Origin: a virus
Taxonomy: Duplodnaviria; Caudoviricetes
Virus record (IMG/VR): IMGVR_UViG_3300026125_000440
Span: 1 to 38,168 of that record
Reading direction: 5' to 3' (one strand)
DNA: 38,168 bases
Part shown: positions 1 through 38,168 of the stretch, piece after piece
How the letters are laid out: every line of letters starts with the position of its first letter
How positions within the stretch are numbered: the stretch's first letter is position 1
Notes under the pieces: generated by a model
Database searches by the model: none
The model's input: the letters and a program-made list of their open reading frames with translations, nothing else
Told to the model about the DNA's origin: nothing
Translations under genes and position numbers: made by a program

Positions 1-72
1 TAAACATAAAACAAGGTATAATATGCGTACTTAATTTGATAAATAAAAAGTACGAATATTATAGGAGTCGAT

Positions 73-930
73 ATGTTAAAATCATTAAAGACTTTACTGA
101 TTATGATAGTAGAGTTTATCATTAGTTTGCCGCCAATTAGGCTGGTAACCTATCTCATAAAAAAACCACTGATTCTTTCTATAGTTGTTGCTGTTGGCAT
201 TGGGTTATACTTCTTGATTAGACCTTATGTAGATGCTTACATAGAAGAATACCATAGATTGAATTCTGAAAAAGAAGAAGAAGTTGTTGAAGAACCACAT
301 CTTGAATTTACAAAGATTGATGATGGGTTATACACACTTATAGGCGGAGTAGGAAGTGGAGACTGTGAAAGAATCGCTCCTCAAATGCCCGATAGGTTTG
401 CTTTGATACTAGAAAGTCCAGGAGGCAATCTAGCGGAAGGTTCTTGTATTGCGGCACATCTAAAGATACGTGACGTTGTGACCGTTGTACGTGAGGATCC
501 AGTAATAAATGAAAATGGCGAAGTTATCTATCAACCTGGTAGTCAAACTAAAGACATGGGACCAGTAGAAGGTAAATCAATGTGCGCCTCCGCGTGTAGT
601 ATTATGTTTCTAGCAGGTGACAAACGATACTTGATAGGCGATGTAATGTTCGGTATTCACGGTCCTGGAGTCCCACCACAAATGATAGGACAGTTGGATC
701 CAAAACAATTGGAAATGTCTTCATACCGTACTGCTACAGCACTACTAGAACTACTAATTAAACTAGGCGTAGAAGATCCTGATTTACGACACTTGTTTAT
801 TAAGATACCTAATCACACGATGTATTGGGTACACCCTCGTGATTTTGATGCTAAAGAAGGTCTACATAAAATCGCAACAAATTATAAAAACTTCTTTGGG
901 CTAACATACGCTCAAGTAGAAGACCAGTAA
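73..930 (+). CDS. Membrane-anchored ClpP/crotonase-fold (S49/COG3904-like) protein, putative protease
   Basis: N-terminal hydrophobic helix (ILSIVVAVGIGLYFLI); LESPGG, CASACSIMFLAGDKR and FGIHGP motifs of the ClpP-like fold; AGGAG RBS upstream. Confidence 0.65.
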   Translation: MLKSLKTLLIMIVEFIISLPPIRLVTYLIKKPLILSIVVAVGIGLYFLIRPYVDAYIEEYHRLNSEKEEEVVEEPHLEFTKIDDGLYTLIGGVGSGDCERIAPQMPDRFALILESPGGNLAEGSCIAAHLKIRDVVTVVREDPVINENGEVIYQPGSQTKDMGPVEGKSMCASACSIMFLAGDKRYLIGDVMFGIHGPGVPPQMIGQLDPKQLEMSSYRTATALLELLIKLGVEDPDLRHLFIKIPNHTMYWVHPRDFDAKEGLHKIATNYKNFFGLTYAQVEDQ

Positions 931-940
931 GAGGTATAGA

Positions 941-1963
941 ATGTTAAAAAGTTTTTTCTTAAGTCGAACACACGGCGTATACGCATGGGTCACACTTGCG
1001 TGGTTACTAGGACTAGCATGGTATAATGTACAGATTCTAGTTGCTTACAACTCTTGGAACCGGGAGTTTTACGACACACTACAAACACTACAAGAGGAAA
1101 GATTCTGGGAACTATTTTGGGGATTTGACCCATTACGGTTCTGGGATTTGATAACTATGAAAGAAGGCATAGTCCCATCTTTTATTGAAATCGTTATATT
1201 GTATACTCCGCTCGCCGTGTATGTTATTTGGCAAACACAACGATTTACTTTCAAATGGCGGGAAGCAAACACTCACTACTATTTGCATCGTTGGGAAAAC
1301 TCACCTGCCACAATAGAAGGGGGCTCACAGCGTATACAAGAGGACCTAATGATGTTTGGTAAAACATTACAAAGCCTATTCAGCGGCTTCGTACAGGCGG
1401 TCCTAGTGCTGTTTGCGTTTATTCCTGTGCTATGGACATTGTCTGAAGGTTTGCCTGTATGGGGAGACAAAATCATTCCTGGTTTCTTAGTATGGGTTGC
1501 GCTTGGTATTTCGGTAGGCGGTACTATTATATCTTTCCTGATTGGCTACAAACTGCCCAAACTAGAGTATAACAACCAAGTAGTTGAAGCGAAGTTTAGG
1601 AAGAAACTTGTACATTCAGAAGATGATTTTTCACACCGTTTAACAGATGACTTGTTCCCTATGTTTGCATCAATCAAACGTAACTACTACCGTCTGTTTA
1701 ACTGGTACATGGGATTTGGTGTGTGGTCTACACTATTCGGCTTTATCGCAGGTAACGTTGCGGTTGTAGTACTCGCTCCTGCATACTTTGCTCAAATGAT
1801 TACACTTGGCGTACTGTTCCAAGTACTTAATGCGTTTAGTAAAGTAGAGTCTTCAATGACATTCTTTATTGACCGTTGGACTACAATTGTAGAGTTTCAA
1901 TCAGTCATCCGTCGTCTTCGTGAATTCAATAGGGTTCTAGATGAAGCGGAAAATGATAAATAA
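941..1963 (+). CDS. sbmA: SbmA/BacA-like inner-membrane peptide transporter (ABC-type TMD without NBD)
   Basis: MLKSFF start, NSWNREFYDTLQ, FKWREA, IEGGSQRIQED, LEYNNQVVEAKFRKKLV, NAFSKVESS and WTTIVEFQSVIRRL match SbmA/BacA motifs; several TM helices. Confidence 0.85.
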   Translation: MLKSFFLSRTHGVYAWVTLAWLLGLAWYNVQILVAYNSWNREFYDTLQTLQEERFWELFWGFDPLRFWDLITMKEGIVPSFIEIVILYTPLAVYVIWQTQRFTFKWREANTHYYLHRWENSPATIEGGSQRIQEDLMMFGKTLQSLFSGFVQAVLVLFAFIPVLWTLSEGLPVWGDKIIPGFLVWVALGISVGGTIISFLIGYKLPKLEYNNQVVEAKFRKKLVHSEDDFSHRLTDDLFPMFASIKRNYYRLFNWYMGFGVWSTLFGFIAGNVAVVVLAPAYFAQMITLGVLFQVLNAFSKVESSMTFFIDRWTTIVEFQSVIRRLREFNRVLDEAENDK

Positions 1964-1993
1964 AGTAAGTAGTTTATTGTAGAAAGGAGACAT

Positions 1994-2290
1994 ATGGCTA
2001 GACCTAAACCAACAATTTTGTTAGAACATACTAACCCCAAAGATTATCGTAGTGAACAAGTTATCAAAGCAGATGGTGTTTACGCGGTATTCTTTGCTGG
2101 GGAGCCTATAAACCTCCGCAGTTTGAATTCTCTTATTAACTTTCCAGGACCGAAATATAAGAAAACAAGTTTTTCAAATCCCGGACATGCTATTAACCTA
2201 GCAGAAAGATTAAACAAACTATTCCGTACAGACCAGTTTGAGGTATTCAAACTGACACAAGGTGAAAGAATTGAACTTGATGAAGAATGA
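1994..2290 (+). CDS. Conserved hypothetical phage protein
   Basis: AAGGAG RBS; GATAAATA box at 1955-1962; MARPKP...PGPKYKKTSFSNPGHA is a sequence type I recall from large uncultured phages. Confidence 0.75.
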   Translation: MARPKPTILLEHTNPKDYRSEQVIKADGVYAVFFAGEPINLRSLNSLINFPGPKYKKTSFSNPGHAINLAERLNKLFRTDQFEVFKLTQGERIELDEE

Positions 2291-2649
2291 AACTTACCAA
2301 AACAAATATAGTAAGGTATATCAATGAAAATTTGAGTAGTGACAGTGAACCTTTACTACTCAAAGATATATTCCATTCAGACAAAAGTAACACCTCCGGA
2401 TTTCAGTTAACCGTTATAGGTAAGAAACATATGTGTAAACTATTTGATTCTTATACTATTTCATTAACCTCCAAAAGAAAAGAGACCACTGGTAATCAAG
2501 CATTGACACTTGATAGATACACTCGTGCTCCATATCATATTTCAAGAACTAATGTATTAACCGTATTTGAGGAAGAAATCGCCAGCCAACTGTTATTGAT
2601 GGATGGCGATTTAGATGCTTGGGTCGCTAGTAAAAATTACTTCAATTAA
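2287..2649 (+). CDS. Hypothetical protein
   Basis: ATGA overlap with the upstream gene; 120-aa ORF. Confidence 0.65.
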   Translation: MKLTKTNIVRYINENLSSDSEPLLLKDIFHSDKSNTSGFQLTVIGKKHMCKLFDSYTISLTSKRKETTGNQALTLDRYTRAPYHISRTNVLTVFEEEIASQLLLMDGDLDAWVASKNYFN

Positions 2650-3185
2650 GGCAAATTAGGAACGTTAAGTTTGAATCCGCCCGGAATAGTGTATTCAACT
2701 CCTGTCACTAGATTAGTATTGGAAATCTCTAAATCTGAACCTGATCCGACAGTACCAACGGTACCTGTCCATCCTCCTCGATAATTACCATTTTCTGTTT
2801 GAATAATAGAAAACCAAGTGGCGGTGCCAGCCTGCGACACTTCTTTAGCGTCAAACCAACTAGGAAGAAATTGTATCCAGCCTGCTGGGCTCAAAGAACT
2901 ATAAACAAAGTGGGTTCCGAATTGATTACTATGGTTACGTCCCCAGGAAATTAATGCAGTAGACTGATTCTGCGGCGTTTGATTTTCCCACCCGGGTGGG
3001 TACGATGAGGTACCGAAATCCAATGGTAATCTTTGACCTGAATGAAGAGTGAAGTATGTCCAATAAGTGCTACTCGTACTCCAACTGTTGAATCTTGCAG
3101 TACTAACAGACGAACTACTGGAAAGAAAGTGACTGAAATATTGATTGTTAATTTGTGTATTACTGTGATTAAATGTTAATGCCAT
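2646..3185 (-). CDS. Putative virion structural protein (GTATWF family), paralog A
   Basis: S/T/G/W-rich; GTATWF...GTVG..GSGSDL motif shared with the neighbouring gene; AAGGAGG RBS. Confidence 0.6.
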   Translation of the reverse strand: MALTFNHSNTQINNQYFSHFLSSSSSVSTARFNSWSTSSTYWTYFTLHSGQRLPLDFGTSSYPPGWENQTPQNQSTALISWGRNHSNQFGTHFVYSSLSPAGWIQFLPSWFDAKEVSQAGTATWFSIIQTENGNYRGGWTGTVGTVGSGSDLEISNTNLVTGVEYTIPGGFKLNVPNLP

Positions 3186-3195
3186 ATTGTCCTCC

Positions 3196-3633
3196 TTATG
3201 CAGTGTAGTTCACTGAAAATTCAAAATCTGTAACAGTTATAGGCTGACCTGCGACTGCGTTCACATCGGAAACCCAAAGATCCCCAGAACCATTTTGCCC
3301 TGAAACTGTTCCGCACATAACAGCCTGGTCATTCGGAGTGACTATAGCAAACCATGTTGCTGTTCCGGTTATTGATGCGTTTTTTGTCAAGTTCGGACTT
3401 GTCTCTAGTAAAGACATATCAGGAACAAGTTGATTGAAATTTACTGCAAATTGATAGTCTGTATTCCATGTTAGTTGCATAATTTCATCAGCAGAATGGG
3501 TTGCTCTGTCTACGTACTGGTCGCCTGTCAACGGCGTACCCCTATAAATTATTATTTTGCTATTGCTAAGATTAACACTAGATTGTATTAATCCAAATAC
3601 TATCTGCGGATAACCGCGTTGTTTAATTGCCAT
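3196..3633 (-). CDS. Putative virion structural protein (GTATWF family), paralog B
   Basis: IIIYRGTP, GTATWF, GTVSGQNGSGDL; beta-rich; in a minus-strand operon downstream of a late-type box. Confidence 0.6.
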   Translation of the reverse strand: MAIKQRGYPQIVFGLIQSSVNLSNSKIIIYRGTPLTGDQYVDRATHSADEIMQLTWNTDYQFAVNFNQLVPDMSLLETSPNLTKNASITGTATWFAIVTPNDQAVMCGTVSGQNGSGDLWVSDVNAVAGQPITVTDFEFSVNYTA

Positions 3634-3650
3634 GTTATTTTCCTCTAAAT

Positions 3651-3953
3651 TTATACCACTGGATTAGTGTTCGTAAATGTAACACCTGTAGTATCTACTT
3701 CTGTATTTGTTTGTGTAAATATACGTGTTTCATCATTCAGATTAGTGAACGTGATTCCAGTAGTATCTACTTCTGTATTTGTTTGTGTAAATATACGTGT
3801 TTCATCATTCAGATTAGTGAACGTGATTCCAGTAGTATCAACATCAAAACTTTTTTGTTCAAAATTTGGACCTGTGCCGTATAACATGTCATAACTTGTT
3901 GTGCCGATATTACTTAATACAAATCCGCCATAACCAAACCTAACTTTCGCCAT
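3651..3953 (-). CDS. Small Thr-rich repeat protein (100 aa, MAKVRF...)
   Basis: ATG at 3953 with AGGAGA RBS (3963-3968), so shorter than the ORF-track start at 3989; three VDTTG(I/V)TFTN motifs. Confidence 0.7.
   Translation of the reverse strand: MAKVRFGYGGFVLSNIGTTSYDMLYGTGPNFEQKSFDVDTTGITFTNLNDETRIFTQTNTEVDTTGITFTNLNDETRIFTQTNTEVDTTGVTFTNTNPVV
3688..3839. repeat. Exact 72-bp tandem duplication (2 copies + 8 bp), in frame, 24 aa
   Basis: gtagtatctacttc...gtgattcca starts at 3688 and 3760, with partial gtagtatc at 3832. Confidence 0.95.
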
Positions 3954-3990
3954 ATTCTGTGGTCTCCTATATGGTATAATTAACTGCAAT

Positions 3991-4033
3991 TATTTATCAA
4001 AAAAGTTGACTTACACTGTGATTATGTTATCAT
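3991..4033. promoter_or_regulatory. Back-to-back promoters: late-type GATAAATA (- strand, 3991-3998) and sigma70-type TTGACT-N16-TATCAT with extended TG (+ strand)
   Basis: Direct motif match in a divergent intergenic gap. Confidence 0.7.
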
Positions 4034-4066
4034 ATGCTTATAAATTAAACAGAAAGGTGAACTGCC

Positions 4067-4531
4067 ATGAAAATCGAAATTGGAAAAACATACAGTGTAT
4101 CAAACATGTTCAAAAAATCATTTGTCGAAGTTAACTTTATGAAGAGTCCTGAAGACAGTGACTTGCCTGACCTTAGCCGTGTAATTGTGTGGCGCGGTGG
4201 TACTATGATTGTAACTGTAAACTATGATACCGAAGCAGAATTGTTACAAGACGCCGTAGATGCAGGCGAATCATACGATGATGTGTTCGAATTTTGCATG
4301 TTCGAAGATGTATATTTGGATTCATCATGGGACGGCTGTTCAGAGGATTATGAATCGGGCGATGGTGAATCTCTAGCAAAAGTTGAAGCACTCCAAGAAG
4401 AGTTTGAGAACCTAGAGAGCGATGAATACTTTGATTTCATTGACTGGCTTGAGGGAGAAAAAGGCTATCTAATGGATGATACCGATTGGTCTATCGAAGG
4501 CGCGATAGAAGTTTCATTAATTGAGGAATAA
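4067..4531 (+). CDS. Highly acidic hypothetical protein (probably early)
   Basis: AAGGTG RBS; D/E-rich; downstream of a sigma70-type promoter. Confidence 0.75.
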   Translation: MKIEIGKTYSVSNMFKKSFVEVNFMKSPEDSDLPDLSRVIVWRGGTMIVTVNYDTEAELLQDAVDAGESYDDVFEFCMFEDVYLDSSWDGCSEDYESGDGESLAKVEALQEEFENLESDEYFDFIDWLEGEKGYLMDDTDWSIEGAIEVSLIEE

Positions 4532-4537
4532 AAAAGG

Positions 4538-4567
4538 TTGACACTGCCTCAAATGGCTGTATACTAT
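4538..4567 (+). promoter_or_regulatory. Sigma70-type promoter
   Basis: TTGACA 4538-4543; TATACT 4560-4565 or TACTAT 4562-4567; A-tract upstream. Confidence 0.7.
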
Positions 4568-4595
4568 AAGGGTAAGTTGATGAGAGGAAGTTAAG

Positions 4596-4823
4596 ATGCT
4601 TAAAGATATGAAAGTTGGTGACACTATCTTCTGTAACTACGGTGCTAAGTACCCTACACAGAATTGTGAAATCATTGATTTTGACGGTGACCTTGTTGTT
4701 TGTCGTGACCCTGATGGTCTGGTTGTAAACTTCACTTATAGCCGAATCAAAGATTACGAAACTCGTTCAGTAAATGATTCGCCAATCGGCGTCTTCTACA
4801 TTCCAGCAAAAAAGGTAGCATAA
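4596..4823 (+). CDS. Small hypothetical protein
   Basis: GAGG RBS; follows promoter; 75 aa. Confidence 0.7.
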   Translation: MLKDMKVGDTIFCNYGAKYPTQNCEIIDFDGDLVVCRDPDGLVVNFTYSRIKDYETRSVNDSPIGVFYIPAKKVA

Positions 4824-4824
4824 G

Positions 4825-5160
4825 ATGAAAGCAGTAGTTAAACTTTACACTAACCGCGCAATGACTGAAGCAGAACTTGGTCGTAAGCCTTCTTTTGCCG
4901 ACCTTGACTTTGAAGAAAATCTTGCTGTTTTCAACATTGCTGGTCGTTCTTCTAACGACATTGAAAACAAGATCATGCGTGTGTTTGCCAACATGTTCCG
5001 AGAAAAGCGCTATTCGCTAGTAGCATGGGAAGTTAAGTTCAATGCCAAACTCCCTAGTGTTGGAACACTGACTGTTAGCAAGAATGCTATAAAAGGTTCA
5101 TACTCAAGCAATGACAATGCTTTTGATGCGTTTAACACAAAAAAGTTTGAAAAAGCGTAA
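4825..5160 (+). CDS. Hypothetical protein
   Basis: 1 bp after the previous stop, AGGT RBS. Confidence 0.7.
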   Translation: MKAVVKLYTNRAMTEAELGRKPSFADLDFEENLAVFNIAGRSSNDIENKIMRVFANMFREKRYSLVAWEVKFNAKLPSVGTLTVSKNAIKGSYSSNDNAFDAFNTKKFEKA

Positions 5161-5168
5161 AAAAGGTA

Positions 5169-5197
5169 TTGACCTTTCTCCTGTAATCAGTTACTAT
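5169..5197 (+). promoter_or_regulatory. Sigma70-type promoter
   Basis: TTGACC-N17-TACTAT. Confidence 0.7.
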
Positions 5198-5235
5198 ATA
5201 ATCTGAATTGACGAAATAATTAAGAGGATCTCTTT

Positions 5236-6357
5236 ATGTCTACTACTCATGATATGGAAGTTCGACTGACTAAGCCGAGCGATTTGAAATCTGAACTTGC
5301 GTATGCGTTCAATCGCAAGCGTCCGGTGTTTATTTGGGGTCCTCCAGGTGTCGGTAAATCCGAAATCGTTGAAGGTATCACACAAGAAATGGAAGGTTAC
5401 ATGATTGACCTTCGTCTTGCTCTAATGGAGCCAACCGACTTGCGTGGTATCCCATACTACAATGATAAAACTGGTAAGATGGAGTGGGCTGAGCCTTCGG
5501 ATCTTCCTGATGAGGAATTGTGTTCACAGTTTAAAACTGTTGTTCTGTTCCTTGATGAAATGAACCAGGCTCCACAGTCTGTTCAGGCTGCGGCGTATCA
5601 GTTGATTCTGAACCGTCGTCTTGGTAACTACCGTCTTCCAGACAATGTTGTAATTGTTGCCGCTGGTAACCGTGAGTCTGACCGAGGCGTTGCTTACCGT
5701 ATGCCTAGTCCACTTGCTAACCGTTTTGTTCACCTTGAAATCACGGTTGATTTTGAAGATTGGCAGACTTGGGCACTTGAAAACAACATCGACTCTGAGG
5801 TCGTTGGTTACCTGACTGCTAACAAAATGGATCTTCACAACTTTGATCCTCGTACTGCTAGTCGTGCGTTTGCTACTCCTCGCTCTTGGTCGTTTGTTTC
5901 TGAGTTACTACCGCGCGAAGGCGAGTCAATTAGTGATAGCCGTCTACATGACTTGATTGCAGGTACTGTAGGCGATGGTGTTGCTACTAAGTTTATGGCT
6001 CACCGTTCAATGGCGCAGGCAATGCCTAATCCAACTGATATCCTTGAAGGTAAAGTTACCAAACTCCCTAAAGGTTCAAATGAGATTTCGGCAATGTTCT
6101 CACTGACTGCTTCAATGTGTTACGAGTTGAAGGATCATGTTGATAAGACAGGTAAAGACGGTATGGACAAGTTGTACGAAATGGCAGATAACTTCTTCCG
6201 CTTCATGATGGACAACTTCGATACTGAAATGACCGTGCTGGGTGGTCGTACTGCTCTACGAGTTTACAAACTCCCACTTGAACCTCGCAAAGTCCCATGC
6301 ATTGGTGACTTCTTCAAGAAATACGGTAAGATGATTATTGAGGCGCACAACGCCTAA
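5236..6357 (+). CDS. MoxR-like AAA+ ATPase
   Basis: Walker A GPPGVGKS, Walker B VLFLDE, AAGNR sensor, PLANRF arginine finger, TPRSW. Confidence 0.92.
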   Translation: MSTTHDMEVRLTKPSDLKSELAYAFNRKRPVFIWGPPGVGKSEIVEGITQEMEGYMIDLRLALMEPTDLRGIPYYNDKTGKMEWAEPSDLPDEELCSQFKTVVLFLDEMNQAPQSVQAAAYQLILNRRLGNYRLPDNVVIVAAGNRESDRGVAYRMPSPLANRFVHLEITVDFEDWQTWALENNIDSEVVGYLTANKMDLHNFDPRTASRAFATPRSWSFVSELLPREGESISDSRLHDLIAGTVGDGVATKFMAHRSMAQAMPNPTDILEGKVTKLPKGSNEISAMFSLTASMCYELKDHVDKTGKDGMDKLYEMADNFFRFMMDNFDTEMTVLGGRTALRVYKLPLEPRKVPCIGDFFKKYGKMIIEAHNA

Positions 6358-6366
6358 ATGATATAA

Positions 6367-6400
6367 AATAAAAAAGGGAGCAAATGCTCCCTTTTTTATT
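6367..6400. terminator. Bidirectional intrinsic terminator
   Basis: aataaaaaagggagca-aa-tgctcccttttttatt, a perfect 16-bp inverted repeat between convergent genes. Confidence 0.9.
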
Positions 6401-6406
6401 ATGTGA

Positions 6407-7648
6407 TTAAGATAATGTTAGCACATAAACTGCACCTATCCCTGAACCTTGGATGCCATCTTCTCCAGTTGCGCCTACTACCAAAGTACTACCAGATAGT
6501 GAAACCGAAATACCAAAACTGTCATTACTAAACGTACTGTATGAGTTTGGATTGTCTATAGTAATGATTAAGTTCCCAGTATTCAAATCATAAATGTACA
6601 CCGATCCGGCATTCACAATTGGATTATCTTCACGACGGTTACCCACAACCAAATAATTTGCGTCAATATACAACTCCTCTCCAAAATTATCTTCAAGATT
6701 CGGCGCAGGATTTGTAATCGTATAAATTAAATTGCCGGTGGTATTGTCGTAAACGTATACTATACCAGGATTGGTTTGTCCGTTAACATCTTCGAGTGGT
6801 GCTCCCACCGCAAAATGTGATGAGCCGACTGCCACTGATCGACCGAAATAATCATTGTTAGGTGTGCTATAATCGTTAGGGTTTATGATGGAATGTAGTA
6901 AATTACCTGTAGCAATATCGAACAAATAGGCTGCTCCGGAATTTACATTGACCCCGCCTTCACTTTCCGCACCAACTACCACATGCGTATCCGATATAGC
7001 AACTGATATGCCGAATTTATCATATAACGGCGTACTAAATGCGCTAGGATTGCTTAGTGTGTGTACTAGGTTGCCGGTGGTAACATCGTAGATGTATGCT
7101 TTACCCGAACCGCTACCATCAGCACCACTATTAAATGCTGAAATAACGGCATAATTTCCTTTAACCGCAAGGTATTCTCCAAATCGGTTATTGGGCGCAG
7201 GGATTGGTTCCTTAATATTGTATAACAGTTGTCCTGTCGTAACATTGAAAATGTGTACACTTCCGCTATCTCCTGCCACATCATCGTCATACGGTGCTCC
7301 AACAACAGCGTAATTGCCTGAAATAGCAACCGCCTTACCGAAGGAATCATTAGCAGAAGGCGATGGGTGCTGAAGTGTGTGTAGCACATTACCCGTAGTT
7401 GTATCGTGTATATACGCAACACCCGCACTGGCGAACCCCGAAACGGTTCTTTTTGGTACGCCAACAATTGCCTTGGTACCACTAACGCTTACGTCATTAC
7501 CAAAGAAATTTAAAGCCGTAGGGGTTGGGTCTGTCAATAACCTGTCATAAGTTGATGTACTGAAAGGTAACGATCCAAGAAGCACACTTGCTGGCGCTGT
7601 GCCTACCGATCTTGTTAATTGTGTATTGTTGAATCTAATTTTTGCCAT
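6407..7648 (-). CDS. FG-GAP (integrin-alpha-like) repeat beta-propeller protein, probably virion surface
   Basis: About 7 repeats of FGxxVAxSGxxxVVGAxxED...GxxYxxDxxTGNL; late-type box upstream. Confidence 0.85.
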   Translation of the reverse strand: MAKIRFNNTQLTRSVGTAPASVLLGSLPFSTSTYDRLLTDPTPTALNFFGNDVSVSGTKAIVGVPKRTVSGFASAGVAYIHDTTTGNVLHTLQHPSPSANDSFGKAVAISGNYAVVGAPYDDDVAGDSGSVHIFNVTTGQLLYNIKEPIPAPNNRFGEYLAVKGNYAVISAFNSGADGSGSGKAYIYDVTTGNLVHTLSNPSAFSTPLYDKFGISVAISDTHVVVGAESEGGVNVNSGAAYLFDIATGNLLHSIINPNDYSTPNNDYFGRSVAVGSSHFAVGAPLEDVNGQTNPGIVYVYDNTTGNLIYTITNPAPNLEDNFGEELYIDANYLVVGNRREDNPIVNAGSVYIYDLNTGNLIITIDNPNSYSTFSNDSFGISVSLSGSTLVVGATGEDGIQGSGIGAVYVLTLS

Positions 7649-7684
7649 AAGTATGAGTCCTCTATTGTTAATAATGTGTCTATT

Positions 7685-7729
7685 TATTTATCAAAAACCC
7701 TTGACTTTTGGGCAATACATAAGTACAAT
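7685..7729. promoter_or_regulatory. Back-to-back late-type GATAAATA (- strand, 7685-7692) and sigma70-type TTGACT-N17-TACAAT (+ strand, 7701-7729)
   Basis: Direct motif match; same layout as 3991-4033. Confidence 0.75.
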
Positions 7730-7757
7730 AGTTAATATAAAGTAAAGGAGCAGTGTT

Positions 7758-9083
7758 ATGACACAAGTTATGAAAAAAGATACAACATCAGCCGAAGATG
7801 AATTTGATAAAATTCTTGCTGATGCAGGTATTGAAATTGATGAAAACTCTGAAGAGCCAGTAGTATTTGACTATACAGATACCGAAATTAAGGAAATGAT
7901 TGTTTCTGCTCGTGTCCGTATGCTTATCAAACATCCATTCTTTGGTACTCTTGCTACACGACTCAAGTTGGTTGAAGCGGAATGGCTTCCTACTGCGGCA
8001 ACAGACGGTAAACATCTGTACTACAATGCGCAATTCTTCCGCACACTGACTCCAGGCGAAATCGATTTTGTTATCGGACACGAAGTTCTACATAATGTTT
8101 ACTCTCATTGTGGTGAAGGTAGTCGTTTAATGGATTATGATGAATCCAATCGTGACGGCAAACTTTGGAACATTGCCGCTGACTACAAGGTCAATCAAGG
8201 ACTAGTCGAATCACGTATTGGTGACTTGCCTAAATGTGCATTGTATGATGTTAAATATCAGGATTCGTACACTGAGGAAATCTATGCTGACCTGAAGGAA
8301 CAACAGGAAAACGGCAAAGACTTTAGTGATGAAGAAACCCTTGATGAACATATGTTCGGCGACGGTGACGGTGACGGGAAAGGTAATGACCCTACAGGCC
8401 GTAATGGACCAATCAAAATCTCTAAGGCAGAGGCTCAGGCGATTAAGGATCAAATGAAACAGGCTGTAGTTCAGGCTGCGCAAAATGCTGGTTCGGGCAA
8501 TCTTCCAGGTGGTGTTGCTCGCATTGTTAAAAACCTTACCGAACCTAAGATGGATTGGCGTGAATTGCTTAACCTGTCCATGCAGTCGTGTTTAAAATCA
8601 GACTTTACATGGATGCGCCAGTCTCGCAAATCTCGCTCTATGGGTATCTATCTTCCAGGTCAAGATCCGGATGAGGTAGTTGATGTGTGTATCGGTCTTG
8701 ATGTTTCAGGTTCTATTTCACACGAAATGCTTCAGGATTTTATGAGTGAAGTTGCTGGCATTATGACTCAATTCCAAGATTTCCGTCTACGTGTTTGGAC
8801 TTTTGACACTAAGGTCTACGAGGAATCATTCAAAGAGTTTACACCGATGAATGCTGAGGAAATCAACGAATACAATATCATAGGTTGTGGCGGCACAGAT
8901 TTCATGTGTAACTGGAATTTCATGGAAGATAACGATATTCAACCTGATAAGTTTATAATGTTTACAGACGGTATGCCATGGGATAAATGGGGCGATGAAA
9001 ACTACTGTGACACTCTTTTTGTTATTCACGGTAGCGACTCAATTACCCCGCCATTCGGTGAGTTTGCATACTACTCAAAATAA
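7758..9083 (+). CDS. Metallopeptidase-like + vWA domain protein (DUF2201-type), MoxR partner
   Basis: PFFG, TAATDG, HEVLH (HExxH), WNIAAD, MIDAS DVSGS, GGTDF, FTDG. Confidence 0.88.
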   Translation: MTQVMKKDTTSAEDEFDKILADAGIEIDENSEEPVVFDYTDTEIKEMIVSARVRMLIKHPFFGTLATRLKLVEAEWLPTAATDGKHLYYNAQFFRTLTPGEIDFVIGHEVLHNVYSHCGEGSRLMDYDESNRDGKLWNIAADYKVNQGLVESRIGDLPKCALYDVKYQDSYTEEIYADLKEQQENGKDFSDEETLDEHMFGDGDGDGKGNDPTGRNGPIKISKAEAQAIKDQMKQAVVQAAQNAGSGNLPGGVARIVKNLTEPKMDWRELLNLSMQSCLKSDFTWMRQSRKSRSMGIYLPGQDPDEVVDVCIGLDVSGSISHEMLQDFMSEVAGIMTQFQDFRLRVWTFDTKVYEESFKEFTPMNAEEINEYNIIGCGGTDFMCNWNFMEDNDIQPDKFIMFTDGMPWDKWGDENYCDTLFVIHGSDSITPPFGEFAYYSK

Positions 9084-9095
9084 TTCCATACAGGG

Positions 9096-9126
9096 TCAAC
9101 TGGGTGCAATGCCCAGTTGATAAATA
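9096..9126 (+). promoter_or_regulatory. Hairpin followed by a late-type GATAAATA box
   Basis: tcaactggg/cccagttga 9-bp stem at 9096-9120; GATAAATA at 9119-9126. Confidence 0.6.
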
Positions 9127-9131
9127 CTTTT

Positions 9132-9677
9132 ATGAGTAAAGACACTCTCTTACTTAATGCAAATGGTCAGCCACTGACCGTTGCTCCGCTTTCAACATTA
9201 TCGTGGCAAGAAAGCATAAAACTAGTATTCTTGGATCGAATCAACGTTTTAGAGTGGCACGAAGATTGGGAAGTTCGCAGTCCGAATTTAACCATTCGAG
9301 TACCATCAGTGGCAACAACCAAAGTATATGTTAAACCTGCACGAGCGGGTGTTAACTTTTCTCGGCATAATGTGTATGCTAGAGATAACTACCAATGCCA
9401 ATATTGCAATAAGCATTTCCGTTTTCAAGATTTAACTCTTGACCACGTACTACCTAAATCATTAGGAGGCAAACTAACATGGGAAAATATAGTAACTTCA
9501 TGTAAATGGTGCAACAACAATAAAGGCGACAATGCCAATATTATACCAAAGAAGCAACCTTATCGTCCACATGTTAGTCAACTAAAGATAAGTAGCAAAC
9601 AAGTTTCAGAAATACAATATCCAGTATGGTTCAACTATCTAGACATTCCGGATGAATTACTGAAATTAAGAGCATAA
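9132..9677 (+). CDS. HNH endonuclease (McrA-like)
   Basis: RDNYQCQYC, LTLDHVLPKSLGG, WENIVTSCKWCNNNKG; ATG at 9132 preferred over TTG at 9117. Confidence 0.9.
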   Translation: MSKDTLLLNANGQPLTVAPLSTLSWQESIKLVFLDRINVLEWHEDWEVRSPNLTIRVPSVATTKVYVKPARAGVNFSRHNVYARDNYQCQYCNKHFRFQDLTLDHVLPKSLGGKLTWENIVTSCKWCNNNKGDNANIIPKKQPYRPHVSQLKISSKQVSEIQYPVWFNYLDIPDELLKLRA

Positions 9678-9680
9678 AAC

Positions 9681-9710
9681 TTGACATATAAAAACAATTC
9701 GTGTTATAAT
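9681..9710 (+). promoter_or_regulatory. Consensus sigma70 promoter
   Basis: TTGACA-N18-TATAAT with extended TG. Confidence 0.8.
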
Positions 9711-9735
9711 TATATAAATCTATAAGGAGAAAAGT

Positions 9736-10092
9736 ATGAGCGAAGATACTACACAAAAACCATCTGACCGTATTGATACAGGTCTAACCCTAGTTGATAT
9801 TAAAAACCTATATGCTATCATTGATATGGCGGCTAAACGCGGTGCGTTTGCTGAAAGTTCACAACAAGAACTACAAATAATCAATGCCGTGGTTAACAAA
9901 ACACGAGGGTTTCTAATCCAGCATATTGATAATATACCAAACAACGAAGCGCAGGCTGAACCAACCGAAGAACAAATTGCCGAGGCTAAAAAGGCAGAGA
10001 AAGAAAAAAAGAAAGCCGAAAGGAAACGTAAGAAAGAACTAGAAAAGGAGTTCAATGAAACTATTGCCAAATCAGGCACAAGCGAAGAATAA
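9736..10092 (+). CDS. Hypothetical protein with charged C-terminal helix
   Basis: AAGGAG RBS; IIDMAAKRGAF motif; K/E-rich tail. Confidence 0.8.
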   Translation: MSEDTTQKPSDRIDTGLTLVDIKNLYAIIDMAAKRGAFAESSQQELQIINAVVNKTRGFLIQHIDNIPNNEAQAEPTEEQIAEAKKAEKEKKKAERKRKKELEKEFNETIAKSGTSEE

Positions 10093-10104
10093 TAGGAGAA
10101 CAAC

Positions 10105-10716
10105 ATGGCATTTTTGAAACATATTGGTCGTCACGCCAAAACTGGACAACGACTAGTAATTGTATTCATGCAACTACCAGAAGACGAAAATCATGCACTT
10201 GTAATTTATAGTGACGCATTACCAGACCGTTACCATCAAGCCGTTATGGAGGCGCTTGAATCACCTGAAGGCCAATCGTCTAAACAACTTTATGAAGTAC
10301 TAACCCGAAAAGTATTTTGGCATGGTCAGCCAATGCTAGATACTGTTCACCGAGAAGGTCTGTTGGTTAAAGTAAAAACTGAAGATGTTATTATGACTCC
10401 CAATACAAATACTAACATCCCACTAAATGAACTTAATCAGCAAATTAAAGAATCACAAGGTGATACACCCGTTGAAAAAGAAACAGTTGAAGACACTCGG
10501 TCACAAACTGATGTAAATGTGTCAGAAAGTCAACAAGACGAAGCAAGACAGATTGCTCAAAATCTATTGATTCAGGCAGAACTACTCGAAAGGGATGCTG
10601 AGGCTAAACGTCAGGAAGCATACAAGTACGATCCAAGTTTGAATCCTGAAAATAAACCGAAAGCAAAACGCGGTCGTCCAAAGAAATCAGAGGCGAAAAA
10701 CCCCGAATCCGTGTAA
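10105..10716 (+). CDS. Conserved hypothetical phage protein with C-terminal AT-hook-like motif
   Basis: AGGAG RBS; KAKRGRPKK near the C-terminus. Confidence 0.75.
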   Translation: MAFLKHIGRHAKTGQRLVIVFMQLPEDENHALVIYSDALPDRYHQAVMEALESPEGQSSKQLYEVLTRKVFWHGQPMLDTVHREGLLVKVKTEDVIMTPNTNTNIPLNELNQQIKESQGDTPVEKETVEDTRSQTDVNVSESQQDEARQIAQNLLIQAELLERDAEAKRQEAYKYDPSLNPENKPKAKRGRPKKSEAKNPESV

Positions 10717-10720
10717 AAAG

Positions 10721-10758
10721 TATAAGTACTATAGAGGGAGAATGTTTTTCCCTCTATA
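10721..10758 (+). promoter_or_regulatory. Late-like TATAAGTA box followed by a stem-loop
   Basis: TATAAGTA 10721-10728; tatagaggga/tccctctata 10-bp stem at 10730-10758. Confidence 0.5.
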
Positions 10759-10774
10759 CATTGGGAGATACAAC

Positions 10775-11071
10775 ATGGAATTCGATAGAGACCGTGAATT
10801 TGATCGTCTTATAGACGAATGTAAAGCATTAACAATACCTGCGTTTTTTATTAAGGAACTTAAGGTTACGTTAGCAGGAGGCGGAGAAGTAGTATTACAA
10901 GGAGATGAATTATTTTCTACATCGCCTATATCATCTTCTATTTTAGATAGACAAGGGCCAGACCCTTATGATATGATAGAGGATGTTGATGTAATGATTG
11001 ATGTACCGACACTTAGAAAAACAGTCGTTGGTAGTGTTCAAACATTACTAAACTCACATTTTAACACATAA
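10775..11071 (+). CDS. Hypothetical protein
   Basis: GGGAG RBS before ATG 10775 (MEFDRD...). Confidence 0.7.
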   Translation: MEFDRDREFDRLIDECKALTIPAFFIKELKVTLAGGGEVVLQGDELFSTSPISSSILDRQGPDPYDMIEDVDVMIDVPTLRKTVVGSVQTLLNSHFNT

Positions 11072-11080
11072 AGGTATTTA

Positions 11081-11947
11081 ATGAACGCATCTGAATCCGA
11101 ATACTTGGACTTATTACATACAGTTTTAACACAAGGCGAACTACGGGATCAGGAACGAACAGGAGTAGGTACGAAATCCCTCTTTATGGCAAACCTCAAG
11201 TTTGACCTTAGTGAGGGATTTCCATTACTAACGACTAAACGAGTTCCATTCAAATCCGTACTAAGTGAACTACTATGGTTTATCGAAGGTAGTGACGATG
11301 AACGTAGACTAGCAGAAATACACTACGGACTCCCTAGGGAAGAACTAACAGACAAAACTACTATCTGGACAGCCAACGCAGACGCACAAGGTAAGGATCT
11401 AGGTTATGAGAACACTGATTGGGTTAAACTCTTAGGACCCGTCTATGGCGTCCAGTGGCGCAACTGGGACGGGGTAGACCAACTCGCCGAACTTGTACAC
11501 AATTTAAAGAATAACCCACAGTCTCGTAGACATTTATTATCCGCATGGAATGTAGGCGAACTAAAGAATATGGCTCTGCCACCATGTCATACATTCTCGC
11601 AATTTTATGTTGACAACGATGGTAGACTACACAGTAGTTTGTATCAACGTTCTGCGGATCTATTTCTAGGAGTACCATTCAATATTGCTTCATATGCTCT
11701 ATTAACTCATATCCTAGCGCAAGTATGTGATTATGGTGTAGGTACATTTACTCACGTTATAGGCGATGCTCACATCTATAATAACCACGTTGACGCAATT
11801 AAAGAACAACTTAAAAGAGAACCAAGAAAGTATCCAAAACTTTCTATCAACTATCAAGTTAAAGACATTGATGGTTTTACTATGGATGATTTTGTTCTCG
11901 CAGATTACAACTCGTACCCAACTATTAAAGCACCAATGGCAGTATAA
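11081..11947 (+). CDS. thyA: Thymidylate synthase
   Basis: RTGVGT, FPLLTTK, ELLWF, GPVYGVQWR, SRRHLLSAWN, MALPPCH, YQRSADLFLGVPFNIASY, GDAHIY, KAPMAV. Confidence 0.97.
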   Translation: MNASESEYLDLLHTVLTQGELRDQERTGVGTKSLFMANLKFDLSEGFPLLTTKRVPFKSVLSELLWFIEGSDDERRLAEIHYGLPREELTDKTTIWTANADAQGKDLGYENTDWVKLLGPVYGVQWRNWDGVDQLAELVHNLKNNPQSRRHLLSAWNVGELKNMALPPCHTFSQFYVDNDGRLHSSLYQRSADLFLGVPFNIASYALLTHILAQVCDYGVGTFTHVIGDAHIYNNHVDAIKEQLKREPRKYPKLSINYQVKDIDGFTMDDFVLADYNSYPTIKAPMAV

Positions 11948-12510
11948 TGAAAGTAATCATTAGCGGTAACAACCATTCGGGATTAAGTGGCGCTCTAGGC
12001 GCCATTATTCCCAATATGACATTTTGTAGCAGAGAAACAGATTTTGAACTTACAAGTGCAAATGACCAAAGACGCTTTGCTAAACTAGCAACAGAATACG
12101 ATGTGGTTATTATTTGTTCTGCATTATGGAAATTTCAACAAACTGTATTACTGGACGAAGTACACAAAGCATGTACAGAAGCAAACGTTGCGCCACATAT
12201 TGTTTGTATCGGTAGTACCACAGATAGAGTCAACAATGGGCGTACATGGCGATACAATGCTGAGAAAAAAGCATTGCGTGATTACTCTAATACGTGCGCT
12301 ATCCAAGGTGTATGGACTGATAATAAACCGAAAGTAAGTTATATAAGTTTTGGCACGTTAAGTAACAACCAACATAAGCATCCTGATCGCAAATGTCTTG
12401 ACATAGGTCACGCCGCAGAGTATATCAAATGGTTAATAGACCAACCAAAACATATAAATATTAATGAAATTAGCATAGACCCGATGCAAGGAGACTCTTG
12501 GCATGAGTGA
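11947..12510 (+). CDS. Short, atypical SDR/Rossmann-fold oxidoreductase
   Basis: VIISGNNHSGLSG N-terminus, IVCIGS, YNAEK (YxxxK); TAATG-coupled to thyA. Confidence 0.7.
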   Translation: MKVIISGNNHSGLSGALGAIIPNMTFCSRETDFELTSANDQRRFAKLATEYDVVIICSALWKFQQTVLLDEVHKACTEANVAPHIVCIGSTTDRVNNGRTWRYNAEKKALRDYSNTCAIQGVWTDNKPKVSYISFGTLSNNQHKHPDRKCLDIGHAAEYIKWLIDQPKHININEISIDPMQGDSWHE

Positions 12511-12590
12511 TAAATACATTTAGCGAGGGGTTACAGGACGGCAATCCTAGAAACCCCTCTAACATAAGCAAACTGTTAAGGAGAATGCAA
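12509..12590 (+). promoter_or_regulatory. Late-type box plus structured leader of the GIY-YIG gene
   Basis: GATAAATA 12509-12516; gaggggtt (12525-12532) pairs with aacccctc (12552-12559), inner agga/tcct stem; AAGGAG 12578-12583. Confidence 0.7.
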
Positions 12591-13163
12591 ATGTCTAAAT
12601 GTATTTATATTGTATATAAAACCATAAATCTTGTCAATAGCAAATTTTACATAGGAAAACACAAACAAGAATCACATGATTTCGATGGTTACTTGGGTAG
12701 CGGAAATTTAATCAACGAAGCGATAGAAAAATACGGAAGGGAAAACTTCATAAGAGAAACATTATCTGTACACGAAGACGAATATGAATGTTATCTCGCC
12801 GAAGAAAAAGCAATAGGCGATTTATGGAAATATCGTAATGATTGTTATAACTTAGCACCTGGCGGAGACTGCGGAATGGGTGAAACAAAGCAACTATGGT
12901 GGGATGAAAATTTTAAAAAGAAAGAGGAGTTGAGTATTGCTTGGAAAGAAAATAACCCGTCAAAAACACCCGAGGGTAGACGCAGAATAAAAGAATCCAA
13001 TAAAAGAAGAATTTGGACTGAAGAAGCAAAAGAGAAATGTGGAGGCCCACATAGAGGTAAACCAAAAACTAAAAAGGTATGTCCATATTGCGACAGGCCA
13101 ATAGCCATAAATATGTACGAAAGATATCACAACAAAAATTGTAAGGAGTATTATGGAAAATAA
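12591..13163 (+). mobile_element. Free-standing Seg-like GIY-YIG homing endonuclease gene
   Basis: IYIVYKTINLVNSKFYIGKH, YLGSG, KYGRENF, YNLAPGG; basic C-terminus with CPYC..H..C; ATG 12591 has an RBS. Confidence 0.88.
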
Positions 13164-14574
13164 AAAAAGAGAATGGTCATCATATGACTTTACTAAAATC
13201 CCGTATGATGATTTGGTGCGTGTAGGCCAACGAACGATGTTATATAGAGATATGTTCACGGTCAGTTGGCTTCTTGCCAGATTCTGTAACTACAAATGTT
13301 CGTAAATACATTGCGACCTCATATAGCAATATATGTTGAATAACTCCTTTAATTGCTGGGAACTCCCTCAGGGACAATCAGCAGCCAAGCCCGAAAGGGA
13401 AGGTTCAACGACTAGGCGAAAGCCGTACACTCAAGCGAGTGGAAATGGGGAGCATCCTACTGGGATGAAGATATAGTCTGAACTACATGGCAACATGTAG
13501 CAGTTCATAAGAGAACGGATCAAGGAGTAGCGCACTTGATTGAACATATTTGATTGTTGGCCATATGCCCGCAGTGACCGTAAGGACCATAGACCCACAG
13601 AACTATGTTTGAGGACAATAGATGAAATTAAAAAACAAGCGCGTGCCCGCGGATTTAATAGTTTCCATTTCAGTCTTAGTGGTGGTGAGCCTACTTTTCA
13701 TCCTGGATATTTGGATATCATGGAGCACTTGGCTCTTGATGTAGACAATACAAATTATACGTCGGTACACATGACAACTAATATGTCCCGCAATATGAAA
13801 TGGCATGAAACATACGTGAAACATGCTTCTAAATTTCATAGGGCAAGTATTACGGCGAGTTTACATACTGAACATGTAAACACTCGTGAAAAGATGCAGG
13901 ATTTTGCTGACAAACTTATATTTTGTCAAGAACATGATGTACAAGTAACAATCAATCAGGTTATGGTACCCGAATGGTTTGAACGTGATTGGGATAATGC
14001 TATGTTCTTCCATGAACAAGGCATAAACGTCACTCTTAAGCCACAGAGCGACCCTACAGCGAGTTTTGTTGTAGACGGGTATACACCCGAAATGTTAGAA
14101 AGACTTCACAATGGTATGCCTCAGTTAGCATACACTGAAGAAAAAGCAAACAAGGCAAAGTTAGTTACTCGTCCCGAACCTACATTCACTAAAACAAGTG
14201 ATCCTATATGGTGGGATGAATTTGCCGACATACCAAAATCGTATCAAGTAGAGTTCCGCGATAGTGAAGGTAAGTATTGGTGGATGGATCAAGCGGAACG
14301 TTTTAATGCATTCAACTTTAACAAGTTTAATGGATGGGAGTGTAGCAGTGGATACAGAAGTATTATTATTCGCGAGCCTGATGGTTCTGTTAAGCGTAGT
14401 TATTCTTGTGAGGACCAGCCTCTGGGTAACATTGAAACAGGCTTTCAACTATTCGATGAGCCAAAAGTATGTATCAGCAAAAATTGCGTTAGTAGCGCAG
14501 ACAGTAAGATACCGAAACGAGCGCCGGGAACAAAATTGCCACTCTGGCCCGGTGACGAAACCTTTAAAAGATAA
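13153..14574 (+). CDS. Intron-split radical SAM protein: join(13153..13303,13553..14574), 390 aa
   Basis: Exon 1 MENKKREWSSYDF...RFCNYKCS(T) with AAGGAG RBS; joining T13303 to AT13553-13554 gives CNYKCSYCWP; exon 2 has SGGEP, TTN and C-terminal Cys-rich C..C..C..C. Confidence 0.92.
13304..13552 (+). ncRNA. Group I self-splicing intron (IA2-like), 249 nt, no ORF
   Basis: 5' exon ends in U paired to G in P1 (UCGU|AA...UUGCGA); P AATTGCTGGGAA 13351-13362; Q AATCAGCAG 13376-13384; R GTTCAACGACTA 13403-13414; S AAGATATAGTCT 13468-13479; P7.1/P7.2, P8, P9 hairpins; terminal G13552. Confidence 0.95.
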
Positions 14575-14598
14575 ATAGTAGTAAATTAAAGGAGTAAC

Positions 14599-15315
14599 AT
14601 GATACCATTAAAACCTTGGACAATACTGATTGCGCAAATTATAGCGCACCTGTCTATCATACCACTTATCATCTACGGTGAGTTATGGATGTGGGCAGTT
14701 GTACTATTTGTATACTTTCTAAACGGCTGTTTAGGTATGACGATGACATATCATCGTTTGCTTAGTCACAGAAGTTGGAACGCGCCAAAGTGGATAGAAT
14801 ATTTATTTACATTGTTCGCCACAATCGGTTTGACCGGTAGCGCAATTGCTTGGGTGGCAGTCCATAGAGAACATCATAAACATACCGATACAGACAAAGA
14901 CCCACATTCACCCACATTCAAAGGATTTTTGTGGGCGCATTGGTTGAGCATGTTCGCCAAAGTTAAACCCAGATATGTTACTGACTTGATACGAGATAAA
15001 TTCTTTGTTGTCCAACATAAACACTACTTTGATATTAACATAGCATACGGTATTGTGTTATACTTAATAGATCCTATGGCAGTATTATACGCATGGTTAG
15101 TTCCTGCTATGATACTATGGAACGCAGGTTCAGCAATAATTTCTATAAGTCATAGACATACCAAACCCAGCAATGATTTGATATTGGCATTAACAACGTG
15201 GGGTGAAGGCTACCATACTGTACACCATGAGCATCCGGGAAAAAATAGATTTGGCAAATTTGATTTTGCGGGTTGGTTAATTCAGCATATAGGCACGAAG
15301 AATGATACACATTAA
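14599..15315 (+). CDS. Membrane fatty-acid desaturase (delta-9/DesC-like)
   Basis: His boxes HRLLSH, HREHH...DPHSP, GEGYHTVHH; TM segments; GATAAATA 14570-14577 and AAGGAG upstream. Confidence 0.92.
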   Translation: MIPLKPWTILIAQIIAHLSIIPLIIYGELWMWAVVLFVYFLNGCLGMTMTYHRLLSHRSWNAPKWIEYLFTLFATIGLTGSAIAWVAVHREHHKHTDTDKDPHSPTFKGFLWAHWLSMFAKVKPRYVTDLIRDKFFVVQHKHYFDINIAYGIVLYLIDPMAVLYAWLVPAMILWNAGSAIISISHRHTKPSNDLILALTTWGEGYHTVHHEHPGKNRFGKFDFAGWLIQHIGTKNDTH

Positions 15316-15877
15316 AAGTATTATACACGACAATGAATACATGGAAGAAGTTGGCAGACTTGCCGCCGAACATCATCCTGAAAACTTTGGCAACTTTAGT
15401 AAACGTATAAAAAATTATGTTGACTTCTTTATATGCGAACATAACAGTAACATAGTTGCTATCTCCGGTATATACAAATGTCCATCGTGGCCTGATAATC
15501 ATTACCGTGTGGGCGATAGAAGTTTCTATTTCCCAGAATTTAGAACAAAGGGATTGAACTATTTGTTACCTGAATCGCAAAAGGATATTAGAAACCTATG
15601 CTCAACTCAACTTATTCCAAAACAAATTGAAATAGTGTGTCAGATGGGTGGGATACCGTTTTACAGTATGTTGAATCATCCCAACGCATTACAACGTTCT
15701 GTAAACTTGCTAAATACAACATTAGAAGAAGATAAACACTTTATTATGCTAGAGGACTTATACTATACGTGTCCTGACCCAGAAAGAGCGTCAGACCGTT
15801 GCTGGCAGAATATTGCTGTTATGGCTTCGAAAAAACAAGAATTTAATTTAACGAGTAGAAAAAACAATGGCGCTTAA
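15302..15877 (+). CDS. Hypothetical protein, possibly GNAT-fold acyltransferase
   Basis: IVAISG...RSFYFPEFRTKGL resembles GNAT motif A; weak. Confidence 0.45.
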   Translation: MIHIKSIIHDNEYMEEVGRLAAEHHPENFGNFSKRIKNYVDFFICEHNSNIVAISGIYKCPSWPDNHYRVGDRSFYFPEFRTKGLNYLLPESQKDIRNLCSTQLIPKQIEIVCQMGGIPFYSMLNHPNALQRSVNLLNTTLEEDKHFIMLEDLYYTCPDPERASDRCWQNIAVMASKKQEFNLTSRKNNGA

Positions 15878-16451
15878 ACGAAGACATGAATTGCCAAACT
15901 TTAAAAAGTTAGATGGTATACAAATATATACTGAAAGATTGCTTGAATGTTTCAAACAATGGGAGCATTATCCTGACTCCATCAGTGTACATTGCGGCAC
16001 GCCGTATCTGAATGAATTGTACCTACAAACTCCAGTGACTACCACTAAAGAAACGGTAATACTCAAAAACGGCATGGAAGATGAAAGAACGTACGGCGAA
16101 CTACTACCTGAATTCAAAGGAACGTATGTAGAAGAAGTACTTAACATGTTTAAGTCCCCGTACACACGAGTTAGATTAGTAGTCAAAAAACCTGGTGCGT
16201 TAATAATGCCGCACATAGACTACGATACAACATATAGCATGAGGTACTACATTCCATTACAAACCAATGAATGGTCATTCACCTCAGTTAAAAGTAAAAA
16301 TGATGACCATCCGGAAGTTAGACACTTACCCGCAGATGGCGGCGTATGGTTCGTAAATCCTGGTAACTTACACGGTGCTTGGAATTTAGGCAAGTCGGAC
16401 GACATACGCTTAATATTGGCAGTGAACGGTCAAGATGATATAGGAGATTAA
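15867..16451 (+). CDS. Fe(II)/2OG oxygenase, Asp/Asn beta-hydroxylase-like
   Basis: RVRL..PGALIMPHID...RYYIPLQTN...HGAWN....RLIL. Confidence 0.85.
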   Translation: MALKRRHELPNFKKLDGIQIYTERLLECFKQWEHYPDSISVHCGTPYLNELYLQTPVTTTKETVILKNGMEDERTYGELLPEFKGTYVEEVLNMFKSPYTRVRLVVKKPGALIMPHIDYDTTYSMRYYIPLQTNEWSFTSVKSKNDDHPEVRHLPADGGVWFVNPGNLHGAWNLGKSDDIRLILAVNGQDDIGD

Positions 16452-16452
16452 T

Positions 16453-17301
16453 ATGAGTGATAAAGTAATGGGTAACGGATACCTATACCGAACAGAACCA
16501 TGGGAAGATATATTCGCCAACCCTAAAGAAGAAGTAGTTTATTCAATGGATGATATCGTTAGTGTTAACTGGGGCAAAGATGAATACCCAGTTAACCCAG
16601 CATTAAGAAAAATTAATGCTACATTTAACGACATTCATGCCCAAGTATGGGAAGACTTAAAAGAACACCGTGATACTATACTACAGTTTAGAAAAACGTA
16701 TTACCAAAAGACTGATAGGTTTATCATAGTCTACCCTAGCGGAGACAACCATCGTGTTAAAAATGTTGCTCCTCCAAGATATGTATCTATTATGAATTAC
16801 AATAATGATATGTTTGGTAACGTTGGTTTAACTACGATGCTACACCCGCCAACAGGAACATGGATGTACTTACATGAGGACAAACCCAGGTCACCTGCTA
16901 TCGAGGAACTAATATCACGTATTGTTAAGGAAGTAATTCCAGAGCATGAGCAAGACCCTGAGATATTCAATCAAAAGTACAAGATTGAATCCGCACTATC
17001 ATTTAAAGGCCCTGGATGTTTGTTGAACAGACATTGTGACCATGATGATGATAATGGTTATGTACGATACCACGCAATTCTAAATACACATGACAAGAAC
17101 TATATGGTCACAGGCAATACACCAGCAGACGATTATATTGTTGCTCCACAAGTGGGTGAAATTTGGGGTTTTGATGTATCGAAACCTCATTGGGCAGGCA
17201 ATGATGCTCAGGAAGAAAAAGAAGAGTTGCTTTCATGGCATCTTATCATTGATGTACTAGAGAATTCACGTTACCAGCAAGGAAATAGAAACATCAAATG
17301 A
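16453..17301 (+). CDS. Fe(II)/2OG oxygenase-like protein with N-terminal extension
   Basis: GPGCLLNRHCD...RYHAIL...GEIWGFDVSKPHWAGN...HLIID. Confidence 0.7.
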   Translation: MSDKVMGNGYLYRTEPWEDIFANPKEEVVYSMDDIVSVNWGKDEYPVNPALRKINATFNDIHAQVWEDLKEHRDTILQFRKTYYQKTDRFIIVYPSGDNHRVKNVAPPRYVSIMNYNNDMFGNVGLTTMLHPPTGTWMYLHEDKPRSPAIEELISRIVKEVIPEHEQDPEIFNQKYKIESALSFKGPGCLLNRHCDHDDDNGYVRYHAILNTHDKNYMVTGNTPADDYIVAPQVGEIWGFDVSKPHWAGNDAQEEKEELLSWHLIIDVLENSRYQQGNRNIK

Positions 17302-17795
17302 ACGAGTTTATGACTCACATACATTTTGATTATAACAAGGAAGCGTTATTGAAAGAATTTGATAACGCTAACCTTTCCGTTTATACACCTAGTAGAAAGA
17401 TTAACGAACAATCATGGTTCAATAAAACTGACACTTGGTTAACTGCGGTTGCCGATGAACAATCATCTGAAATGTATAGAATAAAATGTATGTTAGAAGA
17501 CACATTCAATGAACCGGTGACAGCAAAATTCTTTCTATTAAAAGAAAATGAACATATACCTCCGCATAAAGATATGGGTCATAGAGTATGTATAAACATA
17601 GTATTATCCAACGATGCTGCCCCAGTGAAATTTAAAGATGGACCAGAAGAATCTTACGAGTGTGCAATGTTAAATGTTTTTAAACGACACGAAGTACTAC
17701 CCGGACCAGAAAGAAAAATGGTGAAGTTTCAAATAGGCGAGAACCTATTCTATAGAGACGCACTACAAATATGGGAAAACGGTACTAATGTATGA
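17298..17795 (+). CDS. Fe(II)/2OG oxygenase-like (cupin) protein
   Basis: IPPHKD...CINIVL...LNVFKRHEV....RKMVKF. Confidence 0.65.
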   Translation: MNEFMTHIHFDYNKEALLKEFDNANLSVYTPSRKINEQSWFNKTDTWLTAVADEQSSEMYRIKCMLEDTFNEPVTAKFFLLKENEHIPPHKDMGHRVCINIVLSNDAAPVKFKDGPEESYECAMLNVFKRHEVLPGPERKMVKFQIGENLFYRDALQIWENGTNV

Positions 17796-19239
17796 TATAC
17801 TACTTATTGCTATCCCAATAGGACGTACTGATACACGTCCTTTGCCTGCCATATTCCATCTAAAGTCATATCTTGAACTTCACGGTAAAACTGTAAAGTG
17901 CATCGAATGCCACAACCTAACAGATGGCGGAAACCCAGAGTTATTTGATAGGATGTATGAAGCAATCGAACCAGAAAAGGATAATGCCCCGTGGATTGGT
18001 ATATCGTTGCTCACTGACTACCAGGTGTCATTGGGCCTAGAAGTAGTCAGACGTTTAAATTTAGACCCAAATCGTATTATATGGGGTGGCCCCGGCACAT
18101 CACTTATTAACGAAAAATTACAACGCAAAGAGATAGATGCGGTTGATAACTTCAAGCATGTAATCTATGGTGAGGGCGAAATTGCCCTACTTGAATTTTT
18201 AAATGGTAATCTAGAGTATCCGGGCATCAATAGTGACCCTGTACAAATAGATGATTTGAATTCGTTACCTCCACCAGATTACGGTGATATCAATGTACCA
18301 ATGATTGCGTTAACTGGTTCTCGTGGTTGTGTGCGCAAATGTAAATTCTGTAATGTGCCATCTATATGGAAAAAGTATAGATATGTTGATGGTACAATTT
18401 TAGCAGAAAATGCTATTTCAGTAATACAAAAGAATCCGTATACTTCACACATAGCGTTCTCAGATTCGCTTATCAATGGTTCAGAACGTGAATTCCGTAA
18501 GATGTGTACTAGATTGAAAGAGCATAACTTATCCGAAGATGTAAAGTCAGGTAAACTTTCTCCTGTCACATGGGAAGCCCAATATATAGCACGTAGAGTA
18601 ACGGTAGACCATTATCAATTAGTAGTTGACTCAGGTTGTACTATGTTGAAAATAGGCATAGAATCTGGCTCAGAAAGATTACGTAATGAAATGGCAAAGA
18701 AATTCAATGACGAAGCAATGTATAATACATTGTTTGGATTTCTAAAAACTGACCCTCATATCAAACTAGTTCTTATGATAGTAGTAGGTTATCCGCAAGA
18801 AACAGAAGAAGATTTTGAAAAAACACTTGACTTCATGGACAGACTTAGTTACTATAACACTAGAATTAAAATGTCCCCTACCCTTATGTCCATCATACCG
18901 GGGACTCCTGTAGCAACGGAACATCCAGAGTTAATAGAAAATATAGAGTCGCACAACTTCAAAGACTACACGTTTGTAAATGAAAATGGAGATATAAGAA
19001 GTCGCGTAAAACGTCTCATAAAAATGGAAACTATGATTAAATATCATAAATACTGTTACGATATATCCATCGCAACACGCAAGGATTATTTCTTGTTTGA
19101 TGTACTCAAAGAGTTAGATGTTGATTACATGGATATATACAAAGAAGCAATTGACGATTTGATATCTTCCGGACGTTTACCAGATGATATCGAAGATATT
19201 TATGAGAATGAACTACCGTGGCCTGAGTTTCTATGGTAG
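17788..19239 (+). CDS. Cobalamin-binding radical SAM enzyme (class B methyltransferase-like)
   Basis: N-terminal B12-like domain (IGIS, IIWGG, GEGE); SRGCVRKCKFC; FSDSLING; IGIESGS; IVVGYPQETEEDF. Confidence 0.9.
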   Translation: MYDILLIAIPIGRTDTRPLPAIFHLKSYLELHGKTVKCIECHNLTDGGNPELFDRMYEAIEPEKDNAPWIGISLLTDYQVSLGLEVVRRLNLDPNRIIWGGPGTSLINEKLQRKEIDAVDNFKHVIYGEGEIALLEFLNGNLEYPGINSDPVQIDDLNSLPPPDYGDINVPMIALTGSRGCVRKCKFCNVPSIWKKYRYVDGTILAENAISVIQKNPYTSHIAFSDSLINGSEREFRKMCTRLKEHNLSEDVKSGKLSPVTWEAQYIARRVTVDHYQLVVDSGCTMLKIGIESGSERLRNEMAKKFNDEAMYNTLFGFLKTDPHIKLVLMIVVGYPQETEEDFEKTLDFMDRLSYYNTRIKMSPTLMSIIPGTPVATEHPELIENIESHNFKDYTFVNENGDIRSRVKRLIKMETMIKYHKYCYDISIATRKDYFLFDVLKELDVDYMDIYKEAIDDLISSGRLPDDIEDIYENELPWPEFLW

Positions 19240-19258
19240 TCAAAGGAGACAAACATAT

Positions 19259-19573
19259 ATGTATATACAACAACTTAGATTTACACGCGCAGACGTATCA
19301 TCATTAGGAATCGATGGTACGATAGAGGCTATCAATGCCGCGGCAAACCCAGAAATGCAAATACAATATCAGGCAATATTAGAAAGACACCTTGATGAAA
19401 ATCTTTATGTTTCACACACTATACAAAACAACACGTATATTGTAACTAGACACTGGAATTCCCAAGAAGAGTGTGAGTCATTTTTTGCGGCGTTGGGCAC
19501 TGTCGGACAAAGGTTGCGCCAAAGCATTGAAGGGACAGGATTCAAACTTGAGCAATTCTTCACTACCGTATAA
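19259..19573 (+). CDS. Small hypothetical protein
   Basis: AAGGAG 19243-19248 then ATG 19259 (MYIQQLRF...). Confidence 0.65.
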   Translation: MYIQQLRFTRADVSSLGIDGTIEAINAAANPEMQIQYQAILERHLDENLYVSHTIQNNTYIVTRHWNSQEECESFFAALGTVGQRLRQSIEGTGFKLEQFFTTV

Positions 19574-20045
19574 GTACTTTAAAGATAACAATATTCAAAT
19601 TTTCAGTTATCCTTTTGACCGAGAATTATTGCTATCTGAAATGAATAGGTTCCAGTCAGAATTTGAACCATACACAGACCATACAGGCGCGTTCATAGAA
19701 GATTGGACTATTGCTAGACACATAGAATTCGATTATGCAACAGAATTGTGTAAAAGGTTTGATATCGATGCAAAACCCAGATTTTACATTCAAAAACCTG
19801 GGTTCACCCTTCCTATGCATATAGACCGAGGAACACAATGTAGTATAAATGTTCTACTGTATTATAAGAATCCAGCACCGGTTAATATCGAAGACAAAAC
19901 ATACTACTATGATGCGTGTTTACTAAACACAACTAAACTACACGGTGTTACCACTGGTGATGAAGAAAGAATACTTTTCAAACTAAGTATATTCAACGAA
20001 GATTACGAATCCGTAGCAAGAAAAATAGTTAAATGTATTTTTTAA
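19548..20045 (+). CDS. Fe(II)/2OG oxygenase-like (cupin) protein, paralog of 17298-17795
   Basis: PRFY..PGFTLPMHID...CSINVL...LNTTKLHGV....RILFKL; probable TTG start at 19548 after AGGA. Confidence 0.7.
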   Translation: MSNSSLPYKYFKDNNIQIFSYPFDRELLLSEMNRFQSEFEPYTDHTGAFIEDWTIARHIEFDYATELCKRFDIDAKPRFYIQKPGFTLPMHIDRGTQCSINVLLYYKNPAPVNIEDKTYYYDACLLNTTKLHGVTTGDEERILFKLSIFNEDYESVARKIVKCIF

Positions 20046-21135
20046 GTTCTTTGACTAACTCGCTGTCCTTTTGTTTTGACAACACATCTATATAGTTTAC
20101 AGTTTTAGATTGGTCTGCTGGACTATTAACTATCTTTATCATATTTTCAAGCCATTTGATAGTATCGTCTAGGTTTACTATGTTCGCATCCGTATCTCTA
20201 ACCATGTCCATAGATTTGTACAAATCACTATCATCATTTGCGTACTTCAATGCATTGTATGATTCATCCATAACAAAGTTACCAGTAATAATTATAGGTT
20301 TCTTTGTCACTTCGAATATATATTTGAGATAACCTGAAAATTGTTTTACGCTGTATACACTTAATGTAGGACACAATATAATTTTTTGAACTTTGGGATG
20401 GATCGCATAGTACTCATAATTCTCTTTAAACGTTTCCCATCGTAATCCCCATCGTACAAGTTCTGCTAGTTTTCCAGTTGCTTCGTTGCTTATTGTCATA
20501 TAACATACCCATTTTTCCGGTAAATTATCAAGCAATGAATAAAACTTGTCTCTTCTATTGCCTTCAGTATTACAGTTTGTAATGATAGAAATAGTAATTT
20601 TGTAGTCTTTCAACTCTGCTATTAGATATTCCATAAACTTATAGAAATTAGGAGAATACGAAAGTTCGCCGCCCATAAACTTTAATGTGAATCTATCACT
20701 ATGGATGCTCTTAATCCACATTACAATCTTCTTATACTCTTCATCGGTAGAATTGTATATGATTTGCTCAGTGTTAAGTTCCTTTGCTATTCTATGGGAT
20801 TGAGCAGGGTAACAATATACACAACTCATATCACAAAAATTATCAAATTTCAATTCCAATAACCAAGGGCGTTCTTGGATATCGTCAACTGAATCCCAGT
20901 CATTAACTACATCTCTATATGAGGTGCCTGTGTGGTCGTATGAATTGTAGCAATGTTCACAATGGTCATAGTTTCTTACACCATTCTTGAGGTCATCACG
21001 GACCTTATCAATATAAGGATTCGAGTATATCTCGTTCTCGCTGAAAACTGTTCCAGGGCCAGATTTACAACAATATCTTAACTTGTTTTCAGATAAGTCA
21101 ATGTTGACTTCTTCCCAGGCTCTACTACATATCAT
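20029..21135 (-). CDS. Radical SAM protein with N-terminal twitch-like domain
   Basis: CSRAW..YCC..CEHC, then CDMSCVYC, MGGE, ITN. Confidence 0.88.
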   Translation of the reverse strand: MICSRAWEEVNIDLSENKLRYCCKSGPGTVFSENEIYSNPYIDKVRDDLKNGVRNYDHCEHCYNSYDHTGTSYRDVVNDWDSVDDIQERPWLLELKFDNFCDMSCVYCYPAQSHRIAKELNTEQIIYNSTDEEYKKIVMWIKSIHSDRFTLKFMGGELSYSPNFYKFMEYLIAELKDYKITISIITNCNTEGNRRDKFYSLLDNLPEKWVCYMTISNEATGKLAELVRWGLRWETFKENYEYYAIHPKVQKIILCPTLSVYSVKQFSGYLKYIFEVTKKPIIITGNFVMDESYNALKYANDDSDLYKSMDMVRDTDANIVNLDDTIKWLENMIKIVNSPADQSKTVNYIDVLSKQKDSELVKELKKYI

Positions 21136-21826
21136 CTTTTATAACCATAGACTTAAGTATATCATAAGATTGTGGCGAAACAGATATGAAGAACGTAAAC
21201 ACATCGTCTTCAAATGCTTCAGGATAGTGTAATTTACTGGTGTCCACTAAGTAAAGCCTGCCTGGCTCTATCTTTCTGTTTGTATGTGTGGTACCATCCA
21301 AGAACGTAAACAAGTAACCGTCAGGTTTGTTAGTTCCCCACAGTCTAATGTTCTCAAAAGGTGCAAATTGGTCTATATGTGGGTAGAAAAAAGATCCGGT
21401 ATTAAACCATATAATAGCAGACCTTTGCATATATGGTTTTAGCGGCTCTAGTGGATCAAAACATGACCAATTTAACGCCGGTGTATGTACTGTATAGTCA
21501 GGATCGAATGAAGATACGTTATGTCTGCGATTCCACACATCTAATGGTCCTACACACGCATCCCATTCATCCGGGTCCATTCGTCCGTCGGCATTGACCA
21601 AAGCAATACCCTTACGGAACATATGTGGATGTTTGTCTTTTGGTCCCCAATGTTTGAAGAGATGTTCGTTACCAAACATCTGCTGTTCAAACAATTCCAC
21701 ATCTAATTTTATATCTAACGGTACAAAATTTTCTGTAACAAGTTCGTTATATTTTTCTAAACTAACACTTTCTGCCATCTTACGGTTAGGCATCGCCATA
21801 TGCATTGGCTTAGGGTCTAAATTCAT
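21125..21826 (-). CDS. Fe(II)/2OG oxygenase-like protein
   Basis: GSFFYPHID...IRLW...GRLYLVDTSKLH. Confidence 0.65.
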   Translation of the reverse strand: MNLDPKPMHMAMPNRKMAESVSLEKYNELVTENFVPLDIKLDVELFEQQMFGNEHLFKHWGPKDKHPHMFRKGIALVNADGRMDPDEWDACVGPLDVWNRRHNVSSFDPDYTVHTPALNWSCFDPLEPLKPYMQRSAIIWFNTGSFFYPHIDQFAPFENIRLWGTNKPDGYLFTFLDGTTHTNRKIEPGRLYLVDTSKLHYPEAFEDDVFTFFISVSPQSYDILKSMVIKDDM

Positions 21827-21858
21827 TTACTTTTCCTTTTAGTTAAGTTATAGTAAAT

Positions 21859-22473
21859 TTATTTATGATATGTAACGTCTATGTTTTCCTTCTTGATACT
21901 GTAAAATACTTTGTCGTGGTCAGCATGGTGTACACGACGGTTTAGTTCAGAATCCTTGTAACCTACACCCATCATTAGTAGTACATCCTGTTCTGTACCT
22001 AGCAATTCTTTGATTTCATCCGAAGAAAAACATTGACAACAGCCAGTGCTGTAACCTAGCATAGTTGCCGTTAGGTTTAGATAACCAGAAGCAATACCCA
22101 ACGCAATGTTTGAATCTCGCTGAATAATTTCTACACTATGTTGTTCGTCTAGAGCATTCTTTTCTGCTATACGGTTACTCACTTCAGGTTTTGCTAGAAA
22201 TACAAACAAAGTATTTGCTAACACTTGACTGTTTGTAATAAGTTCACCGTTTAGTCTGAAACCTGTGGTTTTTTCGTGTAACTTTACAATCAACTCTCGA
22301 TTTTGAATGACTTTAACATCATAGAAAGCGCCATTTTGCTTACTAGGACATTGTGTTATCGCGTGAACCATCAATTCTAGGTCGTCTTCATTAATTTGCT
22401 TTGACAAATCCCAGTTACGCTGACAGTGTTGGCTCTTAATTACACTTTTTTGTATATTGGTCTTTAGTTCCAT
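21859..22473 (-). CDS. Nitroreductase-family flavoprotein
   Basis: QHCQRNWDLSKQI, CPSKQN, LGIASGYLNLTATMLGYSTGCC, MMGVGY; AAGGAGG RBS before ATG 22473. Confidence 0.8.
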   Translation of the reverse strand: MELKTNIQKSVIKSQHCQRNWDLSKQINEDDLELMVHAITQCPSKQNGAFYDVKVIQNRELIVKLHEKTTGFRLNGELITNSQVLANTLFVFLAKPEVSNRIAEKNALDEQHSVEIIQRDSNIALGIASGYLNLTATMLGYSTGCCQCFSSDEIKELLGTEQDVLLMMGVGYKDSELNRRVHHADHDKVFYSIKKENIDVTYHK

Positions 22474-22517
22474 TTGTTCCTCCTTAACCCTATTCAATAG
22501 GGCATCATTAGTATATG

Positions 22518-22540
22518 TATTTATACTTTTATGCTAAATA
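22518..22540. promoter_or_regulatory. Divergent late-type boxes
   Basis: TATAAATA on - strand (22518-22525) and GCTAAATA on + strand (22533-22540). Confidence 0.6.
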
Positions 22541-22561
22541 TGTAATGTAAGGAGAACAAAA

Positions 22562-23128
22562 ATGAAATACTTTCAACCAATAGTTGATTTACCGCAATTA
22601 AATCTACAAGCAGAAATGAATGAAATGTTATCCGAAGGTCTACTAGACTGGGGAGAATTCAATCAAATATGTATTAATTCAGTGCCAGGACACACAGACG
22701 ATTACAACTACGGGAGCAACAGTTTACATTATGATTGGGCTAAAATGACCGAAGTCAACGGTGAAATGATAGTTCCAGAACGAGAACATAAACTATCTGA
22801 GGGTGACTTCACAGAGTTATGCGATGTATTTGCCGGCACCGATTTCGAAACAATACACAACTTACTTGCGGGCCGATATATTTTAGGCAGAACCCGTCTA
22901 ATGCGTTCTCTTCCCAAAACATGTTTAACATGGCATAAGGATACTACATTACGACTACATCTTCCGCTAAAAACACAAGAAGGATGTTATATGGTAATTG
23001 AAGATGAAATATTACATCTAGCAGAAAATCGTTGGTGGCAGACTAATACAACAAAACTACACACCGCATTCAATGGAAGTAAAGAAGAACGTATCCACTT
23101 AGTCGCAGTAATTCTAGGCGAACGTTAA
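22562..23128 (+). CDS. Fe(II)/2OG oxygenase, Asp/Asn beta-hydroxylase-like
   Basis: GRTRLM..PKTCLTWHKD..RLHLPLKT...HTAFNGS..RIHLV. Confidence 0.82.
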   Translation: MKYFQPIVDLPQLNLQAEMNEMLSEGLLDWGEFNQICINSVPGHTDDYNYGSNSLHYDWAKMTEVNGEMIVPEREHKLSEGDFTELCDVFAGTDFETIHNLLAGRYILGRTRLMRSLPKTCLTWHKDTTLRLHLPLKTQEGCYMVIEDEILHLAENRWWQTNTTKLHTAFNGSKEERIHLVAVILGER

Positions 23129-24643
23129 TTACTCACTCCAAAATCTAGGGCCATCTGGGTTGTTCAAACGTTCTTCTGTAATCTCTATTGTACGTTGTGT
23201 TGTCGGTGAAGGTTTATAATGTGGGTCATGCATCTGTACTCGTGCGATAGATTCTTTCCAACGGCGTAAACGTGTAGCCATATCATTGTCTCTAAATTTC
23301 CAGTCCATAGCAGTATGATGCTCAAACGCATGTGGGTCCTCACCTTTTAGTATATCATACAAATCATGTTGTTCATTCAACAACAACGAATTACCAAACG
23401 TCCATCGCCACAATGGGTTGCCATTATCATCTTTTGCGTTTCCATAACCCAACTCGTATACTTTATCTATACCGCGCAAATTTTCTTGATGGTCTTCTTC
23501 CGTTTCAGTTGCGTAACCAATCAATATCAAACACTGCATATGAATCTTGTACTTGTTCAACATTTCAAATGTGTACCACACGTCTTCGTTGGTAAACTTT
23601 TTCTTCATGTGCCAGCGTACACTTTCACTAAAACTTTCTAATCCCATTACAGCATCTTCGCAACCGCTTTCTGACATAAGACGGTACACCCGTTCAGGCA
23701 TCTGGTTCTTCGGTCTGAATATCAAATGTGACATCCAACGGAATGGTTTATTCTTTGCGTTCTGCGCTTGCTTTATACGCTTCATTTCAATTAACAGTTT
23801 TTCATATATAGGCGGACTGCCATTCAACAAACTATCAGTAAAGTGTATGGTTTCTCTGTCATACTTAGTAACAAGTTCTTCTATTTGTTCTGCTACTTTC
23901 TCCGGACTTTTAAATCTATATGTGGGCCATATTTGATGGTCGTTACAGAATGTACACTGTCTTACACAACCGCGACTAGCAGACACAAAACATGTCTTAG
24001 GCGCCCACAGTTCATCGTACTCATTCCACTTAATATCGCTGTAATCTGGCGCCAAAGAATCGTCCAGAGGCGTTATTTCATCTATAGAGTGTATCTTGTT
24101 GATGCCAGGAAATGATGTATTACCTTTCAACAGTTCAAGTATTGCTCGTTCGCCGTCACCTTTAATAAAGAAATCTAATATACCTTCACGTACATAATGC
24201 GTTATTCCCTCATGTTGTATATTAGTTCCTCCCCATACAGTTTTAATATGAGGCAAGTATTGCTTAACAAGTGAAGTAATCTTTATGGCAGCCGCGGCAG
24301 AGAACGGTGATAGCAAACTAAATCCTAACCATGTGGGATTCTTGTCTTCTATCATACGTACCCATTTATGAAATATTTCTTTGTTGTCTTGATAAAATTG
24401 TTCCATTTCATCATTCAATGGAGAGCCCAAGTTATTACTAAACTTCATTGCTCCTTCACCATTGAAATAATGATACTCGTGTTCGCCGCGACTTTTCAAC
24501 TCATTATACAAATCTATATTGATATCGTACACTTCTGCCGCATATCCACTGGCCTCCAAATGTGCTTTAATAACCCCAGCACCAGCCGTCGGTGCGGCAG
24601 GTTCAACCATAGGCATGACTAATACAAGCATATCTAATGACAT
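23129..24643 (-). CDS. Cobalamin-binding radical SAM enzyme (class B methyltransferase-like)
   Basis: LGFS, VWGG, GDGE; SRGCVRQCTFC; FTDSLLNG; GLESFSE; IGYATETEED. Confidence 0.9.
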   Translation of the reverse strand: MSLDMLVLVMPMVEPAAPTAGAGVIKAHLEASGYAAEVYDINIDLYNELKSRGEHEYHYFNGEGAMKFSNNLGSPLNDEMEQFYQDNKEIFHKWVRMIEDKNPTWLGFSLLSPFSAAAAIKITSLVKQYLPHIKTVWGGTNIQHEGITHYVREGILDFFIKGDGERAILELLKGNTSFPGINKIHSIDEITPLDDSLAPDYSDIKWNEYDELWAPKTCFVSASRGCVRQCTFCNDHQIWPTYRFKSPEKVAEQIEELVTKYDRETIHFTDSLLNGSPPIYEKLLIEMKRIKQAQNAKNKPFRWMSHLIFRPKNQMPERVYRLMSESGCEDAVMGLESFSESVRWHMKKKFTNEDVWYTFEMLNKYKIHMQCLILIGYATETEEDHQENLRGIDKVYELGYGNAKDDNGNPLWRWTFGNSLLLNEQHDLYDILKGEDPHAFEHHTAMDWKFRDNDMATRLRRWKESIARVQMHDPHYKPSPTTQRTIEITEERLNNPDGPRFWSE

Positions 24644-25779
24644 TATGTTTTAAACTCTACCTTAACGTTTTGTTCTGCTTCGCGTTTCACCACGCCGCAA
24701 GTTCGCACACAACGGTGCATAACATTATCACCCGACCACGAATCAACTAAGTCTTTAGCAAAAAATGGGTGTGCTAGAATTTCATCCCAATCTTTATCAC
24801 GCAAGTTCAATTCTCCCTTAGGATAAGGCAATTCCTTGGATGATAGCGTTTTAAAGTTTTCGTACTCATCACTAATGTAACAACATGGGTAAACTTCCAT
24901 ACGACTATTTACATACAGTTTCTTATACCCTCGGTAGATACAATCTATATTGTAGTTTTCTGTTGGCAATGGTTTGTCTTCATATTTGTACCAATCACGC
25001 TTTGGTGGTTTACGAGTCTGTAGCCATTCCACCGTAATGTTATCTTCATCTACATCATTCATGTTGTACATTTTCTTTGCCATCTTGCCCATCTCTTTTA
25101 GGTTGGGATGACGCAAATCTTCACGCTCAGGGGGTTCTAGGAAGTGCGTGATGGCATCCCCAGTTTTGTTTAGTACTGGGAATCGTTTCCTAAAAATGTC
25201 GAATCTCGCTGTTCTACGGAGTCTGAAATCGTCTACTCCCATTTCGTTTGCTAATTCTTGACACTTTTCATACTCATGTTCGTTATGTTTGAATGCGAGA
25301 AAATCCCATCGTACATTAACAGGTGACTCACAGCAAATACGCATATGACTGAGTATTTTATCAATCTCTGTATTTTGTCTATACAAGTGATTTGTTTCTA
25401 TGCCGTCAACGCCAAAGGTCATTCGGTCTTTACGGTCTAGTATTCCAACAAGTCTACGCCACCAATCATCACTACGTAAACTACCGTTAGTGAACATTTC
25501 AATGTTGGCGCCCATGTCTTTAACCGCTTTGATTGCTTCAAATACATTCTTTGATGCTAGTGGGTCACCATGCGTTCCGCAAAAATACACAAAACGCAAA
25601 TTAGGTAGGCGTTCTTTATTAAATACTCGTTTTATTTCATCTATAGTCCAATCACTAATGCCTTGGTCTAATCGCAGTTCACCACCAAAAACATTTCGGG
25701 CACACATAGGACATGCGGCATTACAAGCGTTGGTTATTTCTACATGTAACTCTCGTACATTTTCTAATTCTAAAAACAT
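24643..25779 (-). CDS. Radical SAM protein with C-terminal twitch/SPASM-like domain
   Basis: CNAACPMC, FCGTHGDP, TNGS, VDG...NHLYR; C..PCC..CVRTC; GATAAATA (-) at 25805-25812. Confidence 0.9.
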   Translation of the reverse strand: MFLELENVRELHVEITNACNAACPMCARNVFGGELRLDQGISDWTIDEIKRVFNKERLPNLRFVYFCGTHGDPLASKNVFEAIKAVKDMGANIEMFTNGSLRSDDWWRRLVGILDRKDRMTFGVDGIETNHLYRQNTEIDKILSHMRICCESPVNVRWDFLAFKHNEHEYEKCQELANEMGVDDFRLRRTARFDIFRKRFPVLNKTGDAITHFLEPPEREDLRHPNLKEMGKMAKKMYNMNDVDEDNITVEWLQTRKPPKRDWYKYEDKPLPTENYNIDCIYRGYKKLYVNSRMEVYPCCYISDEYENFKTLSSKELPYPKGELNLRDKDWDEILAHPFFAKDLVDSWSGDNVMHRCVRTCGVVKREAEQNVKVEFKT

Positions 25780-25807
25780 AATTTCTCCATAGTATTATGT
25801 AAAATAT

Positions 25808-26764
25808 TTATCGTGGAACCCACTTGGTATTCCGCCACTCAGTAGTACAAATACAATCTCCTACGGAGCATACTACTGTTGGTTGTATCTCTGGCAATTC
25901 ATCTTCGTAAAAGTTAAACGTTGTGGTGCTGTCTTCTGTAAATGAGTTACGACAATTCATAAATGCCATACCGCGGTTATCTATCTGTAAATGCTCTATA
26001 GCAGAATTACAACGATAACCCGTAAAATTGCCCTTCATTAAGGCTCTGGCGTTTTCATCAAAATTTACATCACTTTCTGCCTCAGTAGAAAATGTAGTTT
26101 CATAACTACCAGCAATGATAGGGTCTAAATGTATATCACTAATATACTTAGGTAATGCACTGTAATCAAATGAATTGTTTTCCCAATTAAAATGGTCTAC
26201 TTGTATATTTTGATGTTGCGACCTTAACTCTCGTTCAACAAAACTATTCAATACTTCTATACTTTCATTAACATATTTAGGGTCTATTGCGACATTAAAT
26301 TGGTAAGGAATCTTATTCTCTTTGAGATATTCGCCCAACGTATACAAATGTTCTAAGTTTGCGAACTTGTAATGGACGCTAATATACAGCATAGAAAAGT
26401 ATCGTGCGTTCTCTTCCCACCAACGCATTGTACGACTGCCATTAGTAACCATTACATTGTGTCCGCCCAAAGAATCTATAAATCTAATGTATTCATGTAA
26501 GTGTTGGAACATACTAGGTTCACCGCCACTGTAACTTACTTTTATTGTCTTTACATTGGGTTTATGTTTTTGTACAAACTCTAAGTACTTGACTACATTA
26601 TTTTTAAATGTATCGTTGATAGGCGGTACATATCGTGTCCCAGCATTTGCTCCGGGCCAGCAATACCAGCACTTGTAATTACAATAATCAGATACCATAA
26701 TATCTAATGATGCCGTTTCAGTGTGGTTAGTTATAGAAGTTATTTTATGGTTGTTATATAACAT
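25808..26764 (-). CDS. Radical SAM protein, paralog of the intron-split gene
   Basis: CNYKCWYCWP, SGGEP, TNGSR, ISVH, C-terminal C..C..C..CIC; start 26764 TAATG-coupled to the upstream gene. Confidence 0.88.
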   Translation of the reverse strand: MLYNNHKITSITNHTETASLDIMVSDYCNYKCWYCWPGANAGTRYVPPINDTFKNNVVKYLEFVQKHKPNVKTIKVSYSGGEPSMFQHLHEYIRFIDSLGGHNVMVTNGSRTMRWWEENARYFSMLYISVHYKFANLEHLYTLGEYLKENKIPYQFNVAIDPKYVNESIEVLNSFVERELRSQHQNIQVDHFNWENNSFDYSALPKYISDIHLDPIIAGSYETTFSTEAESDVNFDENARALMKGNFTGYRCNSAIEHLQIDNRGMAFMNCRNSFTEDSTTTFNFYEDELPEIQPTVVCSVGDCICTTEWRNTKWVPR

Positions 26765-27402
26765 TACACGTAACGTCCGAAACCCCAGTATCTTTCGGCA
26801 CAAAACCAACACTCTTCACAATGCTTACTAAAGTCGGTTGTCGGGAATTCTTCACAACTTCTGGTTAATGGAAATATATCTTCTAGTACGCCCAAAGTTT
26901 CGTATAATTCACAAATGCCTTTTTTGTTTATATTCTTAAACGGCATAAATGCCATACCATATTGTGTTGGCATGTTCTCGCCTTCACGTCCGTCTGGACC
27001 GTCGCAAATAGTATCTAGTTCTTCTTGCGGCGGATTCTTTGTTTCGCCCACAAAAACATATTGAAACGCATTCTTACTCTTAAGGTCTAGTGCGAATTCT
27101 AGTTGTTCTTGTGTATAGTTATTACTGTCTACTGTATTAACATATCTATTACCCCAAGTGATACCTGTCATATCAGCAACCTTTGCTAGTATTCTATCAG
27201 CAAATTCTTGTTGGTATGGCTTTAGACTTGATATACTTGTTATCGCATGTATGTTAATATCGGGTCTGTAATCTCGTTTATACAATGCTAGAATATATGT
27301 GAGTATAGCAGAATCGGCGCCGCCAGATATCTTTATAGCAATATCAGTGACGCTTTCATCTAAATCAATAACTACATCTTGTTGGCTGTTTTTAACTATC
27401 AT
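26764..27402 (-). CDS. QueC-like PP-loop ATPase
   Basis: ISGGADS; TRSC...HCEECWFCAER zinc motif. Confidence 0.75.
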   Translation of the reverse strand: MIVKNSQQDVVIDLDESVTDIAIKISGGADSAILTYILALYKRDYRPDINIHAITSISSLKPYQQEFADRILAKVADMTGITWGNRYVNTVDSNNYTQEQLEFALDLKSKNAFQYVFVGETKNPPQEELDTICDGPDGREGENMPTQYGMAFMPFKNINKKGICELYETLGVLEDIFPLTRSCEEFPTTDFSKHCEECWFCAERYWGFGRYV

Positions 27403-28814
27403 TCTAACCCCTTAAATATATCTGCCATTTCTGGGAATGTTTCATAAAAACTAGTCCCACGATGCGCATCAATTGCTTCTAAGTATTCTTTCATTTCTGG
27501 CAATCGTGTTTCATGCCAGTCTTCACTCTTCATAAACGAAATCATACCACGTAATCGGCTAATACCATAACTGGCTTTTTCCCAATCTTCGTATGTTACT
27601 TTTCCTCTATGCCATGATGGCACACCCAATTCCCAATTCTCTTTCCACCATGGGATAAACTCTTCGTACTTCTGTGCACACTTTTCTTTAAACTCTGGTG
27701 GTAGTGTTTTAACATTAAGTTGTGGTGGCCAGTAGACAAAGTGGTAATTTACCCCGCCAGCGCCGAACGGCCACATGTTAATCTTCTTAAATCCCTGCTC
27801 CAGTTTCCATTTAACAAAATCTGGAATGTAGTATATGTTGAGTGCGTTTACGGCACAGGCAATGGTTACTTCTACATTGTCAGGTGTTTGCGTGTCTAGT
27901 ATATGAAATACTTCTTCTGTTCTGCTCCACTTACTTGGGTAACGAATGTATTCATTCATTTCATGTATGCTATCTACGGAGTAATGGAATCGCACAAGTT
28001 TAAAGTGTGACCACAATTCAAACAAATCTTCACGCCATTCTACACCATTAGAGTTGTAGCGTATTTCCATATCCTTTGCGTAACCTTGACGTATACATTC
28101 TTCTAAGATGTCGTAATGTTCATCAATGATAAGTGGTTCACCACCAGCAAAGTACAGTTGCTTCATGTACGGAACTTGCTGATAAAACTGTTCCCAAAAT
28201 ACTGGATTGTTCTTGTGCCAGTTGTATGATGAGCCGTTAGTAGAACCTTTATTATCCCACGACCATGTGCCGCGCAGTGATTCGTTCTTTAGCGTAGGAT
28301 AGACAGCCTGCCAATCTTTTACCCATCCTGAACTATCATGTGGCGAACACATCACACATGCTAGTTGACATTTGGTACCGAAACGCAAATCGATGTATGC
28401 GACTTGCGGTGGTACTTCACCGTCTTCTGTAGTATCTGCGAGTAACTGGTCTAAGTCTACACGTTGACTCCAATACTTTGTTTCCCACATACGTTTACTA
28501 TTGTGACCTGCGGCTTCTTCAGTGTAACACTTACGACAACTTGGCGGTTGTTCACCGTTAAGCATTTGTTTACGGACGTTCTTCATGTAAGAACTATTCC
28601 AACTACTTTGGAAGTCACTTACATTAAGATTGTTTGGTTTACCTTCATCGTCTTTTAGTACGCCAACATTGCCCCCACCTATCTTATCGTTGGTGGGACC
28701 TACTGAACTTGCGTTTGCGGTACAGCAAACCCTGAGTTGCCCATCGGGTCTAGTACTAAGATGCATCCAAGGCAATATACAAAATGTATCGCTGGGTGGT
28801 TTTTTATCTGACAT
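27399..28814 (-). CDS. Radical SAM protein with N-terminal twitch domain
   Basis: FCILPW..VCC..CRKC; DLRFGTKCQLACVMC; FAGGEP; YNSN. Confidence 0.92.
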   Translation of the reverse strand: MSDKKPPSDTFCILPWMHLSTRPDGQLRVCCTANASSVGPTNDKIGGGNVGVLKDDEGKPNNLNVSDFQSSWNSSYMKNVRKQMLNGEQPPSCRKCYTEEAAGHNSKRMWETKYWSQRVDLDQLLADTTEDGEVPPQVAYIDLRFGTKCQLACVMCSPHDSSGWVKDWQAVYPTLKNESLRGTWSWDNKGSTNGSSYNWHKNNPVFWEQFYQQVPYMKQLYFAGGEPLIIDEHYDILEECIRQGYAKDMEIRYNSNGVEWREDLFELWSHFKLVRFHYSVDSIHEMNEYIRYPSKWSRTEEVFHILDTQTPDNVEVTIACAVNALNIYYIPDFVKWKLEQGFKKINMWPFGAGGVNYHFVYWPPQLNVKTLPPEFKEKCAQKYEEFIPWWKENWELGVPSWHRGKVTYEDWEKASYGISRLRGMISFMKSEDWHETRLPEMKEYLEAIDAHRGTSFYETFPEMADIFKGLE

Positions 28815-28847
28815 AAGTTCCTTTTCGCTTATAGGTTATATACTATA

Positions 28848-28927
28848 AGTATAGCATAAAGTTGTATTTAGAGTCAAATAGTTATTGATTTACTATACAC
28901 AACCATGTTATACTGTATGTATAAATA
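28848..28927. promoter_or_regulatory. Divergent promoter region
   Basis: Minus strand: TTGACT (28877-28872)-N18-TATACT (28853-28848). Plus strand: TTGATT (28885-28890)-N18-TATACT (28909-28914) and TATAAATA (28920-28927). Confidence 0.65.
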
Positions 28928-28972
28928 TAAATTGCTACAATTACGAATTTATTTAGCACTTAGGGAGCAAAT

Positions 28973-29779
28973 ATGTTACAGAGAAAAAAAGCGAATAGTG
29001 ACGAAATGATTGATGTTTTCGTTGAATTTGAAGAAACATTCACCGCAGATAGTGGCCACAGTACTATCATACCTCTCAATTCAGAATGGAAAGCAGTAGG
29101 TATTCAGTTATCAGGCGGGTTAGACAGTGCACTATTGTTGTACTTAACAACACTGGCAATACAAAAGCATAACTTGGATGTTAAGATTCAACCATTAAGC
29201 GTTTTTATTCCTTCGAAGGTAAAAAACATTGCGTCAACTGTAAAGATTATAGATACGATAAGAGAAATTACAGGCGATACTACTATCATTCAAGATGGTA
29301 TGGTATTCCGTATGCCAATGGAAGAAACTTCAACACAAGACGGCAAGAAAGACGGATATTTTGTTAAGATGATTCGTCAACAATTCCACGATGGTGTAGT
29401 AAGTTTTGAATTCAATGGTAATACCAAGAACCCACCCGACGAAGCACGAGTAGGTTGGAAGAATGACCAGCATCGTCAAAAGAATCGTGACCATGCCGAG
29501 TCCATTTACAACTCAATGCACTCAGCAAGTCCGCATTATGGTATGGATAAAGCAGACATTATCAACATGTACTTGAAATATCCAGAATTGTACGAAAAGG
29601 TCGCGCCGTTGACTTGTTCATGTGACGAAAACGTTTCGGTCGTTGACCAAAATCGTACTACTGTACCTTGTGGTAACTGTTGGTGGTGCGAAGAACGTAA
29701 CTATGGGTTCAGTTCTAACGGAGTGGAAGATCCTGCTCCAATCCTTACATACGAAGAATACTGTAAATTAGTAGACTAA
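28973..29779 (+). CDS. QueC-like PP-loop ATPase
   Basis: LSGGLDS; TKNPP; TCSC...CGNCWWCEER. Confidence 0.75.
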   Translation: MLQRKKANSDEMIDVFVEFEETFTADSGHSTIIPLNSEWKAVGIQLSGGLDSALLLYLTTLAIQKHNLDVKIQPLSVFIPSKVKNIASTVKIIDTIREITGDTTIIQDGMVFRMPMEETSTQDGKKDGYFVKMIRQQFHDGVVSFEFNGNTKNPPDEARVGWKNDQHRQKNRDHAESIYNSMHSASPHYGMDKADIINMYLKYPELYEKVAPLTCSCDENVSVVDQNRTTVPCGNCWWCEERNYGFSSNGVEDPAPILTYEEYCKLVD

Positions 29780-30951
29780 TGGATATACCAAGCAAAACGT
29801 TCTGCTCTATGGCATGGGACCACCAGTTCATTGACCCTACCGGTCGTGTGAAACCATGCTGTAGATTCGCAGAAAGACATAGACCAAACGAAAACAACTT
29901 AAACAATAAAACACTAAGCGAAGTCTTTTACGGTGACTGGATGAATGATGTTCGGGAACGTATGATGGATGGTCGTGAAGTAGAAGGTTGTATACGTTGT
30001 TACCAAGAAGAAGCCGCAGGTAAACGTAGTCTTAGACAACGTTACCACGACAACAAAACACTACCCATTGACGAACTCGTAGACATAGACAATCCTAAAA
30101 TTCGTTGGATTGAACTTGCTATTAGTAATGACTGCAACTTAGCATGTCGCATGTGTGATAGTCGTTACGCATGGAAATGGTTTGAAGAAGAGAAAGCAAT
30201 CTACGGTAAAACATGGAACACAGTCAAGAAAAGTAAAAGCGATATAGCAAACATATATCCTTTTATTAACGACTTAGTTCACATTAAGTTTACCGGAGGT
30301 GAACCTCTTATTACTCCAGACCATTGGGTATTAGTGGACAAACTACTTGCGGAACGAGATTGTAGTGAAATATTCTTGAACTATAGCACAAACTGTACAA
30401 TAATGCCTAAAGATAGTTGGGTAGATAAATGGAATCAGTTTAAGACTGTAGAGTTTGCACTAAGTTTTGATAGTTGTGATCCGGCAGAATCAGAGTATAT
30501 TCGCTGGCCTGCTAAGTATGAAACAACAGAAGCAGTAACCAAACGTTTCTTAGAACTTAAGAAAGAACATGGTTGGAATGTGTTGTTGCGTAGTACTATT
30601 AGTATATTCAACTTATGGTATATGCCACAAAACTTAGAATGGTGGGAGGAGCACGATACTTCGGGTAATGTTGTAATGAATCCAACACATTTAACATACC
30701 CAGAAATCATGTGTGTTACTGTACTACCGGAGCATATCAAGAAACGTGTAACTGAGCGATTTGAAGAACATATGAAAACATGTTCTCCGAAAGCATATGG
30801 AGCACTAGATTATATCAAAAACTTTATGAATAGTAAAGATGATAGTCATCTACTACCTGAACTTAAAAAGTACATAGAAGGCACTGATAAGTTTAGAGGG
30901 CAAAATTTCTTTGAAAGTTACCCTCACTTCTCCGATATTTTCACTAAGTAA
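29779..30951 (+). CDS. Radical SAM protein with N-terminal twitch domain
   Basis: FCSMAW..PCC..CIRC; CNLACRMC; FTGGEP; YSTN. Confidence 0.92.
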   Translation: MDIPSKTFCSMAWDHQFIDPTGRVKPCCRFAERHRPNENNLNNKTLSEVFYGDWMNDVRERMMDGREVEGCIRCYQEEAAGKRSLRQRYHDNKTLPIDELVDIDNPKIRWIELAISNDCNLACRMCDSRYAWKWFEEEKAIYGKTWNTVKKSKSDIANIYPFINDLVHIKFTGGEPLITPDHWVLVDKLLAERDCSEIFLNYSTNCTIMPKDSWVDKWNQFKTVEFALSFDSCDPAESEYIRWPAKYETTEAVTKRFLELKKEHGWNVLLRSTISIFNLWYMPQNLEWWEEHDTSGNVVMNPTHLTYPEIMCVTVLPEHIKKRVTERFEEHMKTCSPKAYGALDYIKNFMNSKDDSHLLPELKKYIEGTDKFRGQNFFESYPHFSDIFTK

Positions 30952-33596
30952 TCGTAAAACTCGGGATTGACTTTTGATAAGTCAGTCCCGTGTTGTTTAT
31001 CAAACCAATCAAATAAATCTTTATATTGGTATAAATCGGTAGTAACTGCGGCAGGACGTTTTATACTATTAGCAATTTCATGCAATTTGTTTATCAGTGG
31101 ATGATATTGTTCTTCTGTATAGTTTTCCTTTAAATACGTAGTTACATCTTCTATATGATATAGAAATGATTCGTCTAACATATTAGTTTCTAATCCGTTA
31201 CTGCCTATAATTCTCATACGAAATGATATGTTTGTATTACCATACTCTTCTATTAGTGATTTAACGTAACGATACATTGGTAACATGCCTGCTACGGATA
31301 CATTAGTAGTAACATTCCAAAACTCTATCTCATGGTCGAAATTTATTTTTCCTGTATCAGAATGTGTATATTGAGACATTAGATATCGTAAATTATTATC
31401 GAATAATTGAAAATCACATCCGGTATGTAAGTAATTATACATATCACCGGAACCAGACATTTTAATTTGAAATACTACATGTAACAGTTCATATTTTTCC
31501 TTATATGCTTTTACATAATCTAACACATCCTTCAATCGGTCCAATGATACATTCAAATTAGTTTTTATATCAACTCGTAGTGAACGGTAACGTAGTTTAT
31601 TGTGCTCATAAAATGTATCACATATAATACCTAAATGATCCTCTTCTATAATATTAGGCAATACTTCTCCGCCATAAATACCCAAACATGCTCCTAGAGT
31701 ATGGTCTTCTGCTATTTGTTTGACCATATCTTTTATAATTTTTACTCGGTCTTCAAATGGTTTTGGGTCGATGTGTTTTAAATCTTCGGTGAAGTGTTGT
31801 AATTTACTAGGAAGAGTTTCGGTTTCAGCAATGTGTTGCCAGGTAGAACTTTCTTTAGGTTTACACCATAAACATGCGGCATCACAATCATTAGATATAA
31901 TTAACCCGGTATGTGTATTACCGTTGTATGGCATTACCCAATCCATATTACGATTTAATCGGTGCGAAGTACCTAGAGTACTTTCGTTTACTCTACACAC
32001 CTTACAAAAATCTATTTTCTCACCTGATACTATTCGCTTTCTGATATTGGTTAATTGTTCTACTGAAGTAACTTCATCCTTACCAAATAATGAAACTTCA
32101 CACGGTCTTAAGTCACCAGTAACACCATCGTAGTACATTGAACGGGATGCTTCTAAACAGTATGCTCCTATTTCTTCTGTAGTGGGTTCGTGTGTTTCTA
32201 CTTTGTGGTATACTCTTTCGCCGGGAGTATCAATCAACCAATTCTGCTTAGGTAATGCGAACATAGAACTTTCTATAGTGTCAGTACCATCTAATATAGG
32301 CAACAATTCGGGAATAGAAGATTTCCAATCTAAACGTCTAACATCATCAAAGTAATCTAAACGATCACGTAACATCTTCAACAGTGTTGTCTCAGGTTCA
32401 ATTACTTCTAATTCGTTCTGAAGCCCATATAATCTATTTAAAAAGTCAAACCAATTGCCATACTCTCCAGGTTTGCCATAACTTTCTACTGTGCTCATCC
32501 AATGGCGAGTATTACGTATAGCATTACGAATGTATTTCACCCCATACTTACCGAGTACGGTAGGCGACATAACTTTAGGTATTGATACTTGATTATAATG
32601 CAATCCTATGTGTTTGTCGTATTTTAATACAACGTCTTTAGCCCATAGTATAAAGTCTGATATTCCGGTAACATTCATAGACGACATAGTTACCATAAAG
32701 CCTAGTTTAACGTTATTGTTATCCTTAACTGCTTGGATTAATTTGTGTACGTTTGATTCAAACAAATCCCATTCTAAGTTGGTTCTAATATACTCCGCTC
32801 GTTTGTATATATCATCCATACTTATTAATACTTCTAAGCGTTGATTGCTTGTAAGTTTAGGTATAGAATCTAAAAACTTTGTGTAGTAATTATCAGGTAT
32901 GTTTAAATTGGTAATGATACATAATTTGTAGTCGGACTCTGGGTTAGCATTTTTATTCAAATGTTCTACCAATGTATAAAACTCTGGCATAATTAAAGGT
33001 TCGCCGCCCTTTATGTTAATAGTCTCTAGCGTTTTACTCGCTGTATTACGAAACCATTCCCAAAATAATTCATCGAACTTTTCGCTAGTCTTTGTTTTAT
33101 ACGATTCGTAATGTTCTTTAGTTATACGCCCTTGCTTGTACTCTTCTAACGCCCATTGACTACTATTATCAGGGCCACAATATACACATTTTAAATTACA
33201 ATGGTTACCCATAATAATTTCTAATAACTCTGGTCTAGACGCATGTGTTATATGAGTATCTGATTCCTTTACAATTTGATTGTCTTTGTATTCAACACCA
33301 ATGGATTTAAAATGTTCCTGAAATGTACCGTGGTCTGCTTGGCGTTTACTTACTGCCCCAACATTTTCTTTATCCCAACACTGCTGACAATCTCGGTTCT
33401 GTAAACCGTTCAGTGTGTCAATGCGTCTTTGAACGAGTCGATTATTGTTCATAAATACATCGGTTCCCAAAGAATCCATTTCATTGTCACTGAATGGTTT
33501 ATTTCCACGTTCAGGCAGGCAACACATACCCGCGTTAAGTGTTGATAAATCAACTACCGAGTATGTCCAATTATGTTTACATCCTAAATTTTTCAC
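30924..33596 (-). CDS. Tandem double radical SAM fusion (890 aa)
   Basis: Module 1: CKHNW..CC..CQQC, CNLKCVYC, KGGEP. Module 2: CLEA..PC..CKVC, CDAACLWC, YGGE, KTNL. Confidence 0.88.
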   Translation of the reverse strand: MKNLGCKHNWTYSVVDLSTLNAGMCCLPERGNKPFSDNEMDSLGTDVFMNNNRLVQRRIDTLNGLQNRDCQQCWDKENVGAVSKRQADHGTFQEHFKSIGVEYKDNQIVKESDTHITHASRPELLEIIMGNHCNLKCVYCGPDNSSQWALEEYKQGRITKEHYESYKTKTSEKFDELFWEWFRNTASKTLETINIKGGEPLIMPEFYTLVEHLNKNANPESDYKLCIITNLNIPDNYYTKFLDSIPKLTSNQRLEVLISMDDIYKRAEYIRTNLEWDLFESNVHKLIQAVKDNNNVKLGFMVTMSSMNVTGISDFILWAKDVVLKYDKHIGLHYNQVSIPKVMSPTVLGKYGVKYIRNAIRNTRHWMSTVESYGKPGEYGNWFDFLNRLYGLQNELEVIEPETTLLKMLRDRLDYFDDVRRLDWKSSIPELLPILDGTDTIESSMFALPKQNWLIDTPGERVYHKVETHEPTTEEIGAYCLEASRSMYYDGVTGDLRPCEVSLFGKDEVTSVEQLTNIRKRIVSGEKIDFCKVCRVNESTLGTSHRLNRNMDWVMPYNGNTHTGLIISNDCDAACLWCKPKESSTWQHIAETETLPSKLQHFTEDLKHIDPKPFEDRVKIIKDMVKQIAEDHTLGACLGIYGGEVLPNIIEEDHLGIICDTFYEHNKLRYRSLRVDIKTNLNVSLDRLKDVLDYVKAYKEKYELLHVVFQIKMSGSGDMYNYLHTGCDFQLFDNNLRYLMSQYTHSDTGKINFDHEIEFWNVTTNVSVAGMLPMYRYVKSLIEEYGNTNISFRMRIIGSNGLETNMLDESFLYHIEDVTTYLKENYTEEQYHPLINKLHEIANSIKRPAAVTTDLYQYKDLFDWFDKQHGTDLSKVNPEFYDYLVKISEK

Positions 33597-34882
33597 TCGC
33601 TGTCTTCCGTTAGTATTTTATATAATATCGGATTTACATCTTGTACTTTTAGTCCTCGACTTCTTTCTATCCAGTCAAAATATAGTTTTCCTTTACGAAT
33701 AGTATCTGGGAATTTAAACTTGCCTAAAATTTCACGACTATTATTCAACTGTTCATATACTTTGTCTGCTATTCTCGGATCCATGTGGTGATGATATTTC
33801 CTAACGACCTCTTCGATTTCATCAAACACATAATTGTACTCGTCAGGCGGATAAACCCCAACGGACAAGAATTGTGGGAATGTAATAGGATTAAATGCCG
33901 GAGTAAATGATGTATTGTGTTTTATTGCCTGTTGAAAAGCATACTCCAATACATTTACTGTATCGAACAAAGATACTGCTGAGATAGTTAAACATAAACC
34001 AGTTGTTAATCTGAGTCTTCCACTAGATCCTGCTTCCATCCACATTTCAAAGTTTCGTTTAATCGTTTCCCACTTGGCTCCGTATCGAACAAACTCCGCA
34101 TTAGGGCCTGTACTTTCTACACTAATATGAATTTGTATTCTCAAGTTTGGATATGTATTTCTGAAATTGGCCAACTTATCTATGGTACTATGCATTATGT
34201 TTTCTGGTGTGTTACCATTTGTAACTATGATAATTCCAACGTTACTTTCCGGATCTGCGTATTTGAATACTGCCTCAATAACTTCTGATACTATATCTTT
34301 CTTTATAGTGGATGTTAGTAATGGTTCACCTCCTAAGAACACTATTTCGTACCCATGATGTGCTTTAGCGTTTCTGCCCATTTCTTCACATTGTTGCAAT
34401 ATCATTTGTTTGTGGTGGGCACGTTGCTCTGCCGTTTTCGTGACAGCAAGCGGCTTTTCAGCATCATTAATACTGTTTGCCAACACATTTCGGTCTTCCA
34501 AACTAGAATTCTGTATAGTCTGTTGCCATTTTGAACTATACTTAGGGCCGCAGTAGATACATTCTAAATCACATGTATTGTCAACATATATCTCCATTGT
34601 ATAGTAGTTGGCGGCTCGCGCGTTTCCAATGTGTCTCCACGACTCTAAACCTTTGTCTTCTAGAAACCAACAATAATTGCAATGATTATTGCGAACACCA
34701 TTGTTTAAATCATCACGTACTTTTTGTATTGCCTCAGATCCTTTTTCGAACGTGTCATATACTACCGGGCGTTGTGATTTACAGCACAAATGAACTTCTA
34801 ACTTTTCACTAAATGAGCGCATTATTAATTCGGTATCTGCTCTGTGGCAAAATGTATCTTTCTTATCTTTCTTATCTGTCAT
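33593..34882 (-). CDS. Radical SAM protein with N-terminal twitch-like domain
   Basis: FCHRA..LCC..CNYC; DNTCDLECIYC; LGGEP; TNGN. Confidence 0.9.
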   Translation of the reverse strand: MTDKKDKKDTFCHRADTELIMRSFSEKLEVHLCCKSQRPVVYDTFEKGSEAIQKVRDDLNNGVRNNHCNYCWFLEDKGLESWRHIGNARAANYYTMEIYVDNTCDLECIYCGPKYSSKWQQTIQNSSLEDRNVLANSINDAEKPLAVTKTAEQRAHHKQMILQQCEEMGRNAKAHHGYEIVFLGGEPLLTSTIKKDIVSEVIEAVFKYADPESNVGIIIVTNGNTPENIMHSTIDKLANFRNTYPNLRIQIHISVESTGPNAEFVRYGAKWETIKRNFEMWMEAGSSGRLRLTTGLCLTISAVSLFDTVNVLEYAFQQAIKHNTSFTPAFNPITFPQFLSVGVYPPDEYNYVFDEIEEVVRKYHHHMDPRIADKVYEQLNNSREILGKFKFPDTIRKGKLYFDWIERSRGLKVQDVNPILYKILTEDSE

Positions 34883-36116
34883 TATCTCTGTCCAATCTTT
34901 TATAGTACTCGTATATCTGAGGATTTACATCTTGTATATTTATCCCTCTAATATCCAATAAGTAATCAAAAAACTTTAGCCCTTGTTTAGCGTACATTTT
35001 TTTTCTTTCGTAGTCAAACTGACCTATTAAATCCCTAGCAGTTTTGATATTATCATTAATAAGTATACTGTCGTTTATTAAACTAGTATTGTCTTGAATG
35101 ACAGCGTTCACTTCATCCATTACCGATTTCTTTTCGTCTGGCAACATACATGTACTTAAATATTCAGGATGTTTTACTGTATTTAAGTCTAGACCTATTT
35201 GAATATTTTCGTTACTAGCAATATGAAACACATCGTTTAGTAAATCCACAGTGCCATCAAGTGATATGGCATTTACACTCATTCGTATATTCACAAATAT
35301 ATCATTAATCATATACTTTGACATATTTTTTAAAAAACGCTGATAATCAAGTCCATCACGTACAAACTCTGCGTTTTTACCCGAACTTTCTACACTTAAC
35401 ACAACCATGACTTCGACATTAGGGTATTCTTTTTTTACATTGTGTAATGACTCGATAGTATCATCAATGATATTATCGGGTGTATTACCGTTAGACACTA
35501 CACATACCCGTAATGGTTTATTCGGTACTGTTCCTCGGTAAAACGCTTCAATCACATCCTGAACAATACCATTCTTAAAGTACCGTGTCATTAACGGTTC
35601 TCCGCCAAGTAATGTTATAGTGTTTCGTATCGTGTTAGACTTCGTAGCAAAGTCTGTAACTTTTTCTAATATCAACTCGGTATGATTTAAAACATGGTTT
35701 GATTCTTCATATGTGTCTAGTATGCTGATATATTTTTCTTTTTGGTCTCTAGTAAGTGACCGTTGTTCGCTTTCCCATCTAGAACTATACATGGGACTAC
35801 AGTAGATACATTTTAAATCGCATGTGTTATCTACATATAACTCCATATAAGCATAATCAAATGGTATATTATTACCTACTTCTCTCCACGATGTGACATT
35901 GTTTTCTTCATCTTCCTTACAATGTCTACAATGAGAATTCCATATTCCATTTTCTAAATCTTTACGTACATTATCCAGAGCACCATCATACGATACATCA
36001 ACGGAGTCTGCGGCAGTACAACACAAGGATCCTCTGACAGTAGATCCAAATGACCTAAGTATTAGTTCATTATTCGCACGGGCACATTTTATGGGACCGC
36101 CGAACTTACTTTCCAT
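34872..36116 (-). CDS. Radical SAM protein, close paralog of 33593-34882
   Basis: CARA..LCC..CRHC; DNTCDLKCIYC; LGGEP; SNGN; ATG 36116 with GGAG RBS. Confidence 0.9.
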   Translation of the reverse strand: MESKFGGPIKCARANNELILRSFGSTVRGSLCCTAADSVDVSYDGALDNVRKDLENGIWNSHCRHCKEDEENNVTSWREVGNNIPFDYAYMELYVDNTCDLKCIYCSPMYSSRWESEQRSLTRDQKEKYISILDTYEESNHVLNHTELILEKVTDFATKSNTIRNTITLLGGEPLMTRYFKNGIVQDVIEAFYRGTVPNKPLRVCVVSNGNTPDNIIDDTIESLHNVKKEYPNVEVMVVLSVESSGKNAEFVRDGLDYQRFLKNMSKYMINDIFVNIRMSVNAISLDGTVDLLNDVFHIASNENIQIGLDLNTVKHPEYLSTCMLPDEKKSVMDEVNAVIQDNTSLINDSILINDNIKTARDLIGQFDYERKKMYAKQGLKFFDYLLDIRGINIQDVNPQIYEYYKRLDRDNDR

Positions 36117-37461
36117 ATTTCTCTCCGTGTAACAACTCCCAGGTTTTAGGACATACATCTTGTAACTTTTCTTTACGTACCTCGTCTAATTTATTAGTGT
36201 GGTACCAAAACTTTGGTAATTCTTCACTATAATCTTCGCTGTTCATATAGTTAACATATGTATCTAAAATCTTACAAAAATGTTTGTAGTTTAACTCTTC
36301 TGGTATTTCATCTTTTGCTTTAATCTTCCACTCTTCAAAGTAATTGGTAATCCATTCTTTACTTTCTTTAGGGAATATTTTAATATTCAAAAACTTTGGA
36401 TTATGTAGTGGGTGCGGACTAATTACACTCTTATGCTTAACATGTTTATTAATACGCTTGAAATTCTGCTTTATCTTCCACATCATAATGTCCGGCAACT
36501 GTACTAAGTTATACACCATAATAGTCGCCGCCCACCATACCATAAATGAACCTTCAGCATCATCTAATTTACGCATGTTCTCTTCTACTTTATACCACTT
36601 ACTAGGATTGCGTATATAGTCATTTAGAGGTCCTACAGCATCGACTGAGAACCCTATTTGTACTCGCTTAAAGTGCTTCCATATATCCCAAGAACGTTGA
36701 GGTATGTTCGTTATGTTTGTATTATATTCTACTACAATTTCACTTGCTCTGCCCGCATCAATACACTTTTGTAAGAACTCATAGTGTTGGTCAATCATTA
36801 GCGGTTCACCACCTACAATGTATAAGCGTTCCACTTCGGGTATCTTCGACTCCATATCTGCCCAAAACTCTGGCTTATCATACCAACTGTATGGGTCAAC
36901 TTCGGGCTGATATTTGCCCTTATTGTTAAGCACAAGATTGATTTGTTTACCACTATCTTTATAACTCTTACCCCACAATGCTACTGTATCATCGTACCAT
37001 TGACTTGAATCTGTAGGTCCACACATGCGGCATTTTAAGTTACACAAGTTTCCAAATCGTAAATCCATATAGTACATAGGTGTTTCTTCTACATCTATAG
37101 TACCATCAAGTTGTGTAATTTCACGGGCGCGAGTTTCATCTAACTTTTCATCCCATATCTCTCGTTCCCAATCAGCACGACTTTGCATACCTGATTCTGC
37201 TTCACGCTTACAACGGATACAAGCATCGTGATATTCACCATTCAACATTGACACACGTATTTCTTTCATCAGTGGAGCATTGCGGTAATCATCTATTTTA
37301 TCTACGCCTAGATTGTATAGTGAACCGTCGCCTTTAGGTATTAAACCTTGCGTCTTGGATACGTTGGCATTACAACATACTCGTACATCACCGTTGTTTC
37401 GTACATTCAATCCCATCCACGGTAACGGGCACCATGGGTTTGTTTTTGGTTTATCACTCAT
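36106..37461 (-). CDS. Radical SAM protein with N-terminal twitch domain, paralog of 27399-28814
   Basis: WCPLPW..VCC..CIRC; DLRFGNLCNLKCRMC; VGGEP; YNTN. Confidence 0.92.
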   Translation of the reverse strand: MSDKPKTNPWCPLPWMGLNVRNNGDVRVCCNANVSKTQGLIPKGDGSLYNLGVDKIDDYRNAPLMKEIRVSMLNGEYHDACIRCKREAESGMQSRADWEREIWDEKLDETRAREITQLDGTIDVEETPMYYMDLRFGNLCNLKCRMCGPTDSSQWYDDTVALWGKSYKDSGKQINLVLNNKGKYQPEVDPYSWYDKPEFWADMESKIPEVERLYIVGGEPLMIDQHYEFLQKCIDAGRASEIVVEYNTNITNIPQRSWDIWKHFKRVQIGFSVDAVGPLNDYIRNPSKWYKVEENMRKLDDAEGSFMVWWAATIMVYNLVQLPDIMMWKIKQNFKRINKHVKHKSVISPHPLHNPKFLNIKIFPKESKEWITNYFEEWKIKAKDEIPEELNYKHFCKILDTYVNYMNSEDYSEELPKFWYHTNKLDEVRKEKLQDVCPKTWELLHGEKYGK

Positions 37462-38168
37462 TTCAATTCTTCACTTTTAATATTCTTGCCATGACCACTA
37501 CTAAACTCAAACTTATCACCGCATGTTCTACCACACGTATAGATACGTTTAAACTTATCATCACGGTTATCCCATGAACGTTCTAAATAATCAGTGTAAT
37601 ATTCATGGTTTAATACGTCCCAACCATGTTGTCTCATATCGTTAAAGTCTTCACCGTATAACGAAAAGAAGTGTTCAAAACTAGCAGTCTGTGGTGTTTT
37701 AGCATTAAAGTATTTAGGGGCGCCCATCCAACAACATGGCCACAACCTCATACACATATCAACAAATACTGTTTTATCTCGCTTGTATTTACACGTTATA
37801 GGTGCGTTCTCTACATATTCATCAAAACTTGAAAACTTCTTACGTATATCAATCTTATCCCGAGTATTTTGATTTTCTTTCTCTTCTACTACCGTTCCTT
37901 TACGGGTCTCTAATGATTTTTGATCCTGTTCTGCAAAGCGGGCAGTATATTTTGCAGTGAACTTAGAAAATCCCATTTTCTTTGCTAATGCTTCTGCTTC
38001 TTCAATTTGTGTATAGTTATGTTTAAATTCTATATATGCCCATTCAGCAATGCCACCTGCATCTATAAATGCCTGTGCGTTCTCTATTATCTTTTCAAAG
38101 TTAGAACCCACTCGGTATATGTGATTAGTATCGCTTAACCCGTCAACCGAGAATATAACATTTAATCT
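37458..38168 (-). CDS. Partial radical SAM protein (5' part outside the window), paralog of 24643-25779
   Basis: Frame stays open to the window edge: RLNVIFSVDGLSDTNHIYRVG...; FKHN, TARF, PCC, CGRTCG align with 24643-25779; CxxxCxxC not visible. Confidence 0.8.
   Translation of the reverse strand, partial: RLNVIFSVDGLSDTNHIYRVGSNFEKIIENAQAFIDAGGIAEWAYIEFKHNYTQIEEAEALAKKMGFSKFTAKYTARFAEQDQKSLETRKGTVVEEKENQNTRDKIDIRKKFSSFDEYVENAPITCKYKRDKTVFVDMCMRLWPCCWMGAPKYFNAKTPQTASFEHFFSLYGEDFNDMRQHGWDVLNHEYYTDYLERSWDNRDDKFKRIYTCGRTCGDKFEFSSGHGKNIKSEELK

Follow-up and report, generated by a model that had tools for sequence, protein, structure and literature searches.

The window, by which we mean the whole 38,168-nt stretch of phage DNA analysed, closes with a block of 27 genes (11947..38168, by gene calling) that includes 13 radical SAM (rSAM) genes, six HxD..H oxygenases and two QueC-like genes. 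We propose, with moderate confidence, that the block belongs to an island that likely builds and edits an unusual glycan, possibly acylated and probably decorating tail or fibre proteins. A preliminary description of this DNA had read the block as an uncharacterised viral multi-step modification system linked to the virion. Our results support the former, the source contig being a virus record, and make the latter likely; glycan modification, the option that description listed last, is the best-supported reading here.

Redox and modifying enzymes of the window

A six-frame scan returned 16 CxxxCxxC strings, 12 inside 11 long ORFs and four in non-coding frames; the 890-aa gene 30924-33596 carries two, and a thirteenth motif was revealed when a 249-nt intron was excised in silico from gene 13153-14574. 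Each of the 12 genes with a motif has a Pfam Radical_SAM (PF04055) match at E<1e-5, although three score under the curated cut-off; the rSAM fold was also found, and the completed thirteenth protein, at the window edge, matches PF04055 too. The earlier count of 13 rSAM genes thus holds (11 ORFs with intact motifs, the intron-split gene and the completed edge gene). Of the 13 motifs then assigned to 12 genes, however, 12 are intact and one appears only after intron removal, and the supposed partial paralog is a truncated 354-aa rSAM with its own motif. The HxD..H iron triad of the cupin-fold AspH hydroxylases is invariant in six of six oxygenase-like ORFs, consistent with the roughly six hydroxylases first noted; PF05118 matches only three. 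Pfam matches bear out the two QueC-like genes, the nitroreductase and the desaturase, and a predicted fold the GNAT, whereas the SDR match is weak. Most genes do encode modifying enzymes, but the run is not as unbroken as it had seemed, being interrupted by a homing endonuclease and an ABM-barrel protein (Table 1).

Table 1. Features of the island within the window, with the evidence for each. Loci are the best 80 of 221 related IMG/VR stretches.
Feature	Position	Strand	Evidence
ATAAATA late-type box	13107..13113	+	46 nt before RS7
Other ATAAATA boxes	14571+, 28921+, 21866-, 22524-, 25811-, 34943-		motif scan
SDR-like oxidoreductase	11947..12510	+	weak NF038213, E=1.5e-4; family in 15/80 loci plus window
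Free-standing GIY-YIG homing endonuclease (mobile element, not tailoring enzyme)	12507..13163	+	PF19835; TIGR01453 E=4.6e-9; phrog_314 E=8e-35; probable start 12591
RS7 rSAM exon 1, ending within iron-sulfur motif	13153..13303	+	81% identity to residues 7-48 of intact homologue
Predicted ORF-less group I intron, 249 nt, within CxxxCxxC codons	13304..13552	+	Rfam RF00028 100.9 bits, E=3e-25; fold z=-3.3
RS7 rSAM exon 2	13553..14574	+	PF04055 E=3e-6; 77% identity to intact homologue
Membrane di-iron fatty-acid desaturase	14599..15315	+	PF00487 E=9e-13; acyl-CoA desaturase structures E=4e-13; three invariant His boxes
GNAT-fold acyltransferase-like protein	15302..15877	+	no Pfam match; predicted structure resembles GNAT clusters, TM about 0.6
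AspH/Cpz10-type Fe(II)/2OG oxygenase	15867..16451	+	PF05118 E=2.9e-6; HxD..H; 29% identity to Mosig_00072
AspH-like oxygenase	16453..17301	+	PF05118 E=0.0017, under cut-off; HxD..H
Small oxygenase-like protein	17298..17795	+	HxD..H; 30% to paralogue 19473-20045; no match in profile libraries
B12-binding rSAM, predicted C-methylase	17788..19239	+	PF04055; weak PF02310
Small ABM/dimeric alpha-beta-barrel protein	19259..19573	+	features and predicted structure, TM about 0.6; homologue search (E<=0.001) self only
Small oxygenase-like protein, start uncertain	19473..20045	+	HxD..H
N-twitch-like rSAM, related to genes 30924-36158	20029..21135	-	NF033640 148 bits (cut-off 170); 26-28% to those genes
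Oxygenase-like protein	21125..21826	-	HxD..H; 25% to Mosig_00081 (annotated Asp_Arg_Hydrox)
Nitroreductase-fold flavoprotein	21859..22497	-	PF00881 E=3e-10
AspH-family oxygenase	22562..23128	+	PF05118 E=2e-12; closest solved relative PDB 7v4f, E=3.3e-12, identified as Cpz10
B12-binding rSAM	23129..24643	-	PF04055 E=4e-18; PF02310 E=1e-7
rSAM, core family RS1	24643..25779	-	PF04055; family in 80/80 loci
rSAM, core family RS5	25808..26812	-	PF04055; family in 48/80 loci plus window
QueC-like PP-loop protein, Zn-site cysteines, non-canonical QueC	26764..27402	-	PF06508 22.3 bits, C-terminus only; TIGR00364 18.8 (cut-off 150)
N-twitch rSAM, core family RS2	27399..28814	-	NF033640 431 bits; model pLDDT 86.5; sigma70-like promoter upstream
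Second QueC-like PP-loop protein	28973..29779	+	PF06508 23.8 bits, C-terminus only
N-twitch rSAM, family RS3	29779..30951	+	NF033640 307.5 bits
Double rSAM fusion	30924..33596	-	NF033640 309 bits, two stretches; motifs at residues 133 and 571
N-twitch-like rSAM, tandem paralogue of 34872-36158	33593..34882	-	NF033640 155 bits; 34.5% to neighbour
N-twitch-like rSAM	34872..36158	-	NF033640 136.5 bits
N-twitch rSAM, family RS2	36106..37461	-	NF033640 364 bits
3' part of 354-aa RS1 rSAM, cut at window edge	37458..38168	-	L203 extension; full protein PF04055 E=4e-11

Four genes (27399-28814, 29779-30951, 30924-33596 and 36106-37461) pass the curated whole-protein cut-off of 170 bits for NF033640, N_Twi_rSAM, and three more score below it at 136-155 bits. 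Pfam places a SPASM match at the N-terminus of the N-twitch rSAM, and N-terminal twitch cysteines precede the rSAM core (across 36 sequences C12, C93 and C96 never vary, and C30/C31 hardly do). NF033640 is a family defined by sequence, for which our literature search found no function; here its members sit in a defined, tail-linked island anchored by glycosyltransferases.

The most conserved rSAM family, RS7, is represented by the gene whose iron-sulfur motif appears to be split by a group I intron. Excision restores the frame and yields a 390-aa ORF with a motif equal to that of intact homologues. Moreover, the 5' exon ends in U and the intron in G, as expected for group I introns, and the insertion site is identical in other loci (L003-L006 and L070). 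The intron suggests RS7 as a likely key step of the pathway.

Predicted continuation into glycosyltransferase and tail genes

No glycosyltransferase was found within the window or its 1.8-kb extension. That extension comes from a stretch (L203) with 100% identity along 10,029 nt, which reaches 1,839 nt past the window edge, adding a methyltransferase-like gene and a 14th rSAM (RS1). L203 is in turn collinear with L084 at 88.8% identity, where the order continues as GT-A, carbamoyltransferase, DUF6071, UDP-glucose dehydrogenase, rSAM, GT-A, two GT8 and tail genes. The glycosyltransferase block of this phage is extrapolated from that relative. As a whole, the island is predicted to cover about 43 kb and to lie next to the tail operon of a jumbo phage related to PA5oct, SCTP-2 and RsoM2USA, the window holding its distal 26 kb. 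The window would thus lack glycosyltransferases because its edge falls inside the island, so that the earlier statement that none is present applies to the window but not to the island of the 89%-identical relative.

The linkage recurs. Among the best 80 of 221 IMG/VR stretches matching 27399-28814 (72-84% identity), 72 carry a GT-A-family gene in the fetched flank, no more than 10 kb from the core rSAM, as do 44 of 48 when these 80 are grouped at 95% identity. The recurrent order is tail genes, two GT8, two GT-A, a methyltransferase-like gene, rSAMs and a thyA/ATPase/VWA block, and the same block lies left of the island in the window. The GT-A model (pLDDT 92) retrieves GT-A transferases at all top Foldseek ranks, with TM-scores of only about 0.4, and its fold matches include the PBCV-1 capsid glycosyltransferase; the GT8-like profile matches glycogenin at E=9e-5. 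Another island (G003) contains a DegT aminotransferase, a sugar C-methyltransferase, TylF and an epimerase. In large aquatic phages such islands measure 25-55 kb, with 14-20 iron-sulfur enzymes per genome, and this phage, placed in the PA5oct/Atu_ph07/SCTP-2/Phosso neighbourhood, gathers at least 14 rSAM genes into a single island.

Cultured phages likewise join phage-encoded glycosyltransferases to structural genes. In RsoM2USA a single direction of transcription takes in sheath, epimerase, tube-like, TF14, two GT8, GT-A, rSAM, GT-A and methyltransferase-like genes, and in Vibrio phage K566 rSAMs alternate with GT8/GT4-like genes. Pelagibacter phage Mosig EXVC030M (MT647606) carries homologues of the window's desaturase, two hydroxylases, nitroreductase and RS1, plus GNAT, TauD, DegT, carbamoyltransferase and a GT8-like gene, and has both arms of the island between VrlC and fibre genes. 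In PA5oct the TF14 homologue closes the MS-confirmed tail operon and no island follows, and searches of PA5oct-like phages matched neither GT-A, GT8 nor N-twitch genes.

We regard the window as the distal part of a two-armed island, one arm of N-twitch rSAMs linked to glycosyltransferases and the other of desaturase, GNAT, hydroxylases and B12-rSAMs. According to our hypothesis, GT8-like, GT-A and NDP-sugar enzymes, seen in relatives, would assemble and attach a glycan in this phage; each N-twitch or twitch-type rSAM paralogue would then edit one sugar C-H position by epimerisation, oxidation or C-C chemistry, and further groups would come from methyl-, carbamoyl- and PP-loop enzymes. More speculatively, the second arm might supply a desaturated, hydroxylated and methylated acyl group, which the GNAT could transfer, perhaps onto an amino sugar. 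Gain, loss and shuffling of paralogues would vary the product between phages, as in O-antigen loci. However, the desaturase arm occurs in L117 with no glycosyltransferases nearby, and in G002 about 120 kb separate a B12-rSAM/nitroreductase block from the glycosyltransferase island; from these layouts, the two arms may serve different products.

Acceptor and substrate

Of 44 genes, 12 have an ATAAATA no more than 80 nt upstream, against about 0.9 expected, which confirms the late-type boxes first noticed in the cluster, and the box is common to virion-like and enzyme genes. By eye, the promoter of the core rSAM 27399-28814 is sigma70-like, not late. The PA5oct preprint describes TATAATA/TTGAC promoters and reports no TATAAATA class. 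Late-type boxes suit assembly better than early exclusion, and so bear on an alternative that we consider unlikely, namely that the same glycan and acyl chemistry alters the envelope of the host, with LPS core, O-antigen, lipid A or an aminolipid as acceptor, and so blocks competing phages. The membrane desaturase, GNAT and AspH-family genes resemble the LpxO/OlsB/OlsC lipid-tailoring set, an ACP gene precedes the desaturase in L126-L128, and cellular relatives (about 30%) lie near GT2 and sulfotransferase genes. GT8 enzymes are, furthermore, typical LPS-core transferases, as also read in published work on pelagimyophage islands (PMC7029224) and cyanophage glycosyltransferase clusters (PMC7824862), which favours the host O-antigen. 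Against a host acceptor, the glycosyltransferase block continues tail genes of the MS-confirmed type in the same direction, a strong hydrophobic segment is confined to the desaturase among the 27 island proteins, and a Pfam search of the window saw no flippase, polymerase or ligase.

The preliminary description had preferred decoration of proteins or a RiPP-like product, in part because AspH-like enzymes act on proteins. Our results do not favor this. The argument from AspH loses its weight because the solved enzyme nearest to 22562-23128 is Cpz10, whose substrate for hydroxylation is a nucleoside-amino acid intermediate; 22562-23128, the one oxygenase of the six compared with PDB, finds Cpz10 and a proline hydroxylase as its best matches, both small-molecule enzymes. 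The absence of glycosyltransferases, as noted, is probably a truncation effect. Direct action of the rSAMs and hydroxylases on proteins or peptides, as virion hypermodification or a RiPP-like product, is in our judgement improbable. Top Foldseek and profile matches of the N-twitch proteins do include SkfB, a sactipeptide maturase, anSME, SuiB and TigE, and Foldseek ranks peptide maturases first for 27399-28814. In the fold comparison of that model, however, Z-scores nearly tie for BlsE, which acts on a sugar nucleoside (Z=12.1), SkfB (11.7), a sactipeptide maturase (11.3) and viperin (11.0), and the predicted fold thus fails to discriminate the substrate class. A conserved 75-aa protein precedes RS1 in 49 of the best 80 of 221 loci, outside the window, and an SbmA peptide transporter lies 10 kb away. 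Yet a PqqD/RRE domain was found in none of 45 window proteins (Pfam, at sequence level), genes otherwise abut or overlap, and the only large gap (158 nt) holds promoters and frames of 23-34 aa with no clear leader or core; the tight glycosyltransferase linkage would also go unexplained.

A further alternative is that the island makes a free metabolite, such as a nucleoside-, aminocyclitol- or lipid-like small molecule, serving as signal, antibiotic or anti-defence agent. The carbamoyltransferase, 2OG hydroxylases, B12 methylases and BlsE- and viperin-like rSAMs recall nucleoside and aminoglycoside antibiotic clusters, and Iyer et al. raised this option for cyanophage clusters. We give it equally little credence, since gene content is reshuffled between close relatives, as one would expect of a diversified surface tag more than of a single active compound, and the adjacency of tail genes would be left without explanation.

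Least probable, and indeed very unlikely, is hypermodification of DNA or tRNA to give glycosylated pyrimidines or 7-deazaguanines. In its favour, 5hmC can be glycosylated by GT-A enzymes of phages (10.1101/2023.12.21.572611), thyA is adjacent, relatives carry FolE and PTPS outside the fetched islands (4/5 and 3/5 of the related records), and both QueC-like translations have the PP-loop SGGxDS and C-terminal Zn cysteines. Against this, one QueC-like gene reaches 18.8 bits where canonical QueC (TIGR00364) requires 150, the other is unmatched, and profile searches of the window returned no FolE, QueD, QueE, DpdA or TGT. ThyA exceeds its canonical cut-off, and at this flank relatives swap thyA for thyX. 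Of these five related records, only two of which are at least 90% complete, each gave at most one PF00303 match, with a canonical-ThyA-like score, and none gave a C5-methyltransferase (PF00145), TGT, DpdA or canonical QueC. A search for TET/JBP dioxygenases also matched none of the five, but its controls were blank too. Published phage DNA-glycosylation clusters (C5-MT, 5mYOX and GT; 10.1101/2023.12.21.572611) share the GT-A fold, but the searches of these five records found neither the C5-methyltransferase nor a hydroxymethylase-type ThyS paralogue.

Relation to known phage islands

Phage blocks rich in rSAMs have already been published (2010, 2017, 2020), with no function assigned. Campylobacter phages CP220/CPt10 (PMC2853527) and marine TARA_ERS488813_N000010 (PMC5332604) have genomes with 11-12 rSAM genes each, arranged in modules that can be exchanged and described, in the parts of these reports available to us, as host-metabolism or Fe-S genes with no link to glycans or tails. 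The CP220 rSAMs are distant relatives of RS1 and RS5, and their block adjoins two NDP-sugar transferase-domain genes. The 'host recognition cluster' of pelagimyophages and cyanomyophages is a variable island amid structural genes with glycosyltransferases and rSAM cassettes (PMC7029224), but those phages are T4-like, of about 140-180 kb, with few rSAMs, whereas this one belongs near PA5oct. Mycobacteriophage virions (Freeman et al. 2023, as cited in PMC12619734) and the PBCV-1 capsid are glycosylated by systems that resemble our proposal in their virus-encoded GT-A enzymes, methyltransferase partner and structural-gene link. To our knowledge, those systems use a few glycosyltransferases and are not accompanied by a large set of rSAM or oxygenase tailoring enzymes.

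A bolder version of our hypothesis, which we offer only tentatively, is that aquatic jumbo phages carry a combinatorial surface-antigen factory. The N-twitch rSAMs would form a new class of enzymes that edit sugars and, jointly with the desaturase/GNAT/hydroxylase/B12-methylase arm, would give a strain-specific, acylated and radical-edited tail-fibre glycan with a role in setting host range or shielding the virion. The intron in the RS7 motif in two lineages would then mark an indispensable step. Small versions occur in cultured phages, with both arms in Mosig and a minimal glycosyltransferase-rSAM core in RsoM2USA, while PA5oct has the tail operon alone.

In conclusion, if the glycan reading is true, NF033640 would gain a substrate class, a large pool of radical sugar chemistry would be opened, and virion glycosylation would be common among environmental phages.

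Enzyme content of the island and its continuation past the right edge

The viral source of the sequence held, the window consisting of one virus record of 38,168 nt, and the enzyme inventory of the preliminary description was recovered in its island: 13 radical SAM (rSAM) genes, 6 oxygenase-like genes (the approximately six hydroxylases), 2 QueC-like genes, a nitroreductase, an SDR-like gene, a GNAT-fold gene and a desaturase. The near-unbroken run of modifying enzymes mostly stands, except that a GIY-YIG endonuclease and an ABM-barrel gene also lie inside. The 104-aa product of the latter was rejected as a substrate, being a barrel fold, not precursor-like and without homologues. A six-frame scan gives 16 CxxxCxxC strings, of which 12 belong to 11 true genes and 4 lie in frames that do not code; of the 13 visible motifs in 12 genes originally described, 12 in 11 genes are thus intact, and the 13th is split by an intron. 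Four island genes score above the cut-off for N-twitch rSAMs (NF033640) and three just below. No tRNA or tmRNA genes were found in the window, and its repeats are accounted for by paralogous genes and FG-GAP blades.

Coordinates of the features in the window and in related loci
Position	Feature	Observation
73-930	membrane-anchored protein upstream of sbmA	ClpP/crotonase-like motifs by eye; ATAAATA box upstream; no confident library match
941-1963	SbmA/BacA-family peptide transporter in a phage	
1994-2290	98-aa gene	71% identity to a Sinorhizobium phage Phosso gene; also matches 15 jumbo-phage records (PA5oct-like, Atu_ph07, SCTP-2)
2646-3989	three small minus-strand genes	phrog_3758 ('virion structural protein') matched by two; 72-nt tandem repeat in the coding sequence of one
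5236-6357, 7758-9083	MoxR-type AAA ATPase, DUF2201 metallopeptidase-VWA pair	conserved beside island across clade
6407-7648	FG-GAP propeller	N-terminus similar to 2646-3989 genes; paralogue inside L084 island
11947-38168	enzyme island	27 genes to window's right edge
12507-13552	free-standing GIY-YIG endonuclease gene and the intron after it	directly upstream of gene with ORF-less group I intron
13304-13552	group I intron (RF00028, 100.9 bits) in RS7 (13153-14574)	last base of preceding exon U, of intron G
20029-21135	fourth relative of expanded rSAMs	10 kb away from 30924-36158 group
22562-23128	island 'AspH'	best solved match Cpz10
27399-28814	core N-twitch rSAM (RS2)	sigma70-like promoter (by eye)
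30924-36158	lineage-specific rSAM expansion, with 20029-21135	fusion of two rSAMs; tandem pair of paralogues sharing 34.5% identity
37420-38168	piece with edge gene (37458-38168, RS1)	separate contig; depth halved in all three sequencing runs
L019:7473-7700	75-aa protein, highly conserved, between methyltransferase-like gene and RS1	in 48 other loci; no Pfam match; absent from L084 and window
L083:26100-40675 (RsoM2USA)	~15 paralogous unannotated 190-220-aa genes	similar N-termini; just after GT operon

The window terminates inside the island. When the last 29 nt at the right edge were searched for exactly, one metagenome contig, L203, was found. It agrees with the window at 100% identity across 10,029 nt and reaches 1,839 nt further. 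On this contig the edge gene is whole (354 aa, with its motif; PF04055 E=4e-11), and the extension also encodes a methyltransferase-like protein of 308 aa and a fragment of one more RS1 rSAM. An exact-pattern scan of viral contigs with the right-edge sequence gave 0 matches. No RNA run was listed as containing the sequence; the 3 DNA runs that contain it may be its source, and their contigs had neither loose ends nor a readable extension. The halved depth and separate contig at the edge gene suggest strain variation there. For the window's own phage, 14 rSAM genes are shown.

L203 is collinear with L084, from a close relative (88.8% identity over 2,672 columns). In L084 and the next 20 kb (G001, L098), the relative's island continues outward with a methyltransferase-like gene, a GT-A glycosyltransferase (GT), a carbamoyltransferase, DUF6071, an FG-GAP propeller with 45% identity to that of the window, UDP-glucose dehydrogenase, an rSAM, GT-A and two GT8-like genes, and then reaches tail genes that include one for a 2,933-aa protein. 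By extrapolation, the first GT of the window's phage lies 3-5 kb and its GT8 pair 15-17 kb past the edge, and the full island measures ~43 kb with ~15 rSAM genes. That no glycosyltransferase interrupts the cluster is correct within the window, where the GT-A profile has no match, but would not hold beyond its edge, judging from the GTs of the L084 record; their absence is put down to truncation.

Gene order in viral relatives and cultured phages

The core rSAM matched 221 IMG/VR stretches, and the best 80 of these were analysed by ORF clustering. The recurring order in these best 80 of 221 loci is tail genes, two GT8, two GT-A, a methyltransferase-like gene and the 75-aa protein, next the rSAM families RS1, RS2, RS5, RS3 and RS7 in variable number and order, and finally a block of thyA or thyX, ATPase and VWA genes, which in the window is found on the left side of the island. 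The GT-A profile matches 72 of the best 80, or 44 of the 48 groups formed at 95% anchor identity; the other 8 loci have no GT-A within the flank. An AlphaFold model of GT-A (pLDDT 92) matches RmlT, WrtF, ppGalNAc-T and the PBCV-1 capsid GT with E values of ~1e-4 to 1e-3, yet with a TM of only ~0.4. Glycos_transf_2 matches 3 of 31 GT-A members weakly, and the GT8-like profile matches glycogenin. The methyltransferase label is based on recognised motifs and on weak spermine-synthase (SAM-binding fold) matches in 2 of 23 members; profile comparison of this gene with an island methyltransferase was blank, and PDB profile searches with its alignment and that of GT-A gave 0 hits.

Two near-complete relatives have 14 and 20 PF04055 matches, and one relative's island encodes a DegT aminotransferase, a sugar C-methyltransferase, TylF and an epimerase. 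Three high-identity loci (L107, L108, L111) were rejected as cellular, as they contain phage island genes and, in L108, also tail-operon homologues; we read them as phage contigs binned into bacterial MAGs. True cellular relatives are ~30% identical. NF033640 may look bacterial because such contigs are filed in bacterial MAGs. The SbmA transporter, present in 44 viral loci, most at 64-78% identity, is therefore a clade feature; it was rejected as an island member, being conserved clade-wide outside it.

Of the 50,697 phage records searched, RsoM2USA alone had matches to GT-A and GT8, while the core rSAM matched only RsoM2USA, two Vibrio phages and one single-virus record. RsoM2USA encodes, in one direction, sheath, epimerase, tube-like protein, TF14, two GT8, GT-A, an N-twitch rSAM, GT-A and a methyltransferase-like gene; according to PMC8504454, its ORFs 356, 359 and 361 are virion proteins. 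In PA5oct, the TF14 homologue is the final MS-confirmed tail-operon gene, and no island lies behind it. In Vibrio K566 rSAMs alternate with GT8- and GT4-like genes, and in CP220 two genes with NDP-sugar transferase domains adjoin the rSAM block. In Pelagibacter phage Mosig, which PMC8163748 does not mention by name, VrlC and the fibre genes flank a two-armed island that contains a GT8-like gene and counterparts of five genes of the window. Earlier reports give 11 and 12 rSAM genes for CP220 and CPt10, respectively (PMC2853527), 12 for a marine T4-like genome (PMC5332604), and the acquisition of rSAM cassettes next to GTs and fibres by pelagimyophage islands (PMC7029224).

The RS7 intron, promoters and the desaturase arm

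Excision of the intron yields a 390-aa protein whose motif agrees with intact homologues. RS7 is present in 51 sequences, window included (tblastn), and had no match in cultured phages. A second lineage of five near-identical loci has a 76%-identical intron at the same RS7 site, and one further RS7 (L089) is split at a different place. An endonuclease gene beside a gene with an ORF-less intron is the layout we would expect for collaborative homing; a related endonuclease immediately precedes an RS2 gene in L016.

Twelve of the 44 genes have ATAAATA at a distance of 12-61 nt upstream, against 0.9 expected, with permuted 7-mers reaching at most 5 (2 of the 44 start coordinates are a few bases off, both for genes without a box). 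Seven of these genes are in the island, in agreement with the late-type boxes described inside the cluster, and five outside, including the FG-GAP gene and the first gene of the virion-protein-like operon at 2646-3989; the products of both regions are candidate decorated virion proteins. By analogy with T4 (TATAAATA), we take ATAAATA to be a late promoter. The PA5oct preprint describes other motifs, and the core rSAM promoter is sigma70-like; late expression is therefore presumptive and partial.

On its left side the island has a second cassette, which is mobile and consists of the desaturase, GNAT, hydroxylases, B12-rSAM and ABM-like gene. Searching with the desaturase sequence alone gave no viral locus, whereas an alignment as query matched at least 528 stretches, of which 80 were analysed with four added loci. 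Among the matches listed, the desaturase was called in 83 loci forming 39 groups at 90% identity. In these approximate clusters, 21 of the 39 groups have an AspH-like gene no more than three genes after the desaturase, 10 have a GNAT nearby, and 17 have an rSAM and 5 a B12-rSAM in the locus. A T4-like contig (L117) carries all five components with no GT in the flank. The desaturase retains three His boxes and matches acyl-CoA desaturases, so that an acyl chain is its likely substrate. An ACP precedes it in L126-L128; none was found in the window. In several relatives (L092, L121, L105) this arm has a tail-fibre-like gene of family c83 as its immediate neighbour, a candidate acceptor. The two arms may serve different products: in G002, another relative, a B12-rSAM/nitroreductase block lies ~120 kb away from the GT island.

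Candidate functions of the island

Direct modification of proteins or a RiPP by the island enzymes was the product favored earlier, and peptide maturases do head the Foldseek list for the core rSAM. However, a wide structural search places BlsE, SkfB, GDGT-MAS, viperin and a sactipeptide maturase almost level (Z 11-12), and neither an RRE nor a precursor was found in the window. The modelled fold was rejected as a guide to substrate class, as it does not discriminate. The AspH-like hydroxylases had been considered protein-acting, but Cpz10, the best solved match of one of them, hydroxylates a nucleoside-amino acid, according to PMC9814697. As for DNA or tRNA modification, FolE and PTPS occur elsewhere in related records, but 5 of these records, 2 of them near-complete, lack the partner genes by which known routes are defined; a TET search in related records was blank, though without a positive control. 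DNA-glycosylating GT-A clusters are described in phages in 10.1101/2023.12.21.572611. The strongest rival is host-envelope remodelling, the published reading of similar GT islands in PMC7029224 and PMC7824862.

The system is real, widespread and uncharacterised. Its best reading, to which we give an even chance, is an island that builds and edits a glycan and is linked to the tail. On this view we place it among the virus-encoded glycosylation islands, as a form of its own, and not with RiPP, QueC or known DNA-glycosylation systems, of which it is not a member. Virion glycosylation is known from mycobacteriophages (PMC12619734). A search of open-access main texts, a limited sample, turned up neither a role for N-twitch rSAMs nor an account of the island as a pathway. 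New here are the explanation of GT absence by truncation, the intron within the RS7 motif and the two-arm anatomy, as well as cultured island carriers together with an island-free control.

Follow-up and report, generated by a model that had tools for sequence, protein, structure and literature searches.

The endonuclease gene of the window, by which we mean the whole 38,168-nucleotide (38-kb) virus record analysed here, is located inside the 5' end of a radical SAM gene and is not intergenic, and the radical SAM gene is restarted behind it. This gene-restart architecture was unexpected at an endonuclease-intron locus and is a variant of known homing systems. The restarted gene is further interrupted by a group I intron that is ORF-less, and sequence comparisons give good support to the locus as a putative mobile endonuclease-intron pair. 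In our main reading, to which we assign a probability of roughly 55%, the endonuclease and the intron would spread together under two layers of protection, with the intron contributing to one of them. The endonuclease gene would have intruded into the radical SAM start and supplied a fresh one. Expressed late, from an ATAAATA promoter, during co-infection, the enzyme would cut uninterrupted copies of the radical SAM gene in related phages at the codons for W-L-L-G-R, its binding extending towards or across the intron site in the geometry of I-TevI, and endonuclease and intron would be passed on jointly. The donor would be guarded in two ways, by its intron and by altered codons in the region of the cut, left-hand repair would use the stub of the original gene start as a homology arm or proceed by microhomology (GATAAAT in the window), and later deletion of the endonuclease would give rise to intron-only alleles.

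The gene run thyA-SDR-GIY-YIG-radical SAM sits within an island of 12 radical SAM genes, and the dozen paralogous motifs counted in the first-pass annotation were borne out, with 11 other radical SAM genes and 12 CxxxCxxC motifs in the window. Because a T4-type major capsid gene was present in three of the four related records searched and the sole complete related record measures 382 kb, the window phage is likely a T4-superfamily jumbo phage. Its sequence is contained in three freshwater runs, from which it may derive, and an 86-kb metagenome contig (L084) carries a copy of the locus that, being identical, was not counted as independent. Intronless alleles coexist in the same runs, and the endonuclease gene is optional, with empty alleles in relatives. 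The radical SAM gene of the locus was absent from cultured phages (50,697 records) and was also matched in GTDB at 32 loci, mostly of Bdellovibrionales, none of which held an interrupted allele.

Gene restart at the endonuclease locus

As first annotated, the endonuclease gene ends at 13163; it shares 11 nt with the radical SAM gene, whose start codon lies at 13153, and the intron begins 140 nt later. Calling the endonuclease free-standing was not simply correct, since the original radical SAM start persists upstream at 12503. This relic (12503..12523, + strand) reads M-S-D-K, runs into a stop after six codons, and overlaps the SDR stop codon, and its first four codons also begin the orthologue in L002, L003, and L032. 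On a 338-nt contig from run X3 (approximately 90% alike), the relic codons lead without a frame change straight to exon 1, the endonuclease being absent, and the contig skips exactly the length of the intron. The heptamer GATAAAT is common to this empty allele and the left edge of the window cassette and was likely the microhomology for insertion or for a later deletion of the stub. Duplication of the gene start had gone unnoticed in the first-pass annotation.

Exon 1 of the radical SAM gene (13153..13303, + strand) forms the replacement gene start behind the endonuclease and was 54-82% identical to the N-termini of 33 intronless orthologues; in its alignment with the closest empty-site contig both flanks aligned and the last 59 nt did not. 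Exon 2 (13553..14574, + strand) matched Pfam Radical_SAM (E 3e-6) and its orthologues at 44-81%, with no specific NCBIfam family above the cut-off.

Stubs of the radical SAM gene were found upstream of the nuclease in the window (4 codons) and at loci L080 (41 codons), L085 (about 44 codons), and L140 (24 codons), so that all four have the feature of a replaced gene end, a native piece left as a stub and a replacement piece carried with the endonuclease. Of 153 intact alleles scanned with an N-terminus profile, a single one had a stub upstream, namely L140, which is itself next to a GIY-YIG gene; at least 1 kb of upstream sequence was present in 116 of the 153 alleles, and stubs of 4-5 codons would escape the scan. 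Short exon-1-like proteins, most of which look like frameshifted or contig-end calls, were left out of the counts. Similarity between upstream and downstream sequence flagged 24 of 87 GIY-YIG loci, mostly through tRNA pairs, repeated ORF entries, and weak matches, and three of the four flagged loci that were inspected were retained as gene-end duplications. Over 99 nt the L085 stub and the replacement start of the same locus agree at 92%, and the 3' part of the stub resembles the L080 allele, which shows exchange and not stub function; the stub may be a functioning homology arm or only a scar.

The endonuclease gene itself (12591..13163, + strand) encodes a Seg-type GIY-YIG protein of 190 aa (PHROG 314, E 8e-35), with a catalytic domain at approximately residues 1-95, a helical linker, and a putative C-terminal zinc finger, CxxC-x12-H-x3-C. 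Its start is most likely the ATG at 12591, preceded by AAGGAG at 12578-12583; relatives are 180-189 aa long, and a GTG at 12507 was rejected as the start on the basis of these lengths and the ribosome binding site. The protein was 38% identical to T4 SegA over 68 aa (E 3e-12), and Y9, Y20, G22, E71, and N87 were invariant among the endonuclease, SegA, SegG, and I-TevI, with the GIY/YIG tyrosines and the catalytic Glu and Asn all intact. Matches to Pfam and to TIGR01453 fell under the curated cut-offs, the top Foldseek match was a weak one to the I-TevI catalytic domain (E 0.05) with none at E ≤ 0.001, and a sequence search of the PDB returned one match at chance level. The motif-B Arg of I-TevI corresponds to a gap in the alignment, as it does in SegA. 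The C-terminal helix/HTH DNA-binding module of I-TevI is absent, the endonuclease ending at residue 190, and pairwise similarity to I-TevI outside the catalytic domain was nil; C164 and C167 did align with the I-TevI zinc finger, but this counterpart was rejected as having no support from pairwise BLAST. The protein is common over its full length to five 90% clusters (54-100%), which together form one 50% cluster, C164, C167, H180, and C184 being invariant in 5 of 5 family members and the catalytic and zinc-finger residues intact across the family at 53-67% identity.

At the left junction of the cassette, all four nuclease loci (window, L080, L085, and L140) carry the motif ATAAATA (12510..12516, + strand, in the window), a likely late promoter of the T4 type. 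Other copies of the motif in the window lie at most 65 nt upstream of a same-strand gene in 11 of 19 cases, compared with 35 of 262 for permuted heptamers. The 5' UTR is predicted to be structured (12510..12608, + strand), a 14-bp stem pairing 12510-12523 with 12595-12608 (endonuclease codons 2-6), together with a hairpin at 12525-12559. The fold was strong in the window (z -4.7, 0 of 200 shuffles as strong) and not significant in L080 (-1.3), L085 (-1.8), or L140 (+0.6), and a conserved inhibitory hairpin had no support outside the window. As the 14-bp stem ties the promoter stretch to codons 2-6, the modelled structure would likely block translation from read-through transcripts, and late messages are predicted to be freed, much as is described for T4 nucleases, in which RNA structure silences read-through and late messages are freed (PMC2988022). 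The 5' UTR and the P1 loop of the intron have a 10-nt match, which was of marginal significance (36 of 2000 shuffles) and for which pairing with the coding start accounts.

The ORF-less intron and its association with the endonuclease

The intron (13304..13552, + strand; 249 nt) matched the full Rfam Intron_gpI model (RF00028) at 100.9 bits (E 3.3e-25), and its bounds follow from orthologous loci that lack it, 33 of 33 of which agreed. It splits the Tyr codon of CNYKCSYC behind that codon's first base, and its excision in silico gave a 390-aa radical SAM ORF with this motif restored and no stops. The earlier statement that it has no ORF held for a nuclease, none being encoded inside 13304-13552; a 47-codon + strand ORF does lie within it, and from 13540 onwards the frame of exon 2 is free of stops. 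The architecture is group IA-like, running from P1 to P9.2 with P7.1/P7.2, and presumably belongs to the finer class IA2 (T4-like), with P1 placing a U.G pair at the 5' splice site, a guide GCGA at 13313-13316, and a terminal G. The full copies compared (window, L080, and L086) were 76-79% identical to each other. A hand-drawn structure was paired in 98.4% of 189 cells across the three copies, against 34-44% when slid as a control, and 21 of its 63 pairs showed two-sided changes, the test favouring a structure that was drawn from the same three sequences. The group I catalytic core is present, with P3, P4, P6, P7, and P8 paired at 100% in the three copies, and the extra group IA hairpins P7.1 and P7.2, between P7 and P3, are present and both covary. 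We infer that the intron would be spliced, with self-splicing predicted.

The relatives of the endonuclease at L080 and L085 were found with its C-terminal half alone, without reference to the intron. Exact-peptide scans returned only distant GIY-YIG proteins, and three further weak viral matches to the C-terminal half were unrelated GIY-YIG proteins without a radical SAM gene. Co-occurrence of endonuclease and intron, suggested earlier as a check, was found at 3 of 3 readable family loci (window, L080, and L085, with P0004 and P0005, two of the five clusters, outside the count), where the endonuclease precedes the same gene and the intron lies at the same base; the L085 contig ends inside the intron. 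No member of the family was found beside an intronless allele among those examined (116 of 153 with at least 1 kb upstream). GIY-YIG matches among 175 loci with the exon-1 motif were L080, L084, L085, L140, and one 5 kb away in L001. Scanning the whole collection for a stop at the Tyr codon returned six contigs (one L080, five from a single other phage, the L086 lineage), corresponding to about six intron-bearing contigs per approximately 390 copies of the radical SAM gene in IMG/VR, a denominator estimated from 20 of 64 parts with a different pattern, 120 loci being fetched. Four intron lineages are known, with L085 and L086 sharing a recent intron.

With regard to enzyme and intron occurring apart, at the readable loci the enzyme was not found without the intron, but the L086 lineage carries the intron without the enzyme, and the endonuclease family was absent from the intron-bearing record of this lineage (251 kb, estimated 71% complete). 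The L086 relic consists, in order, of a sigma-70-like promoter, M-T-E-D-L, a few nuclease-like codons, and a second start. M-T-E-D-L is the commonest start of the radical SAM gene (20 of 114), the relic codons resemble by eye the C-terminus of the L140 nuclease, and 0 of 92 intact alleles were preceded by a 15-mer of the L086 type. The arrangement of stub, nuclease, and restarted gene seen in the window, L080, and L085 recurs in L140, there with a GIY-YIG enzyme of 262 aa that is unrelated, a 24-codon stub, TATAAATA, and an intronless, divergent allele. The loci may be arranged as proposed snapshots of a life cycle: enzyme with intron, intron with enzyme relic, and rival enzyme without intron.

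On a protein tree of exon 2 (113 rows), the three intron alleles with an exon 2 scatter among intronless relatives, and a single clade for the three was rejected (AU p 9e-6) on a 22-row tree of nearest neighbours out of the 113 rows, picked after the first tree. The polyphyly of the intron alleles therefore points to horizontal spread, and repeated gain of the intron fits better than one gain followed by many precise losses, though with three changes to draw on some losses may have occurred.

The predicted target region and competing readings

It is probable that the endonuclease targets the radical SAM gene near the intron. The first-pass annotation had placed its target in the DNA encoding CxxxCxxC; the gene and the vicinity of the intron stand as the likely target, but the signature was found 17-34 nt upstream of the intron, just before these codons. 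The predicted cleavage region (13270..13287, + strand) extends from -34 to -17 relative to the intron and encodes W-L-L-G-R, and the pattern of sequence change makes a cut at these codons, just before the cysteines, likely. At 13276-13278 of the window, GCC stands for an otherwise invariant Gly codon (-28..-26). This Gly was found in 142 of 142 distinct intronless alleles and is retained in L080 and L086, whereas the window has Ala and L085 has Cys at this position; among the first 33 loci, which form a more distant set, the L025/L026 allele has Ser, and Gly is therefore not absolutely fixed. For change of the Gly in endonuclease-bearing alleles, which involved two different mutations (window and L085), the Fisher value was 2.9e-4, to be multiplied about tenfold because the codon was picked after looking.

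When six stretches were scored, the window, L085, and L086 fell at the 1st-2nd percentile only in -34..-17, where L080 was at the 15-16th; in -16..-1 three alleles were at the 3rd-4th percentile, partly owing to the splice-site Ser codon. In an alignment of at most 40 codons, the four intron alleles departed from columns with 90% or higher amino-acid conservation within W-L-L-G and nowhere else. L085 and L086, which are identical at the start of the intron (102 nt) and 98% identical in distal exon 1, differ at 8 of 232 positions, seven of them in -47..-17. The L080 stub ends within the Gly codon. That of L085 reaches -17, about 9 nt beyond the Gly codon, to the first Cys, which is past what a break at -25 would leave, and stub ends therefore map the cut uncleanly. 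I-TevI is described as binding across its intron site and cutting upstream of it, at 23 and 25 nt (PMC2988022); as the endonuclease has no I-TevI helix/HTH module, its footprint may not reach the intron site.

The first-pass annotation had considered it notable that the paralogues must escape cleavage, but they proved too divergent to pose a puzzle: all 12 paralogous motifs scored -20 or lower against a target profile, compared with at least 62 for orthologues, the profile describing conservation of the target and not specificity of the enzyme. Escape needs no special mechanism because of these far lower scores and because G-28, G-27, and G-24 occur together in none of the 12 motifs (11 paralogues). 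The closest of them, CNYKCWYC (26645..26701, - strand, in the gene at 25808-26812), keeps 22 of 30 near-invariant target positions, has TC for GG at -28/-27 and A at -24, scored -20, and is predicted to be left uncut. thyA and the SDR, named earlier as other possible targets, show no signs of being one. thyA was rejected because it is missing from the 12-kb L080 locus, and the SDR, whose residues were judged by inspection, was rejected on context, SDR-radical SAM adjacency being common in endonuclease-free alleles; the SDR adjoins the cassette upstream in the window and L085, and about ten small ORFs lie upstream in L080.

The proposal of a collaborative homing pair therefore stands in part: the endonuclease is adjacent, the intron is ORF-less, and the two co-occur, but the intron is also found without the enzyme and the signature is not at the junction. 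L080, whose enzyme is intact and whose allele has both Gly codon and intron, fits intron-based protection and is a candidate for it, and the codon changes in the window and L085 suggest a second or sole protective layer. Two of the three alleles with an endonuclease have a changed Gly even though they carry the intron, which points to sequence change as the means of protection, as in T4 MobE, and speaks for a rather unlikely alternative, homing in trans, in which exon 1 would be cut upstream at a site that does not span the intron position, codon changes alone would protect, and the intron would be co-converted. MobE provides a precedent (PMC2790892), the protein is short and has no HTH, and the L140 GIY-YIG holds the site without an intron in a divergent W-I-V-G allele; against it, L080 combines intact enzyme, Gly codon, and intron, and the intron is present in 3 of 3 family loci though rare among alleles.

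A strict form of collaborative homing, with the cut at the intron site or a few bases from it, among the codons for CxxxCxxC, and no protection other than the intron, would agree with the perfect co-occurrence, the L085 stub extending to the first Cys, and the precedent of F-CphI (PMC6083498), but we consider it improbable, since -16..-1 and +1..+18 are ordinary save for the splice-site Ser codon, -34..-17 is the outlier, and the Gly-codon changes would be left unexplained. Just as improbable is that the enzyme has another target or is a passenger linked to the intron by shared history or block transfer by other elements, for although the lineages are few, L086 has the intron without the enzyme, and the L140-type GIY-YIG, with its relic before the L086 intron, could be the real mobiliser, the upstream neighbours vary while the radical SAM gene is constant, the catalytic and zinc-finger residues are intact, and the changes are focused on one codon.

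Relation to known homing systems

The enzymes of the F-CphI/S-PM2 psbA, T7-like phage, and ICP1 terminase cases are described as EndoVII-type (PMC6083498, PMC10448857, PMC3984707), whereas ours is a GIY-YIG, and our locus further differs from F-CphI-type collaborative homing in its radical SAM host gene, in the position of the endonuclease inside the start of its target, in the duplication of that start, and in a signature upstream of the intron site. It resembles the T4 MobE/nrdB intron system (PMC2790892) in having a free-standing gene just upstream of the likely target, and would do so in self-protection by sequence change with co-conversion of the intron, but MobE is described as an HNH nickase encoded between genes with its site far from the intron, whereas here the predicted site is about 25 nt away and the start is duplicated. 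The SegA-type GIY-YIG domain, the late-promoter motif, and the predicted inhibitory RNA structure are shared with T4 SegA/SegG (PMC2988022); the Seg genes are described there as intergenic with distant sites, whereas the present enzyme has a C-terminal half of its own with a CxxC-H-C finger.

Closer to the restart itself are the mobile ORFs of fungal mitochondria, in which the endonuclease carries the replacement piece and the native piece is left as a far-side stub, as described for Allomyces atp6 and Glomus atp6, atp9, cox2, and nad3 (PMC3630166); these replace the 3' end, whereas here the 5' end is replaced, in a phage, and in combination with an ORF-less intron. The T4 MobA/gene 60 cassette (bioRxiv 10.1101/2022.08.31.505936) likewise combines a gene-internal endonuclease with a protective recoding element, and as described there the endonuclease may later be lost while the element stays and other nuclease families take the site, but MobA splits the protein and relies on ribosomal bypass, whereas the radical SAM gene is started afresh in full and has a group I intron as its accompanying element. 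A literature search, largely of openly available papers and of their main text, found no group I intron in a radical SAM motif and no phage endonuclease that duplicates a gene start.

A broader reading, which we put forward tentatively as possible, is that of a three-part homing unit: a GIY-YIG gene that restarts its own target, a 5' stub that would serve as a homology arm in any gene order, and a towed ORF-less intron placed in the radical SAM cluster motif, with the otherwise invariant Gly next to that motif twice changed and the loci representing stages of a life cycle. Within this reading, similar duplications of gene ends at three GIY-YIG loci that are unrelated hint that the strategy is a general one among jumbo phages of the T4-like kind that are uncultured.

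Collaborative homing is known from a handful of cases, to which this locus adds a candidate with a GIY-YIG enzyme, and the origin of such pairs is called unclear in the cited account (PMC10448857). Restarting the gene lets a "free-standing" endonuclease occupy it without breaking it, and the location of the endonuclease within the restarted gene eases the known problem of free-standing genes lying far from their cut sites. The natural variants separate the routes of protection, intron only in L080 as opposed to intron plus Gly change in the window and L085. The radical SAM enzyme, which is also present in Bdellovibrionales genomes, is marked by this locus as sufficiently conserved for one intron and two nucleases to parasitise it.

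Nuclease genes before the radical SAM gene

In L086, a locus that carries the intron and lacks the window's endonuclease family, the intron-bearing radical SAM allele is preceded at 2773-2870 by a sigma-70-like promoter, the old start M-T-E-D-L, a nuclease-like C-terminal relic and a second start, and from this arrangement of the sequence we consider it likely that an endonuclease cassette stood here and has since been deleted. At L140 (1541-3568), the same position before the radical SAM gene is occupied by a GIY-YIG protein of 262 aa with NUMOD3, unrelated to the window enzyme and with no close relative found in IMG/VR. The locus combines a 24-codon stub (the left-over gene start), TATAAATA and an allele without intron that reads W-I-V-G, the counterpart of the W-L-L-G stretch in the predicted cleavage region.

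Free-standing GIY-YIG genes in other, unrelated loci were also flanked by duplicated ends of neighbouring genes. The start of the next gene was copied over 12 codons in L334 (2941-3810) and as a degenerate version in L310 (1650-2510); in L266 (2710-4020) it was a convergent gene whose 3' end was duplicated.

Interrupted alleles and related introns

No interrupted allele was present among the radical SAM orthologues from GTDB genomes (L099-L130), for the most part Bdellovibrionales. Two short proteins, P0103 and P0104, match exon 1 up to and including C-S-Y and continue with unrelated sequence; judged by these sequences, they may represent other insertions or stubs that stop at the intron site. 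Related group I introns, several in a span of about 1 kb, were observed in other phage genes (L077, 1568-2611, and L072/L076).

Short motifs and gene content of the window

An identical 10-mer occurs in the endonuclease 5' UTR (12511-12520) and the intron P1 loop (13303-13312; 36 of 2000 shuffles), and the intron copy could likewise pair with the endonuclease start. A further ATAAATA, the likely T4-type late promoter motif, lies within the 3' end of the endonuclease gene (13107-13113), with the replacement start 46 nt further on; none was seen by eye at the corresponding place in L080 and L085, relatives with the same endonuclease family and intron.

Elsewhere, the window carries a phage-borne SbmA/BacA-family peptide transporter gene (941-1963; Pfam E 4e-76) and an island (17788-37461) in which a further 11 radical SAM genes are found together with two QueC-like genes and with genes for oxygenases and a nitroreductase.

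Follow-up and report, generated by a model that had tools for sequence, protein, structure and literature searches.

A T4 nrdB-like group I intron of 249 nt almost certainly interrupts the Fe-S-binding CxxxCxxC motif of a radical SAM gene at 13304-13552 of the window (the whole 38,168-nt stretch of viral DNA analysed here, to which coordinates refer unless another locus is named; features lie on the plus strand unless stated otherwise). Directly upstream, at 12591-13163, lies a free-standing GIY-YIG homing endonuclease gene, which overlaps the first exon by 11 nt and which the preliminary description of this DNA had missed. From sequence comparisons, we propose that the ORF-less intron and the endonuclease gene form a collaborative-homing pair with the intron acting as shield, a reading to which we give a probability of about 0.65. 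The intron likely owes its presence here to the neighbouring endonuclease.

The window is a 38-kb virus record with a completeness rating of 10%. It encodes thymidylate synthase and an AAA/VWA pair, and its radical SAM, QueC-like, oxygenase, desaturase and nitroreductase genes form a dense island. A T4-type major capsid gene accompanies the same radical SAM gene in 4/4 larger records, among them a complete one of 382 kb, and from this we infer that the source phage is a large T4-like phage. The island (13153-38111) comprises 12 radical SAM genes, two with B12-binding-like and two with N-terminal SPASM-like domains, together with two QueC-like genes, a desaturase, two hydroxylase-like oxygenases and a nitroreductase. 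Elsewhere in the window are a gene for an SbmA/BacA-family peptide transporter (941-1963, E 4e-76), here in a phage, and a free-standing HNH endonuclease gene (9120-9677) with the motif GATAAATAC just 6 nt ahead of its likely ATG. The upstream neighbour of the endonuclease and radical SAM genes is an SDR-like gene (11947-12510; a weak match to NF038213, E 1.5e-4, far under cut-off). At five intronless loci (L316, L336, L337, L375 and L379) the SDR-like gene lies ∼20 nt from, or overlaps, the radical SAM start.

The intron was recognized by the covariance-model search for which the preliminary description had called: Rfam RF00028 scored 100.9 bits against 13294-13500 (cut-off 50, E 3e-25) and was the sole family match in the window. 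To place its boundaries, 266 in-frame splice combinations were scanned, 17 of which obey the U/G rule for the 5′ and 3′ sites, respectively. Only one of these 17, 13303/13552, restores CxxxCxxC, giving a 390-aa frame that reads CNYKCSYCWP, exactly as had been proposed. The intron itself contains no ORF of ≥60 aa. Exon 1 (13153-13303; 151 nt, i.e. 50 codons and 1 nt) is preceded by AAGGAG at 13143-13148, carries the first two motif cysteines and ends in C-N-Y-K-C-S-T/AA, in agreement with the 151-nt exon described previously. Exon 2 (13553-14574) supplies the third motif cysteine, GGEP, the radical SAM barrel (PF04055, E 3e-6) and a four-cysteine C-terminal cluster (∼14341-14487). The intron is predicted to self-splice and thereby restore the 390-aa enzyme, with TGTTCGT/ATTGTTGG as the predicted ligated-exon junction.

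All group I hallmarks listed in the earlier account were found. P1 is formed by 13300-13304 and 13312-13316, with a U13303.G13313 pair at the 5′ splice site, and the intron ends in G13552; the U.G pair and the terminal G are likewise present in the introns of two other lineages, L036 and L047. P3 (13344-13349/13447-13452), P4 (13354-13359/13378-13383), P7 (GACUA, 13410-13414; UAGUC, 13474-13478) and P9 (13483-13500, with a GCAA loop) are accompanied in the window intron by P2, P5, P6/6a, P7.1, P7.2, P8 and P9.0-P9.2. In a comparison of three full introns, all P1-P9 pairs form in the window intron, two pairs are broken in that of L036, and compensatory changes occur in P2, P3, P5, P6a, P7.1, P7.2, P8 and P9; P9.1 and P9.2 align poorly across lineages. 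P9.0, which adjoins the terminal G, is AA/UU in one intron and AU/AU in another, and this compensated change supports the 3′ splice site. P10 forms 4/6 pairs in the window, where two U.U mismatches occur, and 5/6 in L036 and L047. The mismatches would favour an intron that does not splice and a gene that is dead in this phage; we regard this as the least probable of the readings considered, for every core helix is intact and covarying, and the two exons have open frames with 66-86% identity to intact orthologs.

P7.1 and P7.2 lie between P7 and P3, the arrangement that defines subgroup IA2, and the intron is close to the T4 nrdB and Twort introns. By helix layout and relatedness, the intron is thus assigned as IA2-type, the score itself coming from the general Rfam model alone. 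The highest scores among annotated relatives belong to a Clostridioides phage intron, to the introns of Twort orf142 and to the T4 nrdB intron. The last of these, whose record bears the note group 1A and which we take to belong to subgroup IA2, is 79.7% identical over 79% of the window intron, with the same P7.1/P7.2 layout and the same P9-P9.1 tail, and it too sits in a conserved codon stretch; one compensated pair differs in P1 (GCGU/UGCGC in T4, UCGU/UGCGA here). The T4 nrdB intron is however 598 nt long, whereas the window intron has 249 nt and is without an endonuclease ORF in L6a, and its host is a ribonucleotide reductase gene rather than a radical SAM gene. An unannotated group I-like stretch that is 81% identical to the window intron was also seen in Clostridioides phage AR1086-1 (OR397124.1; L523:1500-1800), between two 'hypothetical protein' calls that are probably one split gene.

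A search with exon 2 gave 4,891 matches, 120 of which were listed, one of them being the window's own truncated product. Among these listed matches, CNY[RKN]CSYCWP is contiguous in 119/119 non-self homologs, PF04055 is found on all 120, and exon 1 is 66-86% identical (mean 76%) to the N-termini of the 119 intronless proteins; thus the alignment with intronless homologs bore out the proposed exon junction. GGEP and the four-cysteine C-terminal pattern are present in 131/131 alleles. The earlier view of a conserved gene under selection is supported. The C-terminal pattern is likely a second, twitch-like Fe-S site. The spliced protein has the attributes of a radical SAM enzyme, namely CxxxCxxC, GGEP and a partial barrel, and a structure model of an intronless ortholog (pLDDT 76.7) had radical SAM folds as its best matches. 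Viperin, MoaA and QueE were considered as identities of the host and rejected: NCBIfam models of viperin, MoaA, QueE, NrdG and N_Twi_rSAM (NF033640) reached at best 38-47 bits against cut-offs of 170-180, none of the other listed models attained its cut-off either, and the ortholog model matched viperins weakly (TM-scores 0.32-0.45), with uncharacterised phage radical SAM proteins matching better. A profile search gave no solved structure, and a tblastn with an intronless ortholog, aimed at cultured hosts, had no match in 50,697 phage records. With low confidence, the enzyme likely performs one tailoring step of the radical SAM island, on a nucleotide or sugar substrate.

The preliminary description had also used the intronless paralog at 25808-26764 for comparison. 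The paralog does lack an intron, but it lies on the minus strand and is only 26% identical to an intronless ortholog over 134 aa, too distant to serve as the main control. The truncated ORF from the TTG at 13540, in contrast, proved to be the genuine gene call it had been described as, retaining the third motif cysteine alone, and its 344-aa product is present in protein collections. An AAGGAG in P9.2 (13522-13542) stands 12 nt ahead of this TTG; it is not conserved in L036 or L047, in which the 3′ end of the intron is also open in frame.

Junction patterns located the same intron site in three more lineages, namely in L036, in the L035/L047 group with its several near-copies, and in L053, where the contig begins within the intron; a further hit, L051, is the window's own sequence. 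The successive scans returned 14 loci (8 by chance), 7 loci (3 by chance) and 66 loci, 6 of them real and all already in the set. Altogether 170 loci hold the radical SAM gene, 152 of them intronless. Among 131 distinct exon-2 proteins 127 are intronless and 4 intron-bearing, a ratio that is not a frequency because sampling was unequal: patterns served to find the intron alleles, and the intronless ones were taken in order of rank (the best 80 of 499 and the best 80 of 288). Intronless orthologs at 55-66% identity also occur in Bdellovibrionota assemblies.

On the host tree of 131 alleles, the four intron-bearing alleles require three changes, and a single clade of intron-bearing alleles was rejected (p-AU 3.1e-6, in a 36-row subset). 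The introns of L035 and L053 are 98.8% identical over their last 165 nt, the part they share, in hosts whose exon-2 bodies are 72% identical. The L053 host is sister to that of L036 (80%), the intron of which is 75% identical. Moreover, the window and L036 agree in all of the first 22 nt of exon 2, as L035 and L053 do with each other, so that this stretch tracks intron pairs and not the host tree; a 22-nt run shared with the intron alleles was seen in 0/127 intronless alleles, against a background of 25/3,216 intronless pairs. These 22 nt are likely a co-conversion tract that the window shares with L036. Tracts shared on the exon 1 side measure just 7-13 nt, a point against the proposed pair. 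As P1 pairing requires, TCG is the Ser codon ahead of the site in 3/3 intron alleles, compared with 6/127 intronless ones. Near-identical introns in hosts of 72% identity, together with the 22-nt exon tracts, form the pattern expected of homing with short co-conversion. The intron has thus likely moved sideways between phage lineages, and homing as the means of spread is, on these alignments, highly probable.

The same evidence bears on two other readings of the distribution. The intron could be old and vertically inherited, with many losses and with the endonuclease as a chance neighbour; that full-length radical SAM introns of different lineages are 72-78% identical does indicate an old association with the site. 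Vertical descent is nevertheless very improbable, as the near-identical introns in divergent hosts and the exon tracts that follow the intron largely refute it, and many precise losses would be needed on the host tree. The other reading, put forward in the preliminary description, is that splicing gates the enzyme as a domesticated control step. The observation behind it stands: an unspliced mRNA runs into TAA after 50 codons, and the frame that starts from the TTG further downstream is without two motif cysteines. One domesticated, riboswitch-controlled group I intron is known (PMC3984707). The regulatory claim is not supported, for such a stop is common to many phage introns, 127/131 alleles do without the intron, and its distribution is sporadic and horizontal, scattered on the host tree. 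The window intron consists of the standard helices alone, with no room for a sensor domain, and Rfam found no riboswitch in the window. A control function is hence very unlikely.

The endonuclease gene encodes 190 aa and matches phrog_314 (E 1e-33). It is of Seg type, and missed both curated cut-offs (TIGR01453, 37.3 of 56.05 bits; PF19835, 22.8 of 25 bits). GIY-YIG enzymes have an N-terminal Y-x-YIG motif with a conserved Glu and Asn (PMC2988022), and here Y20-I21-G22, E71 and N87 are invariant in six homologs. Against its counterpart in L036, dN is 0.245 and dS 2.05 (dN/dS ∼0.12), and the gene is by these measures intact and under purifying selection. Relatives in cultured phages are ∼32-39% identical among the matches listed. 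Close relatives among the 120 matches listed number two, at ∼67% (L036) and 58% (P0123), and the L036 enzyme (66-67%), the sole one of known context, directly precedes the same intron-bearing gene. Only L158 (= L036) and L166, of 195 GIY-YIG loci, adjoin the radical SAM gene.

This endonuclease accompanies the intron in 2/3 intron lineages with known upstream DNA and was found at 0/152 intronless loci, one of which (L166) carries a different GIY-YIG gene. The association gives a Fisher p of 0.001, which counts related alleles as independent and is not to be taken at face value; the link comes from two lineages that are not independent tests. In the L035 lineage, the intron, which seems to have been exchanged not long ago, occurs with no close relative of the endonuclease: none was found alongside or in the rest of a contig of 251 kb (71% complete). 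The pair is therefore not obligate.

Dead copies of the gene start suggest where the endonuclease cuts. In L036, a 41-codon copy of the start of the radical SAM gene, now dead, stands ahead of the cassette. It breaks off 25 nt upstream of the intron site and has 38 encoded residues in common with the live exon 1, with synonymous change saturated. This fragment would be the recipient's own gene start, left behind at the cut. (About 12 tandem ORFs of 60-80 aa, most of which start with an H-P-S/T-H motif followed by cysteine pairs, also lie between the SDR gene and the fragment at L036:539-2849.) In the window, the bases at 12503-12511 encode M-S-D and overlap the SDR stop; they show the same first nine bases and the same SDR overlap as the intact start in L336, and are likely the remnant of the displaced gene start. 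Transferred to the window, the L036 break, at the equivalent codon, predicts a cleavage zone at 13276-13280, 23-27 nt upstream of the intron site, and we infer that the endonuclease cleaves at the equivalent of these positions. The break codon is Ala in the window, while among 127 intronless alleles it is Gly in 125, Ser in 2 and Ala in none; the replacement exon of L036 keeps Gly. The break matches I-TevI, whose cuts fall 23 and 25 nt upstream of the respective intron site (PMC2988022), but I-TevI is intron-encoded whereas the present enzyme is free-standing. As the latter is Seg-type and below the curated cut-offs, the I-TevI spacing need not apply.

At L166:3888-4779, the different GIY-YIG gene is longer and has its own TATAAATA. 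It occupies the same SDR/radical SAM junction and follows a dead duplicate of the gene start, 24 codons long; the live gene there is intronless. The junction therefore attracts endonucleases regardless of the intron. This leads to the main competing account, in which the intron is a passenger of trans homing: the endonuclease would cut the 5′ part of the gene or the SDR junction, the intron would be co-converted by closeness with no shielding role, and the replacement exon 1 would keep the enzyme off its own genome. L166, with a GIY-YIG gene and a duplicated gene start but no intron, would fit such a course, as would the L035 lineage with the intron alone; the Gly-to-Ala change, unique to exon 1 of the window, could by itself give immunity, and a T4 mobE/nrdB-intron pathway is described in PMC2790892. 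Yet the L036 break is only 25 nt from the intron site, near enough for a binding site to span it, the replacement exon of L036 and the dead fragment agree in all 38 residues, the Gly among them, and this endonuclease is missing from all the intronless loci. We thus consider the passenger account clearly the weaker one, although a serious competitor, and prefer the collaborative pair in which the intron protects the donor.

The endonuclease gene has a structured leader (12509-12608), a stem plus hairpin with a fold z of −5.3 and 0/200 shuffles as stable. The promoter-like ATAAATA at 12510-12516 pairs, as 5′ arm, with endonuclease codons 2-6 in a stem of 14 bp, and the second hairpin lies at 12525-12559. 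The cassette starts with GATAAATAC in both genomes (window and L036), and the L036 leader has the same architecture with changed pairs (z −2.2). ATAAATA is found ≤90 nt upstream of a gene start in 14/21 occurrences, where ∼1 is expected. The stem is predicted to block translation of the endonuclease on read-through transcripts. The leaders of T4 endonucleases likewise combine a promoter-like element with a stem, and I-TevI and the Seg enzymes share with the window enzyme the GIY-YIG fold and a promoter placement such that late transcripts lose the inhibitory stem (PMC2988022). No Rfam family was found for the leader, nothing scoring below E 0.24. The leader's first 10 nt equal the intron 5′ junction in the window (1/2000 random windows), but only 4 nt are shared in L036, and an origin of the leader as intron remnant or operator was rejected. 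A second ATAAATA, in the 3′ end of the endonuclease gene 40 nt before exon 1 (13107-13113), is not conserved in L036; with some uncertainty, it is a possible promoter for the radical SAM gene.

In our model of collaborative homing, the intron would be removed by GTP-initiated, two-step self-splicing, as in group I chemistry, which would join the exons as TCG-T/AT to give C-S-Y-C. The endonuclease would be expressed late, once the leader stem cannot form. In a mixed infection, to judge from the alleles compared, it would cut intronless alleles ∼25 nt upstream of the intron site, and repair from the donor would copy the intron and ∼22 nt of exon 2. Sometimes repair would also copy the endonuclease gene and replacement exon 1, leaving the start of the recipient gene as a dead fragment. 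The donor would be spared self-cleavage by the intron and, in the window allele, by the predicted effect of the Gly-to-Ala change at the cut zone.

Similar partnerships are described in PMC6083498, PMC10448857 and PMC3984707, namely the cyanophage S-PM2 psbA intron with F-CphI, a T3/T7-like DNA polymerase case, and the ICP1 terminase intron with an adjacent T5orf172 gene. They are alike in that a conserved gene's ORF-less group I intron has a free-standing endonuclease immediately beside it. Compared with the cases as presented there, the endonuclease here is of the GIY-YIG family, lies upstream and appears to supply the replacement for the 5′ exon, the displaced gene start persists in a relative, and cleavage is predicted from the alleles. 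In fungal mitochondria, a free-standing GIY-YIG gene with a partial atp9 duplication is likewise flanked by a duplicated part of its host gene, but this is an organelle with another host gene, and no partner intron is described (PMC7487136). Insertion at critical codons is the usual way in which such elements avoid loss (PMC2988022).

Sister introns occur in a second gene. An Rfam search of a 251-kb relative gave a second intron, which lies in DNA polymerase motif B and shares both its guide sequence and its TCG-T exon end with the radical SAM intron. At L402:1510-1761 a group I intron without an ORF interrupts polB motif B, at N-S/L-Y-G, and this genome (G001) carries both introns. The polB introns of related phages are alike in guide and exon end and without an ORF, and differ in the host site. 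A scan with a P1-requiring pattern returned at least 119 loci (∼190 estimated), 14 of which passed the core filter and 13 of which had P7. Among the matches listed, these 13 comprise 3 radical SAM and 10 polB introns, i.e. only two host sites; the TCG-T exon end was built into the pattern, and the informative part is the host sites and identities. The polB introns are 67-76% identical to those of the radical SAM gene, which makes them as close to the latter as the radical SAM introns are among themselves (72-78%). In the intron tree, a single clade of radical SAM introns was rejected (p-AU 0.005), in a tree with weak support, 261 columns and a misplaced Clostridioides intron boundary. The tree allows two invasions or recombination between introns and gives no direction of transfer.

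A tentative origin, which we hold to be possible but on balance doubtful, is that the ORF-less intron jumped between polB motif B and the radical SAM Fe-S motif, both of which end in the TCG-T read by its guide, through reverse splicing or guide-directed ectopic insertion. It would then have been adopted by a pre-adapted free-standing GIY-YIG enzyme, with the cut site fossilised 25 nt upstream, and would represent a living intermediate toward a composite mobile intron, the donor and target sites being together in one genome (G001). For the reverse-splicing route, PMC3984707 reports no direct experimental evidence.

Group I introns with homing partners are known; new, as far as the searchable papers go, is the radical SAM host gene, and the traces of movement are unusually clear. 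That a radical SAM host is unfamiliar, as the preliminary description had remarked, agrees with the searchable papers, in which we found no report of a radical SAM gene hosting a group I intron; large collections (PMC11835236, 42,459 introns; PMC12880540, 2,513 phage introns) may hold one. Radical SAM tailoring genes would thus join the list of group I intron hosts. The 344-aa product of the gene caller, without two catalytic cysteines, would be misread as a dead enzyme. As a natural case of collaborative homing, the locus can be tested at a predicted cut position, and the sister introns, whose two sites are unrelated but share a guide target, bear on how group I introns reach new sites. Finally, a gene of the radical SAM island of large T4-like phages appears conserved enough to sustain homing, which is an indirect sign of its importance to the phage.
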